NCBI GenBank assembly: GCA_046758505.1
Contig: JBHIAH010000007.1
Coordinates: 1 to 64,000 of the forward strand
DNA length: 64,000 nucleotides
Source: Candidatus Methylomirabilales bacterium
GTDB lineage: Bacteria; Methylomirabilota; Methylomirabilia; Methylomirabilales; CSP1-5
Direction of reading: 5' to 3'
The notes beneath the pieces are model-generated. The model did not search any database and was not told where the DNA came from. It saw only the letters and a list, made by a program, of their open reading frames with translations. How positions within the stretch are numbered: position 1 is the first letter of the stretch; each line of letters opens with the position of its first letter. Both the position numbers and the translations under genes were made by a program. This document shows, piece by piece, positions 1 through 64,000 of this stretch.

Positions 1-44
1 CAACACCCAAGGAGGTCCAGCACAGCGAGGAAAGGAGAAGGCGG

Positions 45-467
45 ATGAAAGACACCATGCGGGAAGGTATCGAGTACGTCCACCGATATCGGGTCCCGGA
101 AAACAAGACGGTGCCATACATCTACCCCGAGGCGCACGTCTTCCAGGAAATGCCCAAGGTATTCGCCACCGGGTTTATGGTCGCCTTGATCGAGTGGGCG
201 TGCATCGAGGCGATGGCACCGCACATGGAACCGGGGCACGGGAGTGTGGGGACCCTCATCAACTTTACGCATTCGGCCGCAACGCCTCCCGGGATGGAGG
301 TTACTGTCCACGTTCGGTGTACTCGGGTAGACGGCCAGCGCACCACGTGGGAAATCGAGGCGAGGGACGAAGTCGAAGTGATCAGCACCGGGACGCATGA
401 GAGGTTTTCAATCGATTTCGCCCGGTTCAACGCCCGAGTAGCCAAAAAGGCAGCGGGCGCCAGATGA
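45..467 (+). CDS. Fluoroacetyl-CoA thioesterase (FlK)-like hotdog-fold thioesterase
   Basis: 140 aa; VFATGFMVALIEWAC and SVGTLINFTHSAATPPG carry the Thr/Glu/His motifs of the FlK family; RBS AAGGAG upstream. Confidence 0.85.
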   Translation: MKDTMREGIEYVHRYRVPENKTVPYIYPEAHVFQEMPKVFATGFMVALIEWACIEAMAPHMEPGHGSVGTLINFTHSAATPPGMEVTVHVRCTRVDGQRTTWEIEARDEVEVISTGTHERFSIDFARFNARVAKKAAGAR

Positions 468-489
468 AAAACCAAGGAAGGAGGGACCC

Positions 490-1377
490 GTGAGAATCGC
501 GATCACCACGCCGACCGGGAACATCGGCCGGAGACTGACGAATCTGTTGCTCGAGGAGGGGGGCCACGAGCTCATCCTCCTCGCGCGCCGTCCCGACAAG
601 CTGAAGCAGGAGCAGGCCAAAGGGGCGAAGGTCGTCCAGGGAATGCTTGAGGACGCCGCCTATGTGACAAAGGCAACCCAGGGCGCCGACGCGCTCTTCT
701 TCCTCTGCCCCCCCAACTTCGGCGTTTTAAACTACCGGGCCTACTACGGGGAGCTCGCCAAGGCCGGTGCCGATGCGGTGAAGGCCAACAGGATCAAGCA
801 CACCGTGCTCCTCTCCAGCATCGGGGCGCACTTGAGCGCAGGCACCGGACCCATCCTCGGCCTCCACGACGCCGAAAAGATCTTCGCCCAGGCCACGCAG
901 GGCCTGACCCACCTGCGCCCTACGTGGTTCATGGAGAACCACCTCTGGCATCTCGACTCCATCAAGAACATGAACAGCATCTTCTTGCCCGTGTCCGGTG
1001 ACGTCACGCTGCCCATGATCGCGACCGCGGACATCGCCGCGCGCGCAGCCCGCGTCATCACCGGCCCGGCGCCTTCCCAACCCCAGATCATCTCGCTCCT
1101 GGGTCCGAAAGACTACAGTTTTGACGAGTGCGCCGCGATCATCAGCCGGGGAATCGGCAAGGCAGTCCAGCACGTCCGGGTCGCGCCCGCGCAGGCGAAG
1201 GAGGCCCTCATCGGTATGGGTGCCACCGAGGGCGTGGCCGACGCGATGCTCGAGATGTACGCCGCGCTCCAGGCGGGCGAGATCGAAGAGGAAGTCGAGC
1301 GGTCGCCGGAGACGACGACGCCGACCACCTTCGAGACCTTCGTGCAGGAGGTGCTCGCGCCCGCGCTCACGGGCTAG
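490..1377 (+). CDS. NmrA-family NAD(P)-binding protein (atypical SDR)
   Basis: N-terminal TTPTGNIG Rossmann motif, LRPTWFMEN and MIATADIA motifs; GTG start after GGAGG. Confidence 0.85.
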   Translation: MRIAITTPTGNIGRRLTNLLLEEGGHELILLARRPDKLKQEQAKGAKVVQGMLEDAAYVTKATQGADALFFLCPPNFGVLNYRAYYGELAKAGADAVKANRIKHTVLLSSIGAHLSAGTGPILGLHDAEKIFAQATQGLTHLRPTWFMENHLWHLDSIKNMNSIFLPVSGDVTLPMIATADIAARAARVITGPAPSQPQIISLLGPKDYSFDECAAIISRGIGKAVQHVRVAPAQAKEALIGMGATEGVADAMLEMYAALQAGEIEEEVERSPETTTPTTFETFVQEVLAPALTG

Positions 1378-1634
1378 CACCCGGCCCCCGGAGCCCGAAC
1401 AAGGGTTATCTACTCGACCGAACGCTGTTCAGAAAAAGAAATGGCCCGGGGGACCTCTGTCGTCCCCCCGATGCCCTGATGCTTCCGGGTCCTCCCGTTC
1501 TCCTTTCACTCTTATCTCTCAGCTCTCGACTCTTTGCCCTCCGATTCGGCCATGCTCGCCGCAAGCTGTTTCTCGCGGGGCACCGCTATTCCTTTTGTCG
1601 CGCCAGGAACCCGAGACGGCCTCGCTTCACCGGT

Positions 1635-1663
1635 TTGACACTCACATTGCGAGCGCGTATAAT
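1635..1663 (+). promoter_or_regulatory. sigma70 promoter of the TA operon
   Basis: Perfect TTGACA-N17-TATAAT ending 21 nt before the ATG at 1685. Confidence 0.85.
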
Positions 1664-1684
1664 GCACGTGAGGGGGGAATATTG

Positions 1685-1879
1685 ATGTCTAAGGCACTGA
1701 AAGCACTCGAAAAGGGGGGCCTTGTCCATCTTGAGCGCCTTGCCTCCATCCTTCGGGGACTGACTCCCGAAGAACTGGGGACTCTGGAGCTGCTCCTTGA
1801 TCGGCAGGCGAGCGCAACGATTCACCGCGCCCTGAAGGAGCTGGACCGCGGCGAGGGAATCCCTCTTGAGAAGTGGTGA
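1685..1879 (+). CDS. Putative type II antitoxin (64 aa)
   Basis: MSKALKALEKGG...ALKELDRGEGIPLEKW; C-terminus typical of RelE/ParE partners; overlaps the toxin gene; consensus promoter and RBS. Confidence 0.7.
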   Translation: MSKALKALEKGGLVHLERLASILRGLTPEELGTLELLLDRQASATIHRALKELDRGEGIPLEKW

Positions 1880-2171
1880 GCCCTACGCTGTAGTCATTGC
1901 CCCCTCTGCCCACCGTCTTTACAAGAAATTCGACCCCGCCCTTCAGGAGCGCATCAAGGAAGAGGCTCGCAAAATCGCCCGATCACCGTACGCCACCCCG
2001 TCCCTCCATTCTCCTTTCCAAGGCCTGCGCTCCCATCACTTTCAATTTCACAAAGCCGAGTACCGGATCGCCTACCAAATCCGAGAGGATAAGCGGCAGG
2101 TAGAGATTGTCCTCGTGAAGAGCCGTGAACGCTTCTACGAGGTCCTCGCCCGGACCGTCCGACTCCGGTAG
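1866..2171 (+). CDS. RelE/ParE-family toxin
   Basis: About 100 aa, basic, with EYRIAYQI...VEIVLVKSRERFYE RelE-like C-terminus; start uncertain. Confidence 0.8.
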   Translation: MRSGEPYAVVIAPSAHRLYKKFDPALQERIKEEARKIARSPYATPSLHSPFQGLRSHHFQFHKAEYRIAYQIREDKRQVEIVLVKSRERFYEVLARTVRLR

Positions 2172-2282
2172 CGTTCTTAACAGAAAGCACCGGGGGGTGT
2201 TGAACCGCTCCCGGTGGCTGAATGCTTCAGCGAGAATCCGTGAGGGCACACGCCGTCTCATCAGACGACGCTGCTTCTCCTA

Positions 2283-2690
2283 CTACCGGCCGCCACGGCC
2301 CATGCCGCCGCCGCGCGGCCCCATCATGCCTCTGCCGGAACCCATGCCGCGACCGGGGCCCATGCCCATCCCCTGCCCGCGGTGCGGGCCGGGAGTCTCG
2401 GGCATGGTGATCCCGCGCTCGCGAGCCCGCTCGACCATCTTTTCGTGCCACTGCTCACGGTAGCGCTGCCGCTCCTCCGGGCTCAGACGCTGCATCGTCT
2501 GCCGGTGTGCCTGCCATTCCTCCCGGCTCATGAGCCGTCGCCCCATCCCCCGGCCGAGCCCAAAGGTGTCCTCCGCCTGCCGGCCCCACTGGGGTTGCGT
2601 CTGGGCCTCCGCGACCCTTGGGGGGACGGTCAAAGGAAGGGTAAACACTGATGCGACAGCCACCAATCCGATCGTACGCCTGAAGTCCAT
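2283..2690 (-). CDS. Secreted helical protein with Gly/Met/Arg-rich tail
   Basis: Signal peptide ending AEA, LMSREEWQAHRQTMQRLSPEERQRYR core, GMGMGPGRGMG tail; RBS AAGGAGG. Confidence 0.7.
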   Translation of the reverse strand: MDFRRTIGLVAVASVFTLPLTVPPRVAEAQTQPQWGRQAEDTFGLGRGMGRRLMSREEWQAHRQTMQRLSPEERQRYREQWHEKMVERARERGITMPETPGPHRGQGMGMGPGRGMGSGRGMMGPRGGGMGRGGR

Positions 2691-2975
2691 GGTAACCTCC
2701 TTCTCGCTTGTGTTCAGTCGGCCTCCCAATCATCTCTTTGTTATAGAGACACGACGTGCCGGGAAGGTTCCCATGGCCAAGAAGGGAGAGGACAGGACCT
2801 CGGAGGGCGAAGAATCGAAGCGTTACCGGCGGCTGAGGGAGACGAGGTCCCGAAGGGGATCAACTCTTTCATCGACACCAACTGATCTCGAGCGGCCCCA
2901 CCGCCGCCTCATTCCGAAAACACAAAGCACCGGGGGGCGTGTGGGGCCCGCCCGGTGCCTTCCCGCTGGCAGATC

Positions 2976-3407
2976 CTACCCTTCCCCTCCCGAACTCTTG
3001 GCGGCGGCGCGGCGGCCCACCGCCTCCCTGAAGCAGGCCACGACCTCGTCGATGGGCGTATCGGGGCCCAGGATCGCCGCGACCCCCATTCCCTTCAGGG
3101 CCTCGATCTCCTCGGGGTCGATGATCGTCCCGCCGCCGAGCAGGGGGATCTCTGCGGCCCCCTTTTCCTTCAGCAGCTCCAGGATCCGGGGAAAGATCGT
3201 CATGTGGGCGCCGGAGAGGAGGCTCACCCCGATGACGTCGACGTCCTCCTCGATGGCGGCCTGGACCACCTGCTCCGGGGTTTGATGCAGTCCGGTGTAG
3301 ACCACCTCCATGCCCGCATCCCTGAGCGCCCGGGCGATCACCTTGACCCCCCGGTCGTGCCCGTCCAGGCCGCACTTCGCCATCAGCACCCTGATCCGCT
3401 TTCCCAT
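2976..3407 (-). CDS. hcmB: B12-binding small subunit of acyl-CoA mutase (2-hydroxyisobutyryl-CoA mutase small subunit)
   Basis: [11 protein letters not shown] base-off/His-on motif, SLLSGAH, GGG; directly downstream of the large subunit. Confidence 0.75.
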
Positions 3408-3438
3408 CTCGGCTCCGACCCGGAAAACCCGCACGCCC

Positions 3439-5121
3439 TCAGAAGACCGGGACCTCCGTATAGGTCCCCCAGATCTCCTGCAGGACCTTCACGATCTCCC
3501 CCGCCGTGGCGAAGGCCTTGACACATTCGATGGTGATCGGCATGAGATTCTCGTCCGTCCGGGCGACGTCTTGCAGCTCCCGCAGGAGCTTCTGGACCCT
3601 GGCATTGTCCCGCCCAGCCCGCACCCGTCGGAGCGACGCGATCTGCCGCTCCTCCACATCCGGGCTCACCCGATGCAGGTGCAAGGGACGATCCTCTTGC
3701 CCCTCCCGATACTTGTTCACCCCGACCACCACCCGCCTTCCCCGTTCCTTCTCCACCTGGTACGTGTAGGCGGCATCGGCGATCTCTTGCTGGAAGAAGT
3801 TCTTCTCCACGGCGGCCAGCGTCCCCCCGCACGCGTCGACCCGCGCGAGATACGCCCCCACCTCGGCCTCGATGCGATCCGTCAGGGCCTCGACCATGAA
3901 CGAGCCACCGAGGGGATCGATGCTGCTCGTCACCCCCGTCTCCTCCGCGATGATCTGCTGCGTCCGCAGCGCAATCCGCATGGCCTCCTCAGAGGGGATG
4001 GCCAAGGCCTCGTCCATCCCGTTGGCATGAAGCGACTGACATCCCCCCAGCACCGCCGCGAGCGCCTGAAGCGCCACGCGGACCGTATTGTTATACGGCT
4101 GGACGGCCGTCAGGGAGGCGCCGGACGTCTGGCAGTGAAAGCGGAGCCGCATCGACTCGGGCGTGCTCGCCCCAAAGCGGTCCTTCATGATCCGCGCCCA
4201 GGTCCGCCGGGCCGCCCGGAACTTGGCCACTTCTTCGAAGAAGTCGCTGTGCGAGATGAAGTAAAACGAAAGGCGGGGCGCAAAGGCATCCACCTCCATG
4301 CCGGTCTTGAGGACCTCCTCCACATAGGCGATCCCGGCGGCCACGGTAAAGGCCACCTCCTGCACGGCGGTGGCGCCCGCCTCGCGGATGTGGTAGCCGC
4401 TGATGTTGACCGGGTTGTACCGGGGCAGATGTCGCGCCCCGAACGTGATGGTGTCCCGGACGATCCGCATGGAGGGGCGGATGGGGAAGCACCACTCCTT
4501 CTGGGCGATGTACTCCTTGACGATATCGTTCTGAATGGTGCCCGACAGCCGATCGAACGAGATGCCCCGCTTCTCCGCCACCGCCAGATACATCGCCAAA
4601 AGGATCCAGGCGGTCGGGTTGATCGTCATGGAGACGCTGATGCTGCCGAGATCGATCCCGTCGAGCAGGACCTCCATGTCCGCAACCGTATCCACGGCCA
4701 CGCCTTCCCGCCCCACCTCGCCGAGGCTCTTGGGATCATCGCTGTCGTACCCCATGAGGGTCGGCATGTCGAAGTCGATGCTGAGGCCGGTCTGCCCCTG
4801 CGCGATGAGGAACTTGAAGCGCCGGTTCGTCTCCGCCGGCGTGCCAAAGCCGGCGATCTGGCGCATCGTCCAGGGTCTCGCCCGGTACATGGTGGGGTAC
4901 GGCCCGCGGGTAAAGGGGTAGCGGCCCGGGAAGCCCAGCTGTTCCCCGTAGCTCGCGCCCGCGAGGTCTACCGGGGTGTAGAGCCGCTCCACGCGCAGGC
5001 CCGACGGCGTACTGAACTCCGCCGCCTGCTCCGGGGCGCGTGCCTGAAAGGCCCTGAGCTCCTGGGTCTCCCACGACTCACGGTCCCGCCGAATCTCGTC
5101 CAGCCGCTCGTCATCGAACAT
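3439..5121 (-). CDS. hcmA: Acyl-CoA mutase large subunit with 2-hydroxyisobutyryl-CoA mutase signature
   Basis: 560 aa MCM-family barrel; WTMRQIAGF (Ile instead of the MCM Tyr) and [16 protein letters not shown] (Asp) match the HcmA specificity residues. Confidence 0.8.
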
Positions 5122-5174
5122 GGCTCACCTCGCTCGGCCTCCCATCCCGCCGGTTCACGGATCCCGGTTCCCGA

Positions 5175-6605
5175 TTACCGCATCCGGGTGAATTCCTGAA
5201 AGAGCGCGCGGTTATCGACGACGCGCCGTGCCTTGAACTCGGTCCGCGGCAACTCCCCGGGGGCCGTCAGTTGGACCGCCGCCCGCACCCCGATCAGCGC
5301 CTTCAGCCGCTCCTCCATGTACCGCTTGAGCTTCGGAAGGCACTTGGGGTCTCGTCCGGCGCGCGCCGCCGTCTCCTGCGTGTACTCCGCCTGGACGACC
5401 AGTCGATCCATGTCCTCCTGTCGGGAGACGACCATGCGAAACTCCTCGCCGAACCCCGGGATGGTGCGCAGGACCTCCTCGATGGCGGACGGGTACACGT
5501 TGTGCCCCCGAATGATCACCATGTCGTCGACGCGGCCGTAGATCCCCTTGGGAAGCCGCGGATAGGTCCGCCCGCACTCGCAGGGCTCATCGGTCCAGGT
5601 CGCGAGGTCCCCCGACCAGTACCGAATCATGGGTTGCGAGGTACGCTCCAGATGCGTGTAGACCGGCACCCCCTCCCCCCCGAACGGGACCGGCTCCTGC
5701 GTCTTCGGATGGAGCAGCTCGCAGTAGACGATGTCCTGCCACAGATGCATCCCGTGGCGAAACTCGCACTCGCCGTTCGACATCCACGGGGTCATCTCGC
5801 CCATGGACCCGGAGTCGAGGCACTTCACCCCCCCGTAGGTCTCTTCGATCCGGTGCCTGGTGGAGGGGATGCCCGCCCCGGGCTCCCCCGAAAAAAACAT
5901 AATCCGAAAGCCGAAGTCCTTCGCGGGATCGATCCCCTCCTGTCGCGCGACCTCGGCCAGGTACAGCGCGTAGGACGGGGTCCCATAAAAGGCCGTCGGC
6001 TGAAAATCGCGCATGCACCGCACCGCCATCACCGTCTGACCGGCGACGCCGGCCCCGAGCGGGAACGAGGTCAGGCGGAGCCGCTCGGCGCCGACCAGGG
6101 CTCCCCAGCTCCCGATATAGAGGCTGAAGAAGGACCCGATGAAGAGGCTGTCCCCCGGGCGGAGCCCCATTCCCCACATCACCCGGGCATGCGCATTGGC
6201 GATCCGCCGCCAGTCATCCCACCCGATCCCGTAGGCGGTGGGCTTGCCCGTCGTCCCGGAGGTCCCGTGGATCCGGAAGACCTCCTGGGGGGGAATGCAC
6301 AGATAACTCCCGAAGGGGGGATGGACGTGCTGATCGTCGCGGATTTCCTGCTTGGTCAGGATGGGGACGCGGCAGAAGTCCTCCAGGGACGTGACGTCCC
6401 CCGGCTCGAGCCCCGCCGCCTTCCACTTCCGCCGATACAGGGGGGCATGGGCGTACGCATATACCATCTGCGCCCGGAGTCTCTGGAGGATGACGCCCCG
6501 GCGCGCCTCCGGATCCATGGTCTCGCGATCGCGGAACCAGTACCGCTCCCCGGGTTCCGGCAGATAGCGCTCGTCATAGACCGCGGGCCACCCTCCTGCC
6601 TCCAT
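5175..6605 (-). CDS. hcl: Phenylacetate-CoA ligase family protein, probable 2-hydroxyisobutyrate-CoA ligase
   Basis: HGTSGTTGKP AMP-binding motif; YDERYLP...YWF..RETM start, IANAHARVMWGMG and YTHLERTSQPMIR resemble HCL; adjacent to hcmAB. Confidence 0.75.
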   Translation of the reverse strand: MEAGGWPAVYDERYLPEPGERYWFRDRETMDPEARRGVILQRLRAQMVYAYAHAPLYRRKWKAAGLEPGDVTSLEDFCRVPILTKQEIRDDQHVHPPFGSYLCIPPQEVFRIHGTSGTTGKPTAYGIGWDDWRRIANAHARVMWGMGLRPGDSLFIGSFFSLYIGSWGALVGAERLRLTSFPLGAGVAGQTVMAVRCMRDFQPTAFYGTPSYALYLAEVARQEGIDPAKDFGFRIMFFSGEPGAGIPSTRHRIEETYGGVKCLDSGSMGEMTPWMSNGECEFRHGMHLWQDIVYCELLHPKTQEPVPFGGEGVPVYTHLERTSQPMIRYWSGDLATWTDEPCECGRTYPRLPKGIYGRVDDMVIIRGHNVYPSAIEEVLRTIPGFGEEFRMVVSRQEDMDRLVVQAEYTQETAARAGRDPKCLPKLKRYMEERLKALIGVRAAVQLTAPGELPRTEFKARRVVDNRALFQEFTRMR

Positions 6606-6719
6606 GGCTTCACCCTTCGCCCCGGTCCGGGCACGGTTTCACGCGGAAGCAAAAAGTGCTCGCATGCTAACATGCGCCCGGAGGGCTGTCAATTTGCCGA
6701 CGGGGAAGCCTGCGAGCCA

Positions 6720-7307
6720 TCACTGGCGGTTCAGGCGGTCGAACGCCTCTTTTGTGAGGGTGGCGATACAGGGGAGGTTCCGGTACTGCTGGCGGTAGTC
6801 GAGGCCGTAGCCGACCACGAACCGATCCGGGATCTCAAACCCCCGATAGGCGATGGGGAGCTCGACGATCCGGCGGGCTGGCTTATCCAGCAACACACAC
6901 ACGTTGAGGCTCGCGGGGGCCCGGGGCTCCAGGTTGCGCAGGAGGTAGCTCAGGGTGAGGCCGGTATCGATGACATCCTCGACGATGAGGACCTCCCGGC
7001 CTGCGATGCTCTCGTCGAGATCCTTGAGGATCTTGACCACGCCGACAGGCCTGGCATCGGGTCCGTAACTCGAGATGGCCATGAGATCGATGGTCACCGG
7101 TAACGTGATGGCCCGGCACAAGTCGGCGAGAAACATGAACCCGCCCCGGAGCACACTGATCAGGGTCAGCTCCCTACCCGCATAATCGCGCGAGATCTGT
7201 CCCCCCAGCTCTCGAACCTTCGTCTGCAGGTCTACTTCCGGGATCAGGATCTCGGCAATATCACCGGCCGCCCAGCGTGCGGCCTGCTCGAATCGCTCCC
7301 TTGACAC
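6720..7307 (-). CDS. hpt: Hypoxanthine phosphoribosyltransferase
   Basis: VLRGGFMFLADL, VLIVEDVIDTGLTL PRPP-binding motif, FVVGYGLDY..YRNLP. Confidence 0.95.
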   Translation of the reverse strand: MSRERFEQAARWAAGDIAEILIPEVDLQTKVRELGGQISRDYAGRELTLISVLRGGFMFLADLCRAITLPVTIDLMAISSYGPDARPVGVVKILKDLDESIAGREVLIVEDVIDTGLTLSYLLRNLEPRAPASLNVCVLLDKPARRIVELPIAYRGFEIPDRFVVGYGLDYRQQYRNLPCIATLTKEAFDRLNRQ

Positions 7308-7504
7308 GTCAGCACCCGCGGCTTATATTTTTTAGTGAGTCCCGAGAGGTCAATCCGATCTCGATACCGGATCTTTTGATCCGGGGGGGCCGGAAAACCC
7401 CGGTGCAGGATCGACAGGCTCTCTTTATGAAGTCGAAAGACGGAAGAGAGTCGGTCACGGGAACCGGCCACCGCAGGTGAAAGGTCGGGGGGGTCACTCG
7501 GGAC

Positions 7505-8068
7505 TCATTGTGTCGGGACAATCCCAAACCTCTCCAGCAGCTTTCGGTAATCCCGCCCGTACAAGACCTTCAAATTCACCGTCGGATAAAGCTCCCGGAG
7601 CCGTCGGATCTTTCGATTCTTTTTGGTGACCAGGTCCTGCTTGAGGGTCGTGAGTTCAATGTAGAGGTCGAACTGGGGAAGATAGAAATCGGGAGTGAAG
7701 CTCTCGGTCGCTTCCCCGCTGCCGTTCACCTCGAGGGGAAAGGTTTGCGGCTCGTACTGCCACTCGATCTGGTAAAAGTCCAGGATCCGGGCGAACTCCT
7801 CTTCGCTCGCGTTGGCAAAGGGGGCGCGCCCGGCAGGCGCCTCTCCCTCGCGCGCCGGACCCTCCTCCGCCCCATGGAGCATCTCTTGAAATCGATCGAG
7901 GAGGGTCATGGGGATCTCGAGCCGCTCCTCCCCCGGGACCCACTCACCCTCGGGCGTGCGCCGGAAGAGCTGGATGTCGATCCCCCCGTCGGTGAGGAAG
8001 ATGCGAAACTCCTCACCGGGACCTCGCTCCAGCCGCTCGATCGGCTCCCTACGGTCCTCGATCTGCAT
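7505..8068 (-). CDS. Protein with C-terminal PD-(D/E)XK nuclease-like domain and possible PC4-like N-terminus
   Basis: FANASEEEFARILDFYQIEWQYEP, FTPDFYLP..DLYIELTT motif; N-terminal IDIQLF...GEWVP...LEIP. Confidence 0.65.
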   Translation of the reverse strand: MQIEDRREPIERLERGPGEEFRIFLTDGGIDIQLFRRTPEGEWVPGEERLEIPMTLLDRFQEMLHGAEEGPAREGEAPAGRAPFANASEEEFARILDFYQIEWQYEPQTFPLEVNGSGEATESFTPDFYLPQFDLYIELTTLKQDLVTKKNRKIRRLRELYPTVNLKVLYGRDYRKLLERFGIVPTQ

Positions 8069-8071
8069 CCC

Positions 8072-8728
8072 CTACCGGCCCGTCCGGCGCGACGGCCGAC
8101 CACGTCGAGCCGGCGCGCCCACGACCCCACCCACCTCGGCGTTGAGAGGGACCCCCTTCCGACACAGGGGACACTCGTCACGCGGATACGTGGGGAAGTC
8201 CTGGTTCACCAGCGCAAAGAGGGGACACTGAAACTTCACCCCCCGGTTCCGGTTCCAGAGACTTCCAATCCCGACGACACGGCTGCCCCGGTCCTCCACG
8301 AGCCGGATCATGGCCCGAATCGTGGATCCGGTGGTCAGGATGTCCTCCACAATCAACGCGGAGCATCCGCGGTACACAAAGGGGGAAAACTCCCGGGGAA
8401 GCATCACCTCCGTCTTCCCCTCTCGGCCCTTGCCCTTCACCGCGTAGACCAGCTTGGGGTGGGAGGGATGCGCCCGGGCCACACAGTGCCCCAGAACGGT
8501 GGCGCCGATCCCTGACGTCAGCACCACATCCACCGGGGTGGCGGCAAAGTGCCCGGCGATGATGTCCCCCAGTCCCTCGGTAAAGGCCGGCTCCGTGATC
8601 ACCAACCGCTTCTCCACGTATTCCCGCGCGTGCCGACCCGACGAGATGACAAAGTGATCGTTAGTCAGGTACGCCCCGGTCCGCAGGATGATCCCGCGGC
8701 TAATCCGCTCGAGTACGTCTGCCTCCAT
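8072..8728 (-). CDS. pyrE: Orotate phosphoribosyltransferase-like type I PRTase
   Basis: HFVISSGRHAREYVEK, LIVEDILTTGSTI, C-terminal CPLCRKGVP; start set at MEADV after GAGGAG. Confidence 0.75.
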   Translation of the reverse strand: MEADVLERISRGIILRTGAYLTNDHFVISSGRHAREYVEKRLVITEPAFTEGLGDIIAGHFAATPVDVVLTSGIGATVLGHCVARAHPSHPKLVYAVKGKGREGKTEVMLPREFSPFVYRGCSALIVEDILTTGSTIRAMIRLVEDRGSRVVGIGSLWNRNRGVKFQCPLFALVNQDFPTYPRDECPLCRKGVPLNAEVGGVVGAPARRGRPSRRTGR

Positions 8729-8777
8729 AGGCCTCTCCTCCGTCGCGTCCATTTTCTTTCGGCCCACCTCCAAAAGC

Positions 8778-9755
8778 TCACAGATCCGCAGGATCGATGA
8801 AGACAGGTCCCTCCGTCTGCTCCCCTCCCTGTGGAAGGCCACGAACATACAGGGTCATCCCGACCCGCAAGGCCTCTCGGGGGATGAAGGCACTCACCGG
8901 ATCCCCCGGACCGTAGGGGAGGAGGAGGGTTCCTCCTCTCTTGGCGATCATGGCCTGGGCCGCGCCGAGTCCCTCCCGCAGCCGTTCGGGATTCCGCCAT
9001 CCGAGCGGATAGAGGAAGAAGGGACGGATGCGGGTCTCTGATGGCCGGCGCGGCAATGTCATCTGCATCACCGGGGAGTAGTCCCAGAGGCCGAAACAGA
9101 CGGTCCACGCTCCCTGGACCCGCTTGCCGTACAGCTCCCGCCACCCCAGCGGCGTCACCCGATCGAGCGTCTTATACAAGGTTCCTGCATCCCACGACGG
9201 CGTAAAATGGTACGGGCGGTAGGTCGCCTCCACGAGGGAGGCCACCTCCGCGCTTCGCCCCACAATTCGCTCGAACCCGAGCGGCTCTCTGGGAGCCGCC
9301 CCGGGGAGGAGCGCCAGGGCGCACCGCCGAAAGGGGACACTCCCCCGCCGCTCCACGAACAACTCCGATGGCCGGTTCCCTGCGATCACCCAGGAGTAGC
9401 CCGCGCTGACACCCGCATGGCGGATCGTGTTCCCGAGGACATCGGCGATCAGGCCCGCGACCCCGCGTCGGCGATGAGCCGGATCCACGCGAAGATCGTA
9501 GAAGTAGGCCCACCGATCGCTGATCCCCTCGACACGAAGGCTCTTGACGGTGACCCCCCCGACCCCGATGATCGTCCCCTCCTCCTCGGCCACACACAGG
9601 CGGAAATCCTGGTACGCCCGGGACCGGGCAAAAAAATCGGGGGATCGATCAAAGACGAGCTCGATCTCTCCCCCCATGACGCACCGTCGGTCCAGCTCGA
9701 TGAGGGCCTCGGTGTCCTCTTTCCGGGCATCCCGGATGATGATCTCAGAAGCCAA
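8778..9755 (-). CDS. GNAT-family N-acetyltransferase
   Basis: IIIRDA start, YFYDLRVDPAHRRRGVA acetyl-CoA motif A, GNRPS; TTG start uncertain. Confidence 0.8.
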   Translation of the reverse strand: MASEIIIRDARKEDTEALIELDRRCVMGGEIELVFDRSPDFFARSRAYQDFRLCVAEEEGTIIGVGGVTVKSLRVEGISDRWAYFYDLRVDPAHRRRGVAGLIADVLGNTIRHAGVSAGYSWVIAGNRPSELFVERRGSVPFRRCALALLPGAAPREPLGFERIVGRSAEVASLVEATYRPYHFTPSWDAGTLYKTLDRVTPLGWRELYGKRVQGAWTVCFGLWDYSPVMQMTLPRRPSETRIRPFFLYPLGWRNPERLREGLGAAQAMIAKRGGTLLLPYGPGDPVSAFIPREALRVGMTLYVRGLPQGGEQTEGPVFIDPADL

Positions 9756-10068
9756 CGGCCCTATCTTTGCCTCCCATCCGGCAGGCTTCCGTTGCGCCGG
9801 AAACCTCCACACCCTTTTCGTATCACAAGATAGCAGGAGGGTCAAGATCTCGAAGCCCGAGCGCCCCTCCAACTACTGAGCGATGACCGTTGACCGTTAT
9901 CCGATGACCGTAAGGAACCAAAACGTCCTTTTGCGGTCACCGGACTTCGGCGAGCTCAGTCGAGCCGTCATCGGTCGTCGGTCCACAGTGAGTATCAGGG
10001 GGCCTGCCCCCCCCTACCGGAAGTGCCCCACCAGGGTGGAGTGTGAGCGAGCAACAGTTGGTGCGGCA

Positions 10069-11220
10069 CTAGTGATATCGCCTGAGGGAGCCGCCGATCA
10101 GAACGATCCCCAGCAGGGGTAAGAGTCCCGTCAGACCGAACATGCTCGGGTACCCGATCTGCTCCGCCACGACCCCCATGATAATCGGCCCGAGGCTCGT
10201 GCCCACGACAACGGCACCGCTGAAGAGGCCCAACACACGCCCGCGACCCCCGGACGGGACCAGGTCCACCAACAGGGCCGTAAGGGTGGGATAGAGCAGA
10301 CCGTGGGCGCCGCCGGCGAGTCCCCCGATCCAGAACAACGCCGTACGGGGGCCGGGCCAGAGGAGGAGGAAGATCCCGGTGGCCATGACGAGGAGGGCCG
10401 GGATCACCACCTGCCACCGCCCCCATGCATCCGACCACCGCCGGCCCAGAAACCGGATCCCGATCGCGGCGCCGGCATAGGCGATGTAGAAATCTCCCAC
10501 CCGCTCAACCCCGACCCCCCTCGCGAACGGGGGGAAGAAGGCAAAAAGGGTCCCCACGCACATCCCGAAGATCGCGGAGATGCCCAGGGGGAGCAGGACC
10601 CTGCTCCGGGTGATCCCATCCGCCGCGGTGGACGCGACGGGAAGGACCGGTGGAGGCTTGATGGCCCCGATCACCATGAGACACCCCACGGGAAACACCG
10701 AGGCCCAAAGGAAAAAGGCCTGATACCCGTACGCCTGAATGATGAGTTCTCCCAATGCGGGGGCCGCCCCGATCCCGGCGAGGCCGGAAATCCCGAAGAT
10801 CCCCACCGCCTCGGCCCGATTGCTGGGTGGGGCGATCTCGGCAATGAGGGTCAGATTCGCGATGAAGAAGGCGGAGTAGCCGAAGCCCTGCAGGAACCGG
10901 AGCAGGGAGAAGAGTGGGCTGAGTTGGCTCAAGAAGGCGAAGGCGACCGAGGCGACCAGCCCCGCCATCCCCCCCACGAACAGAAAGGGCTTGATCCCGA
11001 CCCGCTCAATCCACCTCCCCACTAAGGGCTGGCAGACGATGGCGGCCAGGCTGTACGCGCCCATGATCCAGCCGATGCGGGCCTCCGAGCCACCCAGATC
11101 TGACACGTACAGGGGAAGGAGATTGAACGCGTTGATATTGAAAAAAAAGAGGAAGTTGGCCGCGGCTGCCTGCCAGAAGTCTCGCCGAGAGATGCCGGGA
11201 GAGAGCAGGGATCGCCTCAC
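10069..11220 (-). CDS. MFS transporter
   Basis: About 12 hydrophobic segments, GRWIERVGIK and RWSDAWGRWQV motif A-like loops. Confidence 0.9.
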   Translation of the reverse strand: MRRSLLSPGISRRDFWQAAAANFLFFFNINAFNLLPLYVSDLGGSEARIGWIMGAYSLAAIVCQPLVGRWIERVGIKPFLFVGGMAGLVASVAFAFLSQLSPLFSLLRFLQGFGYSAFFIANLTLIAEIAPPSNRAEAVGIFGISGLAGIGAAPALGELIIQAYGYQAFFLWASVFPVGCLMVIGAIKPPPVLPVASTAADGITRSRVLLPLGISAIFGMCVGTLFAFFPPFARGVGVERVGDFYIAYAGAAIGIRFLGRRWSDAWGRWQVVIPALLVMATGIFLLLWPGPRTALFWIGGLAGGAHGLLYPTLTALLVDLVPSGGRGRVLGLFSGAVVVGTSLGPIIMGVVAEQIGYPSMFGLTGLLPLLGIVLIGGSLRRYH

Positions 11221-11239
11221 CGGCCCCCCTCGACAGGCA

Positions 11240-11821
11240 TCATCTGGATCTCACGGACCCGAGCAGGTGGGGGATGAGCTCTTTGAGCCGGCGGGCCAGG
11301 CGGGGCGGGGTGGCGTCTTTCCCCTTATTCAGATAGAGCGCAGGGGCACAGTCCTTGGTCATCCGGCGAAGCGCATCATCGGCCCGCACGGCGGAGACGA
11401 AGAGAATCGGGATCGGGGCGGGCCGGTCGAATCCCTTTTCCAGGGCCCGGAACGCCAGGGCGGTGACCGTCCCATCTATCGGTTTCATCACGATGTCCAG
11501 GACGACCACCGAAATTGGCTGCTGGTCCCGGAAACGCCGGACACACTCGGTCAAGAGCTGCGGACCACTCTCGCGGGTGATCACCTCCTTGGCCACCTGC
11601 TCCTGAACCAGCAGGTCGCCCAGCAGGCTGCGAAAGAGGAGCTCGTCGTCTGCGAGCACGATACACTCGAGCACTCGGTCTGGGCCGGTCTCGGCCGTCT
11701 CCAGGGTAAAGCCGCAGTAGGCGCACCGGACCTCCGTCTGCCCCTCTTCCTCGACCCGGTAGGTCGGGGCCTCCTCCCCACAGCTCATACAGTAGAGCAA
11801 CTTGGACTCGGCCCCGGTCAT
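11240..11821 (-). CDS. Zn-ribbon plus receiver-domain protein
   Basis: CMSC...CAYC followed by VLADD, VLDIVMKPIDG, ILFVSA, YLNK receiver motifs; ATG overlaps the thrB stop. Confidence 0.75.
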   Translation of the reverse strand: MTGAESKLLYCMSCGEEAPTYRVEEEGQTEVRCAYCGFTLETAETGPDRVLECIVLADDELLFRSLLGDLLVQEQVAKEVITRESGPQLLTECVRRFRDQQPISVVVLDIVMKPIDGTVTALAFRALEKGFDRPAPIPILFVSAVRADDALRRMTKDCAPALYLNKGKDATPPRLARRLKELIPHLLGSVRSR

Positions 11822-12729
11822 GAGAGGGACGCCCCCTCGCGCGCAACGGTCAGGACCTTCACCTCCGCCCGCATACCGCTCTTCTCCCACGCCGCCGCCA
11901 TCTCTCGCCCCACCGCCTCGGCCTCCCGATCAACCAGGGCCACCACGGTCGAGCCGGCCCCACTCAAAAAGGCCGCCAGGGCGCCGGCTCCCCGGGCCGC
12001 CGCGAGGACGTCTTCCATGCCCGGCAGCAACGTGGCCCGGTGGGGTTGGTGGAGCCGGTCCCGGGTGGCCTCATCGAGCAGGCGCAGGTCCCCTGCCACC
12101 ATGGCCCCCACCAGGATCGCCGCGCGCCCCACGTTGTGGACCGCATCGGCCAGGGGGACCTGCTGGGGAAGCGCAGCCCTCGCCTGTGCCGTGCTCAGCT
12201 CCATTTCCGGAATCACCGCCACCACCCTGATCGCCTCGGGGATGGGAATCTTCACGTACCGGATCTCGGCCCCGGACACACAGGTGGCGGTCAGTCCCCC
12301 GACCAGAGAGGGGGTGATGTTGTCCGGGTGCCCCTCCAGGGGAAGTGCGAGCCGCAGGACCTCCTGGGGCGAGAGGCTGTGCCCGCCGAGCCCGGCCGCC
12401 CCCAGAATCCCCCCGAGGCAGGCGGTGCCACTCGAGCCCAACCCCCGCTTCAACGGGATTGCATTCTTCAGATGGATCTTGAGGCCAGGTGGGGCGACGC
12501 CGAGATGGGCGAAGGCGGCCCGAGCCGCCCGCACCACCAAAGACTGCTCCCCATGCCTCACGAGCCGCTCCGCCCCCTCCCCCTCGACGGTCAGCTCGAC
12601 CCCGTGGCCGATCGCCTCCATCTCGATCGTGTTGTACAGGGCAAGGGCCAAGCCCAGGACGTCAAACCCCGAGCCGAGATTGGCCGTCGAGGCCGGGACG
12701 CGAACCCGTACGCGTCTTCCTGCTATCAT
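11818..12729 (-). CDS. thrB: Homoserine kinase
   Basis: VRVPASTANLGSGFDVLGLAL, IPLKRGLGSSG GHMP motif, EGHPDN, LSGAGST; real start MIAGRR at 12729. Confidence 0.95.
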   Translation of the reverse strand: MIAGRRVRVRVPASTANLGSGFDVLGLALALYNTIEMEAIGHGVELTVEGEGAERLVRHGEQSLVVRAARAAFAHLGVAPPGLKIHLKNAIPLKRGLGSSGTACLGGILGAAGLGGHSLSPQEVLRLALPLEGHPDNITPSLVGGLTATCVSGAEIRYVKIPIPEAIRVVAVIPEMELSTAQARAALPQQVPLADAVHNVGRAAILVGAMVAGDLRLLDEATRDRLHQPHRATLLPGMEDVLAAARGAGALAAFLSGAGSTVVALVDREAEAVGREMAAAWEKSGMRAEVKVLTVAREGASLS

Positions 12730-12792
12730 GGCGCCTCTCCTATCAGAGTTCCCGTCGAAAATCAATCCCCAATAACCTGCCCTCTTTTCTCC

Positions 12793-12821
12793 TTGACAAG
12801 CGGAAGGCCCAGCCTTAGGAT
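12793..12821 (+). promoter_or_regulatory. sigma70 promoter of the LacI operon
   Basis: TTGACA-N17-TAGGAT. Confidence 0.75.
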
Positions 12822-12823
12822 CA

Positions 12824-12850
12824 GGAAAACGTTTTCCAGAAAAGCTTTTC
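12824..12850. promoter_or_regulatory. Tandem LacI-type operators
   Basis: Perfect palindrome GGAAAACGTTTTCC (12824-12837) and variant GAAAAGCTTTTC (12839-12850) between the -10 box and the LacI ATG. Confidence 0.8.
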
Positions 12851-12852
12851 CA

Positions 12853-13872
12853 ATGCCCACCATCAAGGACGTTGCTAAACTCGCCGGTGTTTCTATCGCC
12901 ACTGTCTCCCGCGTCCTGAACACGGGCCAGCACCCCGTGCGGGAGAAAACGCGCCGGCGCGTCCTGGCCGCCATCGAGCGCCTCGGATACCGGCCGAACG
13001 CCCTGGCCCGCGGGCTCCTCAGCAAGCGAAGCGGGACGATAGGACTCCTCGTCCCCGACATCGCCAATCCGTACTACGCCGATATCGTCCGAGGGATCGA
13101 AGACACGGTGAGCCCCGAAGGCTACTCCGTCATCATCTGCAACACCGACCGGCAGCCGCACAAGGTGGAGCGGCACCTCGCCCTCCTGCAAGAGAAGCAG
13201 TGTGACGGGATCATCTTTGCCGGAGGCGGGAGGCGTGGCGGGCAGCGCCTCTCGACCCTGCCGGATCTCGGCATCAAGGTCGTCCTCATCGGTCGCCACG
13301 ACGTGGACCTGCCGGCGGTAGTCGTGGACAATCACGGGGGGGCTTACGGCGCCACGGCCCACCTCATCCTCCAGGGGCATCGCGGGATCGGTTTCGTCGG
13401 GGGACCACCCGAATCGACCACGACCCAGGATCGGCAGGCGGGATTCGAGGCTGCCCTCCGCGAGCGGGGTATCCCCCTCGACTACCGATATCTTCGATAT
13501 GGCGACCTGCGGCCCCACGGGGGATACCAGGCCATGCGCGAGCTGCTGGACCTCGCCGAGCGGCCGACGGCCGTCTTGATCGCCAACGACCTGATGGCCC
13601 TCGGAGCGATCAAGGCGATTCGAGAGGCCGGGCTCGATATCCCTCGGGATGTGGCCGTGGTCGGGTTCGACGACGTCCCCATCACCTCGTATGTGGATCC
13701 ACCGCTCAGTACCGTGGCCGTGCCCATGCACCAACTGGGACAAGAGGCCGCGCGGACGATGCTCGGGCTGCTCGGGGGTGACGGACACCCCCCGCCCAGG
13801 ACCCTGCCCACCAAGCTCGTGGTCCGGCGGTCATCCGGGCCGGACGGCGACAGAGCCAAGACGCACGGCTGA
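12853..13872 (+). CDS. LacI-family transcriptional regulator
   Basis: MPTIKDVAKLAGVSIATVSRVLN HTH, YRPNALAR hinge, VVGFDD, PPLSTV. Confidence 0.95.
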   Translation: MPTIKDVAKLAGVSIATVSRVLNTGQHPVREKTRRRVLAAIERLGYRPNALARGLLSKRSGTIGLLVPDIANPYYADIVRGIEDTVSPEGYSVIICNTDRQPHKVERHLALLQEKQCDGIIFAGGGRRGGQRLSTLPDLGIKVVLIGRHDVDLPAVVVDNHGGAYGATAHLILQGHRGIGFVGGPPESTTTQDRQAGFEAALRERGIPLDYRYLRYGDLRPHGGYQAMRELLDLAERPTAVLIANDLMALGAIKAIREAGLDIPRDVAVVGFDDVPITSYVDPPLSTVAVPMHQLGQEAARTMLGLLGGDGHPPPRTLPTKLVVRRSSGPDGDRAKTHG

Positions 13873-13893
13873 GCCAAGAAAAAGGAGACACCG

Positions 13894-14757
13894 ATGTCCA
13901 ACAAGCGACGGAACTTCCTCGACCTCTCGTACGTAGACGTGGCCGAATACCTGAAACAGAACGATACGGTGTTGATCCCCATCGGGAGCTGCGAGAAACA
14001 CGGGGCCCACGTTCCGCTCGGCACCGACAGCTTCATCACCATCCGCATGACGGAAATGGCCGCAGAACGGGCCGACGTGCTCTACGCCCCCCTCGTTCCC
14101 ATCGGCTACTCGCCCCACCATATGGGCGAGGTCGACCAGGGGACGGGAACGCTTACCTTCTCGGGGGAGACGTACAATCGCATCCTGTACGAGATCGCCC
14201 GGAGCCTCATCTTTCACGGCTTCAGCAAGCTCATCTACGTCTCGCACCACGGCTCCAACACCAAGCTGATCGACTCCTACCTGCGACGGGTGCGTTACGA
14301 GACCGGGGCCTTTCTGGCCTTCTACAAGACCCCTACCGAGCGGGAGCTGTCGGTGGTGGGGGACATCATCGAGGGGCCCCCGGAGGAGACACCCGGCTGG
14401 CACGCGGGCGAGATCGAGACCTCCATGATCATGGCCTACAACGAGGCGCTCGTGAACATGAAGCGCGCAAAGCAGGACCGGGCCCATGCGCCCCGGTGGA
14501 TGGGCGAGGCCTTTTCCAAGAAGGACGGAACCGGCACCGTCATCTTTCAGCAGGCCGAGAACATCTGGGTCCCCATGGAGCATCACGAATATTCCGACTG
14601 CGCCACCATCGGCAATCCGTTCCGCGGGACCAAGGCCAAAGGGGAGCAGCTCTTTGAGCGAGGGGCCCAGCACCTGGCGGCCTTCGTAAACGAGGTGAAG
14701 AAAATCAGTGTCAAGGTGACCCATCGCGACTTCCCCGAACGGGCCTGGTGGTCCTAG
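13894..14757 (+). CDS. Creatininase-family amidohydrolase
   Basis: PIGSCEKHGAHVPLGTD, GYSPHH, SHHGSN, HAGEIETS metal ligands. Confidence 0.9.
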   Translation: MSNKRRNFLDLSYVDVAEYLKQNDTVLIPIGSCEKHGAHVPLGTDSFITIRMTEMAAERADVLYAPLVPIGYSPHHMGEVDQGTGTLTFSGETYNRILYEIARSLIFHGFSKLIYVSHHGSNTKLIDSYLRRVRYETGAFLAFYKTPTERELSVVGDIIEGPPEETPGWHAGEIETSMIMAYNEALVNMKRAKQDRAHAPRWMGEAFSKKDGTGTVIFQQAENIWVPMEHHEYSDCATIGNPFRGTKAKGEQLFERGAQHLAAFVNEVKKISVKVTHRDFPERAWWS

Positions 14758-14815
14758 CCCATCTCGGGCGATGCGTTCGAGCTTGCCCGAGACCGCGAAC
14801 CCGCGAGCCGTCGGT

Positions 14816-16054
14816 ATGGCAAAGACCATCGCGATCCTGGCGACCCTCGATACCAAGGGGGCCGAAGCGGCCTTCCTGAAGGCACACTTTGCGCAGCGCG
14901 GCTTCCGCCCCCTGCTGCTCGACCTGGGGCTTTTGGATGAGCCAGCGGCGAGCCCCGACATCTCCCGGGATACAGTGGCAGAGGCGGCCAACGGAAGCGT
15001 CCCAGCGCTCCTGGCCTCGTCTCGGGACGAGGCGATGGAGCGGATGGGCACGGGGGCGGGGATCCTCCTCAAGGAGCTCTCCGATCAGGGAACGCTCCAT
15101 GGGGTGATCGGTCTCGGGGGGAACCAGGGGACCGCCATGGCCTGTCGGGCCATGCAGGCGCTCCCGCTGGGCCTTCCCAAAGTAATGGTCTCGACCGTCG
15201 CCTCCGGGAACATGCGGCCGTACATCGGGGCGAAGGACATCGCCACGTTCTTCGCCGTGGCAGACCTCTTCGGGGGGCCGAATCCCATCAGCCGGAGCAT
15301 CCTCACCCAGGCCGCCGCGGCGCTCAGCGGCATGCTCCTCTGGGGAGAACAGCTTCCGGCCCACGCCGGAACCCCCCTGGTTGCGATCACGGCGCTGGGG
15401 AACACCCACCCCGCGGTGGCCCGGTGCCTCGATCTCGTCGCGGCCGAGGGCTGGTGTGGGGTTACTTTCCACGCCTCGGGCGCCTCCGGGAGCGCCATGG
15501 AGGAATTGATCGAGGCGGGCACGATTGACGCCGTCCTGGATTTGACACCCCACGAACTAGTGGGAGAGGTGTTGGGCCACGACATCTACACGCCGGTCCG
15601 GTCCGGCCGCCTGACGGCCGCCGGCCGCCGCGGGATTCCCCAGGTGGTCTCGACGGGCGGACTGGAATATTACTGCCTCGGGCCAAAGGCAACCATCCCT
15701 CCCGAACTCCAGGATCGGGTCATCACCATGCACAATCCGGTGAACGCCAACGTCATGCTCACGGCAGACGAGATGAGCCGCCTCGGACGCGCCATGGCGG
15801 ACCGGCTCAACACGAGCACCGGGCCCGTGTCGTTGATGCTTCCACTGAAGGGGTGGTCGGAGTACGGCCGGGAGGAGGGTCCCCTGTGGAATCCCAAGGG
15901 GAGGGCGGCGCTCGCCGCCACTCTCAAGGCGTCCCTTCGCCCCCACGTCGCGCTGGTCGAACTGGATGTCCACATCAACGATCCCCCCTTTGCCGAGGCG
16001 TGCATCGCGCGCCTCGGCACGATGCTGAAGGGACCGGGCGTCCCTTCGCGCTGA
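14816..16054 (+). CDS. Tm-1-like ATP-binding domain protein (UPF0261)
   Basis: ILATLDTKGAE, GLGGNQGT, LPLGLPKVMVSTVASG, FHASGASG, HINDPPFA. Confidence 0.9.
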   Translation: MAKTIAILATLDTKGAEAAFLKAHFAQRGFRPLLLDLGLLDEPAASPDISRDTVAEAANGSVPALLASSRDEAMERMGTGAGILLKELSDQGTLHGVIGLGGNQGTAMACRAMQALPLGLPKVMVSTVASGNMRPYIGAKDIATFFAVADLFGGPNPISRSILTQAAAALSGMLLWGEQLPAHAGTPLVAITALGNTHPAVARCLDLVAAEGWCGVTFHASGASGSAMEELIEAGTIDAVLDLTPHELVGEVLGHDIYTPVRSGRLTAAGRRGIPQVVSTGGLEYYCLGPKATIPPELQDRVITMHNPVNANVMLTADEMSRLGRAMADRLNTSTGPVSLMLPLKGWSEYGREEGPLWNPKGRAALAATLKASLRPHVALVELDVHINDPPFAEACIARLGTMLKGPGVPSR

Positions 16055-16064
16055 GGGACAGCGC

Positions 16065-16706
16065 ATGGCCGATGTGAAAAGACTCAAAGAGGAGCTGTCT
16101 GAGATCGCCGTCCTGGCCTGGCAGCGACGGCTCGTGGCGGGAGCGGGGGGGAATGTCAGCCTGCGGATCCCAGCCAGTGACCTGTGCCTCGTCACGGCGA
16201 CGGGGGTGGCCCTCTGTGACGTGTCCCCGGCGGCCATCCTGACGATGCACCTGCAGGGAGAGATCGTGGACGCCCCCGCAGGCTGCCGCCCCTCCAAGGA
16301 GACCGGCTTTCACCTGGCCGCGTATCGGCTGCGGCCCGAGGTGGGGGCCATCGTCCACGTCCACCCCCCCCACGCGACCGCCTTCGCCGCCAAGAATCAC
16401 CCCCTCCCCCTGGTTACCGACGGGGCCGCCGCGCGCCTCAAGACCGTCCCCTGTCTCGGCTACGCCCCGTCCGGCTCACCAGCGCTCCACCGGCTCGTAG
16501 AGGACGGGCTGAAAAAATACCCCGAGGCCACCGCCTTTCTCCTCAAGAACCACGGTCTCATCGCGCTGGGACCCCACCCCAAGGGAGCCTTCTACATCGC
16601 GGATCTTGTGGAGGACACCGCCAAGATCGCGCTCTGGAGCCGCCTGGTCGACGAGCCTCCCTTTCCCATCGTCCCCGACGTGTGGGATGCAGGAGGTGAA
16701 GCATGA
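16065..16706 (+). CDS. Class II aldolase/adducin family protein
   Basis: GGNVSLR, PSKETGFH, VHVHPPHA, LLKNHG. Confidence 0.9.
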   Translation: MADVKRLKEELSEIAVLAWQRRLVAGAGGNVSLRIPASDLCLVTATGVALCDVSPAAILTMHLQGEIVDAPAGCRPSKETGFHLAAYRLRPEVGAIVHVHPPHATAFAAKNHPLPLVTDGAAARLKTVPCLGYAPSGSPALHRLVEDGLKKYPEATAFLLKNHGLIALGPHPKGAFYIADLVEDTAKIALWSRLVDEPPFPIVPDVWDAGGEA

Positions 16707-17770
16707 CCTCCCCAGAGACGATGAAGGCGATCATCCTCCCTGCCCCAGGCCGGATGGCGCTCAGCACGAAACCGGTCCCCCGGCCCGGCCCGGAAGAGGT
16801 GCTGGTCCAGGTCGCGGGGTGCGGGATCTGCGGAACCGACATCAAGATCCGGGATCACGGCCTCCCCGGCCAGCCCCCGTTTGGCTCCTTCACCCCGGGC
16901 CACGAATATGCCGGCACGGTGGCGGCGGTCGGGGAAACGGTGGACGAATTCGCCATCGGTGATCGCGTCGTCGTCGAGGCCCATAAGGGGTGCGGCCGGT
17001 GCGAAAACTGCCTCAGGGGGATGTATACCGCCTGCCTGAACTACGGCAACGTCGCCAAGGGGCACCAGTGCAACGGCATTACGACCGATGGGGGGCTGGC
17101 CGCGTACGCGGTCAACCATGTCAACACGCTCTACAAGATCCCCGAGAACGTCTCTTTTGACGAAGCGATCATTATCATGACGGCCGGAAGTCCCCTGTAC
17201 GGATTGGAGAATGCGGGCGGCTACATCGTAGGGGAGACGGTCGCGATCCTCGGCCCGGGACCCATCGGATTGATGGCGGTCCAGCTCTGTCGCGCCATGG
17301 GGGCGGCTCGGATCATTCTCACCGGGACACGGGAAGGACGTCTCACGCTCGGGAGGGAGCTTGGGGCGGATGTCACGGTGCATGTGGGGCAGGAGGACCC
17401 GGTGGCGGCGGTGCTCAAGGCGACTGGCGGTCGGGGGGCCGATCTCGTGATCGACTGCGCCGGCGGTGACGAGACTTTTGCCCAGTCGCTGCACATGGCA
17501 AAGCGGGGGGGAAAGGTACTGCTGGTCGCCTTTTACAAGGGGTCGGTAACGGCGGACATTTCCATTGCCGTCCGGAACAACGTCACTATCTACACCGAGC
17601 GCGGGGAAGGGGGCGGAAGCGTCGGCCGAGCCCTGGCCCTGCTAGCGACGGGCAAGATCGTCGCCAAGCCGCTCGTCACTCATGTGTTTCCGTTGGAAGA
17701 GGTCCACCGGGCGTACGAGGTCTTTGAAAAACGGATCGGGGATCCCATCAAGGTGGTTCTCCGCCCGTAA
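16703..17770 (+). CDS. Zn-dependent alcohol/polyol dehydrogenase (MDR family)
   Basis: GICGTD, GHE, CGRCENC...C structural Zn site, GPGPIG. Confidence 0.9.
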   Translation: MTSPETMKAIILPAPGRMALSTKPVPRPGPEEVLVQVAGCGICGTDIKIRDHGLPGQPPFGSFTPGHEYAGTVAAVGETVDEFAIGDRVVVEAHKGCGRCENCLRGMYTACLNYGNVAKGHQCNGITTDGGLAAYAVNHVNTLYKIPENVSFDEAIIIMTAGSPLYGLENAGGYIVGETVAILGPGPIGLMAVQLCRAMGAARIILTGTREGRLTLGRELGADVTVHVGQEDPVAAVLKATGGRGADLVIDCAGGDETFAQSLHMAKRGGKVLLVAFYKGSVTADISIAVRNNVTIYTERGEGGGSVGRALALLATGKIVAKPLVTHVFPLEEVHRAYEVFEKRIGDPIKVVLRP

Positions 17771-17790
17771 CACAAGAGGAGGGTAGAGCG

Positions 17791-18753
17791 ATGAAACGAT
17801 GGAGCTGGCTGACCCTGGCATTTTTCTCCCTGTCCCCCTTGGTGGTTCAGGCTGCCGAATACCCCACCAAACCCATCCACTTGATCATCCCCTTTAAAGC
17901 GGGGGGATCCGCGGATACCGAAGGGCGCGTGATCGCCAAGGCCGCCGAAAAGATCCTCGGCCAGCCGGTGGTCCCGGTCAACAAGCCCGGCGCCGGCGGC
18001 GGGATCGCCTATACCTTCGTGAAGAACGCCAAGCCGGACGGCTACACGGTGGCGTGGAACTCGACATCCGTCCTGACCTCCACCAATCTGGGCACGGCCC
18101 CCTTCCCCTACACCGCCCTCGATCACGTGGCCCGCGTCTCCATGCAGTCGATGCCCATAGCCGTCAAGGCGGACAGCCCGTGGAAGACCATACAAGAGTT
18201 TATCGCCTATGCGAAGAAGAACCCGGGCATGGTGCGCGTCGGCAACGCGAGCCCGGGCAGCGCAACCCACATCACCGCCGTGGCGGTGGCCGATGCGGTC
18301 GGCATCAAGGTGATTCACGTCCCCCTGGGGTCGGGACGGCGGATTCCCGCACTGCTCAGAGGTGAAGTGGAGGCAGTCTGTGTGCCTCTGCCCGAAGCGG
18401 CGAAACACGTGCAGGCAGGAACGGTTCGCCTGCTGGCGGTCCCGAGCGAGCGGCGCGATCCCCTCGCCCCCGATGTGCCCACGTTGAAGGAATTGGGCTA
18501 TCCGGCCGCGATCGAACTCTTTCGGGGGTTGAGCGTGCCCAAGGGAACACCCCCCGCCGTCATCCAGAAGCTTGCCGAGGCCTTCCGCCAGGCGGCACAC
18601 TCCGCACAGTTCAAGGCAATGGGCCAGAAGCGCGGGTACTCCGTAGCCTATCTCGGCCCCGACGAGTTCAGCACGCTTCTCGCGACCCAGAATGCCCTGA
18701 TCGCCAAGACGGTGAAGAAGGCCGGGATCAAGGCCAAGAAAAAAAAGAAGTAG
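17791..18753 (+). CDS. tctC: Tripartite tricarboxylate transporter substrate-binding protein
   Basis: Signal peptide, YPTKPIHLIIPFKAGGSAD, NKPGAGG, KPDGYT, PDVPTLKE. Confidence 0.9.
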   Translation: MKRWSWLTLAFFSLSPLVVQAAEYPTKPIHLIIPFKAGGSADTEGRVIAKAAEKILGQPVVPVNKPGAGGGIAYTFVKNAKPDGYTVAWNSTSVLTSTNLGTAPFPYTALDHVARVSMQSMPIAVKADSPWKTIQEFIAYAKKNPGMVRVGNASPGSATHITAVAVADAVGIKVIHVPLGSGRRIPALLRGEVEAVCVPLPEAAKHVQAGTVRLLAVPSERRDPLAPDVPTLKELGYPAAIELFRGLSVPKGTPPAVIQKLAEAFRQAAHSAQFKAMGQKRGYSVAYLGPDEFSTLLATQNALIAKTVKKAGIKAKKKKK

Positions 18754-18767
18754 CCCTGGTGAGGGGC

Positions 18768-19214
18768 ATGCGCAGCGATATCGTCATCGGGGGGGGCCTG
18801 CTCGCCTTTGCGGGGGCGTATGGGTATCTCACCTTGGAGCTTCCGGCTCAGCAGATGCCCCATACGCTCGGGCCCGACTTCGTCCCCACGCTCCTCACCG
18901 GCCTGCTCTTGCTGCTGGCGACCCTGCTCATCTTCATCCCGGGGCGCCCGCCCCCCGAGGGCGCCCGCCCACTCCCCCGAGGAGCGATCGGCCGGACCGT
19001 GTTCCTGGTTGCCCTGATGGCGGCATACACCGCCAGCATGGGGCTCGTCGGCTATTTCCTCACCACCCCCTTCTTCCTCGGGGGAACCATCTGGCTCGCT
19101 GGGGAGCGTCGTCCCACCCGGATGCTGTTCTGGGCCATCATCCTCTTTGCCGGGATCCACTTCCTCCTCCGGATTCTGTTCAGCGTTCCTCTCCCCCTGG
19201 GTCCCCTCGATTGA
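18768..19214 (+). CDS. tctB: Tripartite tricarboxylate transporter small membrane subunit
   Basis: 4-5 TM helices, LGPDFVP, C-terminal LFSVPLP; between tctC and tctA. Confidence 0.85.
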   Translation: MRSDIVIGGGLLAFAGAYGYLTLELPAQQMPHTLGPDFVPTLLTGLLLLLATLLIFIPGRPPPEGARPLPRGAIGRTVFLVALMAAYTASMGLVGYFLTTPFFLGGTIWLAGERRPTRMLFWAIILFAGIHFLLRILFSVPLPLGPLD

Positions 19215-19236
19215 TGTCCGGGGATCGGGCAGAGCC

Positions 19237-20733
19237 ATGTTCAGCTGGGATCTCTTAATCTCCTCGGCCATCGAGGCGCTTCGGTGGCAGAGTCTGCTGG
19301 CGAGCTTCGTCGGAGTCGTCCTCGGGCTGTGCGTGGGCGCGATGCCGGGCCTCACCATCTCGCTCGGCATGATCCTGATGCTCCCCTTCACCTTTTACCT
19401 GAAGCCGGTCACCGCCATCAGTCTGCTCCTGGGACTGTACGCAGCCGGCATGACGGGCGGATCGATCTCTGCCATCCTCCTGAACATGCCCGGGACCCCC
19501 TCGGCCTCGGCCACCATGCTCGACGGATACCCCATGACCCAACGAGGAGAAGCGGGAAAGGCGATGGGGATCGCAGTCATCGCCTCCTTCTGCGGCGGGA
19601 TGTTCAGCCTGGTGTGCTTGGTCCTCTTCGCCCCCCTCATCGCGAAGGTGGCGCTGCAGTTCGGATCGCCGGAACTGTTTTCCCTCGTGTTGATGGGGCT
19701 GACCCTGATCTGCACCTTTGCGCAGGACTCCCTCGTCAAGGGGCTGATCTCGGGGACGCTTGGACTCATCTTTATGACGGTAGGGCTCGACCCCATGATG
19801 GGCACGCCCCGCTTCACCTTCGGCGTGGTCGAGCTCCAGGCCGGGGTTCTCTTCCTGGCCGCCATGATTGGCTTGTTTGCCCTGTCCCAGGTCCTCGAGG
19901 AAATGCAGGACATCCGTAGGTCCACGCTCCCTCACTTCAAGGCGAAACTGGCAGGATTCCTCCCCCGTCCAGCGGAGATCAAACGATGCGCCAAGGCGAT
20001 CTTCCTCGGAGCAGGAGTGGGGACCGGCATCGGCGCGATCCCGGGCGCCGGCGGCCCGATCGCGGTCTTCCTGGCCTACGACTATGTCAGGCGACTCTCT
20101 TCAGAACCGGAGCGCTTCGGACGTGGTGCGCCGGAGGGAGTGGCGGCGCCTGAAGCCGCCAATAACGGGGTGTCGGGGGGGGCGCTCATTCCCATGCTGA
20201 CCCTGGGGATCCCCGGCGACCCGATTACTGCCGTGCTGCTCGGCGCCCTGCTGATTCAAGGGCTCATCCCAGGGCCCATGCTCATGGCGGAAAACCCCGG
20301 CTTCGTCTACAGTCTCTTCGTCGCCTTTCTGGTGGCCAACCTGATCAACCTTGTCGTCGCCCTGTCCGGCATTCGATTCATCGTCCAGGTCCTGCGGATC
20401 CCCAAGACCTTCCTCCTCCCCTTTATCACCACCCTCTGTATCCTGGGTTCTTACGCGATCCGGAACAGCCTGTTCGATAGCTTCGTCATGATCTTCTTCG
20501 GGGTCCTCGGGTACCTGATGCGCCGGTCCGGCTTCCCCGTCGTCCCCATGCTGCTCGCCATGGTCCTGGGCCCGACCATCGAGCAGCACCTGCGCCTCTC
20601 TCTCATCATTGCTCGCGGCGACCCCTCCACCTTTGTCACCCATCCTATCTCTGCCGCCTTCCTGGTCCTTGCCCTCCTCTCGTTGACCGCCCCGTTGTGG
20701 GGGCGATTCCGGGTCACGCGCCGGGGGAGATGA
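19237..20733 (+). CDS. tctA: Tripartite tricarboxylate transporter permease
   Basis: VGAMPGL, AILLNMPGTPSA, GVAAPEAANN, LTLGIPG. Confidence 0.95.
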   Translation: MFSWDLLISSAIEALRWQSLLASFVGVVLGLCVGAMPGLTISLGMILMLPFTFYLKPVTAISLLLGLYAAGMTGGSISAILLNMPGTPSASATMLDGYPMTQRGEAGKAMGIAVIASFCGGMFSLVCLVLFAPLIAKVALQFGSPELFSLVLMGLTLICTFAQDSLVKGLISGTLGLIFMTVGLDPMMGTPRFTFGVVELQAGVLFLAAMIGLFALSQVLEEMQDIRRSTLPHFKAKLAGFLPRPAEIKRCAKAIFLGAGVGTGIGAIPGAGGPIAVFLAYDYVRRLSSEPERFGRGAPEGVAAPEAANNGVSGGALIPMLTLGIPGDPITAVLLGALLIQGLIPGPMLMAENPGFVYSLFVAFLVANLINLVVALSGIRFIVQVLRIPKTFLLPFITTLCILGSYAIRNSLFDSFVMIFFGVLGYLMRRSGFPVVPMLLAMVLGPTIEQHLRLSLIIARGDPSTFVTHPISAAFLVLALLSLTAPLWGRFRVTRRGR

Positions 20734-20774
20734 CTGGTGGGCGATTCCTGGGCATCGTGCGGATCTCTTCGGGC

Positions 20775-21455
20775 TCAGGGACTCACAAACTTATATCCGA
20801 TGCCGTGCACCGTGAGAATGAAGCGGGGATTCTCCGGGTCCTCCTCCAGTTTCTGGCGAAGCTTGAGGATATGATTATCGACGGTCCGGGTGGTGGGATA
20901 CCGTTCGTAGCCCCAGATCTCGTCGAGCAGCCGCTCCCGCGCCAGCGCCTCGCCCTTGTGTTCGACAAAATACTTCATCAGCTCGAGCTCTTTTCGTGTC
21001 AACTGGATCTGGCGTTTTCCCTTGAGGGCGAGGCACTGTTTGAAGTCAATCCGGACAGATCCAAAGCTGCAGGATGTAACCTCTGACCTGCGTCCCGGCC
21101 GCCGCAGCACGGCCCGGACTCTGGCCAGGAGTTCCCGAACGCTGAAAGGCTTCCTCACGTAGTCGTCCGCCCCGAGCTCGAGCCCCAAGACCGTGTCCAC
21201 CTCGTCCCCCCGGGCCGTGAGCATGATGATGGGAACATTGATCCCCTTTTTCCGAAGTTCCCGGCACACGTCCCAGCCATTCATCCCTGGCATCAGAATA
21301 TCCAGGATAACCAGGTCAGGCTGCTCCTTCTGCGCCTTGGCGAGTCCCTCGCGGCCGTCGCAGGCCGTCAGGACGTCGTAGCCCTCGTAACTCAGGTTGT
21401 CTTCGAGGCCCATCAACATCTCCGGCTCATCATCGATGACGAGAATCCGCGTCAC
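20775..21455 (-). CDS. OmpR/PhoB-family response regulator
   Basis: LVIDDE, ILDILMPGMNG, GADDYVRKPF, RTVDNHILKLRQKLE, TVHGIGY. Confidence 0.95.
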   Translation of the reverse strand: MTRILVIDDEPEMLMGLEDNLSYEGYDVLTACDGREGLAKAQKEQPDLVILDILMPGMNGWDVCRELRKKGINVPIIMLTARGDEVDTVLGLELGADDYVRKPFSVRELLARVRAVLRRPGRRSEVTSCSFGSVRIDFKQCLALKGKRQIQLTRKELELMKYFVEHKGEALARERLLDEIWGYERYPTTRTVDNHILKLRQKLEEDPENPRFILTVHGIGYKFVSP

Positions 21456-23041
21456 GACACACCTCTCCGGTCCGGATCAACGGGGATGATGAGGGTAAAT
21501 GTGCTCCCCTCCCCCCGTGCACTTTCCACGATCACTCTCCCCCCGTGGGCCTCGGCGATGTTCTTTACCAGCGTCAACCCGATTCCGCTGCCTCGGGGCG
21601 ACGGCGTCTCGCGCCGCCCGGCGCGGTAATATTTCTCAAAGATCCGCGGGACCTCCGCCGAATCGATCCCAACCCCCTGATCGGCAATACTGCACCGGAG
21701 TTCCCCTTCCCACACCATGGCCCCTACCCGGATGACCTTTCGGTCCCCAGAGTAGTTGATGGCGTTATCGATCACATTCCCCAGGGCCTGACGGAATGCG
21801 TCAGGGTCCAGCGTGACGTCCGGCATGTCCGGCTGCATCTCCAAATCCACCGTGAAGCCCAGCCGGTTCAGCTGATACTGATACACCTCCAGCGTCTGAA
21901 GAATCAGGGGAACAACCTCGCACGGCTGAAAATGATAGCGGGCCTTTCCGACGTCGATCCGGGAGAAGTCTAAGAAACTATTGATCAGATGGGTCAGGCA
22001 CTCGCTTTCCCGGGCGATAATCCGATAATATTCCTGGCGCTTCCCTTCGTCGCCGATCCGCCCCATCTCTAATGTTTCGGCATACATGCGAATCAGCGCA
22101 ACGGGAGTCTTGAGGTCGTGGGACACATGGGTCACGAATTCGGCCTTCAACTGGGCCATTTCCATTTCTCGCCGCAGGAATCGAAAAATAAAGAGTAGAC
22201 CACCGGCAATCACAACGACAAGCATGGCGATCAGCAGGCCCGAGACCAGGACCTGCCAGTGAAGCGAATCCTCAAAGGCCATCCCCTCCTGCTGATAGAC
22301 TGCGACTTTCCAGAGGGGAAAGATTTCCCTGAAGGGGGCAGAGGCCACCTCCCGGCTTTCCCGCAGGGGACGGGGGCTGTAGACAACCGCTCCCTGTTGA
22401 TCAAGGATCGCGAGAATGCTCATGTCTGTGGATGTTCCGCCGTCCAGGGCCATGGCCCAGAAGAGGGGGTTGACGGTCCCTCGGTCCAGCCTGAACCCAA
22501 TGAGGTAGGTAACGACCCCCGGCCCAGGGACCCGGGCAAAGGAGAGCGAATGGACTTCCCCCTCCTCTTTCAAGAGCAGGCGATGAATCCTCCCCTGGTT
22601 CATCTTTACCGTGATCGCTTCCCGCCGCAACCGGTTGAGCATTCTCGCGTCCACACTCCCCCTGGTCAGGCGACCCAACGGCGAGTATACGACGCCCCCT
22701 TTCGCGTCAAGGACATACAGCGCACCGCCGAGTGGGGCTTCATCCTCCACCCTCATGATGGACTCCTGGAGAGCGCTCGGCGTTTGCGCTTTTCGGAGGG
22801 CGCCACCGATTCGATGGAAAAATTCCTCCTCACTCCTCAGGATGGTTTCCTCAATCTTTTCAACTGCCATGGTGGCCGTCTTGAGGTAGGAGTCCAGCAT
22901 GACCTGTCGCGCCGTCTTTTCCCACCGTCGGAGAGTGATAAATCCGAGCACCCCGAGGATCAGGGCCGGAATGAGGACGACAAAGAAGGCGGCGGCCCGC
23001 ATCTTGGTTCGAGAGGAGAGATAACGCAACCTCGAGGGCAC
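21452..23041 (-). CDS. Membrane sensor histidine kinase
   Basis: Two TM segments, VSHDLKTP H-box, NVIDNAINYS N-box, DQGVG, GSGIGL. Confidence 0.95.
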   Translation of the reverse strand: MPSRLRYLSSRTKMRAAAFFVVLIPALILGVLGFITLRRWEKTARQVMLDSYLKTATMAVEKIEETILRSEEEFFHRIGGALRKAQTPSALQESIMRVEDEAPLGGALYVLDAKGGVVYSPLGRLTRGSVDARMLNRLRREAITVKMNQGRIHRLLLKEEGEVHSLSFARVPGPGVVTYLIGFRLDRGTVNPLFWAMALDGGTSTDMSILAILDQQGAVVYSPRPLRESREVASAPFREIFPLWKVAVYQQEGMAFEDSLHWQVLVSGLLIAMLVVVIAGGLLFIFRFLRREMEMAQLKAEFVTHVSHDLKTPVALIRMYAETLEMGRIGDEGKRQEYYRIIARESECLTHLINSFLDFSRIDVGKARYHFQPCEVVPLILQTLEVYQYQLNRLGFTVDLEMQPDMPDVTLDPDAFRQALGNVIDNAINYSGDRKVIRVGAMVWEGELRCSIADQGVGIDSAEVPRIFEKYYRAGRRETPSPRGSGIGLTLVKNIAEAHGGRVIVESARGEGSTFTLIIPVDPDRRGVS

Positions 23042-23335
23042 AGCAGTTCTCCCGGCTTGAGGGCCTCACAACACACGGAGAGTATATCCGCACGTCGACG
23101 TCCACATCAAGGCCGGGGCGATTGGATACAACGGACATGCGTGTCGGCGTTCTCGCATCCGAAAACGGGATCCACGGCAAGGAGGGGTACGATCCGGACA
23201 AGGCCACTCGTGTACCCGCCGTCTCTCAGGCCATTCGTGAATACCAATGCCCTGAGGCAGAGACAGGGTGGAACCTCGCGAAGACAAAAGCGGAGAGGGG
23301 TAGAAAAACCCTACCCCTCTCCTCCCGAACCCTGC

Positions 23336-23596
23336 TTACCCTTCGGTTTCGATCCGGTCGAGCAGCAGGTCGAGCTCCTCGAGCATCTTCATTAACTTCT
23401 TTTTCGTCTTTGACGTCATCCCCATCTTTCCCATCTTCTTGGCCTTCATCATCTTCATCATGACCTGGTTCATCTTCATCTCGGTGTTCATCATCATTTC
23501 CATGACCGGTTCAAACACCGCCTCTTGGGCCATGACGATTTGCGCGGGGACGAGAAGCATTGCGGTCAGAACGACGGTGCCAACGATCTTCCGCAT
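23336..23596 (-). CDS. Small secreted methionine-rich protein
   Basis: Signal peptide; 15 Met in the approx. 63 aa mature part; strong RBS AGGAGGTG. Confidence 0.75.
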   Translation of the reverse strand: MRKIVGTVVLTAMLLVPAQIVMAQEAVFEPVMEMMMNTEMKMNQVMMKMMKAKKMGKMGMTSKTKKKLMKMLEELDLLLDRIETEG

Positions 23597-23621
23597 TCGG
23601 CTCACCTCCTTTCATCGGGAT

Positions 23622-24158
23622 TTACGGGGAGCGTGGCTCCTCCAGGAGGCGGCGGATCCTCGCCTCCATCTCGCCATAGCCCCCCTCGCCAATCCGGGTG
23701 TAACGGATCACCCCACGCTTGTCGATGAGGTGAAGGGTCGGCCAGTAACGGGTCCGGTACCGATTCCACGTGGCAAAATCGTTATCGAGGGCGACCGGAT
23801 ACGGGATCCCCAGGGCGCGACAGGCCGACGTCACCTTGTCCAGAGGCTTTTCCCAAGCGAACTCGGGCGAGTGGATCCCGATGACCACCAGGCCCTGGGG
23901 CCCGAATCGCCGATGCCAATCCACCAACTGGGGGATGGTGTGCCGGCAGTTGATTCACCCATAGGTCCAAAATTCCAAGAGGATCACCCGCCCCCGCAGA
24001 TCGGCCAGACGCACGGGCGAGGAATTGATCCACACGGTGTTGGTCAGTTCGGGGGCCGCCCGCCCTATCATGGATGCCGCTGCCACCCGCGGACCGAGAA
24101 GCGGCCCCCCCACGAGGACGAGAAGAAACCACCAACCGAAACGTCTCTTTCTTCCCAT
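23622..24158 (-). CDS. Thioredoxin-fold redoxin (DipZ/TlpA-like), probable selenoprotein (UxxC)
   Basis: ORFs 23955-24206 and 23622-23927 are in one frame; they read ILLEFWTYG-TGA-INCRHTIP, then VIGIHSPEF and YWPT...IGEGGY; TGA at 23955-23957 replaces the first Cys of CxxC. Confidence 0.88.
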
Positions 24159-24680
24159 GCGTGCCTCCGGATATCCTACCGAACCTTTCCCATGGCCATC
24201 TGACAACCTGGCACCCCTCCCTCCCCACGCTGTTGAGACCTGCGGGGACCTCCGCCGCCCAGGTGCGCGGCTTCATGACTCTTGTACCGGTGTGCACGAG
24301 GATGTTTGTCAAGAAAAAGTAAAAACTTTGTGAAAAACGAACCTGCCGCCGGCATCCTCGTTGCGGCCTGCATCCGGGAAATATGCCAAGTATTTTTACG
24401 CGGTCATTTGCGACCGCAGCGGGGCGCATATGGCCATGTCAGCTGCGGCGCCCGTCGCCCAATACATGCACGAGAGGATCCTGCACACCTCTTGAAACGC
24501 GGTACCTGGGGAGGGAAGTGCAATGAGGAACAGAGCCGCGGGGCGAGCATAGGCCGCTTTGCTCCGGAGATGCCACTGCACAGGTGTCTGATCGATCGCT
24601 CGAGAAGATGAGAGCGCGGGCGCGCGTGAGATATACGTGCTACCCGGAAAACACGGCGGGGCCACGGGGGGCACCCGGGG

Positions 24681-25427
24681 TTAGAGGCGCTGGAAGAGCC
24701 ACGCGGGGGTGAAGCGGAGGGCAAAGGTGGACAGCAGGGTGAAGTAATCGCTGAGGAGCAGGACCCCCACGAGGATGAGAAAGACGCCGCTTGTGCGACT
24801 CACCCAAGGGAGGAGACGCTTGAACCGGGTGAAGAAGGCGAGGAACTGTCCGAAGAGCAACGCGCTGAGCAAGAAGGGGATGGCGAGGCCGGCGGCGTAA
24901 GCTGTCAGGAGGAGAATGCCTTGGCTGGCGTCCTGGGACGTACTCGCCATGACCAGAATCGACCCCAGGATGGGCCCGACACAGGGAATCCATCCGGCGG
25001 CAAAGGTCACCCCCACCAGGAAGGCCCCCACGTAGCCGCCGGGGTGACCCGTCAACTCCAGATGCCTCTCCCGCATGAGGAAGGGGAGGGGCAGCCACCC
25101 CGCGATGTGGAGGCCAAAGAGGATAATCAGGGCCCCGCCGACCTTGCGTATGGTGAGCTGATAATCAAACAGGAGCTGCCCGAGGGCCGTCGCCGACGCC
25201 CCGAAGGCGATGAAGATGACCGAGAAGCCGGCAATGAACGTCACGGCCCGCAAGAGGAGGTGGCGCCGATTCCTGGAATCGGCCACCGTGCCCTGAATCT
25301 CGTCCACGGAGAGACCACCCACGAAGGCAAGATACGACGGGATGAGGGGAAAGACACAGGGGGAAAGGAAGGAGAGCACACCCGCCCCCATGGCCACCAG
25401 GATCGATACCTGCGCCGCCGCAGTCAT
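24681..25427 (-). CDS. ccdA: Cytochrome c biogenesis / thiol-disulfide transporter CcdA
   Basis: SFLSPCVFPLIPSY and GWIPCVGPILG with the two conserved Cys; 6 TM. Confidence 0.92.
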   Translation of the reverse strand: MTAAAQVSILVAMGAGVLSFLSPCVFPLIPSYLAFVGGLSVDEIQGTVADSRNRRHLLLRAVTFIAGFSVIFIAFGASATALGQLLFDYQLTIRKVGGALIILFGLHIAGWLPLPFLMRERHLELTGHPGGYVGAFLVGVTFAAGWIPCVGPILGSILVMASTSQDASQGILLLTAYAAGLAIPFLLSALLFGQFLAFFTRFKRLLPWVSRTSGVFLILVGVLLLSDYFTLLSTFALRFTPAWLFQRL

Positions 25428-25567
25428 CTCGCCGAAACCGCCCCCTTCTCTCCCGCCTCCGTCCGGCTCCCCTCTTTCGATCCAAGCCATCCATCATGGT
25501 AATGGTCGCCGCGGTCTTTTGCAACCCTTGTCCCTCTCCCCGACGCGTGGCGTCCGGCGGCTCGGCC

Positions 25568-25843
25568 TTACGCCACCTGATCCGCCGGCTCCGACAGGTG
25601 CTGCCGTCGCTGAACCAGGGGAGCTTGCTCTGGAGGGACAACCGGCAGGAAATACCGAATGGTGAACCCACAGCCGCGGCAGCGGCGGTAATAGAAACGA
25701 AAGCCCCGTTCGTCCTCCTGGACCGTGCCCACCTGGACCATACCGGCGGCGCAGCAGTTTCGGGGAAGCGACGGAGAGATGATGTGTTTCGGATAGGCGT
25801 TCAGCGGCTTTTTGCTCGTACTATACTCGACAATCGTCTTCAT
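25568..25843 (-). CDS. Small Cys-containing (CC...CxxC) hypothetical protein
   Basis: MKTIVEYST...RNCCAAGM...RRCRGCGFT; RBS GGAGG; GGAAC-N17-CGTT promoter upstream. Confidence 0.65.
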   Translation of the reverse strand: MKTIVEYSTSKKPLNAYPKHIISPSLPRNCCAAGMVQVGTVQEDERGFRFYYRRCRGCGFTIRYFLPVVPPEQAPLVQRRQHLSEPADQVA

Positions 25844-25895
25844 GATTTCCCTCCCATGGGCATGTCCCCGACCTGAAATCGACCCCATCCATGGG

Positions 25896-25921
25896 AACGG
25901 CGCGCGGCCGCCAACGGTTCC
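25896..25921 (-). promoter_or_regulatory. ECF-type promoter (class B)
   Basis: GGAAC-N17-CGTT on the minus strand upstream of 25843. Confidence 0.55.
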
Positions 25922-26091
25922 CCGCTCTCCTAAGATTCCCAATCGGATCGTGCCCGTGAGCGCGGAATTCCCGCTTGGATGATATCGCCCTCCCCTCTAC
26001 CTCGCCCCGTCCACGCTGTTCGCGGACGCAGGCGCAAAAAACCCGCCGCTCCAAAGCAGACCGCAGTCGGAGGGCGGGTTGAAAGCCTGGG

Positions 26092-26907
26092 TCAGGACTG
26101 GGCCGTCTGGAAAAAGACGCGGGCGCACTGGAAGATCTCGTCCCACCCCACATCCGAGACGAGGGCGTAGGTGGTCTTCCCGCTTTCCCAGAGGAGGATC
26201 TGTTGCCCTTGATACTCGCCGCTCAGAAAGCTCCGCCCGTCTCGCCGGATCTCTGTCAGGCCGCTGAAATCCGCCCCATACCGGGGAAAGGCGAAGAGGG
26301 AAATGATGTTCCGTCCCTTTTCATACACGATATATCCCGCCCGCCGACCGCTCAGGCGCGCGACCCGTGCCCCCAGGAGCTGGATCCCCGATGTGCTGTA
26401 ATCGGGAACCCGGACGGAATACCCGAGTCGCCCCCGAACCCAGTGGGCGACCTGCTTGATGTTCTCACTGGGAAGCTCGGCAGGATTTTCCCGGAGGGCG
26501 AATTTCATGTGCTCCGACACCAGATCCGTCACCAGGGGGTGAAACCCGGGTCGGGAAGAAGGCTGCGCGACCAGATACCCGAGGGTCCCGCCGACGACGA
26601 AGAGAAGGATCGAAGCGGCCAACGCCAGGGACCAGGCCCGCCGGCCCCAGACGGCCGGGCGCGCAGGTCTCCCCTCGCTCTCCTCCGACTCCGCGATGGC
26701 AGACCTGAGCCTCTCCACGAGATGCGGCGGAACGGGTTCTCGAGCGACCGCCGCCCTGAGCCCCTCCCGGAATGCCCGTTCTCCTTCAACGACACTCCGA
26801 CAGGAGGGACATGCGTCAAGATGCCCCTCCACCTCGAGCATCTTCGAGGGCTCGAGCTCTCCGTCGCAATAGGCTTGAAGGTAGCGTGCAAATTCGTGAG
26901 CCGTCAT
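26092..26907 (-). CDS. Transmembrane anti-sigma factor with zf-HC2 (ZAS) domain
   Basis: YCDGEL...HLDACPSC, one TM helix, periplasmic domain; ATGA overlap with the sigma gene. Confidence 0.88.
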   Translation of the reverse strand: MTAHEFARYLQAYCDGELEPSKMLEVEGHLDACPSCRSVVEGERAFREGLRAAVAREPVPPHLVERLRSAIAESEESEGRPARPAVWGRRAWSLALAASILLFVVGGTLGYLVAQPSSRPGFHPLVTDLVSEHMKFALRENPAELPSENIKQVAHWVRGRLGYSVRVPDYSTSGIQLLGARVARLSGRRAGYIVYEKGRNIISLFAFPRYGADFSGLTEIRRDGRSFLSGEYQGQQILLWESGKTTYALVSDVGWDEIFQCARVFFQTAQS

Positions 26908-27455
26908 TGGTCCTCCTGGGAATTTCCTCCGCCCGTCGAGTACTCCTTCAGGGCGCCCCGCAGCGTCTGCCGACCCCGGTACAGCCGCGACATCACCGTC
27001 CCAATGGGACACCGGCAGATCTCCGCAATCTCCCGATAGCTACATCCCTCGAGGTCCGCCAGAACCACTGCCACCCGAAGCTTGGGGGGCAGGGCCTCGA
27101 TGGCCCGTTGGATGTCCTCCCCCGCCAGTCGATGGAAGAGATCGATCTCTGGGTCCCCGGGGACCACGCTGCCGACCCCTGCCTCCCGGTACACCCGCTC
27201 TTCATCAAAGTCGACCACGGGACGGGACGACTGGCGGATCCGATTGACAAAGAGACTATGCAAGATGGCAAAGAGCCAGGCCCGACAGTTGGTTCCCGGC
27301 TGGAACTGGTGGAAGAAGCGGTAGGCCCGGAGAAATGTCTCCTGGAACAGATCCTCCGCTTCGGTCTTATTCCGGGTCAGCCGGAGGGCCCCATTGTATA
27401 TACTGTTCATATGGACCAGGGCGGCTTCTTCAAATTCCTGCCGCTTCTGGTCCAT
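26904..27455 (-). CDS. ECF sigma factor (SigH/SigR-like)
   Basis: AEDLFQETFLRAYRFFHQFQPGTNCRAWLF region 2; SYREIAEICRCPIGTVMSRLYRGR region 4. Confidence 0.92.
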   Translation of the reverse strand: MDQKRQEFEEAALVHMNSIYNGALRLTRNKTEAEDLFQETFLRAYRFFHQFQPGTNCRAWLFAILHSLFVNRIRQSSRPVVDFDEERVYREAGVGSVVPGDPEIDLFHRLAGEDIQRAIEALPPKLRVAVVLADLEGCSYREIAEICRCPIGTVMSRLYRGRQTLRGALKEYSTGGGNSQEDQ

Positions 27456-27623
27456 CCCCTCAGGCCCCACGGAACCCTCCCCAGTGGAGGGGGTCCGGAG
27501 CCCACTGCCCGTTCCAAGAAGAAAACACCCCTCCCCCCGAAATATTCCCTCCGCATCCGGCTCCGGGCTTTTATCTTCTGCGAATTGCCCGCCGCTGTCA
27601 ACCGTGAAAGACCCCTCCCCCAG

Positions 27624-27649
27624 GGAATACGCCTGCGTCCCTGCGCGTT
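27624..27649 (+). promoter_or_regulatory. ECF-type promoter (class B) of the cytochrome operon
   Basis: GGAAT-N17-CGTT; a variant GGAAT-N17-GTT at 27701-27725 and a divergent one at 27524-27548 (minus) before the sigma gene. Confidence 0.55.
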
Positions 27650-27830
27650 TTCCTTACCTTAGAAGGGGATGCGAGGGCCGGAGGGCCCCGGAGTTTTGAG
27701 GGAATTTTTCTCTCCCCCGCCTGTTCTTCCAACGAGAGGAGAAGACCCCCGGAAGGGGTGTGTGGCGCGAGAGGGTCGTGGTGGGACGAGGCGGTTCCTG
27801 GGAAGAGGCCGTGGAGGGGGTTTGACCATC

Positions 27831-28880
27831 ATGAAGCGGACCCGAAGACAGACAATCATCACCTCGGTGCTGGGTCTCCTGCTCGCCACGGCCGGGGTCA
27901 GCGAGGCGCACCACGTGGTGCTCCAGAGCGGGCCGTTCCAGGCGATCATCCTCACCATTGTTGTACATCCGAAAAACGGCAAGCGCCTCTACCTGGGGTC
28001 CTTCGGGCGCGGGGTCTTCCGGACCACGGACGGGGGGAAGGTGTGGATCACCTCCAATAGCGGTTTGGAAAACCTGGAGGTGCAATCTCTCGCCATCGAT
28101 CCGCTTAGGCCGTCCACCCTCTATGCGGGCACGGACGCCGGGGTGTTCAAGACCACGAACGGCGGAGAGCGATGGGAGCTGGCCAGTACGGACGTCGCCG
28201 CGCGCAATATTCGGGCCCTGGCCATCGACCCCGCCCACCGTACGACGCTCTACGCCGGGACCGACGCCGGGGTCATGAAAAGCACGGACGGAGGGGCATC
28301 CTGGCGGGCGAGGAGCGACGGGCTCACCGCACCCGATGTCCGGGCCCTGGCCATCGACCCGAACACCCCCCACCGCCTGTATGCCGCGGCTTTCGGCGGG
28401 GTCTTTCTGAGCACGGATGGCGGGGGGCACTGGAGTGCCGTCACCCAGGGCATGGGGAACGAAAACATCCGGACCCTGATCCTCGATCCCCACAACTCCT
28501 CCACCCTCTATGCGGGTACGGCGACCCATGGGGTCTTCAAGAGCGAGGACGGTGGCACCTCGTGGCGCCCGGCTTCCCAGGGCATGGGAGAGGTGAGTGT
28601 CATGGCGCTCGCCATGTCCCCCTCCACCTCGACGCTCTACGTGGGGACGAGAGAGGGGCTATTCAAGAGCACGGATCGCGCGACCACCTGGGCACAGGTG
28701 GAACCCGATTCTTTCAGCCTTTCCATTACCTCGCTGGCCGCAGACCCTCGTCCGCCCGGAGTCCTTTACGTGGGGACGGGGGGACTCTTCTTCACAAGCG
28801 TGGATGGGGGGCGCAACTGGTCCGGGGTCCAGTGGGTGATTCATCCGGATCTTCCCTTTCAACATGTGGTCGAAAAGTAG
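27831..28880 (+). CDS. Secreted BNR/Asp-box beta-propeller protein (YCF48/VPS10-like)
   Basis: Signal peptide; seven repeats of LAIDP..P.TLYAGT..GVFKSTDGG.SW. Confidence 0.88.
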   Translation: MKRTRRQTIITSVLGLLLATAGVSEAHHVVLQSGPFQAIILTIVVHPKNGKRLYLGSFGRGVFRTTDGGKVWITSNSGLENLEVQSLAIDPLRPSTLYAGTDAGVFKTTNGGERWELASTDVAARNIRALAIDPAHRTTLYAGTDAGVMKSTDGGASWRARSDGLTAPDVRALAIDPNTPHRLYAAAFGGVFLSTDGGGHWSAVTQGMGNENIRTLILDPHNSSTLYAGTATHGVFKSEDGGTSWRPASQGMGEVSVMALAMSPSTSTLYVGTREGLFKSTDRATTWAQVEPDSFSLSITSLAADPRPPGVLYVGTGGLFFTSVDGGRNWSGVQWVIHPDLPFQHVVEK

Positions 28881-28895
28881 AAAGGAGGTGGCTTG

Positions 28896-29423
28896 ATGAA
28901 GGGATCGACCGTCCACCGGGTAGGTCTGGCCCTGGGAGCGCTTGCCGTTACGCTCCTCGTCTCGCACCCGAGTCCCGCCCAGCAGAAGAAGAAACAGATC
29001 AAGCCCGGGGTCTACGCCATGACGCTCCAGAAGGGGGACTCGATCGACGCGTCCATCGCCCGGGGCAAGAAGCTGTTTAACCAGATCGGCTGTGCCGGCT
29101 GTCACCCCCGGGGGGGAACCATCGGGGGGACCGCCTTCGACGTAGCAGGGAACCCGTTTCCGATCCCCATCCCCAAACTCCGGGGCTCGGCGCTCCACTT
29201 TCCTCGGATCGGGATGGGACCGGCCCGGGCCGTCCTGACCCTCGGGCAACTCAACGACCTTTGAAACACCGTCTTTCTTGGCCGTGAGCCAATCGATCCC
29301 AATTCCCAGGAGTGGGTAGACCTGTATGCATACGTCGCCTCTCTCACCCCGCAAGCCTACAAGGCGATGAAGGCGTGGGAGGCCAAGCGGCTGCAGTTGG
29401 AGAAGAAGGTTTTCGGAAAATAG
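28896..29423 (+). CDS. Monoheme cytochrome c of SoxA/TsdA-like type, probable selenoprotein
   Basis: Signal peptide, RGKKLF..IGCAGCH; in-frame TGA at 29262-29264 in TLGQLNDL-U-NTVFLGREPIDPNSQEWVDLYAYVASL; 52 further codons to TAG; hairpin TTGGC-CGTGA-GCCAA 13 nt after the TGA. Confidence 0.8.
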
Positions 29424-29473
29424 GGCGATGGCGGAACGTTCGGTGTGCCGTGCGAGACGAGAGGGGGTGAGGA

Positions 29474-30265
29474 ATGTCCTGGAGGGTATGGCCCCTGCTG
29501 GGCCTACTCGGTCTCATCGCGCTGATGACAACGTCCACGGGGAGTGCGGCTGACGAGGGGGACGTGAAGGTTGGGGAAGCCGTGTACAAAGAGATCTGCT
29601 TTGCCTGTCACGGGCTGACAGGTGGAGGGAATGGACCGAGCGCGCCCAATTTCAAACCCAGGCCGCAGGTCTTCGCCAATCCGGAGTACATGGCGCGGAT
29701 GCAACCCCAGTATATGTTCTGGGTGGTCAAATACGGCAAGCTCAAGGTCCTACAAAAGGAGATCCCCGGCTTCCCCCTGGGAGAGCCCCGATTCGTGGTG
29801 GACATGCCAGCGTTTGGCGACGTCCTCGAAGAGGACCAGATCCGTCGCCTCATCCAGATGGAGCATCTCTTGGTTGAAGGAAAAGCCATTCCCACGGACA
29901 TCCGCGAGATTTACGACGGGGCCTGCGCCACCTGTCATGGGCCGAACGGCCGGGGGGATGGAGAGCGAGCGGTCTCGCAGCCGGCCCCAAAGAGCTTTGT
30001 CAGCGAGATCCAGCCTCCACCGGCCAATTATACCAACGCCAAGCTCATGCAGCGCTTTAACGACGATTACCGGTTCACCCTGATCACGAAGGGGCGGCTG
30101 GCCGCAACCACGGAGGCCGGCTACACGACCATGCCCCCCTTCGGAGACGAACTGAGTGACCACGAAATCTGGAGCGTCATCCGGTACGTCCGGGAGACCT
30201 TTGTGAATCGGAAGGCGGCCCACGCGGCGAAGGGCCCGAAATCCCTTCGCCAATCGGCCCGCTAG
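29474..30265 (+). CDS. Diheme c-type cytochrome
   Basis: Signal peptide; CFACH and CATCH, each followed by MP(A/P)FG distal Met. Confidence 0.88.
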   Translation: MSWRVWPLLGLLGLIALMTTSTGSAADEGDVKVGEAVYKEICFACHGLTGGGNGPSAPNFKPRPQVFANPEYMARMQPQYMFWVVKYGKLKVLQKEIPGFPLGEPRFVVDMPAFGDVLEEDQIRRLIQMEHLLVEGKAIPTDIREIYDGACATCHGPNGRGDGERAVSQPAPKSFVSEIQPPPANYTNAKLMQRFNDDYRFTLITKGRLAATTEAGYTTMPPFGDELSDHEIWSVIRYVRETFVNRKAAHAAKGPKSLRQSAR

Positions 30266-30286
30266 ATGAGAACGACCGGGATCAGG

Positions 30287-30466
30287 ATGGATGCGGAAAC
30301 GTACTATTGTCCCCTGTGCCAGCGCGTCGTCGAAGAACACCTGCGGCCCATCCATGAGGTCGCCGAAGAATGGGTCATCGCGCACATCAAGGCGGCGCAC
30401 CCGGATTGGATCGAATCGAACGGCGCCTGCCCCACCTGCGTCCAGTTCTTCAGGAGCCGGCTGTGA
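30287..30466 (+). CDS. Small Zn-finger-like protein
   Basis: CPLC...H...IKAAHPDW..SNGACPTC; fills the gap in the operon. Confidence 0.65.
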   Translation: MDAETYYCPLCQRVVEEHLRPIHEVAEEWVIAHIKAAHPDWIESNGACPTCVQFFRSRL

Positions 30467-30578
30467 CTGCCGCCCGGTGCAGTCCCACCTTAGAAGCATT
30501 GGAGGTGATGCGGTGGTACGGTAAGGGGACGTTTTGGGACTTCGGCAGTGCTGTGCGCTTTGCGTAAGGAGGGAGAAA

Positions 30579-31157
30579 ATGCGTTGGAGTGTCGTCTGTA
30601 CGATGGCGCTGGCGGGCCTGCTGGCGTTCGCCAGCCCGCCAGTGGAGGCCGCGTATCACGGGTCCAATCCCTGTGCCGCGAACCCGTGCAATCCGTGTGC
30701 GGCCAAGGCCATGAATCCGTGTGCCGCCAATCCGTGTAATCCCTGTGCGGCGAAGAATCCGTGTGCCGCGAACCCGTGCAATCCGTGTGCGGCCAAGGGA
30801 GTTGCCCGAGGCCCCATCCCGGTGAGGACGGTGTGGGGTCAGGTGGTGTCGGCCTCTCCCCGATCCCTCGCGGTCAAGACGGATGGCAGGACGCTGAACC
30901 TGCAATTGACTCGGCGGACCGAGATCAAGATGGCCAGCCAGGGGATGGAGAGAAAGACCCTGCGCGATATCCGGCCCGGCGCCAGGGTTGCCGTTTCGTT
31001 CCTCGACAACAATGGCAGCCGGCGGGCCGCCTATGTCTACCTGACCCGAGCGGCGGCCAATCCGTGTGCCGCCAATCCGTGTAATCCCTGTGCGGCGAAG
31101 AATCCGTGTGCCGGAAGGTCGATGAACCCGTGTAACCCTTGCGGCGCGAGGAGGTAG
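30579..31157 (+). CDS. Secreted protein with 15 Asn-Pro-Cys repeats flanking a beta-rich (DUF5666-like) domain
   Basis: Signal peptide ending VEA; 9 NPC before and 6 after an approx. 85 aa domain; RBS AAGGAGG. Confidence 0.85.
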   Translation: MRWSVVCTMALAGLLAFASPPVEAAYHGSNPCAANPCNPCAAKAMNPCAANPCNPCAAKNPCAANPCNPCAAKGVARGPIPVRTVWGQVVSASPRSLAVKTDGRTLNLQLTRRTEIKMASQGMERKTLRDIRPGARVAVSFLDNNGSRRAAYVYLTRAAANPCAANPCNPCAAKNPCAGRSMNPCNPCGARR

Positions 31158-31168
31158 TCGAGGGCACC

Positions 31169-31198
31169 AGGGCCCTCCGGCGCAGTCCGGAGGGCCCT
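31169..31198 (+). terminator. 12-bp GC hairpin after the first NPC gene (terminator or mRNA stabiliser)
   Basis: AGGGCCCTCCGG-cgcagt-CCGGAGGGCCCT; no U-tract. Confidence 0.55.
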
Positions 31199-31227
31199 CG
31201 AACTTCACGCGAAAGGAGGTGAATGCG

Positions 31228-31632
31228 ATGCGAGTGCGGTCAATACGGTTAACCCTTGGGGTCCTGGCAACTGCTCTGGCCGTGGTCTTTGGAACTGCCG
31301 CGACCGGCCTAGCAGGTTCGGTTCCTCACAATCCATGCGCGGCCAAGGCGTTGAATCCGTGTGCGGCGAAGACGTTGAATCCGTGTGCGGCGAAGACGCT
31401 CAACCCGTGCGCCGCCAAGACCCTCAATCCGTGTGCGGCGAAGACGTTGAATCCGTGTGCGGCGAAGACGCTCAACCCGTGCGCCGCCAAGACCCTCAAT
31501 CCGTGTGCGGCGAAGACGTTGAATCCGTGTGCGGCGAAGGTCTTGAACCCGTGCTGCGCCAAGAGACTGAGCGCACAGCAGGCAAAGAACATCAACCCGT
31601 GCGCGGCCAAGAGTCCGACCTGCGGCAGATAG
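31228..31632 (+). CDS. Secreted NPCAAKxL-repeat protein
   Basis: Signal peptide then 11 NPC units; RBS AAGGAGGT. Confidence 0.85.
   Translation: MRVRSIRLTLGVLATALAVVFGTAATGLAGSVPHNPCAAKALNPCAAKTLNPCAAKTLNPCAAKTLNPCAAKTLNPCAAKTLNPCAAKTLNPCAAKTLNPCAAKVLNPCCAKRLSAQQAKNINPCAAKSPTCGR
31330..31569 (+). repeat. 10 x 24-bp coding tandem repeat (NPCAAKTL)
   Basis: Unit consensus AATCCGTGTGCGGCGAAGACGTTG; units 2-4 are identical to 5-7 (72-bp higher-order duplication). Confidence 0.95.
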
Positions 31633-31656
31633 GAATCGAATATCACACATCGCCAC

Positions 31657-31684
31657 GAGAGGCGGGTCTCTGGACCCGCCTCTC
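31657..31684 (+). terminator. 12-bp GC hairpin after the second NPC gene
   Basis: GAGAGGCGGGTC-tctg-GACCCGCCTCTC. Confidence 0.55.
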
Positions 31685-31699
31685 TGCTATACTCCCTTT

Positions 31700-32953
31700 A
31701 TGAGGCAATCTTGGAAAGGCATCCTGCTCGTCGGCACATGTCTCTGCCTGGTCTCGATGCTGCCGCTCGCCTGCTTTGCGCAGGGGGACCGCGCCGGAGA
31801 GCGCTGGACCGAGACAGCCCAGCTCGCCTTTCTCCAGAGGCACTGGCAGACCCCGATACCGCTGCAGGGCCCTCCTCCCACCACGTACTCGCAGCTCGAG
31901 GCTTCCCTCCAGCCGGAGAGCTGCGGCGTCTGCCACCCCCAGCAGTACCGGGACTGGAAGAGTACCCTCCACGCCCGGAGCATGGGGCCGGGCGTCCGGG
32001 GTCAGACCCAGGCCTTCGTCGGGCGGGATCCGGCCACAGCCCTCCTCTGCTACAGCTGTCATGCCCCCCTGGCGGAGCAGGCCGAGAAGCTCCAGGATCA
32101 GGGGACGTTCCTCGACAATCCCCAATTTAACCCCGATCTTCACCGCAAGGGGCTGACCTGTGCCGGATGTCACGTGCGGAACCACGAGCGGTACGGCCCC
32201 CCGTACCGGGAAGGAAGCCCGGCTGCCTCCCGGCCCCGGGAAGCACTCCCCCACCGCGGGGCCACGACGTCTCCGGCCTTCGAGCGGGCCGAGTTCTGTC
32301 GAAGCTGCCATCAGTTCGGGGAAGACGGCTATGCACTGAACGGAAAGTTCCTCGAGAATACGTACAACGAATGGAAAGCGGGACCGTACGCCCGGGCAGG
32401 GATTCAATGCCAGACATGCCACATGCCGGATCGGCGACACCTGTGGCGAGGGATCCACGACCCAGAACAGGTGAAGGGGGGGGTGACCATCCGCCTCACC
32501 ACGGGGAAGCCGCGATACCGCCCCGGTGAAACCGCCGAGGCGGTATTGGTCATCGAAAACAGTGGAGTCGGCCACTACTTCCCGACATACGTCACCCCCA
32601 AGGTCTTCGTCAGGGCAGAGCTGCTGGATCAGCGGGGAAAGGCGGTGAGGAACAGCCTCGAGGAGGCGGTGATCGGTCGCGAGGTCACCCTCGATTTGAG
32701 CCGGGAGCTCTACGACACCCGGATCCCGCCCCACCAGCGCTTCACCTTCCGGTACCACCGACCGATCAGGGGGAAGGGGTGGAGACTCCAGGTGCAGGTG
32801 ACGGTCCACCCGGATCATTTCTACGAGCGGTTCTTTACCTCGGTGCTGGAGGGCAGCACCTCTCCCGAAGGGCGAACGTTGCTCCAGGAGGCACTCGAGC
32901 GCACCCGGCGGTCCACCTTTTCGATCTTCTCGCGGAAGATCCCGATTTCGTGA
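31700..32953 (+). CDS. Pentaheme c-type cytochrome with C-terminal beta domain
   Basis: Signal peptide; CGVCH, CYSCH, CAGCH, CRSCH, CQTCH; WKSTLHARS; NSGVGHYFPT. Confidence 0.9.
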   Translation: MRQSWKGILLVGTCLCLVSMLPLACFAQGDRAGERWTETAQLAFLQRHWQTPIPLQGPPPTTYSQLEASLQPESCGVCHPQQYRDWKSTLHARSMGPGVRGQTQAFVGRDPATALLCYSCHAPLAEQAEKLQDQGTFLDNPQFNPDLHRKGLTCAGCHVRNHERYGPPYREGSPAASRPREALPHRGATTSPAFERAEFCRSCHQFGEDGYALNGKFLENTYNEWKAGPYARAGIQCQTCHMPDRRHLWRGIHDPEQVKGGVTIRLTTGKPRYRPGETAEAVLVIENSGVGHYFPTYVTPKVFVRAELLDQRGKAVRNSLEEAVIGREVTLDLSRELYDTRIPPHQRFTFRYHRPIRGKGWRLQVQVTVHPDHFYERFFTSVLEGSTSPEGRTLLQEALERTRRSTFSIFSRKIPIS

Positions 32954-32957
32954 GCGC

Positions 32958-33794
32958 ATGCTGATGTCCGGACTCGCGATCGCATTCGGATTCCTGCTCG
33001 CCGCCTCCCCCGTCCCATGTCCCGCGGACATGGTCCTCATTCCGGCGGGGCCGTTCATCATGGGGAGCGACCGGGCCGAGCGGGACTTCGGCTACCAGAT
33101 TGGCGGGGAACCCGCCCGCCGGTACCGCTGGTTTGATCACTGGGAGCTCCCCCGGCACACGGTGTCCCTCCCGGCCACCTGCATACAGAAGTTCCTGGTG
33201 ACGAATGAGGCGTACCGACGGTTCATCGAGGCGACCGGCCACCGCGTCCCCTCTATCTCCCGCGAGGCGTACCGACGGCAAGGCTACCTGGTACACCCGT
33301 ACACGGAGGTGGAGCGGTTCCTCTGGCACAGGGACAGATACCCCAAAGGGACCGGACAGCACCCGGTCGTCCTCGTCAGTCAGGCGGACGCGGGCGCCTA
33401 TTGCCGGTGGAGGTGGGCAGGGCGGATCTGCCGCCTCCCCAGCGAGCGGGAGTGGGAGAAGGGGGCCAGGGGGACCGACGGCCGCTATTTCCCCTGGGGA
33501 GACACGTGGCACCCGGAGTATCTGAACGCCGGCTATCGCATTGGGTATACGACGCCGGTCGGAAACTACCCGCAAGGGCAAAGCCCGTATGGACTCATGG
33601 ACGCTGCGGGCAACGTCTTCGAGTGGACACGGACCGAGTTCAGCCCGGGGAAGGCGGTCCTGAAAGGGTGCTCCTGGGACGATCAGGGGGGGATCTGCCG
33701 AGCCGCCGCCCGCCACGGGCGGGTCCGGGACGCGCGCCACATCCTCTTCGGCTTTCGGTGTGTCTGCGACGTGAAGACAGATAATGGGAGATGA
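32958..33794 (+). CDS. Formylglycine-generating enzyme (FGE/SUMF1) domain protein
   Basis: IPAGPFIMGS, HPVVLVS, RLPSEREWEKGARG, GNVFEW, FGFRC. Confidence 0.9.
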   Translation: MLMSGLAIAFGFLLAASPVPCPADMVLIPAGPFIMGSDRAERDFGYQIGGEPARRYRWFDHWELPRHTVSLPATCIQKFLVTNEAYRRFIEATGHRVPSISREAYRRQGYLVHPYTEVERFLWHRDRYPKGTGQHPVVLVSQADAGAYCRWRWAGRICRLPSEREWEKGARGTDGRYFPWGDTWHPEYLNAGYRIGYTTPVGNYPQGQSPYGLMDAAGNVFEWTRTEFSPGKAVLKGCSWDDQGGICRAAARHGRVRDARHILFGFRCVCDVKTDNGR

Positions 33795-33796
33795 GA

Positions 33797-34867
33797 ATGA
33801 ACGGATACGCCCTGAAGCACACGCTGATCCTCGGCCTGGTGGGGGTCTTTTTTCCCCTGGCCCGGGCCGCTGCACTCCCGGCGGGCCTGACCATCGATGG
33901 AGACCCGGTGATTACGGTCCTCCCGAAGGATGCCATCCCGGCCATCGACCAGCCCGCGTTTGTGTCGGTCCAGGAGGCCGATGCGTACCTCCGGGACAAT
34001 GAGCCGGTGCTGGGGGTCCGGCGAGGAGAGGTGGCGCGGGCCTACTCCCTCTGGCAACTCAACCACCATGAGATCGTCAATGACCGGGTAGGCAACCTCC
34101 CGCTCGCCATCACCTGGTGACCCCTCTGCTCGACGGGCATCGTGTATGTCCGACCCACACATCAGGGGAGGCCCCTCACCTTCGGCGTGAGCGGGATGCT
34201 GTGGAAAGACGCGCTGGTCATGTACGATCGAGAGACTGAAACCCTCTGGAGCCATTTCAACGCCAAGGCTATTCACGGCCCCCTCCAGGGGATGCGGCTC
34301 AAGCCCTATCCCGCGATCCATACGACCTGGGGGCAGTGGAAGCGGCTCTATCCGCACAGCCAAGTGCTGTCGAAGCGCTCCACTCTCGGCGTCCCCGAGG
34401 GCCGATACGACGTCTACCGCGGGTACATGGCGGATCCGAATCGCCTGGGCATCTTCGGGACGCGCAATCCAGACCCCACCCTCCCCGGAAAGGAATACGT
34501 CTTCGGCCTCACGCTCCACGAGGCGAGGGTGGCCTATCCGTTCCGCTTCTTGAGCCGCGCTCCGCTGGCCCACGATACCGTGGCCACCGAGCCGGTCCTG
34601 GTGGTCTTTGCGGCCCCCGAGGCGACCGCCGTGGCGTTCTCCCGCCGGTTGCGCGGGCAAACGCTGCAGTTCACCCATCTCCACCGGCGCAACGGGAATT
34701 GGGTGATGGAAGACACCGAAACCGGATCGCGCTGGCAGGCCCTCAAGGGCGAGGCCACGGCCGGACCCCTGAAAGGGTCCCGCCTCACTCCACTCCCGGG
34801 TCACCTGGTTTTTTGGTTCGCCTGGAAGGGATTCTACCCCTCGACCCGCCTCTGGCGGGGGCCTTGA
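33797..34867 (+). CDS. DUF3179-domain protein, probable selenoprotein (UPLC)
   Basis: ORFs 33791-34120 and 34142-34867 share a frame: KDAIPAID.P, HEIVND...ITW-TGA-PLCSTG, FGVSGML, MYDRETETLWS, FWFAW; hairpin CGGGCAT-CGTGT-ATGTCCG after the TGA at 34118-34120. Confidence 0.92.
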
Positions 34868-34920
34868 CGGCTGCTCCCGCACCCTTCTGCCCTGCCCGCG
34901 AGCCGTGCCCGGCACCGACT

Positions 34921-34949
34921 GAATCCTTTCCACGGCCCGAGACATCTAA
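34921..34949 (+). promoter_or_regulatory. ECF-type promoter (class A)
   Basis: GAATC-N17-CATCTAA. Confidence 0.7.
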
Positions 34950-35141
34950 CCATCGGTCGGCGGCGGGACGCGGGGACCCGTCGCCCTCCGAGAGGCCGAC
35001 CTGGTTGAGGGGTCACACGTCTCGCAAAAAAATGCGTTAAATAATTTTTCTCCCTTTGTTATGCTGAACGGGGAGACATTGACCCGAGGCCGAGGGATGC
35101 AACGCAGTCCGAAACGCGGACGAAAAAAGGAGGCTTCGACA

Positions 35142-35633
35142 ATGCGAAGGCTCATGTGGTACAGAGTGATCAACACCTGCCTGATCGGGATGGTGATGCT
35201 CGTGACCGAACCGAGCGTGCTGGCAAGCAGCGAACCGTTTATCAAGACCCAGGGCAACGGGGTCACCATCGTCACGCTGACACAGACCCCCTGTCTGTTT
35301 CTCGAATCCGAGGAAAACCCGCAGGCCTATACCTCGCGGAAGAAGGCAGATTGCGTAGAGATCAACCGAAAGACGGCCGGGGAGCGGACGTTCAAGCCCC
35401 TCCATCTGAAAGCCGGGCGGTATATCTTTCGGGTAACCAACAAGAACGTTCCCTACGAACTCGGATTCTGGCTGCGGGGACAGGGCGTGGGCCGACTCAC
35501 CCTCCCGTCTGTCTCTGGGGGCGGCCTGGTCACAGGCAAGACGCAGGATTACGCCGTCACCCTTGTCAAGGGGAAGTACTACTACAGCTGTCCCCTCAAC
35601 CCGACCCCCAACTATCCCTTGACCGTTGAATAG
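35142..35633 (+). CDS. Secreted cupredoxin-like protein
   Basis: Signal peptide; LKAGRYIFRVTN, GKYYYSCPLNPTP; RBS AAGGAGG. Confidence 0.7.
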   Translation: MRRLMWYRVINTCLIGMVMLVTEPSVLASSEPFIKTQGNGVTIVTLTQTPCLFLESEENPQAYTSRKKADCVEINRKTAGERTFKPLHLKAGRYIFRVTNKNVPYELGFWLRGQGVGRLTLPSVSGGGLVTGKTQDYAVTLVKGKYYYSCPLNPTPNYPLTVE

Positions 35634-35658
35634 GGAGAGGGGGACAGGAGAATTCGGC

Positions 35659-36420
35659 ATGACCGCGAACGAAGGGGGCGAACCCACGGCGACCGCTTCA
35701 TCCGCTCCACCGCCGCATCAGCCCCCGAAGACGCCGGAGACAAAGCACGACTGGTGGCGACCGGTCGCGCTGCTGGCCGCCATCCTCGTCATTCTCGTCT
35801 TGGCCAAGGTCTTCGGGATCGGAGAGCGGCTCGGCGCTCTGCGCGAATGGATTCAGGGATTGGGACCGTGGGGGCCGGTAGCCTTCGTGGTTCTCTACGC
35901 CGCAGCAGTCGTTGCGGCCATTCCCGGCTCGGCGCTCACCGTCGCGGCGGGGGCCCTATTCGGGTCGGTCCTTGGAGTGATCCTGGTGATCAACGCGGCC
36001 ACCCTCGGGGCCAGCCTCGCCTTCCTGGTTGCCCGGTACTTCGCCCGGGACGCCATCGCCCGCCGGCTCTCCGCCAACGAGAAATTCCGGAAACTGGATC
36101 GGCTGACCGAAGAGCACGGCGCGATCATCGTCGCCCTGACCCGCCTGGTCCCCCTGTTCCCCTTCAACCTGCTCAACTACGGCTTCGGCCTCACGCGCGT
36201 CCCCTTCTGGACGTACGTGCTCTGGTCCTGGCTCTGCATGTTGCCCGGCACCATCCTGTACGTCGTGGGAGCAGATGCTTTTACCAAGGGCCTCGCCCAA
36301 GGTCGGGTCCCGTGGGGCCTGATGGGCGCCCTGGTCGTGATGGGGCTGATCCTCGCCTTCCTGGTCCGACACGCCCGCCAAACACTGAAGGAGAGGGAAG
36401 TCAGGACAAACGCCGAATAG
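35659..36420 (+). CDS. TVP38/TMEM64 (DedA/SNARE-associated) membrane protein
   Basis: IPGSALTVAAGALFG, LTRLVPLFPFNLLNYGFGLT, MLPGT. Confidence 0.92.
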   Translation: MTANEGGEPTATASSAPPPHQPPKTPETKHDWWRPVALLAAILVILVLAKVFGIGERLGALREWIQGLGPWGPVAFVVLYAAAVVAAIPGSALTVAAGALFGSVLGVILVINAATLGASLAFLVARYFARDAIARRLSANEKFRKLDRLTEEHGAIIVALTRLVPLFPFNLLNYGFGLTRVPFWTYVLWSWLCMLPGTILYVVGADAFTKGLAQGRVPWGLMGALVVMGLILAFLVRHARQTLKEREVRTNAE

Positions 36421-36448
36421 GACGACACTGCGAGAGGGGAGCTTTCCG

Positions 36449-37966
36449 ATGAGCCAGGTACCGGAGGTCCTGCCCAAAGACGAGCACAACAGACTGTTGC
36501 TATCCAATGTTCACCCCTACGATTGGACAAATCCGGACCCAGCACCCCAATACAACCTCGTCGTGATCGGCGCGGGCACGGCGGGGCTCGTGACGGCGGC
36601 AGGAGCGGCAGGGCTCGGCGGCCGGGTGGCCCTCATCGAAAAACACTTGCTGGGCGGCGACTGTCTCAACGTGGGTTGCGTCCCCTCCAAATGCATCATT
36701 CGATCTTCTCGCGTTTTCGGGGATATTCGCGAGGCCTCCGAGTTGGGCGTCCACGTTCCAGACGGCACGAAGGCGGACTTCCCCCTGGTGATGGAGCGCA
36801 TGCGACGCCTCCGGGCCCGCATCAGCCACCACGATTCGGCCCGGCGATTCCAGCAGTTGGGCATCGACGTCTTCCTCGGAGAGGGACAATTCACCAGTCG
36901 CAACACCCTCGCCGTGGACGGCAAGACGCTCCGGTTCAGCAAGGCCGTGATCGCGACCGGGGCGCGCGCCGCCGCGCCGCCGATTCCAGGGCTGGCTGAG
37001 GCTGGGTACCTGACGAACGAGACCATCTTCTCCCTGACGGAGCTCCCCCGACGCCTGGCCGTCATCGGAGCCGGTCCGATCGGCTGCGAGCTGTCCCAGG
37101 CCTTCCGCCGCTTTGGATCAGCGGTCTCCCTCCTCGAAGCCCAATCCCAAATCCTGACCCGGGAAGATCGAGACGCGGCTGAGGTCCTTCAGCGGGCCCT
37201 GGTCCAGGACGGGGTACACCTCGTCCTGGGCTGCAAGATCCTCAAGGTGGAGACCCGGGGGTCGGAGAAGATCATCCAGTTTGAAGGAGACGGAGCCTGC
37301 ACTGATCTTCCCGTGGATGAGATCCTCGTCGGCGCCGGACGCGCGCCCAACGTGGAAGGACTGAACCTGGAGGCGGCGGGAGTCGAACACACGAGGCACG
37401 GGGTACAGGTGAACGACTACCTCCAGACGACCAACCCCCGCATCTACGCCGCCGGCGACATCTGCCTCCCGTACAAGTTCACGCACACGGCGGATGCAAC
37501 GGCCCGCATCGTGATCCAGAACGCCCTCTTTCTCGGGCGGAAAAAATTGAGCGCACTGGTCATTCCCTGGTGCACGTACACCGACCCGGAGATCGCCCAC
37601 GTCGGGATGTACGAGCAGGATGCGGTGCACAAGGGCATCCCCGTCGCCACCTTCGTCAGACCGCTGCGGGAGGTCGATCGGGCCATTGCCGACGGCGAGG
37701 AAGAGGGCTTCGTCAAGGTGCATGTCAAGAAAGGGACCGATCGCATCCTGGGTGCCACGATCGTCGCCCGCCATGCCGGAGAGATGCTCAGCGAAATCAC
37801 GCTGGCCATGGCGGCACATATCGGCCTGGGGACCATTGCGAACGTCATCCATCCCTACCCCACCCAGGCCGAGGCCATCCGACAGGTGGCGGACGCCTAC
37901 AACCGCACCCGGCTGACGCCGGGAATCAAGAAACTGTTCACCCACTGGTTGACCTGGACGCGATAG
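36449..37966 (+). CDS. Mercuric-reductase-like FAD-dependent pyridine nucleotide-disulfide oxidoreductase
   Basis: GAGTAG, GGDCLNVGCVPSK redox disulfide, GAGPIGCE, HPYPT; lacks the MerA C-terminal Cys-Cys. Confidence 0.88.
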   Translation: MSQVPEVLPKDEHNRLLLSNVHPYDWTNPDPAPQYNLVVIGAGTAGLVTAAGAAGLGGRVALIEKHLLGGDCLNVGCVPSKCIIRSSRVFGDIREASELGVHVPDGTKADFPLVMERMRRLRARISHHDSARRFQQLGIDVFLGEGQFTSRNTLAVDGKTLRFSKAVIATGARAAAPPIPGLAEAGYLTNETIFSLTELPRRLAVIGAGPIGCELSQAFRRFGSAVSLLEAQSQILTREDRDAAEVLQRALVQDGVHLVLGCKILKVETRGSEKIIQFEGDGACTDLPVDEILVGAGRAPNVEGLNLEAAGVEHTRHGVQVNDYLQTTNPRIYAAGDICLPYKFTHTADATARIVIQNALFLGRKKLSALVIPWCTYTDPEIAHVGMYEQDAVHKGIPVATFVRPLREVDRAIADGEEEGFVKVHVKKGTDRILGATIVARHAGEMLSEITLAMAAHIGLGTIANVIHPYPTQAEAIRQVADAYNRTRLTPGIKKLFTHWLTWTR

Positions 37967-38033
37967 CCGGCTCCCGAGAACGCGAATCGGTTCATCCGTC
38001 CCCAATGCACGACGCGGGAGGGGAGGCGAGGAG

Positions 38034-38702
38034 ATGGGGCCGCTGGTCATCACGATCATGGCGAGGGTGCCACGGGCGGGTGAGGTCAAGACCAGGCTCA
38101 CTCCACCCCTGACCGCCACAGAGGCGGCCGAGCTGTACCGCTGCTTCCTGCTCGACAAGATCGAGCAGGTCAGGACCCTCACCGCGGTGAGCCCGGCCAT
38201 CGCCTACACCCCCGCCGACGGGAGGGGGTTTTTCGAAGCGCTGGCCCCGGGCTTTGTCCTGGTCCCCCAGCAGGGCACCGATCTGGGCACCAGGCTGGCC
38301 AGCAGCTTTGATCAACTCTTCGGAAAGGGGTACGGGGGGGCGCTGGCCATCGATAGCGATACCCCCACGCTACCGACGGATTTCCTGGCGAAGGCCCTCG
38401 ACCGCCTCGCGACACCCGCAACGGACATCGTGCTGGGCCCGAGCGAGGACGGGGGCTACTACCTCATTGGGCTCCGCGAACTTCGCCGGGAGTTGTTCGA
38501 GGACATGCCGTGGAGCACGGCGCAGGTCCTCCGCGAGACCATCCGGCGGGCGGAGACGCGGGGGCTCACGGTGGAGTGTCTTCCGCCCTGGTTCGACATC
38601 GACACCGCGGAGGACCTGGAGAGACTCCGAGGCTCCCTCCGGAACGCAGAGGGAAGCGCCCCCCGGCATACGCGGCGTTTCTTGATAGGGTGTCCCCGAT
38701 GA
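38034..38702 (+). CDS. DUF2064 / TIGR04282-type CofC-like glycosyltransferase (rSAM/selenodomain-associated)
   Basis: PRAGEVKTRL, QQGTDLGTRL, IDSDTPTL, VLGPSEDGGYYLIGL, MPWST, DIDTAEDL. Confidence 0.88.
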   Translation: MGPLVITIMARVPRAGEVKTRLTPPLTATEAAELYRCFLLDKIEQVRTLTAVSPAIAYTPADGRGFFEALAPGFVLVPQQGTDLGTRLASSFDQLFGKGYGGALAIDSDTPTLPTDFLAKALDRLATPATDIVLGPSEDGGYYLIGLRELRRELFEDMPWSTAQVLRETIRRAETRGLTVECLPPWFDIDTAEDLERLRGSLRNAEGSAPRHTRRFLIGCPR

Positions 38703-39247
38703 AGAAGCGGTCACAGATCCCGTGGGAAACGCGCTCCACGAAACCCATCTACCGCAATACGTGGCTCTCCGTCCGCGAGGATCTGGTCGAGCTGCCCAAT
38801 GGGCGAACGACCATCTATGGCGTGGTCACCTGTGGCCAGTGTGTGGGGATCCTCCCCTTCCTCGATCCCGAGACCGTGCTGCTGGTCCAGCAATACCGGT
38901 ACGTCGCCCGGCGGGTGACATGGGAGATGCCCACCGGCGGGGTCCATTCCGGAGAGTCGATCGAGGAGGCAGCCCAACGCGAACTGGCGGAGGAGACCGG
39001 CTACCGGGCCGGCCACCTGATCCCCGTGAGCACCTACCACACGAGCAAGAGTGTGGTGGATGAGACGGCCCACCTCTTCCTCGGAGAAATGCTCGTACAG
39101 CAGGAGCGTCCCCCGGATGAGACGGAGTTCCTCGAGGTCCGCCCCTTCCCCTTTGACGAGGTCCTGCGGATGGTCCTCACCGGGGAGATTGTGGACAGCA
39201 TGACCATTATCGCCGTCCTCCTCGCCGCCCGCCTGAAACACTGCTGA
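38699..39247 (+). CDS. NUDIX hydrolase (ADP-ribose pyrophosphatase-like)
   Basis: VQQYRY, EMPTGG..SGESIEEAAQRELAEETG Nudix box; ATG overlaps the previous stop. Confidence 0.9.
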   Translation: MKKRSQIPWETRSTKPIYRNTWLSVREDLVELPNGRTTIYGVVTCGQCVGILPFLDPETVLLVQQYRYVARRVTWEMPTGGVHSGESIEEAAQRELAEETGYRAGHLIPVSTYHTSKSVVDETAHLFLGEMLVQQERPPDETEFLEVRPFPFDEVLRMVLTGEIVDSMTIIAVLLAARLKHC

Positions 39248-39424
39248 TCAGCCCAAGATGGATTCCCAAACACGAAACGCAGGCGATGTTGCTGTCAGGC
39301 TTTCGATCTTTTCTTTTCGGTTAATCGCTTTGCAGTCGACCAAGGTGATGTCGAAACCGTTTATGAATACTCCAAGAGCCTTCCCCAAACCCTTCACTTG
39401 AACCGAATGGTCGTCTTGGTTCCA

Positions 39425-39637
39425 TCACGTTTTTACAGGGGTGAGTGTAAACACGCGGGCCAAGCGCGAAGCCCCTCTCAGATCGCCGCGGCGCAGGGCG
39501 TCGCGAACATCATCCAGCTTGTAGGCGTCTTCGACCGAAAGGTAGGGGGACCAGCCGGTATCTGATTCAATCAGGTCAACCTCTACTTCGGCCACGTACT
39601 TGCCTTCGTGAACGTATTTCTTGTGTCGCCTCGCCAT
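39425..39637 (-). CDS. Small partner of DUF4258 protein (putative antitoxin)
   Basis: MARRHKKYVHEGKYVAEVEVDLI...WSPYLSVEDAYKLD; translationally coupled to the DUF4258 gene. Confidence 0.65.
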   Translation of the reverse strand: MARRHKKYVHEGKYVAEVEVDLIESDTGWSPYLSVEDAYKLDDVRDALRRGDLRGASRLARVFTLTPVKT

Positions 39638-39957
39638 CACTTCCTCCTCATGAAGTCGTCGGTCCACCGGTCAGGATCAGGACGATATGATGTGACCAAA
39701 ACTGCCGGAGTATGAAGGCCGAGGGGAATGCCCCAAACAACATGGATCGGTTTTCCGTCGGTATCCTGCTGGAGTACGAGTACGCATGGTCCTTTCGGAT
39801 AGTCCGGATACTCCTCAATCAACTGGGCCTGGTGGACCCCTTCGATAACCTCTCTGGCCCGGATACCGTCTGCAGCAAGCTCCTCATACCCGTGCTCGGA
39901 GATCTTGATTTCCCCCCGGGAAATAAGGTGTAGAACCCGCCTCAGGACCTCGCTCAT
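39637..39957 (-). CDS. DUF4258-domain protein (putative toxin)
   Basis: ISEHG, IEEYPDYPKGPCVLVL, PIHVVW, VTSYRPDPDRW. Confidence 0.8.
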   Translation of the reverse strand: MSEVLRRVLHLISRGEIKISEHGYEELAADGIRAREVIEGVHQAQLIEEYPDYPKGPCVLVLQQDTDGKPIHVVWGIPLGLHTPAVLVTSYRPDPDRWTDDFMRRK

Positions 39958-40225
39958 GTGTAAAAGGATACACGAGAATCACACCTGCTGCAACGAGCGA
40001 GACAGTCCCTCTGCACGGCGAAGCCAGGCGGCTAAGGGGTGGCTGGCCTCCGGCCACCATATGGCTATCGGCTTAAGCCGCACGGTCAAATAAAAGGGGA
40101 TAAGTCCGGTATTCTTGGGTTGTCAAGAGGATCAGGCATGAGTATTGAGGTTCTCCGGAGCAGCAGCGTGTTCCGAATGACTGGTGGGTACCGCCTACCG
40201 GTCGCAAAGACTCCGGAGAGGAGCA

Positions 40226-40254
40226 TTGACACGCGTCCGGGCGTTCCTTATGCT
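40226..40254 (+). promoter_or_regulatory. sigma70 promoter
   Basis: TTGACA-N17-TATGCT upstream of the dehydrogenase. Confidence 0.65.
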
Positions 40255-40385
40255 CTTCCTGCTCCTGGAAGTCTGGGCTAGTGCTCCACGCTAACCGTGC
40301 CAAGGATATTTCGAGAACGTAGAAAAGCCACAGGCAATCGTTGTATAGCGCGTCGCAGCAGTCGCTTCTGAAAGGGGGCGCAATC

Positions 40386-41165
40386 ATGCGTTTGAACGGC
40401 AAGGTCGCCATCGTCACGGGTGGCGCGAGCGGGATCGGCAAAGCCACCGCTTGCGCGCTGGCCAATGCCGGTGCCACCGTGGTCATCGTCGACCTCAACG
40501 AAGCGGCCGGCGAGGCAACAGTCAAAGACCTCGCGGCGGCGGGCCCGCCGGCCGCTTTCCAGAAGACCGACGTCTCGAACCCGGCAGAGGCCAAACACCT
40601 CATTGACGGCACCGTCCACCGCCTCGGCCGGGTCGACATCTTGGTCAACAACGCGGGACTGCAGCACGTCGCCCCGATCCAGGACTTTCCCGAAGAGAAG
40701 TGGAACCTCCTCCTCGGCGTCATGCTCACGGGTCCCTTCCTCCTCACCAAGCACGCCTTCCCGCACATGCTCCGCCAGCGCTTCGGGCGGATCATCAACC
40801 TTGCCTCCGCCCACGGCCTGGTCGCTTCGCCCTTCAAGTGCGCCTACGTCTCCGCCAAACACGGGCTCCTCGGCTTGACCAAGGTCATCGCCCTCGAGGG
40901 GGCCGCACATAACGTCACGGCGGTCGCCGTCTGTCCCGCCTACGTGCGGACACCCATCGTGGAGCACCAGATCGCCGAGCAGGCGAAGGCCCACGGCATC
41001 TCGGAGCAGGAGGTCATGGAAAAGGTGATCCTGGCTCCCCAGGCGGTCAAACGGTTGTTAGAGCCGCAGGAGGTGGCTGACCTCATCGTGTTCCTTGCCT
41101 CCGAGCAGGCGCGCGGCATCACGGGAACGCACGTCGCCATGGATCTCGGCTGGTCGGCCCACTGA
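40386..41165 (+). CDS. bdhA: 3-hydroxybutyrate dehydrogenase (SDR)
   Basis: TGGASGIG, NNAGLQHVAPIQDFP, SAHGLVASPFKCAYVSAKHG, CPAYVRTP. Confidence 0.88.
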   Translation: MRLNGKVAIVTGGASGIGKATACALANAGATVVIVDLNEAAGEATVKDLAAAGPPAAFQKTDVSNPAEAKHLIDGTVHRLGRVDILVNNAGLQHVAPIQDFPEEKWNLLLGVMLTGPFLLTKHAFPHMLRQRFGRIINLASAHGLVASPFKCAYVSAKHGLLGLTKVIALEGAAHNVTAVAVCPAYVRTPIVEHQIAEQAKAHGISEQEVMEKVILAPQAVKRLLEPQEVADLIVFLASEQARGITGTHVAMDLGWSAH

Positions 41166-41323
41166 CCCACCTCCGCCCCACCCCCCTTCCCGAGCTCCCG
41201 CGGCCGATCCGTGCTCCCTTCCCCGGCGCACCCCCAATGAGGCCAAAGGATTCCCCCGTCCCCCGTCCCGCACCGACCCCTTGCGGAGCAGGAAACATAG
41301 CACGAGTTTCCCACCCCGGCCTG

Positions 41324-41388
41324 GGAACCCGGGCCGCCGAACAATCGTTGAAATAGTGTGAAACCGTTTCACGCCTCCCCGCATCTAA
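41324..41388 (+). promoter_or_regulatory. Tandem ECF-type promoters (class B then class A)
   Basis: GGAAC-N17-CGTT at 41324-41349 and GAAAC-N17-CATCTAA at 41360-41388. Confidence 0.65.
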
Positions 41389-41407
41389 CACGATGGAGGG
41401 TGACTGC

Positions 41408-41617
41408 ATGAAGATCTGGCACGAAATATTCGTCGCGGCTTTCGTCTTGCTGTACGGCGGCTTGAGTGTGGCGCTCCTGGGGAGCTGGTTACGGGACGCG
41501 CTCAGGGTCCTCACGGGCGGTCCGCGGCCAGCGTCCAGAACGTCGCTTCACCCTGCGCCTTCTGCGGCACGAGAAGTCGCCTGGTACCCCCCTCGACACA
41601 GCCCGGTGCCACAATGA
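41408..41617 (+). CDS. Small single-TM membrane protein (paralog of 57088-57249)
   Basis: MKIWHEIFVAAFVLLYGGLSVALLGSW; RBS GGAGG; paralog in window. Confidence 0.75.
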   Translation: MKIWHEIFVAAFVLLYGGLSVALLGSWLRDALRVLTGGPRPASRTSLHPAPSAAREVAWYPPRHSPVPQ

Positions 41618-41671
41618 CCTTTCCAGGGAAGACCGTCACGTTATGTTCTCTCGCGAACAAGGGAGGCTGTG

Positions 41672-41923
41672 ATGTGGATTAAACTCTCTGCGGACCGCTC
41701 CTGTGCGAATTGTGATATCTCGACTGAGCGTTGGGTTCTCTATGGGCACACGGGGCGGGTGGTTGTCGAGGCCACGTTCTGCCCGATCTGCTATCCGGCC
41801 TTGACACGCATTTTCGAGAAAACCGAGGCTCCACGGTATCAGGATGAGCCACCGTATCCGCTGCCGCTTCTCGCCACTGAACGAAGCACCGAATTGAACA
41901 TGGCCCGATCCGTGATGCGATAG
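41672..41923 (+). CDS. Small CxxC...EATFCxxC Zn-finger protein
   Basis: RSCANC...W...EATFCPIC; RBS GGAGG; paralog at 42471-42698. Confidence 0.7.
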   Translation: MWIKLSADRSCANCDISTERWVLYGHTGRVVVEATFCPICYPALTRIFEKTEAPRYQDEPPYPLPLLATERSTELNMARSVMR

Positions 41924-41972
41924 GTGTAACGGAAACCGGGAGCCGACAAAGCCGTCATCAGTGAGGCGTAAC

Positions 41973-42041
41973 ATGCTCCATACGGTGATCCTCATTGCGC
42001 TGGCGCTGGGTTTTCTGTTCCTGAGCGCGACGCACGATTGA
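41973..42041 (+). CDS. Possible 22-aa hydrophobic peptide
   Basis: MLHTVILIALALGFLFLSATHD with GAGG 7 nt upstream. Confidence 0.35.
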   Translation: MLHTVILIALALGFLFLSATHD

Positions 42042-42470
42042 ACCTCCGGTCTCTCTTCCCGCGAAGCGGCCAAGTCTCGCGCGTCCCACTCGGATCCGGG
42101 GATCCTGCCTCTTCCGACCCCTCAGCCGTGACACACCGAACACGCCTTCCCACACACTATTTCGACTCCACCGGATTGCTTTCCGTTCAATGATTAGCTG
42201 AATAAAGGCGCATGCCTACGACGCCGCCCCCGGCGGATCCACCAAGGCTGCAAGGTGTGGACGGCATCGGTCCACCCTCTTCTCTGTTGGGTTCCCCGCA
42301 CCAATTTTCCGGCGACCACGCCGGCACTGCACCCGTGAACAGAAGATGAACACCAAGGATCTGTCGCTGATCGGGACCGTCAGGGGCCGCGCAAGGAGGA
42401 GGGAAAGGTGTACCCCGCTCCGACAGGGTGCAGCGCACGGAAACAGGGGTCCTCCCCCGGTGTGTAGCCG

Positions 42471-42698
42471 TCACGCAGCGGCCTCGCCCTGATCGTGCGT
42501 GGCAAACACCATCGCCACATCCGGGGTGCAGACCAGGCAAAAGGTCGCCTCGGCGACCCTGTGCCCGTCCGCCTTCCGTAGTGCCCAAGACTCAACCGGG
42601 GCCCCGCACCTGCCACAGGACCGTTCCGCCGGAGTCCGTACCCATTCCCGCTCGTTTCCCACCGCCGTAACTCGATTCCGATTCTGACGTGTGTCCAT
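42471..42698 (-). CDS. Small CxxC...EATFCxxC Zn-finger protein
   Basis: RSCGRC...W...EATFCLVC; RBS GGAGG; paralog at 41672-41923. Confidence 0.7.
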   Translation of the reverse strand: MDTRQNRNRVTAVGNEREWVRTPAERSCGRCGAPVESWALRKADGHRVAEATFCLVCTPDVAMVFATHDQGEAAA

Positions 42699-42756
42699 CG
42701 CCCCCTCCCCGCTCCGAAAACCCTTGGAGCCCCCCATGAGCGCTCTCAATCTGTTG

Positions 42757-42865
42757 AACCGTCGTGAGGACCGCACGGTTCCGCCAGCGAGACCGAAGGT
42801 CCGGGGATGGCGCTCCACAGAGGGTTGGGTCCCCATCCGGGAACCCCGGCAGCCAGGCGCGCGTT
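42757..42865. promoter_or_regulatory. Divergent pair of class B ECF-type promoters
   Basis: GGAAC-N17-GGTT (minus, 42757-42782) and GGAAC-N17-CGTT (plus, 42840-42865). Confidence 0.6.
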
Positions 42866-42921
42866 ATAGGATCATATAAAGACAGGAGGGGGCGGTCCAG
42901 CCGCCCAGAAAGGAGTCCATC

Positions 42922-43449
42922 ATGACTGCGCGACCCGGCGCGATCGCGGGAGTGGTTCCAGGGAGCGATACCCACGACATGTCGAAGGTCTACCAGGAAG
43001 GGATCATCGCCGGTCTGATCGGAGCGGCCACGGTGGCCTTCTGGTTTCTCCTCGTGGACACCCTGACCGGCCGGCCCCTGTACACGCCGACGGTCCTCGG
43101 CGCCGCCCTTTTTCGAGGAGGGGCAGGCCTCACCGCGCCGGCGCATCTCCCGGTCTCCTGGGAGATGGTGTTCATGTACACGTGGGTACACGGGCTCGTC
43201 TTCTGCGTGATGGGAGGACTGGCCGCGCGCCTCCTGGTCTTCGCCGAAAAAAACCCGAATCTCGGGTTCGGCATTCTGCTCTTCTTTGTAGCTTTCGAGT
43301 ACGGATTCGTCACGGCCGCCATGCTCTTTGCCGAGCCCATCCTGCATGCCCTCGCCTGGGAGGCAATCCTGATTGGAAACCTGTTGGCGGCGGCCACAAT
43401 GGGCGGATACTTCTACTCCCGGCATCCGCATCTGACGATCAGGCCTTAG
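42922..43449 (+). CDS. Four-TM hypothetical membrane protein
   Basis: EGIIAGLIGAATVAFWFL, PLYTP, YTWVHG, GNLLAA; RBS AAGGAG. Confidence 0.75.
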   Translation: MTARPGAIAGVVPGSDTHDMSKVYQEGIIAGLIGAATVAFWFLLVDTLTGRPLYTPTVLGAALFRGGAGLTAPAHLPVSWEMVFMYTWVHGLVFCVMGGLAARLLVFAEKNPNLGFGILLFFVAFEYGFVTAAMLFAEPILHALAWEAILIGNLLAAATMGGYFYSRHPHLTIRP

Positions 43450-43612
43450 ATCTTTACCTCTTCGGGCGTCGCGTCATGGAGCCGGTGAACCTTCACGTTC
43501 AACTGACCTCGGTGGCCGGATGGCTGAAGCCAGGGGGCGAAGTGGCCGGGGTGACTCGATGACCCCGACTCGATCCAACCGCAGGCTCCCCTGCTGAGGA
43601 GAGGGCAACTCG

Positions 43613-44269
43613 ATGTCTCGAGACCGCACGTTTTGTCCCTGGAGGAAAAGAGATTTCCCCTTCTACCTGCTGGCGGTTGGGATCTTCCTGACAGGCTGCG
43701 CGGCCGGGCAGATCGGGGACGGAACGTACATCAATCAGAGCACGGCCTTTGACGTTGCGCCCCCGTCCAAGGCGTGGACCGTCAAGACAGGTACGGGATC
43801 GGACCGGTTGCTACGCTCTCAGAGCCGCCAGGCCTGGATATCTATCCATGCCACCTGCGGCGAGATCCCTTCGTACCGACCCCCCAAGATCGTAGGTCCA
43901 TATCGGTTCTTCGGCATCCAGAGGATCCAACGCCTCCGAGAGAATCGTCACCCTACCGGGCACGGGGAGGTGCTGGAAGTAATGGTGCAGAGCAAGCTCG
44001 GGGGCAGGGAACGCATGCTCCACGGCTACACCCTGAAGATCCAGGGGTGTCTCTACGACCTGCTCCTCTTTGCCTCTCCGGAGGACTTTTCCGCGGTAGA
44101 TAGAGAATTTAGGGCCCTGGTCCGGCAGTTCACATGCGGAGGCGGGGAGCCCGGACCGGGGGACGCCTTTCATTCCGGGGCACAAGCTCCCGCCGACCCG
44201 GACGGGGACCCGGCGGGATCGTGCCCTCCGGTGCGTGACCGGGACGGGCGCGTCGCAATCAAGCGCTAA
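43613..44269 (+). CDS. Lipoprotein, diverged and possibly decaying paralog of 52297-52812
   Basis: Lipobox LTGC; DGTYIN, SIHATCGEIP, CLYDLLLFA.PED shared with the paralog; extended N- and C-termini. Confidence 0.55.
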   Translation: MSRDRTFCPWRKRDFPFYLLAVGIFLTGCAAGQIGDGTYINQSTAFDVAPPSKAWTVKTGTGSDRLLRSQSRQAWISIHATCGEIPSYRPPKIVGPYRFFGIQRIQRLRENRHPTGHGEVLEVMVQSKLGGRERMLHGYTLKIQGCLYDLLLFASPEDFSAVDREFRALVRQFTCGGGEPGPGDAFHSGAQAPADPDGDPAGSCPPVRDRDGRVAIKR

Positions 44270-44565
44270 TCCACTTTTCCGACCAGCAGCAGGCGGAACG
44301 GAAGTATCGGCGGACCATCCAGCGCCGTGGTGCGGTCGTCCGGGTGAGCGCCCCGCCCGGCAATCCCTGGAACGGCCAGGGTCTCGCCGAGACGCTCACC
44401 GTCCGGCCCCAAACGATGCCGCTTTTGGTCGACGAGACGTACCCATACCGGTCACGCCGTGGGATGGAGGCTCGAGGAAGGGCCAGGGCGGGCAGGTGAC
44501 CCGAGGCGCTTCACAGACGGTCGCCCCCTCCGGAATCGCCCGAGGCCTCCTCTCGCTTCGAACCA

Positions 44566-45468
44566 TTAGAGGGTTTCAAAGGTCAGGTGTCGTTCGACCC
44601 CTGCGTGCGTTGCCCCATCCGTCTCTGCATAGGCCGCGGGGAAGTAGAGGAGGCGCTCGCCCCGTTGGGGAGGCTCGAGGAGGAGATCCCGGCCCCGGGA
44701 GAAGGCGATATGGTTCAGGTCGAGGGTTCCGAAGCCCGCATGGCCGTACTTGCAGGCGCAGGAAGCGTCCACCGGAATCCACCCGAGCCCGCCGATGTAC
44801 GCCTCCGCCCAGCAGTGATAGCCACACACCTCGCACTGCCCGGGGGTCAGGGCCTCGAGCGCAAACCCCATCACCAGGCGGGAGGGAATCTGAATTGCCC
44901 GGCAGAGAGAGATATACAGGGCGTGAATGTCGTTACAGTTCCCCAGCTGACAGCTGAGGGCGTGATCCGTGCTCCCCTTCCAGGACTGCTGCCCGGCATC
45001 GTACTGCATGTACCCGGTGACGTAGTCGTAGATGGCCTCCGCCCGCTTCAGCGGATTCCCTTCTCCGCCGACGATCTGAAGCGCCCGCTCCCGCATCTCG
45101 TCATCCACACGGACGTACCGCTCAGGGAGGAGGTAACGGAGGAAAGGCTCCCAGGCGCCGTCCAGCGGCTGCGCTTGGGCTGAATCCGGCGCCGCGGCAA
45201 CGGGCGCCCGCATCACCCAGTAGGAGAGCTCGACCTCAACCGCTCTCGCCGGGGAGAGCCGCCCGTAAAGGATGGCATTCCCCCACTCGCGGTCGTAGTG
45301 GAGGGTCAGGGGGAAGTTGGCCTTCACCCGCACGTCGAGGACGCGCTGATACCCGTCGCTCTGGAGGAAGGGGATCCAGACGTCGAGCTGCCGCGCCTCC
45401 GCCGGAATTTCCCGAATGACCACTCGATCCTGAAGCCGGTAGCGCTGCCCTGTCTCCTTCGTTGCCAC
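44566..45468 (-). CDS. Transglutaminase-like (Cys-His-Asp) protein
   Basis: GNCNDIHALYISLCRAIQIPSR, GYHCWAE, WIPVD; GTG start. Confidence 0.85.
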   Translation of the reverse strand: MATKETGQRYRLQDRVVIREIPAEARQLDVWIPFLQSDGYQRVLDVRVKANFPLTLHYDREWGNAILYGRLSPARAVEVELSYWVMRAPVAAAPDSAQAQPLDGAWEPFLRYLLPERYVRVDDEMRERALQIVGGEGNPLKRAEAIYDYVTGYMQYDAGQQSWKGSTDHALSCQLGNCNDIHALYISLCRAIQIPSRLVMGFALEALTPGQCEVCGYHCWAEAYIGGLGWIPVDASCACKYGHAGFGTLDLNHIAFSRGRDLLLEPPQRGERLLYFPAAYAETDGATHAGVERHLTFETL

Positions 45469-45570
45469 CGCGGTTATCCTCTTCCCTCCCGCCGCACGCC
45501 CTGCCCGCGTCCCGGCAGACCACTCTCGCGGGGTCCCTTGCTCCTCGGGACCGCTCCCGACCACACCGGA

Positions 45571-45819
45571 TTATGAGGATTCTTCGGTCCGTCCAGGGCG
45601 CTGGCGCAGGAAACGAAGCACGCGGGCCTTCAATTCCCCCGGAACCTCCTCCTCACCGAGATCCCGCAACAGGGTGGTGGTCGTTTCGTACGACCGCATA
45701 AAGTTCTCGCACGTCCGGCACCCCTCCAGGTGGCCCTTGAGGGCTTGAAGCGTTTCCGGATCCAGCGACCCCTCCAGGTAGTCGGCGAGTAGGTTGGTGA
45801 TTTCTTTGCAGCTGATCAA
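45571..45819 (-). CDS. Soluble zf-HC2 anti-sigma factor
   Basis: SCKEI...YLEGSL...HLEGCRTC; overlaps the sigma stop. Confidence 0.85.
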   Translation of the reverse strand: MISCKEITNLLADYLEGSLDPETLQALKGHLEGCRTCENFMRSYETTTTLLRDLGEEEVPGELKARVLRFLRQRPGRTEESS

Positions 45820-46424
45820 CGCGTCTCCTCGAAGGCGGCTGCCAGTTGTCCCCGGAGCGCCAGCCGAGCCCGGTGCAGCCGTGACTTGACAGCCGCCACG
45901 CTGAGCCCCAACGTCTGGGCCACCTCTTCGCCGGAGAGCCCCTGCAGATCGCGAAGGGCCACGACGGCACGATACTCCGCCGGCAGGGTCGCCAGCGCCT
46001 GGCGAACCAGTGACCGCTGCTCCTGTTGCAAGAGGACCTTCTCCGGGTTTGCCGACCAGGCCTCGACCGGCCGCAGGTGATGTCCCGTGTCGTCAAAGGC
46101 CGGTAACCATTGCTCTATATCTTCCTCCACCCGTTCCTTCCGCCCGCGGATTTTCATCATGGCGGCATTGACGGTGATTCGATGGAGCCAGGTGCTGAAG
46201 GCGGAGCGGCCCTCGAAGCTCTCGATCTTCCGGAAAACGGTCATGAAGACATCCTGCACGACCTCTTCGGCATCCTGGGGATCCCCCGTGATGGCCCGGG
46301 CGAGGCGATACGTCTGCCCCGAGTACCGGTCCAGCAGCGCCGCAAAGGCGTTCTCGTCCCCGGCCTTCAGCCGCTCGAGCATCTCCGAATCCGGGAACTG
46401 CACCTGGTCAGTCACTGGTACCAT
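45816..46424 (-). CDS. ECF sigma factor
   Basis: GDENAF, DAEEVVQD, FEGRSAFSTWLHRITVNAA, AVKSRLHRAR; true start probably slightly downstream of 46424. Confidence 0.92.
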   Translation of the reverse strand: MVPVTDQVQFPDSEMLERLKAGDENAFAALLDRYSGQTYRLARAITGDPQDAEEVVQDVFMTVFRKIESFEGRSAFSTWLHRITVNAAMMKIRGRKERVEEDIEQWLPAFDDTGHHLRPVEAWSANPEKVLLQQEQRSLVRQALATLPAEYRAVVALRDLQGLSGEEVAQTLGLSVAAVKSRLHRARLALRGQLAAAFEETR

Positions 46425-46425
46425 G

Positions 46426-46454
46426 TTAGATGCCCCACCCCTCCCAAAAGATTC
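46426..46454 (-). promoter_or_regulatory. Class A ECF-type promoter directly upstream of the sigma gene (autoregulatory)
   Basis: GAATC-N17-CATCTAA on the minus strand. Confidence 0.75.
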
Positions 46455-46665
46455 TTCCTCGATTGATAAGGGAACGGAAAAGGCCCCGTGAAACCGCTCG
46501 GGTCGTTGTGGGTACTATAGCAAAAGAGGAGGGAAATACTCAAACACCTTCGCGGAGGTTCAACCGTCGGGACAGGTCTCATCGGGATGCGGGTGCCGGA
46601 GACTTGGCGTCGTTTGCCTGCGGCTCCCCGAGAGGCTTTCTCAAGCCAGGCAGGCATTGACGTGC

Positions 46666-46694
46666 GAATCTTTTTCGACGAAGCCCGCATCTAA
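46666..46694 (+). promoter_or_regulatory. Class A ECF-type promoter
   Basis: GAATC-N17-CATCTAA, divergent from the sigma promoter. Confidence 0.7.
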
Positions 46695-47182
46695 CAGAGT
46701 AGTTTTGGGAAACGGGGCGCAGGTCCGCCACCCCAAAAACCACAACGCTCATGCGTGTGCAAGACGAGAACGCCTGCAGGACCTCAGGGTTTCAGGTTAC
46801 ATGCAGAAGGGATGGAAAGAGATGTTTGATCTTCATTACTCCGGCACGCTGGTAGATCTGGCATGGTCTCTTTGGATGGGGTGGGGAATCATGGTCCCCC
46901 TTGTGGGACTCTGGCATTCCAGCACGTGGCGGATCTCAGGAGGGAAGCGGGTTCCCCTGCCGGTCTCGCGGTGACGGCTCAACGCTACTCCGTGCGAGCC
47001 GGGAAGCCTACGACGGGTCTCGTGGCAACAGGAACCGGCCTGTCATGCACCCCGGTGGGATGTGTCCCCGCCCACTTAGGCACGGCCACGCCTGAAAGGA
47101 CCGCACAGACCGAGAAAGCGAGGGAACGGCCTTTGAGCAAAGCCATGGGGGCAGCGAGCGACCCTCGGCAAGGGAGGAGATA

Positions 47183-47848
47183 ATGGCATTGCCGCAAGCA
47201 AATTACCGGAAGAATCCACCAGGGATGCTGCGACACCTCGGGAAAATTGACCTGATCAAGACCCTCACCCACAAGTTCAGCGCCGAGGCTCGGGGCCTAT
47301 TTCAGCAGTTCCCGGGCACTCTCCCGGTGGGGGCCCCAGCGGCCGACATCACGCTCCAGACTGTCTCGGGCAAGACGGTCTCCCTGGGCAACTACCGGGG
47401 GAAGAAGCACGTGGTCTTGGAGTTCGGCTCGTTCACCTGACCCCCGTTCCGGGAGCAGGTCGCTCCCCTGAAGCGGCTCGAAGAGAAGTACCGGGGCCGG
47501 GATGTGGAGTTTCTCACGGTCTACGTCCGCGAGGCGCATCCGGGTGAACCGGGATACCGGGAGTACTCCCAACACCACAATTTTGCCCAGAAGCGTGACT
47601 ACGCCCGGCAGTTGATTGCCGAGGACAACCTCACCTGCCCTGTCCTCGTGGACGGGATGGACGAGGCGGTCCACCGGCAGTACGGCGGTCTCCCCAACAT
47701 GGTCTATGTGATCGATAAGGCGGGGACCATCGCGTACAAGGCCACCTGGACTGTCGCTGAGGAGCTTGATGCGGTCCTGATGGAACTCACTGCGAACGAC
47801 CCGGCTCATGCGCCGGCCTGCGGGTGCGGCGAGGAGAGGTGCCAATGA
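47183..47848 (+). CDS. Iodothyronine-deiodinase-like thioredoxin-fold protein, probable selenoprotein
   Basis: VVLEFGSFT-TGA-PPF, then FLTVYVREAHP and YGGLPN; ORFs 47183-47440 and 47504-47848 in frame; hairpin GGGAGC-AGGTC-GCTCCC 10 nt after the TGA at 47438-47440. Confidence 0.92.
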
Positions 47849-47986
47849 ACCTCCCCGAGAGTGCCGAGTCCACACAGGCTCGGCATCAATCAGGGTGAAG
47901 TTCTTGAGCGGATGCCCGTCGTGGACCTCTTCAACGGGATCAACAAGTTCCCCGACGGGCTCCAAATTGAGCCGGACGTGAGGTAA
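47849..47986 (+). pseudogene. C-terminal fragment of a carboxymuconolactone decarboxylase/AhpD-like protein
   Basis: RLGINQGEVLERMPVVDLFNGINKFPDGLQIEPD resembles the CMD/AhpD C-terminus; in frame with the upstream gene across a TGA. Confidence 0.45.
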
Positions 47987-48115
47987 AGGGAGCGCCCGAC
48001 CGATCGGCTGCAAGGTGCGCCCCGGCAGTGCCAATCGCTGGGCTAGAAGTCCCCAAGCCGACATACTCGTTCAAGACGAGCCCTGGGCCAGGAAGGAAAT
48101 CGAGGAGGCACCGTT

Positions 48116-48784
48116 ATGGCGAAACTGCAGGTGAAGGGGATTGCCTTTGACATGTACGGCACGGTAGTCGATGTGGGAGCGGTGGCCGAGGCGTGCAAGG
48201 CCGTGGCGCCGGACCCGGTCGCCTTCAACACCCAGTGGCGAAGCAAGCAGCTCGAGTACACCTTTCTCCGGACCCTGATGGGGAGGTACCGGGACTTCTG
48301 GAAGGTAACGGAGGAGGCCCTGGAGTTCACCATCCGGCGTTTTGCCTTGCAGGTCGCTCCCACCAAGCGGCAGGACCTGATGGAGGCCTGGCTCCACCCC
48401 ACCCCCTACCCCGAGGTGGCGGCGGCCCTACCCCGGCTGAAGGAGAAGTATCCGCTGGCCATCCTGTCGAACGGAACTTCACAGATGCTCCGGACGGGTC
48501 TCGAGCGGGCCAGGCTCCGGCCTGACTTCCGGTGGGTTTTGAGTGCCGACGCGGTCAAGCAGTACAAGCCAGCCCCCGAGGTGTACGGGCTAGCGGTCAA
48601 GCACATGGCGCTGCCGAAGAGCGACATCCTCTTTGTCTCGTCGAACAGCTTCGATGTGGTGGGGGCCAAAAACTTCGGATTCACGGTCTGCTGGATCAAC
48701 CGGACGGGGGTCCCACTGGATCCTCTCGGGCCAAAGCCGGACCTGGTCGTCACGAGTTTCGATGACCTGGTGGGGGCACTCTGA
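48116..48784 (+). CDS. Haloacid dehalogenase type II
   Basis: AFDMYGTVVD, WRSKQLEY, ILSNG, YKPAPEVY, FVSSNSFD, WINR. Confidence 0.92.
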   Translation: MAKLQVKGIAFDMYGTVVDVGAVAEACKAVAPDPVAFNTQWRSKQLEYTFLRTLMGRYRDFWKVTEEALEFTIRRFALQVAPTKRQDLMEAWLHPTPYPEVAAALPRLKEKYPLAILSNGTSQMLRTGLERARLRPDFRWVLSADAVKQYKPAPEVYGLAVKHMALPKSDILFVSSNSFDVVGAKNFGFTVCWINRTGVPLDPLGPKPDLVVTSFDDLVGAL

Positions 48785-49148
48785 AGGATGCTCTGACCCC
48801 GGACGGCACACGACGCCAGGAAGCCGAGGGGTTCCCGAAGCGCTCCGGCGGCGACGGTGGCCCGGCAGCGTGAACGGCATTGTCGCGGCGGCCCGAAGGA
48901 TGAAATAAACAGGGCTGCCAGTGTGTTCCGCGTATGGTGAGGGTCAGGCTCTTGTTTGACTGGGGAGCGGGTACGCAAACTCTCCGAAACACGGGCACCC
49001 GTATATCCGAGCAGGCCCGGACCAGAGGGTCGGATGAGTCTTCGCGAACGCTCCCCGCGGTGTTTCTTGAACCCGGCATAGCGGTCCCTTGGGAGACCAT
49101 GGTCCCAACGGCTGCTGCCGGCTAGTAAAGGAGAAGGAGGTGGACCTC

Positions 49149-50282
49149 ATGGAAATGCAGCAGCAGAGGGACAGGTGTCATCGTGCCCATCGTCTTTTCG
49201 CGGCAACTCTGACGGTTTTTCTCACCGCTGCCTTGGTGGGTTGTGCCACCGCGCGACCGTCCCTGGCCCAGGCCAAACCTCCGGCAGGCCCCCCGGTTCC
49301 GGGGCTGCATGCCTATACCCAGGGCCATGCCAGACACCAGTCGCCGCCTGGCCGGTTAGGCGGTCCGCTGACGGTCACGGTCACCCAGCACAACGGCAGC
49401 ACCCGGTGGGTCCTCCCCGGACCACGGTTCCTGGATCCCTCCGTCTTCGGTACTCCAGCGAATCCGGTCGGCTTCGATCCAGCCCCCTTCCCCCTCCTGG
49501 GGATTCCGGTCAAGATGCGGAAGGTGCACAACGGTCACTACAGCTTCGTGGACCACGCCACACCGTTTAGCGACTGGCGCGAGGTCGGGGTCGGCGACAT
49601 CGAGATGCGGGTGGTCGACGCCACCGCTACGGATGGGGCTCGGACCAAAGACAAGGTCCATTTCGTGGCGAAGTTCAGGAGCCCGGACGGGAAGCACACG
49701 TACCGGGTGACGGCCGACAAACCGATTCCCCACGGCATGGCATATCCCTTCTTCGGGGGGGTGGTGACCAATCACCTCCTCCATGGGGCCACCGGCATCG
49801 GGACCCGGTTGATGCCCACCGAGTACACCTACGCCGCCTTCTGGGCGATCGGGAACATCTACCGCGATGGACGACTGGTCAACCCGAAACATATGGTTCA
49901 TGTCATGGTCACGGAAGTCGTCCGGGGTGAAGGCTACACGCTCCAACGCGACGGCGGGGTGGGTAACCCCCCCAGTGGGATTACCCTCCACCTGATGGTC
50001 CCACCCTTCAAGGTCACTCCGGCTGGACTAAAGCCGGACCCGGTGCGGAGCGGGTTCATCCCCTTCCCCTTTGTCAAGAAACACATGATGGCAGCGATGA
50101 AAAAGGCCAAGCGGCTGCCTGCAGCCCAGCGGGAGGCGCGGATGGCGGCACTGAAAGAGGGCAAGATGCTGATGGGGCGGACCAAGGAACACGTGATGAA
50201 GGCCATGAAGGCCGGCAAGATGGACGGCCAGCCGTTCTTCCACGTGATGTTCGGGAATATCCAGATGCAGGCGAGTCACTAG
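49149..50282 (+). CDS. Exported His/Met-rich protein of unknown function (possible lipoprotein)
   Basis: 377 aa; LVGC lipobox-like motif; PHG, NHLLHG, HMVHVM, LHLM, FFHVMF; RBS AAGGAGG. Confidence 0.75.
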   Translation: MEMQQQRDRCHRAHRLFAATLTVFLTAALVGCATARPSLAQAKPPAGPPVPGLHAYTQGHARHQSPPGRLGGPLTVTVTQHNGSTRWVLPGPRFLDPSVFGTPANPVGFDPAPFPLLGIPVKMRKVHNGHYSFVDHATPFSDWREVGVGDIEMRVVDATATDGARTKDKVHFVAKFRSPDGKHTYRVTADKPIPHGMAYPFFGGVVTNHLLHGATGIGTRLMPTEYTYAAFWAIGNIYRDGRLVNPKHMVHVMVTEVVRGEGYTLQRDGGVGNPPSGITLHLMVPPFKVTPAGLKPDPVRSGFIPFPFVKKHMMAAMKKAKRLPAAQREARMAALKEGKMLMGRTKEHVMKAMKAGKMDGQPFFHVMFGNIQMQASH

Positions 50283-50289
50283 CCGACCA

Positions 50290-50322
50290 GGCGGGAGCCC
50301 CTCGGGGTGAGGGGCTCCCGCC
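50290..50322 (+). terminator. 14-bp intergenic hairpin
   Basis: GGCGGGAGCCCCTC-ggggt-GAGGGGCTCCCGCC. Confidence 0.5.
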
Positions 50323-50336
50323 CCCTCACGCACACT

Positions 50337-51605
50337 ATGCGTAAGAGCGGACATGCCCTCAGCGCCTTCGGGCTCCTCGTCCTTGTCGCCTCGGCCTCCG
50401 TTCAGCCAGGGTCCGCCACCGGCGACCCAGGAGCACCCCGGATTGTCACCCTGGCGGACATCGAGTTTCGGCCGTCCCGGATCCGGGCGAAACTCGGTGA
50501 TGCGATCACATTCGTCAACACGGACCCCTTCGAACACAACGTCTACATCGTTCGCACCGCCAACCCCAACGAGGTCCTGTTTCCCGCGACGCCGGTTCCC
50601 TCAGGAAAATCCATCACGGTGAGGATTCGGCAAGACGGGCTGTATACGGTCTACTGCACGATCCATGGGGGGATGACGGCAAAGTTGTCCACCACCGGTT
50701 CCTTCGAGCTCACGGAGGCCGAGAAACGAGAAGCGGCGAAGGCAGCGGCCGCCCTTCCCCCAATCGTCAAGACCGGTGAGAAGCTGTTCTGGGGCAAAGG
50801 CCAGTGCCATCACTGCCACCGGATGGGCGATCGGGGGAGCGCCCGACGGGGGCCAAACCTCCGGGACATTGGTCTTCGCGCACACATCCAGGCGAAGAAA
50901 CTCGGACTCGCATCAGGCACGGACTATCTCGTCCAGTCCATTCTCGCGCCACAGGCCTACGTCGTCGCCGGCTACACCAATGACATGGCCACGGTCTACC
51001 AGCCCCCCATTGACCTGGATGAAGAACAGATCAAGGCGGTGATCACCTATCTCCAAAGCCAGGGGGGCAGGGTCGATACCTGGGCGATCGACATCAACAA
51101 GAATGTTCTCGATTCTCTCCCGTCGATGAACCCGTTTCGCAATGGCAACCCTAAACGGGGCAAAGAGGTCTTCACCGAGGCCGGATGCAATAGCTGTCAC
51201 GCGGTGGGACATCGGGATGAGAGCTCTATTGGACCGGACCTCTCCGCGATCGGCGCGTACCGCAACTGGGCCTGGCTGGCTGAATCCGTCATCGACCCAA
51301 ACGCCGAAATCGGGGCCAACTGGAAGAATGCCACGGTGAACCTGAAGTCGGGAAAATCGGTCTCCGGCATTTTGCGGAAAAAGACCGCCAAGACAATCCA
51401 GATCATGGTGTCCAGTGATCAGGTGATGACTCTTTCCCGCGATAAGATCGGGCGGATTGAAATCAGCACGCTATCCCGCATGCCGGGAGACTACGGCGAA
51501 CTCCTGACCTTCCAGCAGATGGCGGACCTGCTACGGTACCTGCAGACGCTCAAGGGCGATGTCGGCGGCCCCCGAGCGGGAAGTCCCAAGCCGTCCGGAG
51601 GGTGA
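50337..51605 (+). CDS. Cupredoxin plus diheme cytochrome c fusion
   Basis: Signal peptide; HNV...YCTIHGGM type-1 Cu site; CHHCH and CNSCH; GPDLSAIG...SRMP heme-binding domain. Confidence 0.88.
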   Translation: MRKSGHALSAFGLLVLVASASVQPGSATGDPGAPRIVTLADIEFRPSRIRAKLGDAITFVNTDPFEHNVYIVRTANPNEVLFPATPVPSGKSITVRIRQDGLYTVYCTIHGGMTAKLSTTGSFELTEAEKREAAKAAAALPPIVKTGEKLFWGKGQCHHCHRMGDRGSARRGPNLRDIGLRAHIQAKKLGLASGTDYLVQSILAPQAYVVAGYTNDMATVYQPPIDLDEEQIKAVITYLQSQGGRVDTWAIDINKNVLDSLPSMNPFRNGNPKRGKEVFTEAGCNSCHAVGHRDESSIGPDLSAIGAYRNWAWLAESVIDPNAEIGANWKNATVNLKSGKSVSGILRKKTAKTIQIMVSSDQVMTLSRDKIGRIEISTLSRMPGDYGELLTFQQMADLLRYLQTLKGDVGGPRAGSPKPSGG

Positions 51606-51713
51606 GGAGCAGGTCCTGGAGCTTGCAACTCGACGGCTCGCCTCGAGAGTCACTCCCCCCAGCAGCAGTGGCTGGCCCAGACCTTCCTGTTCAGGCCCCA
51701 ACGTGCGGAAGGG

Positions 51714-51739
51714 GGAACCCCATCCACCGGTCCGGCGTT
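51714..51739 (+). promoter_or_regulatory. Class B ECF-type promoter
   Basis: GGAAC-N17-CGTT upstream of small ORF 51847. Confidence 0.55.
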
Positions 51740-51846
51740 TCCTAACTGGATGCTCTCCAGGCAGAAACCAGGCGCCTCTGTGGTGTCGAGGAACTATGCG
51801 GGAGGGGGGCAGTCCCTGGGGCCTATTTTTTCAGTGGAGCAGACCA

Positions 51847-52025
51847 TGACGGTAAAGCTCTTTCCGCTCGCGCATGATATCGACGGGAGGACCATTGTCC
51901 TGGCCCATCCTCGGCCCACCACCCTGGAGGAACTCATCTCCGCGATCCATGACGGCCTGGCCCTCTCGTGGGTTGCGATCTTCTTCGAGAAGATGCTCGT
52001 GATCACCCCGATCACCTTCAACTGA
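51847..52025 (+). CDS. Small hypothetical protein (about 59 aa)
   Basis: MTVKLFPLAHDIDGRT...; GGAG RBS and promoter motif upstream. Confidence 0.45.
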
Positions 52026-52198
52026 CCGGGCGGTCCTGATCGATCAACCAGCCTCCTGACCTGCAAACCGGTCGTGTGTTCTCGAGCGACTCGACTCCAT
52101 CCGCCGGCAGGACTGACTGCTCAGGGGAGGGGGGGGCCGTACACCGCTCTGCGGGACCAGGGGGCCCTTTCCGCTCCTCTCCCTGTGCAGCCGTTCAT

Positions 52199-52227
52199 GA
52201 ATCTTCTCGGCGGGGCGCGGCATCTTA
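52199..52227 (+). promoter_or_regulatory. Class A ECF-type promoter of the Mla-like operon
   Basis: GAATC-N17-CATCTTA. Confidence 0.65.
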
Positions 52228-52296
52228 TCTGGTGGTGGCGACGGAACAGGATGGGGGGACGACCTGATAGATCGAAACGATAACTGTAGTCTCTGG

Positions 52297-52812
52297 ATGA
52301 AAAGGTGTCTCCGGGTCTGCCTTCCGGTCGTTGGGATCTTCCTCACGGCCTGTGCGGCCGGTCATGTCAGCGACGGAACGTACATCAATGAGGCCAAGGG
52401 CTTTGTGGTCCAGCTTCCACGAAAGGCCTGGACGGTCGACACAGGAAACGAGGCAGACCTCGTCCTGCGCCATGCGGAGCGCCAGGCGGGGATGTCGATC
52501 CATGCGACCTGCGGAGAAATCCCCCCCCATCGCTCCCTCGAGGTCCTGAGTCGGCACCTCTTTTTCGGCATCAAGGGGAAAGAGCTCCTGTGGCAGAAAC
52601 ACCACGCGGCGTCCCCCGGGGAGAGCCTGGAGTCGGTCCTGCGGGGGAAACTGGACGGCAGGGCAGTCCGGCTCCATGCCTACACGGTGAAGGGTCCCGA
52701 GTGTGTCTATGACCTGGTCTTGTTTGCCGCCCCCGAGGACTACGCGGCGGTGAATGGGGAATTTGAGGCCCTGGTTCGGCAGTTTCAGTTGGTAGGGGGA
52801 GGGAAGCCGTGA
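52297..52812 (+). CDS. Lipoprotein (PsbP/DcrB-like fold possible)
   Basis: Lipobox LTAC; two further Cys; translationally coupled to mlaE. Confidence 0.75.
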   Translation: MKRCLRVCLPVVGIFLTACAAGHVSDGTYINEAKGFVVQLPRKAWTVDTGNEADLVLRHAERQAGMSIHATCGEIPPHRSLEVLSRHLFFGIKGKELLWQKHHAASPGESLESVLRGKLDGRAVRLHAYTVKGPECVYDLVLFAAPEDYAAVNGEFEALVRQFQLVGGGKP

Positions 52813-53552
52813 GGGGATTCTTCGAATATATTGGCGGATGCGCCGTGTTGGCCGGTCAGGCCTTCCGGGAAGCCTTTGTCCCGCCCTACCCCCACGGCCT
52901 CATCGTCGCGCAGATTCATGCGATGGGGGTCCTCTCGCTGATCCTGACCGTCATTGCCGGCCTCTTCGCCGGGATGGTGGTGGCCCTGCAGGGGGCGCAC
53001 GAGCTACAACGCTTCGGGGCGATCCTCTACATTGGCCCCACAGTGGCCAATGCCATGGTCCGGGAGGCAGGACCGGTCATGACGGCGCTCCTCGTCGGCG
53101 GGAAGGTCGGGGCAGGCATCACCGCCGAGCTCGGCGCCATGAAGGTGACGGAGCAGGTCGATGCCCTCCGGGCCATCGGGGCGAACGCCGTGAAGTTCCT
53201 GGTCCTCCCCCGGCTTCTGGCAGGCCTGCTCGTTTTCCCCCTCTTGACCATCATTGCGAATGTCGTCGGCATCATCGGCGGCCTGCTCGTCACCATGTTT
53301 CAGTTCCAGCTCGACTATATGCTCTATTGGAACACGATTTCTGACTTCACGACGTATCAGGACTACTTCAGCGGTTTTGGAAAATCGGTGGTGTTCGGCT
53401 TTTTGGTCGCTCTGGCCGGCTGTCACCAAGGCCTCACCTTTACCGGAGGAACCACCGAGCTGGGGCGCGCCACAACCATGACGGTGGTGGTCATCGGGAT
53501 CGCCGTCCTGGTGTCCGATTATCTCCTGACCCAGCTCTTTTTCCTCTTCTAG
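52809..53552 (+). CDS. mlaE: MlaE-family ABC permease
   Basis: VREAGPVMTALLVGGKVGAGITAELGAMKVTEQVDAL, LVLPR. Confidence 0.92.
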   Translation: MRGFFEYIGGCAVLAGQAFREAFVPPYPHGLIVAQIHAMGVLSLILTVIAGLFAGMVVALQGAHELQRFGAILYIGPTVANAMVREAGPVMTALLVGGKVGAGITAELGAMKVTEQVDALRAIGANAVKFLVLPRLLAGLLVFPLLTIIANVVGIIGGLLVTMFQFQLDYMLYWNTISDFTTYQDYFSGFGKSVVFGFLVALAGCHQGLTFTGGTTELGRATTMTVVVIGIAVLVSDYLLTQLFFLF

Positions 53553-53561
53553 AGGAGAGAC

Positions 53562-54359
53562 ATGACTGCGCCGACGGCCACAGGCTTGGAAATCATCCGG
53601 ATTCGCGGGGTCCAGATGGCCTTTAATGCTCACCGGGTTCTGGCCGGGATCGAGTTCGACCTTCGGGCGTGCGAGACACTGAGTATCCTCGGGGGGAGCG
53701 GCTCCGGCAAGACCACCCTGCTGAAATTGATCACCGGCCTCCTCAAACCGGACGATGGGGAGATCTTCCTGTTCGGCCAGAACATCGTTCGCCTGAGCGA
53801 GCGACACCTGGTCCCCGTGCGCAGGCGCATGGGGGTTGTCTTCCAGGGGGCGGCCCTCTTTGACTCCCTGACCGTGTTTGAGAATATTGCCTTTCCCCTC
53901 AGGCTCCACACCAATGCGAAAGAGGGGGAAATCCGGGACCGCGTGGCCGAGGGCCTCAAGCAGGTAGGGCTTCCCGGGATCGAGGGCCAATACCCGAGCG
54001 AGCTGAGCGGCGGGATGAAGAAGCGGGTGGGCATCGCCCGGGCGCTGGCCCTCGAGCCAGAGGTCGTCCTCTTCGACGAGCCGACGGCAGGCCTGGACCC
54101 CAAGAACGCCCGGATGATCTGCGACCTGATTGCCGAACTGCGCCGGGATCGGTGCGAGACCTCGGTGGTGGTGACTCACGATCTGCACTGCGCCTTTACG
54201 ATCTCGAACCGGATCGCCTTTCTCCACCGGGGTCAGATCATTGAGGTCGCCAGTCCCGAGGACTTCCGAAATTCGCCACGGCCTGAGGTCCAGGCATTCT
54301 TGGAGGGCACGCTGGACTGGATGAGCCCGCCGCACCCTGACGGGGAGGGGTCCTCATGA
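53562..54359 (+). CDS. mlaF: MlaF-family ABC ATPase
   Basis: [46 protein letters not shown]. Confidence 0.92.
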
Positions 54360-55348
54360 ATCCCCGGACCAACGTGAAGCTCATGGCGGGACTGTTCGTC
54401 TTTGCCGGGCTCCTCCTCTTTGCCGCGTCGATCTTCTTTTTGGGGGAGCGGGGAAGATACTTTGCCGTCCAGCATCCGCTCAAGGCCTCCTTCACCAATG
54501 TAGCCGGCCTGCATCAGGGGGCACCGGTCCGGTTGGCGGGAGTGGCAGTTGGGCGCGTGACCGCCATCCGCCTCCCCACCCCACCCAACCAAAAGGTGCT
54601 CGTGGAGCTGAATGTGGCCGGGACAGCCATCGAGAGCATCCGGGCAGACTCCATCGCCCGAATCGAAAGCATGGGGTTCTTGGGGGACAAGTTCGTCGAA
54701 ATCAGCGTCGGAACGCAAGACTCCACCCTGCCCGACGGGGCGACCCTCCGGACCGAGGAACCGCCGGGCTTCGGGGCGCTTGTGGGTCAGGGGCGGCAGG
54801 CGCTCGGGCACGTGGAGCGGTTTGCCGCATCTTTGGAGGAGGGAAAGGGAGCCCTCCCCTGGCTCATTCAGGATCCGGCCAGCCGACAATTCATGCAAGA
54901 CCTCGGTCGCACCGCCGAGGCGCTCGCAGCCGTATCCAAGGAGGTGAAGGAGGGTCGCGGCCTGGCCCATGCCCTCATCTACGACCCGGAGGGGGGCAGG
55001 ATGATCGAGAAGGCATCGCAGACGGTGGCGCAGGTCCAATCCCTACTCCAAGAGATCCGGGAGGGCGACGGAGCGCTCCCTACCCTCCTGTTCGATCCGA
55101 ACTCAAAACAGCTCCTGGAGAATCTCACGGAGGTCTCCGAGCACCTCAAAGCCATCAGCGCGAAGATGGCCCAGGGCGAGGGGACCCTCGGGGCATTGCT
55201 GGTCGATCCTACCGCGTATGAAGATCTCACGGCTCTGCTCGAGGGGGCGCAGCGGAGCTGGATCCTGCGCTGGGTGATCCGCAGCACGCTGAAATCGGGG
55301 CGGGAGGCCCGGCATGAGAAGGCAACGGTAGGAGCAATTGAAAAATGA
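54356..55348 (+). CDS. mlaD: MlaD/MCE-family protein
   Basis: N-terminal [30 protein letters not shown], long helical GEGTLGALL tail. Confidence 0.9.
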
Positions 55349-56979
55349 AAGCGACCTTTGTCCATCTCTCCGGCACGAAGCGGGGGGAGACCGAGGTCTT
55401 CCAACGGGAGTGGCTTCGGATCGGCTCAGATCCCGAAAGCGACCTCACCCTCGCGGAAAGACCGGTGGCCCCGCGGCATGCCGAGATCCGATTCGAGAAC
55501 TGCGAATATCTCCTCCGCGACCTCGGCAGCCCGGACGGAACCTTCGTCAACGGCGGGCAGATCGCCGAGATCTTCCTCCAGGATGGCGACCTGATCGAAT
55601 TCGGGGTCGGGGGGCCCAAACTCCGCTTCCGCATCCGCCCCGAGGATCACGCCGGGTGTAAGCCCCTCCGCCACATCCTCGCCGATTCCCGGGACCTGGC
55701 CCGGGAACACAGGAGGGGGCCCCTGACAGGGACTGCGACCTTTCTGAAGCAGGCCCTAGCGGAGATGATCCGGGAGTACTCCTGGCGCCTTGGGATCGCC
55801 GCCCTCGTGTTCCTCCTCCTTTCCGGAGGGACCGTCGGGCTCCTCCTCCACCGGAGCCACCAGGAGCAATCCCGGTACGAAGAGACGCTCGCCGAGCTGG
55901 CCCAGCAGATCGAGGAGGCGGCACGCGTGCGCCAGCAGCTCCGGGAGGCCGTCCAGCGACAGAGCGGATTTGAGGCCCAGTTGGGAGAGAGATTGGAGAC
56001 CATCGACCTTCTCCAGCAGGGGCGGGCTCGCCTGCAGCAAAGGCTCCGGGAAGCCAGGGCGAACGCCGAGCCCAGTCGGAAAGAAATTCAGCGGATGCGC
56101 CACGCGCTGTCGATGGCCGAGGAGCGCATCCGATCGCTGGAAGAGGCCCAGGGAGCCGCGGAACGCATCATCGACCGGTACGCGGCGGGGGTGGCCTTCG
56201 TTCAAGGGAGCTTTATTCTCGAAGATCGTTCCGGCCGACCCGTGCGGCAGGCTGGTCGCGACCGCGAGGGCAGGCAGGTCTTCTCGCTCAAGGGCAAAGG
56301 TGAAATCGTCAGAATCACGTATAGTGGCACCGCCCTGCTGGTGAGCAACGATGGTCGGCTCCTCACCAACCGGCATGTGGCGGAACCCTGGTGGGAGGAA
56401 AAGGCATGGAAACCCTTCCTCGAACGGGGGTTACAGCCGCGACTCCAATACCTCCTCGCCTTTTTCCCGGGGAGACGGGAGGCCTTTCCCCTCGAGGTGG
56501 TGGCCGTATCCGACGCCGCAGATGTGGCCGTGATTCGGATGACAGACGATGTAGCCCGCCTCCGTCTCCCGGTCCTCCCACTGGCGCATTCACCGAAGGG
56601 GGTGAAGCCCGGCAGTCCCGTCCTGCTGTTAGGCTACCCAACCGGGCTCGAGGCGATCCTGGCCAAACTGGATCCTGAGACGCTGCAGACGATCTTCAAG
56701 ACAGTGGGGGATAACACCCTCTCCTTGGCCTCGGAGGTGGGTCGGCGAGGCCTGATCCGCCCTCTGGCCACGCAAGGCATTATCGGGGACCAGACCCCGA
56801 CGGAGCTGGTCTATGACGCCAAGACCACCGCCGGCGGGAGTGGGGGGCCACTCTTCAACCTGGAAGGAGAGGTCATCGGCATCAACCGGGCCGTCCTGCA
56901 GGATTTTGGCGGATCAAACCTCGCCGTGCCCATCCAGTTCGGGCGAGCCCTGCTCACGGACACGCCGGCGAAGCGGTGA
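55345..56979 (+). CDS. FHA domain - TM - coiled coil - trypsin-like serine peptidase
   Basis: RHAEI...DLGSPDGTFVNG FHA; TNRHV, DVAVI, GGSGGP catalytic triad. Confidence 0.85.
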   Translation: MKATFVHLSGTKRGETEVFQREWLRIGSDPESDLTLAERPVAPRHAEIRFENCEYLLRDLGSPDGTFVNGGQIAEIFLQDGDLIEFGVGGPKLRFRIRPEDHAGCKPLRHILADSRDLAREHRRGPLTGTATFLKQALAEMIREYSWRLGIAALVFLLLSGGTVGLLLHRSHQEQSRYEETLAELAQQIEEAARVRQQLREAVQRQSGFEAQLGERLETIDLLQQGRARLQQRLREARANAEPSRKEIQRMRHALSMAEERIRSLEEAQGAAERIIDRYAAGVAFVQGSFILEDRSGRPVRQAGRDREGRQVFSLKGKGEIVRITYSGTALLVSNDGRLLTNRHVAEPWWEEKAWKPFLERGLQPRLQYLLAFFPGRREAFPLEVVAVSDAADVAVIRMTDDVARLRLPVLPLAHSPKGVKPGSPVLLLGYPTGLEAILAKLDPETLQTIFKTVGDNTLSLASEVGRRGLIRPLATQGIIGDQTPTELVYDAKTTAGGSGGPLFNLEGEVIGINRAVLQDFGGSNLAVPIQFGRALLTDTPAKR

Positions 56980-57039
56980 GATCGCCTGACGCGGAGGGGG
57001 CGAAAGCGGGGGGCCCCAGGCCGACCCGTCGCGATCGGC

Positions 57040-57068
57040 GAATCCTTTTGACGCCCTCCTGCATCTAA
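57040..57068 (+). promoter_or_regulatory. Class A ECF-type promoter
   Basis: GAATC-N17-CATCTAA. Confidence 0.7.
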
Positions 57069-57087
57069 CTGGATGAAGGAGGACACC

Positions 57088-57249
57088 ATGAAAATCTGGT
57101 ATGAAATCATCATCTTGGCGTTTATCAGCCTTTACGGCAGCCTGAGCCTGGCCCTCCTGGGCCACTGGGCGTATCACACCGTCAGGGGGCAGCGCCGACC
57201 CGTAGGCCCGCGCTCCGGCGGATGGACAGGGCGGCAACGTCCTCGGTGA
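57088..57249 (+). CDS. Small single-TM membrane protein (53 aa; absent from the ORF track)
   Basis: MKIWYEIIILAFISLYGSLSLALLGHW; RBS AAGGAGG; paralog of 41408. Confidence 0.75.
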   Translation: MKIWYEIIILAFISLYGSLSLALLGHWAYHTVRGQRRPVGPRSGGWTGRQRPR

Positions 57250-57550
57250 CTCGATAGCCAGGAGAGCTCCGAGGGCACGGATCCGATCGGTGATCAGACA
57301 GGTTGCCTCCCAGGAGGGTTAAGATGTTCGAGACGATTTTCTGGACCGCATTGTTGTTGGGTGTTGTCCTGTTCCAGTACAGGTATGGTTGAGGGTCGGG
57401 TATCTCCCCTCGTGCACGGGGGAGTTGTCGCGTGCCCCGGTCGGATCAGGAACCCCGGCCCCCCGAAACGCCTCCGACCTAAAACGCCGTGACCGTCCGC
57501 CCCCCGGGCACCACCGGAGGGGACGGGGCCGCTTTCCTTTCAATCTCACG

Positions 57551-57579
57551 TTGTCTCACTCTTCTCACAATGCTATGGT
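57551..57579 (+). promoter_or_regulatory. sigma70 promoter
   Basis: TTGTCT-N17-TATGGT with extended -10 TG. Confidence 0.55.
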
Positions 57580-57602
57580 AACACCCAAAACCTGGAGGGA
57601 CC

Positions 57603-59003
57603 ATGGCCTTACTCTGGATGGCCCTTATCGGTTACGGCGCGCTGATGTTTGTGGTCTCGCCCCGGGCCGTCGATGCCAAAGGGTTTTACTGGGGATACGA
57701 CGCCCGGGGTCGGGAGACCGGCTTCTGGTTGCTGACGAGCAGCACCTTTATCACCTGGATCTTTGCCAAGTCGGTGACGAACGCGGCCAACCTGGGTGCG
57801 GCATACGGCATTGTGGGAGGCCTCGCATACGCCACGTATTACCTCTCCATTCCGGTGGCGGGGGTCGTCATCACCTCGATCCGCAAGCGCCTGGGCGCCC
57901 GGAGTCTTTCCGAGTTCCTCGTCGGTCGCTACGGCCGAAGCGCGGCCACGGCCTTCCTCCTCGTCGTCACCATCCGGCTCTTCAACGAAGTCTGGAGTAA
58001 CACGGCGGTGGTGGGTTCTTATTTCGGGGAGAAAGGCTCCCCGGCGTTCTACGCCGCCGCCTTCCTCTTTACCGGCCTCACCCTCCTGTACAGCCTCAAG
58101 GGAGGACTCAGGAGTTCCATCATTACAGACAGCCTCCAACTCGTGCTGGCCGGATTTCTCCTCTTCCTCCTGCTGTTTCAACTGTTCCCCCGCGTCGGGC
58201 CGAGCGAGCTTCTCCGGGCGGGAGAGTTTTCCTTCAGCGGGGGCGTCGACATTCTTCTGGTCGCGTTCCTCCAGATCTGGAGCTACCCATTCCACGATCC
58301 GGTCCTCACGGATCGGGCCTTCATCTCAGACCGCCGGGTCACGGTCCCGGCCTTCTGGGCGGCCGGGATGGGCGGGATCCTGTTCATTCTCCTCTCCAGC
58401 CTGATCGGCATCTACGCGTACAAAGAGGGGCTCTCCTTTGCCGATGATGCGCCCCGGGTCGTAGGGGCATCTTTCGGCCTCGGCATTCTCTTTGCCATGA
58501 ACGTCATCATGCTCTGCTCGGCCGGCTCTACCCTCGACTCCACGCTCAGCTCCATCTCCAAGGGGGCCGGGGTCGACCTGCCCACCGTCGGGTTCGAGCG
58601 GTGGCGGGGTCGGGTCGGAGCCGGCAAGGTCGCCATGATCGCCATCGCCCTCTTGGGAAACCTCCCCCTCTTCGCGGGCGCCTCGATCCTCCAGGCCACC
58701 ACCATCAGCGGGACCATGGTCATGGGGCTCGCCCCGATCTTTCTCCTGCACTTCCTCGCGTCCGTCCCGCGGGCCTCGTTCCATCTCGCCTTCTGGAGCG
58801 GGCTGGGTCTCGGGATCCTGTACACCCTGGGGTGGCTCCCGTCTGCGCTGGCCATCGGGGACGGCCGGTACGCGATGCTGCTCGGGGTCAATCTGTACGG
58901 TCTGCTCCTCTGTACGGGACTCTTTCTCCTCCCCTGGATCTTTGGGCGCGTGACGCAGGCAAGACGTGCCCGCGGGAACGCCGTGAAGGAGATTCACCAG
59001 TGA
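57603..59003 (+). CDS. Sodium:solute symporter-like transporter
   Basis: About 13 TM; WIFAKSVTNAANLG, RLFNEVWSNT, KGGLRSSIITD, SYPFHDPVLTDR. Confidence 0.85.
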   Translation: MALLWMALIGYGALMFVVSPRAVDAKGFYWGYDARGRETGFWLLTSSTFITWIFAKSVTNAANLGAAYGIVGGLAYATYYLSIPVAGVVITSIRKRLGARSLSEFLVGRYGRSAATAFLLVVTIRLFNEVWSNTAVVGSYFGEKGSPAFYAAAFLFTGLTLLYSLKGGLRSSIITDSLQLVLAGFLLFLLLFQLFPRVGPSELLRAGEFSFSGGVDILLVAFLQIWSYPFHDPVLTDRAFISDRRVTVPAFWAAGMGGILFILLSSLIGIYAYKEGLSFADDAPRVVGASFGLGILFAMNVIMLCSAGSTLDSTLSSISKGAGVDLPTVGFERWRGRVGAGKVAMIAIALLGNLPLFAGASILQATTISGTMVMGLAPIFLLHFLASVPRASFHLAFWSGLGLGILYTLGWLPSALAIGDGRYAMLLGVNLYGLLLCTGLFLLPWIFGRVTQARRARGNAVKEIHQ

Positions 59004-59854
59004 CAACCCCCAGCGCGCCACTGCTCGAGCTGACCACGCTCTGGATCCAGGTGACCGGGAGTTGGTGCAATCTCACTTGCACCCACTGTCTCAACAGCAG
59101 CGGCCCCCATAACCCGTGGCTCAAGGGCCTGAATACCGAGACCGTGTTGCGCGCCATCGACGAAGGGGCGGACCTCGGCATCAGAGAGATCTACTACACC
59201 GGCGGGGAACCTTTTCTTCACAAGGACATGCTGTTGCTCATCTCCCGCGCCCTCGAGGTGGCGGCCACCACTGTCCTCACCAACGGCACCCTGATCACCG
59301 ACGAGGTTGCGGACAAGCTTGCGGGACTGGCCCAGAAGTCTCCCTACTCCCTGGAGATCCGGATCAGCATCGACGATATCGATCCGGAACGGAATGATCG
59401 GATTCGAGGAAAGGGGGCCCTCGCCAAAGCGGTCCGGGCGCTCGGCCTCTTGCACAACCGGGGCCTGCTTCCCATCCTCACCGCCACGGAGATCCTGAAG
59501 GACACGGTCACCGCGGAGAACGGGATGTATGAGCGATTTCGAGATTTCCTCCTCGCCCTCGGGATCAGCAAGCCTCGGGTCAAGATCATGCCCGTCCTCC
59601 CCATCGGACGGATGGAGAGACCGGGAGGGCCCCTGCTGACGCCGGAGATGCTTCAGGGCTTTGACTTTTCCCTGCTCCAGTGTTCGGAGACTCGCGTGGT
59701 GGCTGCAGGAGGGGTATATGCTTGCCCGATCCTGGCCGGGCTGCCGGGGGCCCGCCTCGCCGAGAAAAGCCTGAAGGCGTCGCTCGAGCCCTGCCGCCTG
59801 TACCACACGGCATGCGTCACCTGCTACGAGACAGGAATGACCTGCAAGAACTGA
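59000..59854 (+). CDS. Radical SAM protein
   Basis: LWIQVTGSWCNLTCTHC (CxxxCxxC), YYTGGEPF, VLTNGT; C-terminal C...CPIL...CVTC auxiliary Cys; GTG overlaps the transporter stop. Confidence 0.9.
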   Translation: MTTPSAPLLELTTLWIQVTGSWCNLTCTHCLNSSGPHNPWLKGLNTETVLRAIDEGADLGIREIYYTGGEPFLHKDMLLLISRALEVAATTVLTNGTLITDEVADKLAGLAQKSPYSLEIRISIDDIDPERNDRIRGKGALAKAVRALGLLHNRGLLPILTATEILKDTVTAENGMYERFRDFLLALGISKPRVKIMPVLPIGRMERPGGPLLTPEMLQGFDFSLLQCSETRVVAAGGVYACPILAGLPGARLAEKSLKASLEPCRLYHTACVTCYETGMTCKN

Positions 59855-60016
59855 GTGGGTAAGGAGTAAGGCGTGAGAGGTGAGGGGTGGGGAGCGAAGG
59901 GTGATGTGTACACAAGGCTCGAGGGACAAGGCGTCGGGCCGGAACGGCGGGCAGAGATCCTGAATCTCCCGACTCCGGTCACCCGTCCCCGGTCTCCGGT
60001 CGAGGAACTCTGAACT

Positions 60017-60817
60017 ATGAACGATGAACCGAGGGAGTGTCGGCGGATTGCCGTCTTCGGGGGAATCTACAGCAACTATCTTGCCCTCGAAGCCACCCTG
60101 GAAGACATCCGGCGGCGTGAGGTCGAGGCCGTCTTTTGCCTGGGGGACCTGGGGGCCTTCGGCCCGCATCCGGATCGGCTCTTCCCGCTCCTCGACGCGG
60201 GGGACGTGTTGACCATCCAGGGCAATTACGACCAGTCGCTGGCAGCCGGCCTGGACAACTGTCAGTGCGGCTACACCGATCCCCGAGACAATTACTTCGC
60301 CCGGCTGAGCTACGAGTACACGCTCCAAAACACCTCTCCCGAGAATACGACATGGCTCGCAAGGCTTCCGACCCACCGACGGGTACGCCTCGGGCAATAT
60401 CACGTCCTGATGTGCCACGGCTCTCCCCGGCGCATAAACGAGTTCCTGTGGGAGAGCACCTCCCCCAACTGCCTCCTGGAGAAGCTCTGCCGCGACTTCG
60501 GGGCCGACGTCCTCCTCTGCACGCATACCGGGATCAAATGGCACCGGGTCCTCCACGGAGACCGCCACGTGGTCAACGCGGGGACCATCGGACGCCCAGA
60601 GAACGACGGTCAGGTGCACGTCTGGTATACGCTGCTCACCGCCGAGAATGGCCTTCAGGTGGAGTTTGTCCCCGTCCATTACGACCACGAAACGCTGGCC
60701 TGCGAGATGGAGCGAGAGGGCTTGCCACCGGAGTTCATCGAGACCATCCGGACCGGCTGGTGGACCACCTGTCTCGAGATCCTCCCGGCCAAGGAGCGGG
60801 CCCGCGGCAAATACTAA
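60017..60817 (+). CDS. Metallophosphoesterase family protein (Cys-rich)
   Basis: FGGIYSN, CLGDL, QGNYD, CQCGY, CHGSP, CTHTG, WWTTCLEILP. Confidence 0.88.
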   Translation: MNDEPRECRRIAVFGGIYSNYLALEATLEDIRRREVEAVFCLGDLGAFGPHPDRLFPLLDAGDVLTIQGNYDQSLAAGLDNCQCGYTDPRDNYFARLSYEYTLQNTSPENTTWLARLPTHRRVRLGQYHVLMCHGSPRRINEFLWESTSPNCLLEKLCRDFGADVLLCTHTGIKWHRVLHGDRHVVNAGTIGRPENDGQVHVWYTLLTAENGLQVEFVPVHYDHETLACEMEREGLPPEFIETIRTGWWTTCLEILPAKERARGKY

Positions 60818-60943
60818 TAAGAGACGACGGGTGACCGAAGACGGGTGACCGGAACCTCCCTCTTATGTTGTCCGCTCTGCCGTGGCCGGTCTCCGGTCCT
60901 CGGTCACCGGTCAGATGCTTACGCGACCGCTGAAGGAAAGAAG

Positions 60944-61753
60944 ATGAGAAAAAGTCCCCGTTGGCTGGGTGAACTCGTCAACGCGATACTGGTGCGGCTT
61001 TTCAAGCATTTCCCGTGGCTGGCAGAGCGCTGGGCCAGAGGCCACCGGTTCGTCGAAGGGGAAGGGATCCCCTGGACCCCGCTGGACAAACCCCTTCGTG
61101 AGAGCCGCATTGCGATGGTGACGACTGCTGGCGTGCACCTGAAGTCGCAGCCCCCCTTTAACATGGAGGACCCGGAGGGGGATCCGACCTTCCGCGCGAT
61201 TCCCACGGATGCGGCCCGAGCCGACCTCACCATCACCCACAAGTACTACGACCATTCCGCGGCCGACCGTGATCTCAACGTCGTCCTCCCCATCGATCGG
61301 CTGAGGGAGCTCAAGGATGAGGGGTTGATCGGCGAAATCGCACCCACCCTCTATAGCTTCATGGGCCACATCGACGGCCCGCATCTCAAGACCCTCATGG
61401 AAGAGACAGGCCCTGAGGTGGCTGAACACCTGGTTCGGGAGGGGGCCGACGCCGTCTTTCTCACGCCGGCCTGAGGCCTCTGTAACCAGGCCGTGGGCCT
61501 GATCCAGCGGATCATCGAGGCCAGGGGGATTCCGACCATCGGGATCACCCTCCAGGAGGAAATCACGAAGCGGGTCAACCCCCCCCGGGCCCTCTCCCTC
61601 CGCTATCCCTTCGGCCATCCCCTGGGAGAGGCCTTTCACGTGAGGCAGCAGCGGACGATTCTGGTCGAGGCACTCAAGGGGCTGGAGACCATCACGGAGC
61701 CGGGAACTATTCTTAAACCAGGATACGTCTGGCGGAGGCACCGATTCGACTGA
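60944..61753 (+). CDS. Glycine/sarcosine/betaine reductase selenoprotein B (GrdB/PrdB)-like protein, probable selenoprotein (UGLC)
   Basis: IAMVTTAGVH, GDPTFR, DRDLNVVLPIDRLREL, DAVFLTPA-TGA-GLCNQAVGL..IEARGIPT, PFGHPLG; hairpin CAGGC-CGTGG-GCCTG after the TGA at 61472-61474. Confidence 0.92.
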
Positions 61754-61827
61754 GGGAAGACGGCGGCAGTGAAGGTGCCTCCTCCGGTCAGGGGGATTGG
61801 ATTAATGAGGGCTCCTCGCGGGGGGGG

Positions 61828-64000
<2,173 letters not shown>

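Follow-up and report, generated by a model that had tools for sequence, protein, structure and literature searches.

Five selenocysteine-encoding genes clustered in a Methylomirabilales-like genome, one for a predicted cytochrome c selenoprotein related to SoxA and TsdA

The window (the whole 64,000-nucleotide stretch of DNA analysed) was found to include five genes with an in-frame TGA and coding sequence both upstream and downstream of it. The first bases of these TGAs lie at 23957 (minus strand), 29262, 34118, 47438 and 61472. All five had been listed in the original prediction, where the position given for the first, 23955, is the last base of the minus-strand codon, and the peptide contexts quoted there (YG-U-INC, NDL-U-NT, TW-U-PLC, FGSFT-U-PPF and TPA-U-GLC) match the translations. 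In every case a protein domain runs across the TGA, a Pfam domain in four genes and an NCBIfam one in the PrdB-like gene.

The leftmost gene (23622..24158, minus strand; Sec codon 23955-23957) encodes an exported TlpA/ResA-like redoxin with a hydrophobic N-terminus and a W-T-Y-G-U-I-N-C active site. Its TGA is spanned by Pfam AhpC-TSA (57.3 bits) and Redoxin (41.7 bits), and AhpC-TSA, Redoxin and Thioredoxin_8 all exceed their cut-offs. Among the matches listed in relatives, all orthologues covering the column (51-80% identity) carry the TGA, and paralogues at 30-37% identity are without it. A gene for a CcdA/DsbD-type membrane thiol transporter (24681..25490, minus strand; Pfam DsbD_TM, 59.7 bits) adjoins the redoxin gene here and in same-genus relatives, and its product is probably the reductant supplier of the redoxin. 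Domain, U-I-N-C motif, export signal and CcdA neighbour all fit a TlpA/ResA-like UxxC redoxin.

An exported DUF3179 protein is encoded at 33791..34867 (plus strand; Sec codon 34118-34120, context T-W-U-P-L-C). It matches Pfam DUF3179 (PF11376) over residues 46-352 with 290.5 bits (cut-off 27), and its W-U-P-L-C motif is of the UxxC type. All 19 of the 19 matches that cover the column, at 55-81% identity, have one TGA, and TGA-free paralogues exist, as for the redoxin. The deiodinase-like gene (47183..47848, plus strand; Sec codon 47438-47440, F-G-S-F-T-U-P-P-F) matches Pfam T4_deiodinase (PF00837) with 75.3 bits (cut-off 27) and NCBIfam NF038285 with 116 bits, below the cut-off of 250. Cys occupies the column in 30 of 32 full-length remote homologues (FGSFTCPPF). 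A further 25 shorter matches are fragments of 121-177 aa, and the 12 examined all begin just past the TGA. The fifth gene along the window (60944..61753, plus strand; Sec codon 61472-61474, T-P-A-U-G-L-C) encodes an orphan PrdB/GrdB-family protein that matches the PrdB equivalog TIGR04483 across the Sec residue (residues 44-264) with 187.7 bits, short of the cut-off of 300, and barely passes the subfamily model TIGR01918 (65.6 bits, cut-off 65.45). One TGA was present in 46 of its 50 matches in relatives. PrdA/GrdE (PF09338) and GrdA (PF04723) were not found in the 96.8% complete genome, a search with no positive control as the control genomes were also unmatched. Each of these four is thus the Sec form of a catalogued family, and the original prediction had named all four families as recognised; it had left the remaining, unusual one, a cytochrome, unplaced.

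The cytochrome gene (28893..29423, plus strand) encodes an exported monohaem cytochrome c of the SoxA/TsdA family, as predicted below, with the haem site CAGCH at residues 67-71 and Sec124 (codon 29262-29264) in the context N-D-L-U-N-T; Pfam Cytochrom_C spans the TGA. It lies in a conserved module on the plus strand that begins with a BNR/Asp-box beta-propeller gene (27822..28880; Pfam Sortilin-Vps10, PSII_BNR and BNR). Of the 41 loci that extend 600 nt or more upstream of the Sec-cytochrome, 39 have a homologue of this gene there. The gene downstream (29474..30265; two Pfam Cytochrome_CBB3 matches and Cytochrom_C) encodes a dihaem cytochrome c that has a homologue in this position in 53 of the 55 loci with room for one, and is probably the electron partner of the Sec-cytochrome. 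Next is a gene for an exported protein whose translation has NPCAAK/NPCNPCAAK cysteine repeats at both ends (30579..31157), for which no Pfam or NCBIfam family was matched. In 44 of 58 distinct complete homologues, the C-terminal tail of the Sec-cytochrome consists of this repeat. Two further genes identified with Pfam encode a multihaem cytochrome (31700..32953) and an FGE-sulfatase-like protein (32958..33794), and this pair gave weak NCBIfam matches to ExtKL (53.3 bits) and SenA/EgtB (71.9 and 67.2 bits), none of them close to its cut-off.

All 73 loci have TGA at the column of Sec124. The 25 non-Sec homologues, which were retrieved by a profile built from the Sec forms only with E values of 1e-48 to 1e-10, all have Cys there. 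All six Cys homologues tested matched the NCBIfam SoxA model TIGR04484 (best 95.8 bits), and one Sec form (L164) matched it directly (E 2.1e-8). The best Sec form reached 33.7 bits and the window protein 11.4 bits (E 0.15). As the window protein gives only E 0.15 and every member of the family falls short of the 110 bits set as the curated SoxA cut-off, its predicted homology to TsdA and SoxA is transitive, via the Cys homologues, and the protein is best described as a relative of the SoxA family, not a SoxA equivalog.

The family profile matched the structures of SoxA (1h31_A, E 3.1e-13) and TsdA (4wq7_A, E 1.1e-11). In the TsdA alignment the CxxCH motif falls onto His53 and the U/C column onto Cys96 of chain 4wq7_A, and in both SoxA domains the U/C column likewise coincides with the Cys. 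Cys96 of the chain corresponds to Cys123 in precursor numbering, described in PMC4423706 as ligating the haem and bearing the S-thiosulfonate intermediate. In an alignment of 28 sequences, the U/C column is, apart from CxxCH, the sole invariant potential haem ligand. Family membership and the equivalence of this column with the TsdA ligand are thereby established at the level of sequence. The thiosulfate-binding residues Arg109, Arg119 and Ser127 of TsdA (precursor numbering) are not conserved, the family consensus being Pro, Met and Phe. A selenoprotein of this kind is absent from the catalogue in Table 1 of the review PMC13188914 and is, as far as checked, new.

For the Se-Fe ligation, the chemistry, the partners and the substrate we infer the following. 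By analogy with TsdA, Sec would replace the haem-ligating catalytic Cys, and the selenolate would be the sixth ligand of the c-type haem. It would then dissociate from the iron and bind a chalcogen substrate covalently in an Se-S (or Se-Se) adduct, a step modelled on the cysteine S-thiosulfonate cycle of TsdA, and electrons would go on to the dihaem cytochrome of the adjoining gene. The NPCAAK repeats, which most lineages have fused to the cytochrome and which here belong to a separate protein, may serve as SoxY-like carrier arms. Both AlphaFold models were poor (mean pLDDT 47.5 and 59.0, with values below 50 around the haem pocket), and a Foldseek search with the cytochrome model, of this poor pLDDT, gave no significant match.

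It is possible, though rather unlikely, that Sec is instead a free catalytic nucleophile and that the haem is five-coordinate or has His/His ligation via His102, a residue that is invariant in 57 Sec-clade sequences and missing from the Cys forms, and so could be the sixth ligand. There is also a precedent in MccSep, where the ligand is Cys239 and Sec325 a neighbour (PMC13510729). However, the position matching the ligand Cys, in TsdA as in both SoxA domains, is the U column and no other residue, and in the Cys forms the same column is the only invariant ligand candidate, which argues for Sec as the haem ligand.

Hairpins were present 3' of the UGAs, as originally predicted, and were clear in four of the five genes, three of these with evolutionary support. 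With the U of UGA counted as 0, they start at +16 for the cytochrome (29274..29296, plus strand; UUC..UUGGC-CGUGA-GCCAA..GA), +16 for DUF3179 (34134..34152, plus strand; CGGGCAU-CGUGU-AUGUCCG), +13 for the deiodinase-like gene (47451..47467, plus strand; GGGAGC-AGGUC-GCUCCC) and +15 for the PrdB-like gene (61487..61501, plus strand; CAGGCC-GUG-GGCCUG). The redoxin has a weaker candidate with a bulged U at +21 (23919..23936, minus strand; AUCC-CC-CAGUU-GG-U-GGAU), over which RNAalifold on five distinct orthologues favours another long stem from +3 to +34. In 54 distinct orthologous sequences the +17/+29 pair of the cytochrome hairpin is always formed, by U-A in 38 and by C-G in 16, and these compensatory changes are synonymous on both sides of the stem (Leu CTT/CTC and Pro CCA/CCG). 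Twelve orthologues share the DUF3179 hairpin without a single difference, third codon positions included, with variable flanking synonymous sites, and the PrdB-like hairpin is unchanged in seven distinct orthologous sequences with variable flanks. No Rfam family matched the hairpins at E up to 10, as expected for elements that are short and variable.

In a genome of 63% GC, a stem of at least 5 bp with a G in the loop carries little weight, as one also follows 46% of true TGA stops (n = 726) and 48% of Cys codons (n = 3000). A stem of at least 6 bp with GU in the loop followed 11 of 18 Sec-UGAs, which were picked by coding potential and Pfam and not by hairpins, compared with 51 of the 726 stops (7%) and 198 of the 3000 Cys codons (Fisher P about 1e-8). 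GU is at the apex in 12 of the 18 sites, and the feature common to the Sec sites is this ordinary bacterial GU apex, a general SelB-binding feature of bacterial SECIS elements.

The original prediction had gone further and proposed a lineage-specific SECIS consensus, a CGUGN pentaloop, with which the rest of the genome could be mined. This is very unlikely. CGUGN is shared by three of the five window genes, and GUG loops are enriched (6 of 18 Sec sites, 5.8% of true stops, 4.4% of Cys codons), but the rule recovers only three of 19 Sec sites, all three in the window. It matches 22 of 19,925 in-frame TGA candidates, the other 19 being in frames with negative coding scores bar two short upstream flanks just above zero. 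Elsewhere the loops at Sec sites are GUU, GUC, GGU, AGU or without GU, and the looser GU rule admits 1,439 of the 19,925 candidates for 11 true sites. The CGUGN-type loops are also partly determined by the codons (Gly-Arg-Glu, Ile-Val-Tyr and Ala-Val-Gly).

All five TGAs almost certainly encode selenocysteine. Orthologues of four genes (redoxin, cytochrome, DUF3179 and PrdB-like) retain the TGA, and Cys was found at the column in remote homologues of the two genes for which this was checked, the cytochrome and the deiodinase-like gene. The selABCD search that had been proposed recovered a tRNA-Sec with anticodon UCA on contig C16 and matches above the curated cut-offs to SelA (608 bits), SelD (407 bits; itself Sec-containing, with its own in-frame TGA) and SelB (333 bits), the SelB gene being interrupted by a contig end past model position 391 of 581. 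The host is a Methylomirabilales-like bacterium rich in selenoproteins. A filtered scan of its genome gave 19 Sec genes, which is a minimum, and TGA is still its main stop codon, ending 733 of the 1450 long ORFs called with confidence. Three findings had been named beforehand as telling against Sec decoding, namely no tRNA-Sec or SelB, hairpins no more frequent than after true stops, and homologues without Cys, and none of the three was observed. The standard bacterial SelA/SelB/SelC/SelD system would read the five TGAs, aided by a hairpin 13-21 nt downstream of the UGA. That some or all of them are true stops, pseudogene lesions or assembly errors with untranslated downstream frames would explain why public gene calls stop or start at these TGAs, leaving cytochrome homologues of 103-134 aa (all 120 among the matches listed) and fragments as the closest deiodinase-like homologues, but this has a negligible probability given a TGA whose column is conserved in orthologues as distant as 50% identity and in several phylum-level lineages, a post-TGA segment that is the best-conserved part of the cytochrome, Cys in remote homologues and complete Sec machinery.

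Five Sec genes within 38 kb exceed chance expectation (simulated P 0.0002 to 0.003), the probability of at least five in 38.2 kb being 0.0002 with 18 genes placed at random, 0.00075 with 22 and 0.0031 with 30. Three of the five, redoxin, DUF3179 and PrdB-like, are an old linked set, together in relatives too, where DUF3179 and the PrdB-like gene are 3.3-4.2 kb apart in five genomes (twice in one of them). In six same-genus relatives, DUF3179 is directly adjoined by a gene pair identified with Pfam, for an ECF sigma factor (26904-27470, minus strand) and a zf-HC2 anti-sigma factor (26092-26907, minus strand), and this pair marks the left edge of a 6.3 kb insertion in which the Sec-cytochrome sits. 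The right part of the insertion is formed by the multihaem cytochrome and FGE-sulfatase-like genes, neither of which was found in the interval from the sigma factor to DUF3179 in these six relatives, and no close orthologue of the deiodinase-like gene was found in the relatives searched. The cluster would thus combine an old three-gene set with a cytochrome that arrived on the insertion. Taken jointly, Sec decoding, this history and a SoxA/TsdA-family Sec-cytochrome, Se-ligation mechanism included, are given a probability of about 0.8.

Four of the window genes agree in domain, Sec position and motif with families listed in Table 1 of PMC13188914, namely DUF3179 (UxxC/T), deiodinase-like (PF00837), PrdB/GrdB selenoprotein B (UxxC), and TlpA-like and Redoxin UxxC proteins, although the deiodinase-like entry there has UxxC and the window protein U-P-P-F. 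The PrdB-like protein differs from catalogued PrdB/GrdB in being an orphan that scores below the PrdB equivalog cut-off. SECIS elements of the E. coli fdhF type are hairpins directly 3' of the UGA with a G-U apex. The window hairpins share this placement and apex, their loop distance is within the range of the bSECIS model, and there is no systematic difference.

MccSep/ExtKL, described in PMC13510729 as a five-haem Sec polysulfide reductase of Geobacter sulfurreducens, is likewise a periplasmic c-type cytochrome selenoprotein with a His/Cys-type haem and a chalcogen substrate, features that the window protein would share if the proposed chemistry holds. In the account given there Sec neighbours the ligand, whereas here it is on the ligand column. 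Fold, haem number and family all differ. A Sec that lies beside a His/Cys haem without binding it, as in MccSep, is what a non-ligand Sec in the window protein would resemble. Cytochromes P450 carry a non-covalent b-type haem and are mostly cytoplasmic or membrane-bound. The Sec-ligated P450 of the preprint PMC11703216 is, like the window protein, a natural haem protein with TGA/Sec at the axial Cys that databases truncate at the TGA. However, that protein is a P450 monooxygenase, and the one encoded here is predicted to be an exported SoxA-family c-type cytochrome.

The closest likeness in family is to TsdA and SoxA, with which the window cytochrome shares a c-type haem domain, CxxCH, the conserved distal Cys column and a separately encoded cytochrome partner alongside, which recalls TsdB or SoxX. 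It differs from them in having one haem domain and not two, a BNR beta-propeller neighbour and, in most members, an NPCAAK tail. The family scores below the curated SoxA cut-off and is without the conserved thiosulfate-binding Arg/Arg/Ser of TsdA. Every locus of its clade has Sec for Cys, and Sec thus stands where related sulfur-oxidising cytochromes use Cys to hold the haem iron.

The five in-frame TGA codons of the original prediction were borne out, and translation of TGA as selenocysteine (Sec) gave continuous reading frames with each peptide context exactly as quoted. The first bases of the four forward-strand codons (29262, 34118, 47438 and 61472) were also as predicted, and position 23955, assigned to the reverse-strand codon, is its last base, the first being 23957. 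Domains in Pfam and NCBIfam were found to extend across, or up to, each TGA, namely AhpC-TSA and Redoxin (both Pfam) in the redoxin (reverse strand; TGA at 23957), Pfam Cytochrom_C over residues 55–151 of a small cytochrome c (forward strand; 29262), DUF3179 (forward strand; 34118; 290.5 bits), T4_deiodinase in a deiodinase-like protein (forward strand; 47438; 75.3 bits) and the PrdB model TIGR04483 over residues 44–264 of a PrdB-like protein (forward strand; 61472; 187.7 bits).

A search for selABCD in the draft genome of the source organism (2.99 Mb in 149 contigs, the window being bases 1–64000 of contig C7, with a GC content of ~63%) found tRNA-Sec, SelA, SelB and SelD all present. The tRNA-Sec gene is on contig C16 and has the anticodon UCA (ARAGORN), SelA scored 608 bits, SelD, which itself carries one in-frame TGA, scored 407 bits, and SelB scored 333 bits against a cut-off of 242, its match running to model position 391 of 581, where the contig ends. 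TGA terminates 733 of 1450 confident long ORFs across the genome; it is not reassigned genome-wide, and the organism is able to read UGA as Sec.

Among 60 relatives searched, one TGA was found in each of the 19 DUF3179 matches that cover the column (55–81% identity). One TGA was likewise found in 46 of 50 PrdB-like matches (one from the unpublished genome G007), the four exceptions being fragments that fall short of the column. For the redoxin, TGA was present in all listed orthologues covering the column (51–80% identity; rows from the unpublished genomes G007 and G021 included) and absent from paralogues with 30–37% identity. None of the 60 relatives yielded a close orthologue of the deiodinase-like gene. 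The 25 protein database matches shorter than 200 aa were fragments of 121–177 aa, and the 12 for which the N-terminus was read all begin directly after the TGA. In full-length distant homologues the column is occupied by Cys (FGSFTCPPF) in 30 of 32, the others having Ala and Trp (one each). The TGAs in the window genes are almost certainly selenocysteine codons, and four of the five genes encode known kinds of selenoprotein. The PrdB-like gene is preceded on the same strand by genes for a sodium:solute symporter, a radical SAM protein and a metallophosphoesterase (together 57603–61753). As PrdA/GrdE and GrdA were not found in the genome, in searches run with no positive control, the PrdB-like protein probably does not belong to a canonical proline or glycine reductase.

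The fifth gene (28893–29423, forward strand; Sec124 at 29262–29264) encodes an exported monohaem cytochrome c. Its database homologues all end at the TGA, and the 120 listed of 180 matches are 103–134 aa long and cover no more than 70% of the query; a homologue with 89% identity, named Candidatus Methylomirabilales bacterium, is among the matches listed. DNA allowing read-through was obtained from three order-level relatives, five named MAGs (two labelled Deltaproteobacteria and one each Acidiferrales, Rokuibacteriota and Binatia) and 66 metagenome contigs. With the window copy these 74 gave 75 loci, and TGA was found in all 73 that hold the column, the other two starting downstream of it. As the retrieval patterns were drawn from the C-terminal part, the TGA codon itself was not selected for. 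Conservation within the protein is highest in the segment following the TGA, and public gene calls, which cut this family at about residue 120, lose that segment.

In SoxA and TsdA (thiosulfate dehydrogenase) enzymes, a haem ligand is itself the catalytic nucleophile, and they are the textbook case of this arrangement. A profile built only from Sec forms of the cytochrome retrieved 260 proteins at E ≤ 0.001 from 1.84 billion representatives, and in all 25 aligned homologues (taken from the top rows of the 260, with matches that cross the column) the residue at the position of Sec124 is Cys. All six Cys homologues tested matched the NCBIfam SoxA model TIGR04484 (E values of 2.2e-27 to 0.004, all below its 110-bit cut-off), as did the Sec form at locus L164 (2.1e-8), and the window copy gave an E value of 0.15. 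The family profile matched SoxA (1h31_A, 3.1e-13) and TsdA (4wq7_A, 1.1e-11), the TsdA alignment running from the CxxCH motif (His53) to the U/C column, which falls on Cys96. This residue, Cys123 in precursor numbering, is the haem ligand that forms the S-thiosulfonate intermediate (PMC4423706). The TsdA residues that bind thiosulfate, Arg109, Arg119 and Ser127 (PMC4423706), are not conserved in the cytochrome family.

A weak collinear match of the Sec-only profile to the dihaem peroxidase 3o5c, with U placed on a Met, was superseded by the TsdA/SoxA alignment of the wider profile. AlphaFold2 models built with 9 and then 57 sequences had mean pLDDT values of 47.5 and 59.0, too low for Sec to be placed relative to the haem site, and a Foldseek search of the PDB with the second model found no match at E ≤ 0.001; its top rows were TsdA at an E value of 1.5, which was not counted as evidence. 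The main rival explanation is that Sec lies free beside a haem ligated by His102, a residue whose invariance is confined to the Sec clade. In the alignment with the Cys homologues, no columns other than G58, C67, C70, H71, G74, P104, U/C124 and L144 are invariant. Ligation of the haem by the selenium of Sec124 is given a probability of about 0.6. The protein would then be a SoxA/TsdA-type enzyme in which Sec serves as both haem ligand and nucleophile, working with a dihaem cytochrome. The cytochrome appears to add a new Sec variant to an enzyme family already known, and it merits an experiment.

The four clear hairpins described downstream of the TGAs are present. A stem of at least 5 bp with G in the loop, found at 16 of 18 Sec sites, is common background in this genome, as it is also seen after 46% of true TGA stops (n = 726) and 48% of Cys codons (n = 3000). 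A stem of at least 6 bp with GU in the loop does discriminate Sec sites (11 of 18, versus 7.0% of true stops and 6.6% of Cys codons). In bacterial SECIS elements generally, SelB makes contact with a GU apex. Evolution supports three of the hairpins. In the cytochrome hairpin, 54 distinct sequences have one position paired as U-A (38) or C-G (16) and never unpaired, both changes being synonymous. The hairpins of the DUF3179 gene (12 orthologues) and the PrdB-like gene (seven distinct sequences) are each identical throughout, with all wobble positions fixed and neighbouring wobble positions varying. For the redoxin, RNAalifold favours a long stem other than the candidate element. A search of the whole window against all Rfam families (E values up to 10) returned no SECIS family and nothing credible.

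The proposal that a lineage-specific CGUGN loop consensus could be used to mine the genome was not supported. It is matched by 22 of 19,925 in-frame TGA candidates, three being window genes and the other 19 lying in non-coding frames, and the rule finds 3 of 19 Sec sites, the others having GUU, GUC, GGU or AGU loops or loops lacking GU. The looser GU rule passes 1,439 of the 19,925 and recovers 11 of the 19, thus hairpins alone cannot mine the genome and coding and homology evidence is also needed.

The 19,925 candidates came from a scan that scored codon usage to either side of each in-frame TGA, and 132 passed the coding filter. Set aside from these were 39 in which a Met follows the TGA by no more than eight codons and no Cys motif is present, the five known window genes, and 24 flanked on both sides by long ORFs. 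Of the remaining 64, 60 were examined, the other four having low scores. A Pfam domain spanning the TGA was found in 13 further genes (three Prx-like, Trx-like, UGSC, YeeE/YedE, SelD, ArsM-like, MetE-like, CYCXC, VKOR-Trx, AhpD/CMD and Trx-NHL), and four more were ambiguous. The genome holds at least 19 selenoprotein genes, which is a lower bound.

One ambiguous gene (L042; contig C18, 8210–9073, reverse strand) encodes a histone-deacetylase-family protein with the TGA in mid-domain, and the TGA is kept in 14 orthologues with 63–89% identity (rows from unpublished G007 and G021 included) and missing from one with 63%. The MetE-like gene (L044; C19, 1909–3015, reverse strand; Meth_synt_2, PRK06520-type) has its TGA in F-H-L-U-R-G, which corresponds to the His-x-Cys zinc-ligand site in MetE; the TGA is retained in eight orthologues and absent from one with 65% identity. 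In the ArsM-like methyltransferase (L033; C10, 46496–47242, forward strand), Sec lies in W-S-E-U-V-G-G, and the best matches are to NCBIfam double/triple selenoprotein models (ArsM/AhpD, 302 bits; MTase/UXPK-star, 282 bits; both below cut-off). A TolB-like PD40 propeller (L032; C10, 39919–40770, reverse strand) and a YdjM-like membrane protein (L056; C43, TGA at 11469, reverse strand) each have an in-frame TGA within the domain and a GU-loop hairpin, and each is either a selenoprotein gene or a pseudogene; the sole PD40 homologue found for L032 (61% identity, unpublished G021) lacks the TGA. Neither the histone-deacetylase nor the MetE-like family is in Table 1 of a 2026 review (PMC13188914).

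For 18, 22 or 30 randomly placed genes, the probability of at least five falling within 38.2 kb is 0.0002, 0.00075 or 0.0031, respectively. As the five Sec genes are in different operons, they do not form one functional cluster, and the local pile-up is explained by the history of the locus. In six same-genus relatives, the redoxin-CcdA-antisigma-sigma genes directly adjoin the DUF3179 gene; the ~6.3 kb that parts the ECF sigma factor gene from DUF3179 in the window (27.5–33.8 kb) is missing there. This segment (27500–33800), which is probably an acquired island, includes genes for a BNR propeller, the Sec-cytochrome, a dihaem cytochrome, a 66-aa CxxC...CxxC protein, an NPC-repeat protein, one ORF, a multihaem cytochrome and an FGE-sulfatase-like protein. 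A search of the 13 same-genus genomes for the cytochrome gave nothing but one chance-level match (E value of 4.9e-4). The FGE-sulfatase-domain protein (32958–33794), encoded just upstream of DUF3179, shows weak likeness to SenA (selenoneine synthase) and EgtB (71.9 and 67.2 bits, far below the cut-offs).

Linkage between two of the Sec genes, DUF3179 and PrdB-like, is conserved. They are 3.3–4.2 kb apart at six loci in five more distant, order-level relatives (genome:contig G033:C10, G033:C6, G035:C35, G045:C18, G055:C210 and G058:C204), and ~27 kb apart in the window and in same-genus G001 and G009.

A BNR beta-propeller gene is upstream of the Sec-cytochrome gene in 39 of 41 loci with room for it, and a dihaem cytochrome c gene (29474–30265 in the window) is downstream in 53 of 55. 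An NPCAAK-type tail with two to eight proline-cysteine (PC) motifs is found in 44 of 58 distinct complete C-termini; the C-terminus of the window cytochrome has no PC motifs. Two genes downstream of it, 30579–31157 encodes an exported 192-aa protein with NPCAAK/NPCNPCAAK repeats at both ends that matched no known family. Such a Cys-repeat arm may serve as a carrier. We would advance only tentatively, and with rather more doubt than haem ligation itself, that the Sec-cytochrome, as a naturally occurring c-type haem enzyme whose axial ligand is a selenolate (His/Sec), the dihaem cytochrome, the BNR protein and NPCAAK carrier arms could make up an undescribed periplasmic system for chalcogen transfer or oxidation, spread in uncultured groundwater and soil Methylomirabilota, Rokuibacteriota, Binatia, Acidobacteriota and MAGs labelled Deltaproteobacteria. 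If so, selenium would be obligatory in the Sec-cytochrome clade.

Table 1 of the 2026 review lists 119 prokaryotic selenoprotein families, including DUF3179, deiodinase-like, PrdB, GrdB, TlpA-like, Redoxin and three multihaem/CXXCH entries, and the review refers to 63 predicted selenoprotein genes in one Methylomirabilota MAG (PMC13188914). As the selenoprotein richness of Methylomirabilota is already in print, four of the five window genes amount only to annotation fixes, and the cytochrome matters more than these. A SoxA/TsdA-like or PF00034 monohaem cytochrome has no entry anywhere in that table, and the Sec-cytochrome would be a new entry for the selenoprotein catalogue. Full-text literature searches found no description of the family, the groundwater-MAG candidates of Deng et al. 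(2026; Cell Rep 45:116760) could include the cytochrome, and the deep-Sep paper makes no mention of cytochromes. A natural Sec version, invariant over 73 loci, offers a direct means of testing how SoxA/TsdA chemistry is tuned by the chalcogen at the iron, and with it comes a conserved three-gene module in subsurface bacteria that are abundant but uncultured. The nearest precedents are MccSep, the five-haem Sec polysulfide reductase of Geobacter sulfurreducens, in which Sec is found beside a His/Cys haem (PMC13510729), and a native Sec-ligated P450 (preprint PMC11703216).

Follow-up and report, generated by a model that had tools for sequence, protein, structure and literature searches.

A periplasmic gene cluster around a selenocysteine-containing, putatively SoxA/TsdA-type cytochrome in a Methylomirabilales bacterium

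The locus and its genes

What task could be served by nine co-oriented genes that lie on the plus strand between positions 27831 and 34867 of the 64,000-nucleotide stretch analysed here (the window), which stems from a Candidatus Methylomirabilales bacterium? The original prediction described them as an extracytoplasmic seleno/heme redox module without a counterpart among named pathways. All nine ORFs are present (Table 1), with intergenic distances from a 4-nt overlap up to 112 nt, and inspection of the N-termini revealed hydrophobic, signal-peptide-like starts in eight of the nine proteins, the exception being the zinc-finger ORF. Co-orientation, tight spacing and the prevalence of signal peptides, as predicted, are thus confirmed.

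Table 1. Coordinates and characteristics of the features discussed
Feature	Position	Strand	Characteristics
Secreted Met-rich small protein	23336..23605	-	translation
TlpA/ResA-like periplasmic redoxin selenoprotein	23622..24158	-	W-T-Y-G-U-I-N-C (UxxC); PF00578, PF08534; TGA 23955-23957
CcdA/DsbD-type transmembrane thiol-reductant transporter	24681..25490	-	PF02683
Membrane anti-sigma factor	26092..27012	-	H-x3-C-x2-C (zf-HC2); PF13490
ECF sigma factor, divergent from operon	26904..27470	-	PF04542, PF08281
BNR/Ycf48-like beta-propeller, secreted	27831..28880	+	PF15902/PF14870/PF02012; first gene of invariant trio
Monoheme SoxA/TsdA-like c-type cytochrome selenoprotein (Sec-cytochrome)	28893..29423	+	CAGCH at residues 67-71; Sec124 = TGA 29262-29264
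SECIS-like hairpin	29278..29292	+	5-bp stem, loop CGUGA; 16 nt downstream of UGA
Diheme class-I cytochrome c	29474..30265	+	PF13442 x2
66-aa ORF	30266..30466	+	two CxxC pairs (CPLC...CPTC), no signal peptide; weak zinc-finger matches below cut-offs
NPC1	30579..31157	+	signal peptide, NPC repeats, small beta-rich core, NPC repeats
NPC2	31219..31632	+	signal peptide, about 11 NPCAAKxL octapeptide repeats
Pentaheme cytochrome	31700..32953	+	five CXXCH; C-terminal Ig-like domain
Secreted FGE-fold (SUMF) domain protein	32958..33794	+	PF03781, 146 bits
DUF3179 selenoprotein	33791..34867	+	W-U-P-L-C; PF11376, 290 bits; TGA 34118-34120
Cupredoxin-like secreted protein	35061..35633	+	invariant S-C-P-L-N-P-T-P motif

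The small zinc-finger gene exists as an ORF, but its family matches are weak and tblastn found no match to it among 90 related loci; judged by sequence, it appears to be the weakest of the nine, and its membership is doubtful. Its position is taken by a Sec-containing TlpA-like redoxin in Rokubacteria-type loci. At the other end, the cluster probably extends beyond 34867 to the cupredoxin-like ORF, which in the same-genus genome G010 lies directly 3' of the FGE gene and which, in 9 of 80 loci, including that of cultured Motiliproteus, adjoins the pentaheme gene.

The first gene encodes a propeller that scores 168 bits against NCBIfam NF045728, slightly below the cut-off of 175, and that reads HHVVLQSGPF where most orthologs carry the N-terminal motif N-H-V-V-M-H-G-G-P-F. 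The diheme cytochrome encoded after the Sec-cytochrome is presumably the electron partner of the latter. Its assignment as TsdB was rejected, the best PDB match by sequence being 6h5l_B instead, the diheme partner of the Kuenenia HAO-like complex (5e-12).

A cytochrome with selenocysteine

The search found 180 homologs of the Sec-cytochrome; each of the 120 that were listed is 103-134 aa long and covers 52-70% of the query. All 14 fetched homologs stop at ...NDL or ...NDM, the residue preceding the UGA; the database entries of this family are cut off at that codon. Among 251 genomes of the phylum, each of the 13 genomic matches with E <= 5e-59 has exactly one in-frame TGA, past which the alignment continues to residue 172-175, and the sequence following the UGA (NTVFLGREPMDPNSQ...) is conserved among orthologs. 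The fold alignment of 12 orthologous stretches supports five pairs in the SECIS-like hairpin; one C-G pair is replaced by U-A at synonymous sites in three of the 12 sequences, a compensatory change, and one pair is disrupted in two. Sec decoding is plausible in the host genome, which encodes tRNA-Sec and a SelB above cut-off. The cytochrome is a selenoprotein. Among the wider family's 150 best representatives, the Sec column holds Cys (126), Gly (1) or a gap (23, all truncated or multidomain proteins), and the only invariant residues in a 65-sequence family alignment are C67, C70, H71, P104 and C/U124.

The Sec and Cys clades are related to each other with a probability of 99.75 (hhalign, E 2e-27), with U placed on the invariant Cys. 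The Cys-clade profile in turn matches TsdA (E 2e-13) and SoxA (4e-13), and its invariant Cys aligns with that of the TsdA motif 'RIGDC'; apart from the heme motifs, TsdA has no other Cys. This residue is Cys123, which according to an excerpt of PMC4423706 is both heme ligand and catalytic residue. Likewise, the Sec-clade profile aligns U with Cys114 of SoxA (1h31). A Foldseek search with a heme-free model of pLDDT 90 placed TsdA at ranks 1-7 (E 8e-4 to 5e-3) and, behind it, cytochrome c peroxidases and SoxAX, at modest TM-scores of 0.42-0.44. PF21342 (SoxA/TsdA) is matched by 55 of the 65 aligned family members; in Pfam and NCBIfam profile searches the window protein itself falls below PF21342 and TIGR04484, and the link to SoxA/TsdA is therefore transitive. 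By sequence comparison, the Sec-cytochrome belongs to the SoxA/TsdA type as a divergent member whose Sec takes the place of the catalytic, heme-binding Cys, and Sec124 may ligate the heme iron via selenium.

The predicted absence of recognisable soxYZB and tsdB hence stands for direct family matches, but not with regard to this SoxA/TsdA-type protein; nor does the Sec-cytochrome fit the role of an anonymous electron carrier that had been assigned to all cytochromes, since Sec occupies the catalytic position. Yet its chemistry may differ from that of TsdA. The thiosulfate-binding residues listed for TsdA in the same excerpt (PMC4423706) are Arg119 (-4), Ser127 (+4) and Arg109 (-14), of which the first two correspond to Leu120 and Phe128 in the Sec-cytochrome and the third has no counterpart. 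As these residues are not conserved, thiosulfate seems an unlikely substrate. SoxY, SoxB and PF21342, the canonical SoxA/TsdA domain, were not found in the bacterium's own genome (96.8% complete), and the gene set matches no named pathway, as originally stated.

Conservation of the cluster

In all ten related loci, the genes for propeller, Sec-cytochrome and diheme cytochrome follow one another directly in this order. NPC proteins occur in nine (the missing one is at a contig end), the FGE-fold protein in seven, and a TlpA-like redoxin is placed between diheme cytochrome and NPC1 in seven. Across families of the phylum, the recurrent order is trio, redoxin, NPC1, (pentaheme), FGE. Hence a conserved periplasmic gene set is present, in line with the single module proposed earlier, and its genes do co-occur in other genomes. 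It occurs sporadically, in 13 of 251 phylum genomes and, within the genus, in one of 14, namely this genome; such a patchy distribution suits an accessory role in stress or detoxification more than one in core sulfur metabolism. Related loci also encode proteins with a cytochrome P460 domain, and NPC motifs occur in one of these proteins.

The NPC proteins carry one Cys every 5-8 residues, accompanied by small residues and Lys. NPC1 has no Pfam or NCBIfam family, and its core yields structural leads only (DUF5666/CusF-like, TM 0.42-0.52); NPC2, with orthologs in G017, G019, L144 and L148, has the compositional 'Cornifin' as its sole Pfam match and no assigned family. In other phyla, NPC repeats and a domain of the Sec-cytochrome type are fused in one protein, and the G017 ortholog of the Sec-cytochrome bears an NPC tail. 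Of the 150 wider-family cytochromes considered above, 60 carry at least two NPC motifs. Among 80 loci collected with the pentaheme protein as seed, 15 have a SoxA-like domain, all of them together with NPC repeats and mostly as a fusion; eight have NPC repeats alone and 57 neither. The NPC-repeat proteins are thus probably thiol partners of the Sec-cytochrome, with their cysteines as a candidate substrate.

The pentaheme cytochrome, predicted as an operon member, is present in the window but is optional, occurring in five of the ten Sec-cytochrome loci. It scores 53 bits against NF040886 (cut-off 250) and matches PDB 9wt8 (E 4e-10, profile positions 47-336), which identifies it as a distant MccSep/ExtKL homolog; unlike the polysulfide reductase MccSep, it has neither the Cys nor the Sec. 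In one related locus the redoxin is fused to the pentaheme protein. The nearest solved structures of the FGE-fold protein are CalU17, ToxD and SUMF2, and its C-terminus is nearest to SUMF2/pFGE and PorK, so that it is closest to non-catalytic FGE-fold proteins. The DUF3179 family is already catalogued as a UxxC/T selenoprotein in an excerpt of the review PMC13188914; W-TGA-P-L-C also occurs in L142 and L114.

Profile matches and translation also confirm the divergent unit, predicted to comprise a sigma/ZAS anti-sigma pair, CcdA, a Sec-redoxin and a Met-rich protein. The sigma factor's top NCBIfam match is SigH_actino (155 bits, cut-off 252), and matches of the anti-sigma factor to NF052375 and RsrA fall below cut-off. 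The pair recurs in L142, L148 and L114 and adjoins the cluster in two of the ten Sec-cytochrome loci; this adjacency suggests ECF control of the cluster. The redoxin matches the ResA/TlpA families, and the in-cluster redoxins of L141, L142, L143 and L148 are likewise selenoproteins (W-TGA-P-H-C). The Met-rich ORF found no family in profile searches and is followed by a strong terminator-like hairpin (23292-23322).

Proposed mechanism and alternatives

We tentatively propose, with a probability of about 45%, that the whole locus encodes one stress-regulated, Sox-like module for periplasmic thiol/selenol redox chemistry, in which NPC cysteines form or lose S-S or Se-S bonds through the action of a heme-selenolate enzyme. 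In its layout the module would mirror the front end of Sox while using other components. Catalysis would take place at the monoheme cytochrome with Sec124 in place of the heme-ligating Cys; by analogy to SoxA and TsdA, the heme-chalcogenolate site could couple the two-electron making or breaking of an S-S bond, here Se-S, to c-type hemes, and electrons could travel to or from the respiratory chain via the adjacent diheme cytochrome. The direction of electron flow and the small-molecule substrate are matters that we infer. NPC-repeat cysteines would replace SoxY as thiol partner. Just as SoxV/SoxS reset SoxY, CcdA and the Sec-containing TlpA-like redoxin might form a second, cytoplasm-fed line able to reset the NPC cysteines; the earlier suggestion of NPC carriers or substrates and a CcdA/Sec-redoxin reductant line remains the most economical reading. 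The MccSep-like pentaheme, FGE-fold, DUF3179 (UxxC), BNR and cupredoxin-like proteins could be accessory processing or binding parts, and envelope stress is probably the signal on which the ECF sigma/anti-sigma pair activates the module.

Alternatively, though rather unlikely, the locus could buffer or detoxify periplasmic Cu(I), or Hg/Cd/As, with the NPC repeats serving as a secreted thiolate sponge in the manner of metallothionein. Copper would then be bound or handed on by the CusF-like core, the cupredoxin-like proteins and the Met-rich protein, CcdA and redoxin would hold thiols in the reduced state, much as Scs-type copper tolerance systems do, and the cytochromes would oxidise or reduce the bound metal. 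The patchy distribution, the adjoining ECF sigma factor, the presence of a Met-rich ORF and, upstream of BNR in five of ten loci, a gene that combines a C-x2-H-x2-M motif with a CarboxypepD_reg domain are compatible with such a role, as are the DUF5666/CusF-like leads from the NPC1 core and the UniRef name 'Blue (type 1) copper domain' for the 35061-35633 protein, whose cupredoxin assignment is a lead only. However, every metal-related assignment is a lead under the naming threshold, the latter translation has neither the His nor the Met of a type-1 copper site, and the downstream MerA-like flavoprotein, which with a likewise downstream DedA/VTT protein might also point to metals, fits a generic FAD-oxidoreductase model rather than MerA. 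CopA, Cus and multicopper oxidase genes were not seen in the annotated loci, and metal binding leaves the fusion of a SoxA/TsdA-type heme domain with its invariant Cys/Sec to the repeats unexplained. Also unlikely is a sacrificial oxidant sink, in which NPC and Met-rich proteins scavenge periplasmic hypochlorite, peroxide or reactive nitrogen species and are re-reduced by the heme-selenolate enzyme with cytochrome electrons and by CcdA/Sec-redoxin. This would resemble a Met-rich peptide/MsrP system that is reportedly under SigF-NrsF control in Azospira. The sigma factor with its ZAS-motif anti-sigma factor, adjacent here and in the three further loci, the Met-rich ORF within the same divergent unit, three Sec-based redox proteins and the P460-domain proteins of related loci, including the NPC-bearing one, speak for it; yet the locus contains no methionine sulfoxide reductase or peroxidase gene, and the regulation is conjectural. 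Moreover, the sink overlaps with the proposed thiol/selenol module, being the same enzyme in the reductive direction, and does not exclude it.

Quite improbably, there is no single system at all, and two or three independent units (the BNR/Sec-cytochrome/diheme trio, the pentaheme/FGE/cupredoxin-like genes, and DUF3179) are juxtaposed, having in common just their place in the periplasm and a host that uses selenocysteine heavily. Methylomirabilota selenoproteomes are indeed described as very large in the excerpt of PMC13188914, and DUF3179 occurs in only one of the ten Sec-cytochrome loci. The pentaheme gene, missing from half of these, lies beside unrelated genes in all four sampled loci that lack other cluster genes and have Pfam-annotated neighbours (L089, L070, L077, L101), and the 57 of 80 pentaheme loci with neither NPC repeats nor a SoxA-like domain point the same way. 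Against mere juxtaposition stand the tight gene spacing in the window and the gene order that recurs across families of the phylum. In addition, NPC joins both halves, through its fusion to the SoxA-like domain and through NPC genes immediately 5' of the pentaheme gene in 18 of the 80 loci.

Gene Content of the Cluster

All nine plus-strand open reading frames (ORFs) of the original prediction are present, with domain calls that are backed by Pfam and NCBIfam models, and the divergent minus-strand unit has the composition that had been described. This unit ends in a strong terminator-like hairpin, and a scan for sigma-70 promoters and terminators inside the plus-strand operon yielded nothing above chance. 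TGA also serves as an ordinary stop codon in four of the cluster genes. The genome holding the window (window contig C7) comprises 2.99 Mb and is 96.8% complete, and the closest named records of the pentaheme gene are candidate division NC10/Methylomirabilales MAGs. The runs listed as containing this stretch comprise no RNA data and four DNA runs from a single study labelled hydrothermal vent metagenome, three of which may be its source.

Features of the cluster, the divergent unit and other genes of the window
Feature	Position	Strand	Model or remark
ParE-like toxin ORF	1866-2171	+	type II toxin-antitoxin pair
Two-component system	20775-23041		generic models only
Met-rich ORF	23336-23605	-
TlpA-like redoxin (Sec-redoxin)	23622-24158	-	TGA at CxxC position
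CcdA	24681-25490	-
Anti-sigma factor	26092-27012	-	zf-HC2
ECF sigma factor	26904-27470	-
BNR/Ycf48-like propeller	27831-28880	+	Pfam/NCBIfam
Monoheme cytochrome c (Sec-cytochrome)	28893-29423	+	Pfam/NCBIfam; CAGCH at residues 67-71; in-frame TGA (29262-29264) at residue 124
Candidate SECIS hairpin	29278-29292
Diheme cytochrome c	29474-30265	+	Pfam/NCBIfam
66-aa ORF	30266-30466	+	two CxxC
Asn-Pro-Cys repeat protein NPC1	30579-31157	+	no family
Asn-Pro-Cys repeat protein NPC2	31219-31632	+	no family
Pentaheme protein	31700-32953	+	five CXXCH motifs
FGE-sulfatase-domain protein	32958-33794	+	PF03781, 146 bits
DUF3179 protein	33791-34867	+	PF11376, 290 bits; W-TGA-P-L-C
Cupredoxin-like ORF	35061-35633		cupredoxin-like leads only
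VTT/DedA-family membrane protein, then MerA-like FAD disulfide oxidoreductase	35626-37966	+	8-nt overlap with cupredoxin-like ORF
Second ECF sigma factor	45816-46424	-
Deiodinase-like ORF	47504-47848	+	PF00837, positions 136-217 only
Cupredoxin-cytochrome fusion, 432 aa	50307-51605	+	pseudoazurin/amicyanin-like; c-type cytochrome domains, one weakly SoxX-like
Selenoprotein B-like ORF	60845-61474	+	PF07355, positions 212-345 only

A Cytochrome Family Truncated in the Databases

The monoheme cytochrome gene combines a conserved in-frame UGA with Cys in the same column of its non-Sec homologs, a hairpin and the presence of the Sec machinery; on this sequence evidence, the family is one of selenoproteins that are hidden in the databases by truncation at the UGA. 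A search of 5.8 billion proteins returned 180 homologs. Gene callers systematically mis-annotate the gene, as all homologs among those listed (120 of the 180) are truncated, with lengths of 103-134 aa and 52-70% coverage of the 176-aa query. The 14 homologs that were fetched all stop at ...NDL or ...NDM, i.e. at the residue preceding the UGA. When the corresponding genomes are read through, each of the 13 matches with E <= 5e-59 has exactly one in-frame TGA and continues to residue 172-175, and the sequence following the UGA (N-T-V-F-L-G-R-E-P-M-D-P-N-S-Q...) is nearly invariant among the orthologs. The candidate SECIS element, a short 5-bp hairpin 16 nt past the UGA, is retained in all 12 sequences compared, two of which have one broken pair; in three of the 12, a C-G pair is replaced by U-A at synonymous third positions. 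Both tRNA-Sec and SelB are present in the genome, the latter scoring 333 bits against a cut-off of 242. The alternative that the UGA is a true stop followed by a separate downstream gene was rejected, because the downstream part has neither a start nor a ribosome-binding site of its own, always lies in frame, and is contiguous with the Cys in 126 homologs.

Kinship with SoxA and TsdA

According to the original prediction, soxYZB could not be recognised at this locus. This holds for the partner proteins, as SoxY (PF13501) and SoxB (TIGR04486) as well as PF21342 were not found in the genome at its completeness of 96.8%. That nothing Sox-like is encoded is true only at the level of direct family hits: by profile and fold, the Sec-cytochrome is a divergent cytochrome of the SoxA/TsdA type that has Sec in the position of the ligand.

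A profile search over 1.84 billion representatives yielded 1281 relatives with E <= 1e-3. In the best 150 of these, which were examined, the Sec column holds Cys in 126, Gly in one and a gap in 23 truncated or multidomain sequences. The only invariant residues in a 65-sequence alignment are the cysteines and the histidine of CXXCH, Pro104, and Cys/Sec124. Aligned by hhalign, the UGA-containing orthologs (Sec clade) and the Cys-form relatives (Cys clade) match with a probability of 99.75 and an E-value of 2e-27, with Sec placed on Cys. PF21342, the "SoxA/TsdA cytochrome c domain", is matched by 55 of the 65 aligned sequences; the window protein, the Sec-clade member shown, gives no match to PF21342 or TIGR04484 at E <= 0.01 and lies below every curated threshold. 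Two of the relatives (P0143 and P0128) reach 97.6 and 86.7 bits with TIGR04484, whose cut-off is 110. The Cys-clade profile finds TsdA (E 2e-13) and SoxA (E 4e-13), and the invariant Cys of this clade aligns with that of the TsdA motif RIGDC. With the Sec-clade profile by itself, Sec falls on Cys114 of SoxA (1h31), a residue that ligates heme 1 in the R. sulfidophilum protein. Cytochrome c peroxidase aligns more weakly, through its C-terminal domain, and here the counterpart of Sec is a Met, presumably the axial ligand. Foldseek searches with a heme-free AlphaFold model (pLDDT 90) place TsdA at ranks 1-7 with a probability of 1.00, albeit at modest TM-scores of 0.42-0.44, followed by peroxidases and SoxAX.

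In TsdA, Cys123 is the sole Cys outside the heme motifs, ligates the heme and forms an S-thiosulfonate intermediate (Grabarczyk et al. 2015, PMC4423706). Via the Cys clade, Sec124 aligns with this residue and would hence occupy the position of the catalytic Cys heme ligand. Thiosulfate is bound in TsdA by Arg109, Arg119 and Ser127, with Arg119 invariant in TsdA and SoxA according to the same source (PMC4423706). These residues have no counterparts in the alignment of the Sec-cytochrome, where Leu120 is found at -4, Phe128 at +4, and no conserved Arg at -14. On the basis of the profile and fold homology, the sub-threshold scores and the missing thiosulfate residues, the protein can be described as a divergent member of the SoxA/TsdA type whose substrate probably differs from that of TsdA.

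With the known enzymes (TsdA of Allochromatium vinosum, SoxAX) it shares a class-I cytochrome c domain, the CXXCH motif with an invariant chalcogen residue approximately 53 residues downstream, and a c-type cytochrome partner that is encoded next door; its best fold match is TsdA. By analogy, the thiol acceptor would be a protein cysteine flanked by small residues. Unlike SoxA and TsdA, it carries Sec in place of Cys and has neither SoxYZ nor SoxB alongside; the candidates for its acceptor are NPC repeats with many Cys, which in numerous cases form one polypeptide with the enzyme, and the system appears to be stress-regulated and is patchily distributed. Sequence gives no ground for identifying the neighbouring diheme protein as TsdB; its best PDB sequence match is the Kuenenia diheme protein 6h5l_B.

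Conservation of the Cluster

Co-occurrence of these genes in other genomes was established by two neighbourhood routes. For the first, a search for orthologs of the pentaheme protein among relatives and across 185,579 species genomes gave 80 loci; a window protein was counted when its match (tblastn) lay no more than 6 kb from the pentaheme gene. For the second, 251 genomes of the phylum were searched with the Sec-cytochrome and 10 loci were fetched. The ortholog tallies for the pentaheme protein in relatives and for the Sec-cytochrome in the 251 genomes include one genome flagged as unpublished each (G021 and G075), whose sequences do not enter the analysis.

Occurrence of cluster genes at related loci
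Gene	Pentaheme loci	Sec-cytochrome loci
BNR, Sec-cytochrome and diheme side by side		10/10
NPC protein	18/80	9/10 (one miss at a contig end)
FGE-domain protein	13/80	7/10
TlpA-like redoxin	13/80 (often precedes pentaheme gene)	7/10 (between diheme and NPC1)
Cupredoxin-like ORF	9/80
ECF sigma factor	6/80	2/10 (ECF/anti-sigma)
BNR propeller	4/80
Diheme cytochrome	4/80
Sec-cytochrome	3/80	seed
DUF3179 protein	2/80	1/10
Pentaheme protein	seed	5/10

Two genomes of the same order contain the arrangements NPC-BNR-SecCyt-diheme-NPC-pentaheme-FGE (G017) and NPC-NPC-pentaheme-FGE-DUF3179 (G019), and a genome of the same genus has pentaheme-FGE-cupredoxin-like-VTT. The 66-aa ORF, which had been counted as a small Zn-finger member of the operon, exists but has a counterpart nowhere in the related loci. 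The Sec-cytochrome itself is patchily distributed (13 of 251 phylum genomes, one of 14 in the genus), and the system is found in Methylomirabilota, Binatia, Tectomicrobia, Acidobacteriota and Gammaproteobacteria.

The pentaheme protein proved to be a poor marker as a neighbourhood seed. A SoxA-like domain is encoded at 15 of the 80 pentaheme loci, all 15 of which also have NPC repeats, while eight have NPC repeats only and 57 have neither. Outside the loci counted in the table the pentaheme gene has no cluster gene alongside, and in those sampled with Pfam annotation the neighbours are unrelated, for instance peptidase M1, GGT, a nitrilase-family hydrolase, TsaE and peptidase M20. De novo clustering of stop-to-stop ORFs around the pentaheme gene was swamped by high-GC shadow ORFs; searches with the window proteins (tblastn) and Pfam scans restricted to GC3-filtered ORFs took its place. 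The idea that the BNR genes have an ECF-type promoter in common was discarded, since in 5 of the 10 loci another gene, and no promoter region, lies upstream. At five Sec-cytochrome loci (L140, L143, L145, L146 and L147), a conserved gene directly upstream of BNR encodes the motif ...P-V-N-C-D-V-H-E-W-M-H... followed by a CarboxypepD_reg domain; its C-x2-H-x2-M spacing is amicyanin-like. This gene is absent from the window, where the divergent ECF sigma factor gene is found instead.

The NPC Repeats

The NPC repeats belong, judging from domain fusions, to the SoxA-like cytochrome enzyme. In Motiliproteus, Casimicrobiaceae and many others, a Cys-form cytochrome domain is flanked by NPC repeats within one polypeptide, and one such fusion, encoded at a Rokubacteria-type locus, scores above the threshold of PF21342. 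Two or more NPC motifs are present in 60 of the best 150 representatives, and one Sec-clade ortholog of the Sec-cytochrome carries an NPC tail. The fused proteins of Motiliproteus are named "hypothetical protein" in RefSeq; as products of a cultured organism, they offer an experimentally tractable way into the conserved periplasmic system. In Motiliproteus coralliicola, which has the Cys form, this system comprises TlpA, the NPC-cytochrome, the pentaheme protein and the cupredoxin-like protein. At one related locus, a protein with a cytochrome-P460 domain bears NPC motifs as well, so that these may constitute a more general periplasmic module.

Structural leads for the core of NPC1 (model pLDDT 0.58) are CusF/DUF5666-like, with TM-scores of 0.42-0.52 and one row that meets the DUF5666 bar. 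With CefA (NF038108), a RiPP with Cys at every fifth position, the NPC proteins share a short-period single-Cys repeat; the NPC tail of a relative scores 27.9 bits against the cut-off of 30, and NPC1 and NPC2 do not match this model. Whereas CefA is a short precursor, the NPC repeats are part of secreted, folded proteins. Two related loci (L148 and L114) have a radical-SAM gene within a few kb of the cluster, and none adjoins the NPC genes in the window.

Pentaheme Protein and Other Components

The pentaheme protein resembles MccSep/ExtKL, the polysulfide reductase of Geobacter sulfurreducens, which is a pentaheme protein that contains a His/Cys heme together with a catalytic Sec (PDB 9WT8, 2026, PMC13510729). 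Both align over five hemes and an Ig-like domain (E 4e-10), and periplasmic heme, thiolate and selenium chemistry are combined in both systems. In contrast to MccSep, Cys239 at heme 2 is replaced by Glu219 in an invariant LENTYNEW motif and Sec325, contributed by the Ig-like domain, by Tyr297 in an invariant GHxFPTYVTPK motif, and Sec is found here on a separate SoxA-like cytochrome and a TlpA-like redoxin. The protein scores 53.3 bits with NF040886 (cut-off 250), and its mature form has no Cys beyond the CXXCH motifs. A natural fusion of a TlpA/AhpC-type redoxin (WCPAC) with an MccSep-like pentaheme domain is encoded at a related locus (L148:12550-14166).

The in-cluster redoxin is a selenoprotein (W-U-P-H-C) at four other loci. 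SoxV, which is of the CcdA type, and SoxS, a periplasmic thioredoxin, belong to the Sox system, and ScsB, ScsC and ScsD are copper-tolerance proteins. As in these systems, the genes next to the cluster include one for CcdA and one for a periplasmic redoxin of the TlpA-like kind, with the difference that the redoxin here is a selenoprotein (UxxC). The DUF3179 protein reads W-U-P-L-C here and at two other loci that also have Sec (L142 and L114); DUF3179 (UxxC/T) is already listed as a selenoprotein family (PMC13188914). Among known proteins, CalU17, ToxD, the inactive SUMF2 and PorK come closest to the FGE-fold protein, which may therefore bind rather than catalyse. For its C-terminal 95 residues, the region where active FGEs have their catalytic, copper-binding Cys pair, the best matches are the inactive paralog SUMF2 (4e-8) and PorK, while true FGEs reach only E 0.03; the Cys of its KGCSW motif is not kept in the G017 ortholog.

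Possible Function

The most economical model for the locus would be a Sox-like front end, in which a heme-selenolate enzyme might form or cleave Se-S or S-S bonds on NPC cysteines and would be coupled to c-type cytochromes. CcdA and the Sec-redoxin would then provide a second reductant line, with the ECF sigma factor as switch. In its most far-reaching form, to which we assign a probability of roughly 30% and which is thus tentative, this reading holds that the Sec-cytochrome is a natural c-type cytochrome with selenocysteinate-ligated iron and the catalytic subunit of an unrecognised, widespread, carrier-based periplasmic pathway. The SoxA-like heme-selenolate enzyme would load or unload sulfur or selenium species (or disulfides) on poly-Cys NPC "beads-on-a-string" proteins, and the pathway would be connected with the respiratory chain as well as with the Sec-dependent CcdA/TlpA reductant line, the whole having been hidden by UGA-truncated database entries. 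The observation behind the original prediction is confirmed; its interpretation as one extracytoplasmic module, with the NPC proteins as carriers or substrates and the cytochromes moving electrons, is partly supported.

Three features, namely the lack of a thiosulfate site, the patchy occurrence and the sigma factor nearby, speak for a role in stress or detoxification rather than in core lithotrophy. Two other functions are serious rivals to chalcogen transfer on NPC carriers, namely buffering of metals and scavenging of oxidants by the cluster. With respect to metals, the two-component system of the window and an RND pump beside the Motiliproteus cluster match generic models only and give no metal-specific signal.

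Relation to Known Selenoproteins and Heme Proteins

Cys-ligated c-type hemes are rare and are key to the S-S bond chemistry of bacterial sulfur oxidation, as in SoxA and TsdA. The protein described here is, as predicted from the alignments, a new Sec variant of these Cys-ligated cytochromes within a conserved, undescribed periplasmic cluster. If true, the exchange of Sec for Cys at an iron-binding catalytic position would offer a ready means of studying how potential and reactivity depend on the axial chalcogen, and natural Sec-heme ligation would extend from one P450 clade to c-type cytochromes. A Cys-ligated c-type heme was also shown in 2026 for polysulfide respiration in MccSep (PMC13510729).

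The full-text literature searched contains neither a Sec-containing SoxA/TsdA-type or monoheme cytochrome c nor a description of NPC proteins; Haft & Tolstoy 2025 and Deng 2026, which lie outside this scope, may list the family. The table of a May 2026 review names only ExtKL, the GSU2204 family and the octaheme tetrathionate-reductase family as cytochrome selenoproteins (PMC13188914), so that the Sec-cytochrome family would add to the selenoproteome; the text of this review uses "cytochrome" three times. Cytochromes go unmentioned in the main text of the BSepDB paper. Natural Sec-heme ligation has already been reported for one P450 clade from Entotheonella (bioRxiv 2024, PMC11703216), where an invariant Cys axial ligand is likewise replaced by UGA-encoded Sec and database entries are truncated at the UGA. 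This Sec-P450 has a b-type heme monooxygenase fold, is cytoplasmic, forms a small clade and is experimentally confirmed, whereas the Sec-cytochrome is predicted to have a covalent c-type heme with His as the other ligand and a SoxA/TsdA fold, and to be periplasmic.

Further Genes in the Window and at Related Loci

Two other ORFs in the window match only the C-terminal part of a family. For the iodothyronine-deiodinase-like ORF, the missing N-terminus suggests another UGA-interrupted selenoprotein gene upstream. The second matches the last third of glycine/sarcosine/betaine reductase selenoprotein B and probably represents another Sec gene that has been cut short at its UGA; a similar selenoprotein B fragment adjoins the pentaheme gene at L053. 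The MerA-like oxidoreductase passes the generic model NF004991 (861 bits) and not MerA. A pair of the same VTT/DedA and MerA-like type lies near the pentaheme gene at L044, and a MerA-like gene is found at L048, L053 and L114.

Some related clusters encode a secreted DUF302 protein between the NPC genes and FGE or beside the pentaheme gene (L141:9623-10111, L143:5929-6393, L041). Proteins with a cytochrome-P460 domain are encoded in related clusters at L141:8938-9576, where the protein starts with NPC-type motifs, L148:6850-7353 and L053:12188-12802, and may hint at a link to hydroxylamine/NO chemistry.

Follow-up and report, generated by a model that had tools for sequence, protein, structure and literature searches.

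The gene at 28896..29423 on the plus strand of the window, as we call the whole 64,000-nucleotide stretch of Candidatus Methylomirabilales DNA analyzed here, is a predicted selenoprotein gene ending in TAG whose 175-residue product would be made by reading an in-frame TGA as selenocysteine (Sec, U). The product is probably a secreted SoxA/TsdA-type monoheme c-type cytochrome in which UGA specifies Sec at the position of the distal-ligand and catalytic cysteine, most likely creating a His/selenolate heme used for sulfur or selenium chemistry. A recoding signature, the Sec machinery of the genome, homology, the equivalence of the Sec column with a known cysteine column, the fold of the domain and the conservation of the operon are established in the sections below.

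Gene structure and reading frame

The coding region starts with an ATG at 28896, 7 nt downstream of a Shine-Dalgarno-like AGGAGG (28883..28888, plus strand) that can be read directly in the sequence, and it is closed by a TAG at 29421-29423. The original prediction described a 123-residue ORF stopping at the TGA at 29262-29264; the position of that stop is right, while the length corresponds to a TTG start at 28893, and the ATG at 28896 gives 122 codons. Past the TGA the frame remains open for a further 52 codons to the TAG, as had been claimed. Residues 1-29 (28896..28982, plus strand) form a probable signal peptide, judging from a hydrophobic core and the ending ..SPA-QQ; homolog N-termini are variable, hydrophobic and end in A-Q-Q/K. 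The 175 residues contain a single CxxCH, the heme-attachment motif CAGCH (29091..29105, plus strand), which provides C66, C69 and the proximal ligand H70 and is invariant in 61/61 aligned Sec and Cys forms. The TGA itself (29262..29264, plus strand) is predicted to specify U123 in the column of the distal heme ligand, an assignment based on conservation, Cys relatives and alignments. The Pfam Cytochrom_C (PF00034) match runs from residue 54 to 150 and covers profile positions 1-89 of 90, so that the domain spans the TGA.

Evidence for recoding of the TGA codon

Of the related loci that extend to this site, all 38 have TGA there (37/37 when the unpublished locus G100 is left aside), as does each of 28 distinct DNA versions. 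In a sample of the phylum, 12/12 strong genome matches contain exactly one TGA, and all 22 aligned database proteins stop at precisely this residue. Contigs from four DNA runs, which belong to one study and perhaps to the source sample, show the TGA codon without alternative letters; the assembled reads contain TGA and neither TGC nor TGT. A conserved in-frame TGA of this kind is more than chance. Sequencing error or a pseudogene is ruled out by the 28 distinct DNA versions that all carry the codon, and genome-wide reassignment of TGA is ruled out as well, given that TGA ends 9 of 15 neighboring genes and is the second stop in three homologs.

The 52-codon tail behind the TGA evolves as coding sequence. 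When codons 13-29 behind the TGA are compared in pairs, the first, second and third codon positions differ by 0.17, 0.09 and 0.57, an excess at the third position, and this coding-type conservation extends across 28 distinct sequences from several phyla. The genome also holds the machinery needed to decode UGA: selA, selB and selD all score above their cut-offs, and a tRNA-Sec with anticodon TCA was found at 80 bits. selA was present in 5/5 of the other carrier genomes tested.

It is highly improbable that the TGA is a real stop, which would leave a 122-residue truncated cytochrome and a downstream frame that is either a relic or translated as a peptide of its own. Public gene calls do all end at the TGA, a look through the listed sequencing runs turned up no RNA run, and the window's own hairpin (described below) is weak when taken alone; against this, the tail shows its coding-type conservation in 28 distinct sequences of several phyla, it completes the cytochrome domain so that the whole is modeled as one confident fold (pLDDT 94.5), Cys-form relatives are continuous through the site, and Sec machinery occurs in all carriers tested. 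Within what sequence and fold can reveal, the interpretation of the TGA as a Sec codon in a cytochrome c is supported, and none of the refuting conditions named in the original prediction was found to hold.

The SECIS-like hairpin

A SECIS-like hairpin follows the codon at 29275..29296 (plus strand). It has an apical stem formed by 29278-29282 and 29288-29292, a CGUGA loop and, below these, a stem in which this genome has a weakening C-C mismatch. The element TTGGC-CGTGA-GCCAA, predicted to start 13 nt past the TGA, is indeed found there, at 29278-29292. Homologous copies of the hairpin fold as predicted, and 95.5% of the 224 cells in the hairpin alignment are paired. At pair 18-30, C-G occurs in 14 of the 28 sequences and U-A in the other 14, a double change that keeps the pairing; as the sole co-varying pair, it could partly reflect GC-driven codon choice common to relatives. 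Third-position variation is reduced within the hairpin region, and both the hairpin and the invariant FLGREP peptide are absent from TGT/TGC orthologs in the same operon. In single-sequence folding the window's own hairpin is no more stable than shuffled sequence (z 0.05 to 0.5); the element is supported by the comparison among related sequences rather than by its folding energy. When 29150-29450 was scanned against Rfam with E values of up to 10, three matches at chance level were returned and no SECIS family.

Relationship to SoxA, TsdA and cytochrome c peroxidases

The Pfam family SoxA-TsdA_cyt-c (PF21342) is matched by 36 of 40 aligned proteins, and distant Cys relatives pass its gathering threshold of 27 bits with scores of up to 90 bits. 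The window protein (12.8 bits) and the other four Sec forms tested (15.6-23.2 bits) score below that threshold, and family membership accordingly rests on profile-profile and fold evidence. Comparison by hhalign of the Sec forms with Cys forms that are PF21342 members gave a probability of 99.9% (E 1e-33, 102 columns), with U on the invariant Cys. A PDB search with a mixed profile retrieved SoxA 1h31_A at E 8e-15 and TsdA 4wq7 at E 1e-11; the C-terminal half by itself, used as a profile query against the PDB, gave 0 matches. The CxxCH aligns with TsdA C49/C52/H53, and the Sec column aligns with TsdA C96, with SoxA C114 and C222, and with a Met of peroxidase 3o5c. We take the aligned TsdA and SoxA residues to be heme-ligating catalytic cysteines and the aligned Met of 3o5c to be a distal ligand.

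An AlphaFold model built from 61 sequences gives a single confident domain across the TGA codon, with a pLDDT of 94.5. It superimposes on SoxA residues 53-143 with Z 10.7 and an rmsd of 1.7 Å over 85 residues, and on TsdA residues about 17-128 with Z 9.8 and 2.9 Å over 94 residues. Cytochrome c peroxidase domains come close behind, at Z about 9, and fold alone therefore does not separate the families. A model from 26 close sequences (pLDDT 67.7, with weak structural matches) was replaced by this one. The SoxA/TsdA-like domain of the original prediction is borne out by the combination of the profile comparison, the placement of the Sec column on C96 and C114/C222, and the fold matches.

The protein also differs from its closest solved counterparts. 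SoxA (1h31_A, 2c1d_A, 3oa8_A) is the best structural match; compared with it, the cytochrome described here is monoheme, carries Sec instead of Cys or Cys-persulfide, and has a diheme cytochrome as its neighbor, with no SoxX-type partner identified. The SoxA equivalog model TIGR04484 (cut-off 110 bits) gives no match to the window protein even when E values as high as 0.1 are allowed, and Cys relatives score 34-96 bits against it, all under the cut-off. With the N-terminal heme domain of TsdA (4wq7) it shares the fold and a periplasmic location, and its gene has a diheme cytochrome gene beside it, much as TsdA is accompanied by TsdB. TsdA proper has two heme domains, the second with Lys/Met ligation, whereas only one CxxCH and one heme domain are present here. 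The protein differs from TsdA further in having Sec in place of Cys, in a longer GGTIGG...PIPIP insert between heme motif and ligand, in scores under the Pfam and NCBIfam cut-offs, and in an operon that includes propeller and NPC-repeat proteins. The best direct sequence match of the Sec family is the C-terminal (electron-transfer) domain of bacterial diheme cytochrome c peroxidase (3o5c, 1iqc; E 6e-4); unlike the peroxidase, the cytochrome lacks a peroxidatic N-terminal heme domain, and Sec or Cys replaces Met.

The predicted distal ligand column

Apart from the CxxCH, the Sec/Cys column is the only invariant Met, His, Lys, Cys or Tyr column of the alignment (61/61 sequences). No conserved Met is present as a sixth ligand of the class I His/Met type; in all 61 sequences the column holds Sec or Cys. 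Close homologs have TGA in this column, and among 36 distant full-length relatives it is Cys in 35, Trp in none, and Gly in one (P0171), so that the superfamily does not strictly depend on this ligand. Full-length Cys forms were found by exhaustive profile search; a word-indexed database search with residues 100-175 returned truncated forms only and no full-length Cys form. Orthologs with TGT or TGC exist in the same operon, and in a phylogenetic tree Cys forms nest inside the Sec clade.

Sec would here take the place of the Cys that in TsdA and SoxA serves as sixth (distal) iron ligand and as catalytic nucleophile, and with Sec at that position the resting heme is most likely His/selenolate-ligated, the iron-selenium bond being proposed by homology. 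Sec may instead be inserted without binding iron, acting as a free catalytic selenol beside a heme that is five-coordinate or ligated by His101, an arrangement like that of MccSep. We regard this as unlikely, although it has a precedent: in MccSep/ExtKL, Sec is essential and yet a Cys ligates the heme (PMC13510729). The Cys ligand of TsdA is reported to dissociate during turnover (PMC9562282). Residue H101 does not vary among the 26 Sec forms and also occurs in close Cys orthologs, and it could be a heme ligand in some state. However, conservation of H101 does not extend to the wider family, no other Met, His, Lys or Tyr column is invariant, and the Sec column matches the ligating Cys of three solved His/Cys heme domains, the same domains that the fold matches.

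MccSep of Geobacter has five hemes, with a Cys ligating the active heme and the catalytic Sec nearby, and is the only characterized cytochrome selenoenzyme (PMC13510729). MccSep/ExtKL resembles the cytochrome described here in being a Sec-containing c-type cytochrome with a chalcogen-ligated heme and sulfur or selenium compounds as targets; it differs in that the window protein has a single heme with Sec at the ligand column itself, and the folds and families are unrelated.

Gene neighborhood and putative partners

The genes around the cytochrome gene, all on the plus strand, form a conserved cluster. Directly upstream lies a gene for a BNR/Ycf48-like beta-propeller protein (27669..28880; Pfam), which adjoins the cytochrome gene in 22/24 loci and whose true start, from the sequence, is likely the ATG at 27831 (MKRTRRQ...). 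Downstream, a diheme c-type cytochrome (29474..30265; Pfam) is found in 22/24 Sec-form and 3/4 Cys-form loci. Its nearest solved chain is 6h5l_B (E 5e-12), and it is the probable redox partner. Apparent in-frame stops in two of its homologs (L021 and L022) proved to be a coordinate-extension artefact or a frameshift and are not Sec codons.

Two genes for Cys-rich repeat proteins follow. NPC-repeat protein 1 (30534..31157) has a signal peptide and NPC(N/A)xxK Cys-rich repeats on either side of a small central domain; it matched no Pfam or NCBIfam family, and relatives occur near the cytochrome in 14/24 loci. NPC repeats are moreover fused to the C-terminus of the cytochrome in 12 of 26 Sec forms. 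NPC-repeat protein 2 (31219..31632) consists of (NPCAAKTL)n, and its sole Pfam match, to Cornifin, is compositional. The same cluster contains a multiheme c-type cytochrome (31700..32953; Pfam; 6/24 loci), a distant relative of MccSep/ExtKL that matches the ExtKL (seleno)protein model NF040886 weakly, at 53 bits against a cut-off of 250. An FGE-sulfatase-domain protein (32958..33794; Pfam E 2e-42) is encoded next, with counterparts in 2/24 Sec-form and 3/4 Cys-form loci. Neither SoxYZ nor SoxB was seen within the gene cluster.

Proposed chemistry

A catalytic cycle, its substrate and the roles of the partner proteins can be proposed from these relationships. SelB and tRNA-Sec would decode UGA 29262-29264, with the short hairpin behind the codon as their guide. 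If the protein works like TsdA and SoxAX, the selenolate might then dissociate from the iron to attack a substrate containing sulfur or selenium, and two electrons would pass via the heme to the co-encoded diheme cytochrome. In TsdA, catalysis is reported to pass through an S-thiosulfonate on the heme-ligating Cys (PMC4423706). In the present case a selenium-bound adduct would be resolved by a thiol, plausibly a cysteine of an NPC-repeat tail or protein, which could act as a SoxY-like carrier arm; the NPC tails would then be the possible counterpart of the Cys-bearing arm of SoxY.

A plain electron carrier, in which Sec or Cys ligation only tunes the potential to a very low value and no substrate chemistry takes place at the chalcogen, would be consistent with the small size and one heme of the protein, with the two other cytochromes that flank its gene, and with a cluster in which no substrate-handling enzyme was identified. 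We nevertheless judge this quite unlikely. The solved relatives SoxA and TsdA are enzymes that use this ligand as a nucleophile; Cys-rich NPC carriers are adjacent or fused to the cytochrome; and the invariant Arg and His residues of the Sec clade fall in the segment aligned to TsdA just before Cys96. Selenocysteine is also costly, and in known selenoproteins it is nearly always at a reactive site.

A broader view, which we put forward tentatively, is that the protein contains the first natural selenolate-ligated c-type heme, and that this heme is the catalytic center of an undescribed periplasmic pathway that is widespread in Methylomirabilota/Rokubacteria, 'Deltaproteobacteria', Binatia, Nitrospinota, Tectomicrobia and others. 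The heme-bound Sec would form Se-S or Se-Se adducts with an inorganic compound of sulfur or selenium, and these would be handed to the cysteines of NPC-repeat carrier arms. If true, the pathway would be a selenium-based remake of a SoxAX/SoxYZ-like system in which the carrier is new.

Precedents for the proposed selenium ligation and the extent of the family

Cys-ligated c-type hemes such as those of SoxA and TsdA form a small class of enzymes, and work on their very low potentials and ligand-switching chemistry is still under way. A natural counterpart with selenium would bring its own spectroscopic and anomalous-scattering probe, and would provide a natural experiment on how the heavier chalcogen affects the potential, the lability of the ligand and S-S/Se-S exchange. 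The conservation of the operon, together with its family-less NPC-repeat proteins, suggests that bacteria of groundwater, soil and vents carry out a periplasmic redox process that has yet to be studied.

The original prediction knew of no characterized natural family with a heme-selenolate site. For heme proteins overall this does not stand, as a 2024 preprint describes a native Sec-ligated cytochrome P450 of subfamily M (PMC11703216); it is among c-type and SoxA-type cytochromes, not among all heme proteins, that the novelty lies. The two cases are alike in having TGA at the position of a heme axial thiolate and in having been detected through truncated database entries together with a downstream SECIS (PMC11703216). 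The Sec-P450 has a b-type heme, a P450 fold, a cytoplasmic location and Sec as sole protein ligand (PMC11703216), whereas the cytochrome described here would be periplasmic, with a covalent c-type heme and six-coordinate His/Sec ligation. No Sec-containing SoxA/TsdA or monoheme cytochrome was found in the literature searched, which included few subscription journals, and the passages on cytochromes in two selenoproteome reviews name multiheme cases only.

Bacteria belonging to several phyla share this Sec design. The Sec cytochrome family lacks an NCBIfam model, and its members appear in the databases as at least 120 clusters of 103-133 aa that cover at most 70% of the query, many of them named 'hypothetical' or 'c-type cytochrome'. 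The family is thus invisible to annotation, and selenoproteome counts for these uncultured phyla are consequently too low.

The TGA Codon and Its Conservation

The gene at 28896..29423 on the forward strand belongs to an unannotated, widespread and genuine selenoprotein family, comprising SoxA/TsdA-type monohaem cytochromes with selenocysteine (Sec) at the haem-ligand and catalytic position. On the same strand, sequence reading places a Shine-Dalgarno-like AGGAGG (28883-28888) before the start ATG (28896), one CAGCH motif for haem attachment (29091-29105), an in-frame TGA at 29262-29264, a hairpin (TTGGC/CGTGA/GCCAA, 29278-29292) 13 nt behind it and, after 52 open codons, a closing TAG (29421-29423). 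This layout is as the original prediction described it, except that its 123-aa open reading frame fits a start at the TTG at 28893; counted from the ATG at 28896, 122 codons precede the TGA, and read-through yields a product of 175 residues with a hydrophobic, signal-like N-terminus. The Pfam Cytochrom_C match spans residues 54-150 (profile positions 1-89 of 90), and the domain is therefore complete only if the TGA is read through.

Close relatives in protein databases are truncated at the same point. A word-indexed search retrieved 180 matches from 5.8 billion proteins, and among the 120 listed, lengths range from 103 to 133 aa with query coverage of at most 70% throughout; all 22 database proteins aligned have as their last residue the one preceding the TGA (...NDL or ...NDM). 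At the DNA level, the 201 phylum genomes searched yield 12 strong matches (E at most 5e-59, the window's own genome included), each with exactly one internal TGA and a frame continuing to about residue 172, while the other eight places comprise one short N-terminal fragment and seven weak matches to other cytochromes (E about 1e-4). Scanning a single genome from each species added 27 loci, with records assigned to Methylomirabilota/Rokuibacteriota, Deltaproteobacteria, Syntrophobacteraceae, Binatia, Nitrospinota, Tectomicrobia, Acidiferrales, and Anaerolineae. One of the 39 loci scanned was excluded because its contig ends before the site; TGA is present in all 38 that reach it (37/37 without L023, the unpublished G100 locus), followed by N-T-V/I-F-L-G-R-E-P-x-D-P-x-S-Q. 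The 36 loci of sufficient length represent 28 distinct DNA versions. The contigs of four DNA runs that cover the codon (one study, which may be the source sample) likewise carry TGA, without variant. At 29250-29305 the assembly graph is interrupted and depth climbs (several-fold in runs X3 and X4); the loose end there belongs to a homologue from another organism with the same TGA and hairpin segment. Contig breaks in X3 and X4 fall exactly on this segment, which is near-identical among co-occurring species and may fragment assemblies of the cytochrome gene.

Selenocysteine Machinery and the Downstream Hairpin

The Sec machinery anticipated by the original prediction is present in the window's own genome (149 contigs, 96.8% complete), with selB (333 bits), selA (607 bits), and selD (407 bits) all above curated cut-offs and a tRNA-Sec of 80 bits with anticodon TCA. 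The selD gene (G000:C6:7795-8721, locus L008) itself contains one in-frame TGA, and the selenophosphate synthetase is thus probably also a selenoprotein. selA was found in all five other carrier genomes tested. Genome-wide reassignment of TGA is ruled out, since 9 of 15 neighbouring genes use it as their stop codon. Selenocysteine is almost certainly inserted at the TGA of the cytochrome gene.

The 52 codons past the TGA were expected to be conserved as protein, and codons 13-29 bear this out: mean pairwise differences of 0.17, 0.09, and 0.57 at codon positions 1, 2, and 3 form the pattern expected of a protein under purifying selection. Across the first 12 codons, which include the hairpin, third-position variation falls to 0.32, as would be expected of an added RNA constraint. 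A SECIS helix model of eight pairs, with a CGUGA loop of 5 nt and a single bulged U, is paired in 95.5% of 224 cells over the 28 distinct sequences (14-48% when the register is slid). One pair is C-G in 14 sequences and U-A in the other 14, with zero mismatches; because the two bases occupy the third positions of one Leu codon and one Pro codon, the switch is not forced by the amino acids, though a GC preference common to relatives could contribute to it. Orthologues in the same operon with TGT or TGC at the site have FTVHPP or FIGNDP in place of the FLGREP found in all Sec forms, and their DNA lacks the hairpin, so the invariance of FLGREP is tied to the TGA and not to protein function. On folding, hairpins of homologues adopt the proposed shape (z -2.1 and -1.2). 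The copy in the window has a C-C mismatch in its lower stem and folds no better than shuffled sequences; Rfam contains no matching family.

Relationship to SoxA and TsdA

Exhaustive profile searching across 1.84 billion representatives identified 383 relatives at E 1e-3 or better, some of them full-length across the site. When 36 of these distant relatives were aligned with four Sec forms, the Sec column was Cys in 35, the exception being P0171 with Gly. The Pfam family PF21342 ("SoxA/TsdA, cytochrome c domain") is matched by 36 of the 40 aligned proteins; its cut-off of 27 is not reached by the five Sec forms tested (12.8 bits for the window protein, 15.6-23.2 for the others), and NCBIfam has no model for Sec forms. 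Comparison of profiles from 26 Sec and 28 Cys forms (probability 99.9%, E 1e-33) places the Sec column on the invariant Cys of the latter. Against solved structures, a mixed Sec/Cys profile matches SoxA (1h31_A, E 8e-15), a peroxidase (3o5c, E 2e-12), and TsdA (4wq7, E 1e-11). Counted along these alignments, the haem motif corresponds to TsdA C49/C52/H53 and SoxA C76/C79/H80, and the Sec/Cys column to TsdA C96 and SoxA C114 and C222, which we take to be distal haem ligands, and to a Met in the peroxidase. Among Met, His, Lys, Cys, and Tyr columns of 61 Sec and Cys forms (the Gly form P0171 left out), only C66, C69, H70, and the Sec/Cys column are invariant; the invariance of H101 is confined to the Sec clade and the Cys orthologues closest to it. 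The Sec column is equivalent to the ligand Cys of SoxA/TsdA domains.

A first structural model from 26 close sequences was poor (pLDDT 67.7), while a second, of the mature protein with 61 sequences, reached pLDDT 94.5 and pTM 0.88. Ranked among Foldseek candidates, its best match is the N-terminal domain of SoxA (Z 10.7, rmsd 1.7 A over 85 residues, chain 53-143), followed by that of TsdA (Z 9.8, rmsd 2.9 A, chain 17-127) and then by the TsdA part of TsdBA, hydrazine synthase gamma, and the C-terminal domains of dihaem peroxidases (Z about 9). The predicted fold fits His/Cys domains best; since peroxidase domains also score about 9, fold alone does not separate the two.

Evolution and Spread

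A tree built by maximum likelihood from the 61 sequences groups all 26 Sec forms with three Cys forms in one clade (support 99/95), with the Cys forms P0122 and P0124 nested inside it. The Sec/Cys label requires at least two changes on this tree, which is rooted at the midpoint only and leaves their direction unfixed. Sequences labelled Acidobacteriota, Myxococcota, and Binatota lie within 0.3 substitutions per site of one another. Within the window's own genus the gene occurs in 1 of 14 genomes searched, the other 13 yielding a single weak match (E 4.6e-4) to another cytochrome. Near-identical versions across phyla, together with rarity in its own genus, make the cluster look mobile, and the sequences suggest that the operon moves horizontally.

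Operon Context and Proposed Mechanism

The operon is conserved. Of 24 loci whose flanks extend 1.5-3 kb, 22 have a BNR/Ycf48-like beta-propeller upstream (window 27669..28880) and 22 a dihaem cytochrome c downstream (29474..30265); both are missing from the same two loci, one entirely without downstream flank and the other with flank that contains neither gene. The dihaem protein is nearest to the cytochrome partner of a Kuenenia HAO-like complex (6h5l_B, E 5e-12). A 66-aa open reading frame with two CxxC pairs, zinc-ribbon-like, begins at the end of the dihaem gene (30266-30466); with no relative among the 24 other loci, it is perhaps not a real gene. Relatives of the NPC-repeat proteins occur in 14/24 loci, a multihaem cytochrome in 6/24, and an FGE-domain protein in 2/24, and three of four Cys-form loci combine NPC protein, dihaem cytochrome, and FGE protein. 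The window encodes secreted proteins of NPCAAK or NPCNPCAAK repeats at 30534-31157 and 31219-31632. These Cys-rich repeats have no family in Pfam or NCBIfam and are fused to the cytochrome C-terminus in 12 of 26 Sec forms (loci L034, L039, L040, L042-L045, L047, L049, L050, L055, and L021), as well as to Cys orthologues; they may be a new type of thiol carrier or metal(loid)-binding arm. The multihaem neighbour (31700-32953, 417 aa) has no in-frame TGA and scores 53 bits against the ExtKL/MccSep (seleno)protein model NF040886 (cut-off 250), with a further sub-threshold match to an UshA-like (seleno)protein model.

The Sec selenolate probably ligates the haem iron in at least the resting state, where it would act as sixth ligand to a low-spin haem of low potential. 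During turnover it would, like its counterparts in TsdA and SoxAX, leave the iron to attack a sulfur- or selenium-containing substrate, with electrons leaving through the haem to the dihaem cytochrome. SoxY carries the intermediates of the Sox pathway, and a Cys of the NPC arm could resolve the Se-bound adduct in a SoxY-like manner; such carrier-arm chemistry is put forward tentatively, by analogy. The only cytochromes named in two selenoproteome reviews are multihaem: ExtKL, GSU2204, and an octahaem tetrathionate-reductase family (PMC13188914; PMC9312934). Native Sec ligation of a haem has been reported only for a P450 subfamily, in a preprint (PMC11703216). In ExtKL/MccSep, Cys ligates the haem and Sec lies beside it (PMC13510729), whereas in the window cytochrome Sec occupies the ligand column itself. 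Neither a Sec form of SoxA/TsdA nor one of any monohaem cytochrome c was found in the full-text literature searched, which includes few subscription journals.

The FGE-sulfatase-domain protein (window 32958-33794; loci L036, L047, and L067-L069) recurs beside both Sec and Cys clusters; any connection with the Cys-rich repeat proteins is speculative. On the reverse strand just upstream of the cluster lie genes for an ECF sigma factor and a zf-HC2 anti-sigma factor (26092-27470), a similar pair being found beside the gene in locus L054, and slightly further away one for a CcdA/DsbD-type thiol-reductant transporter (24681-25490).
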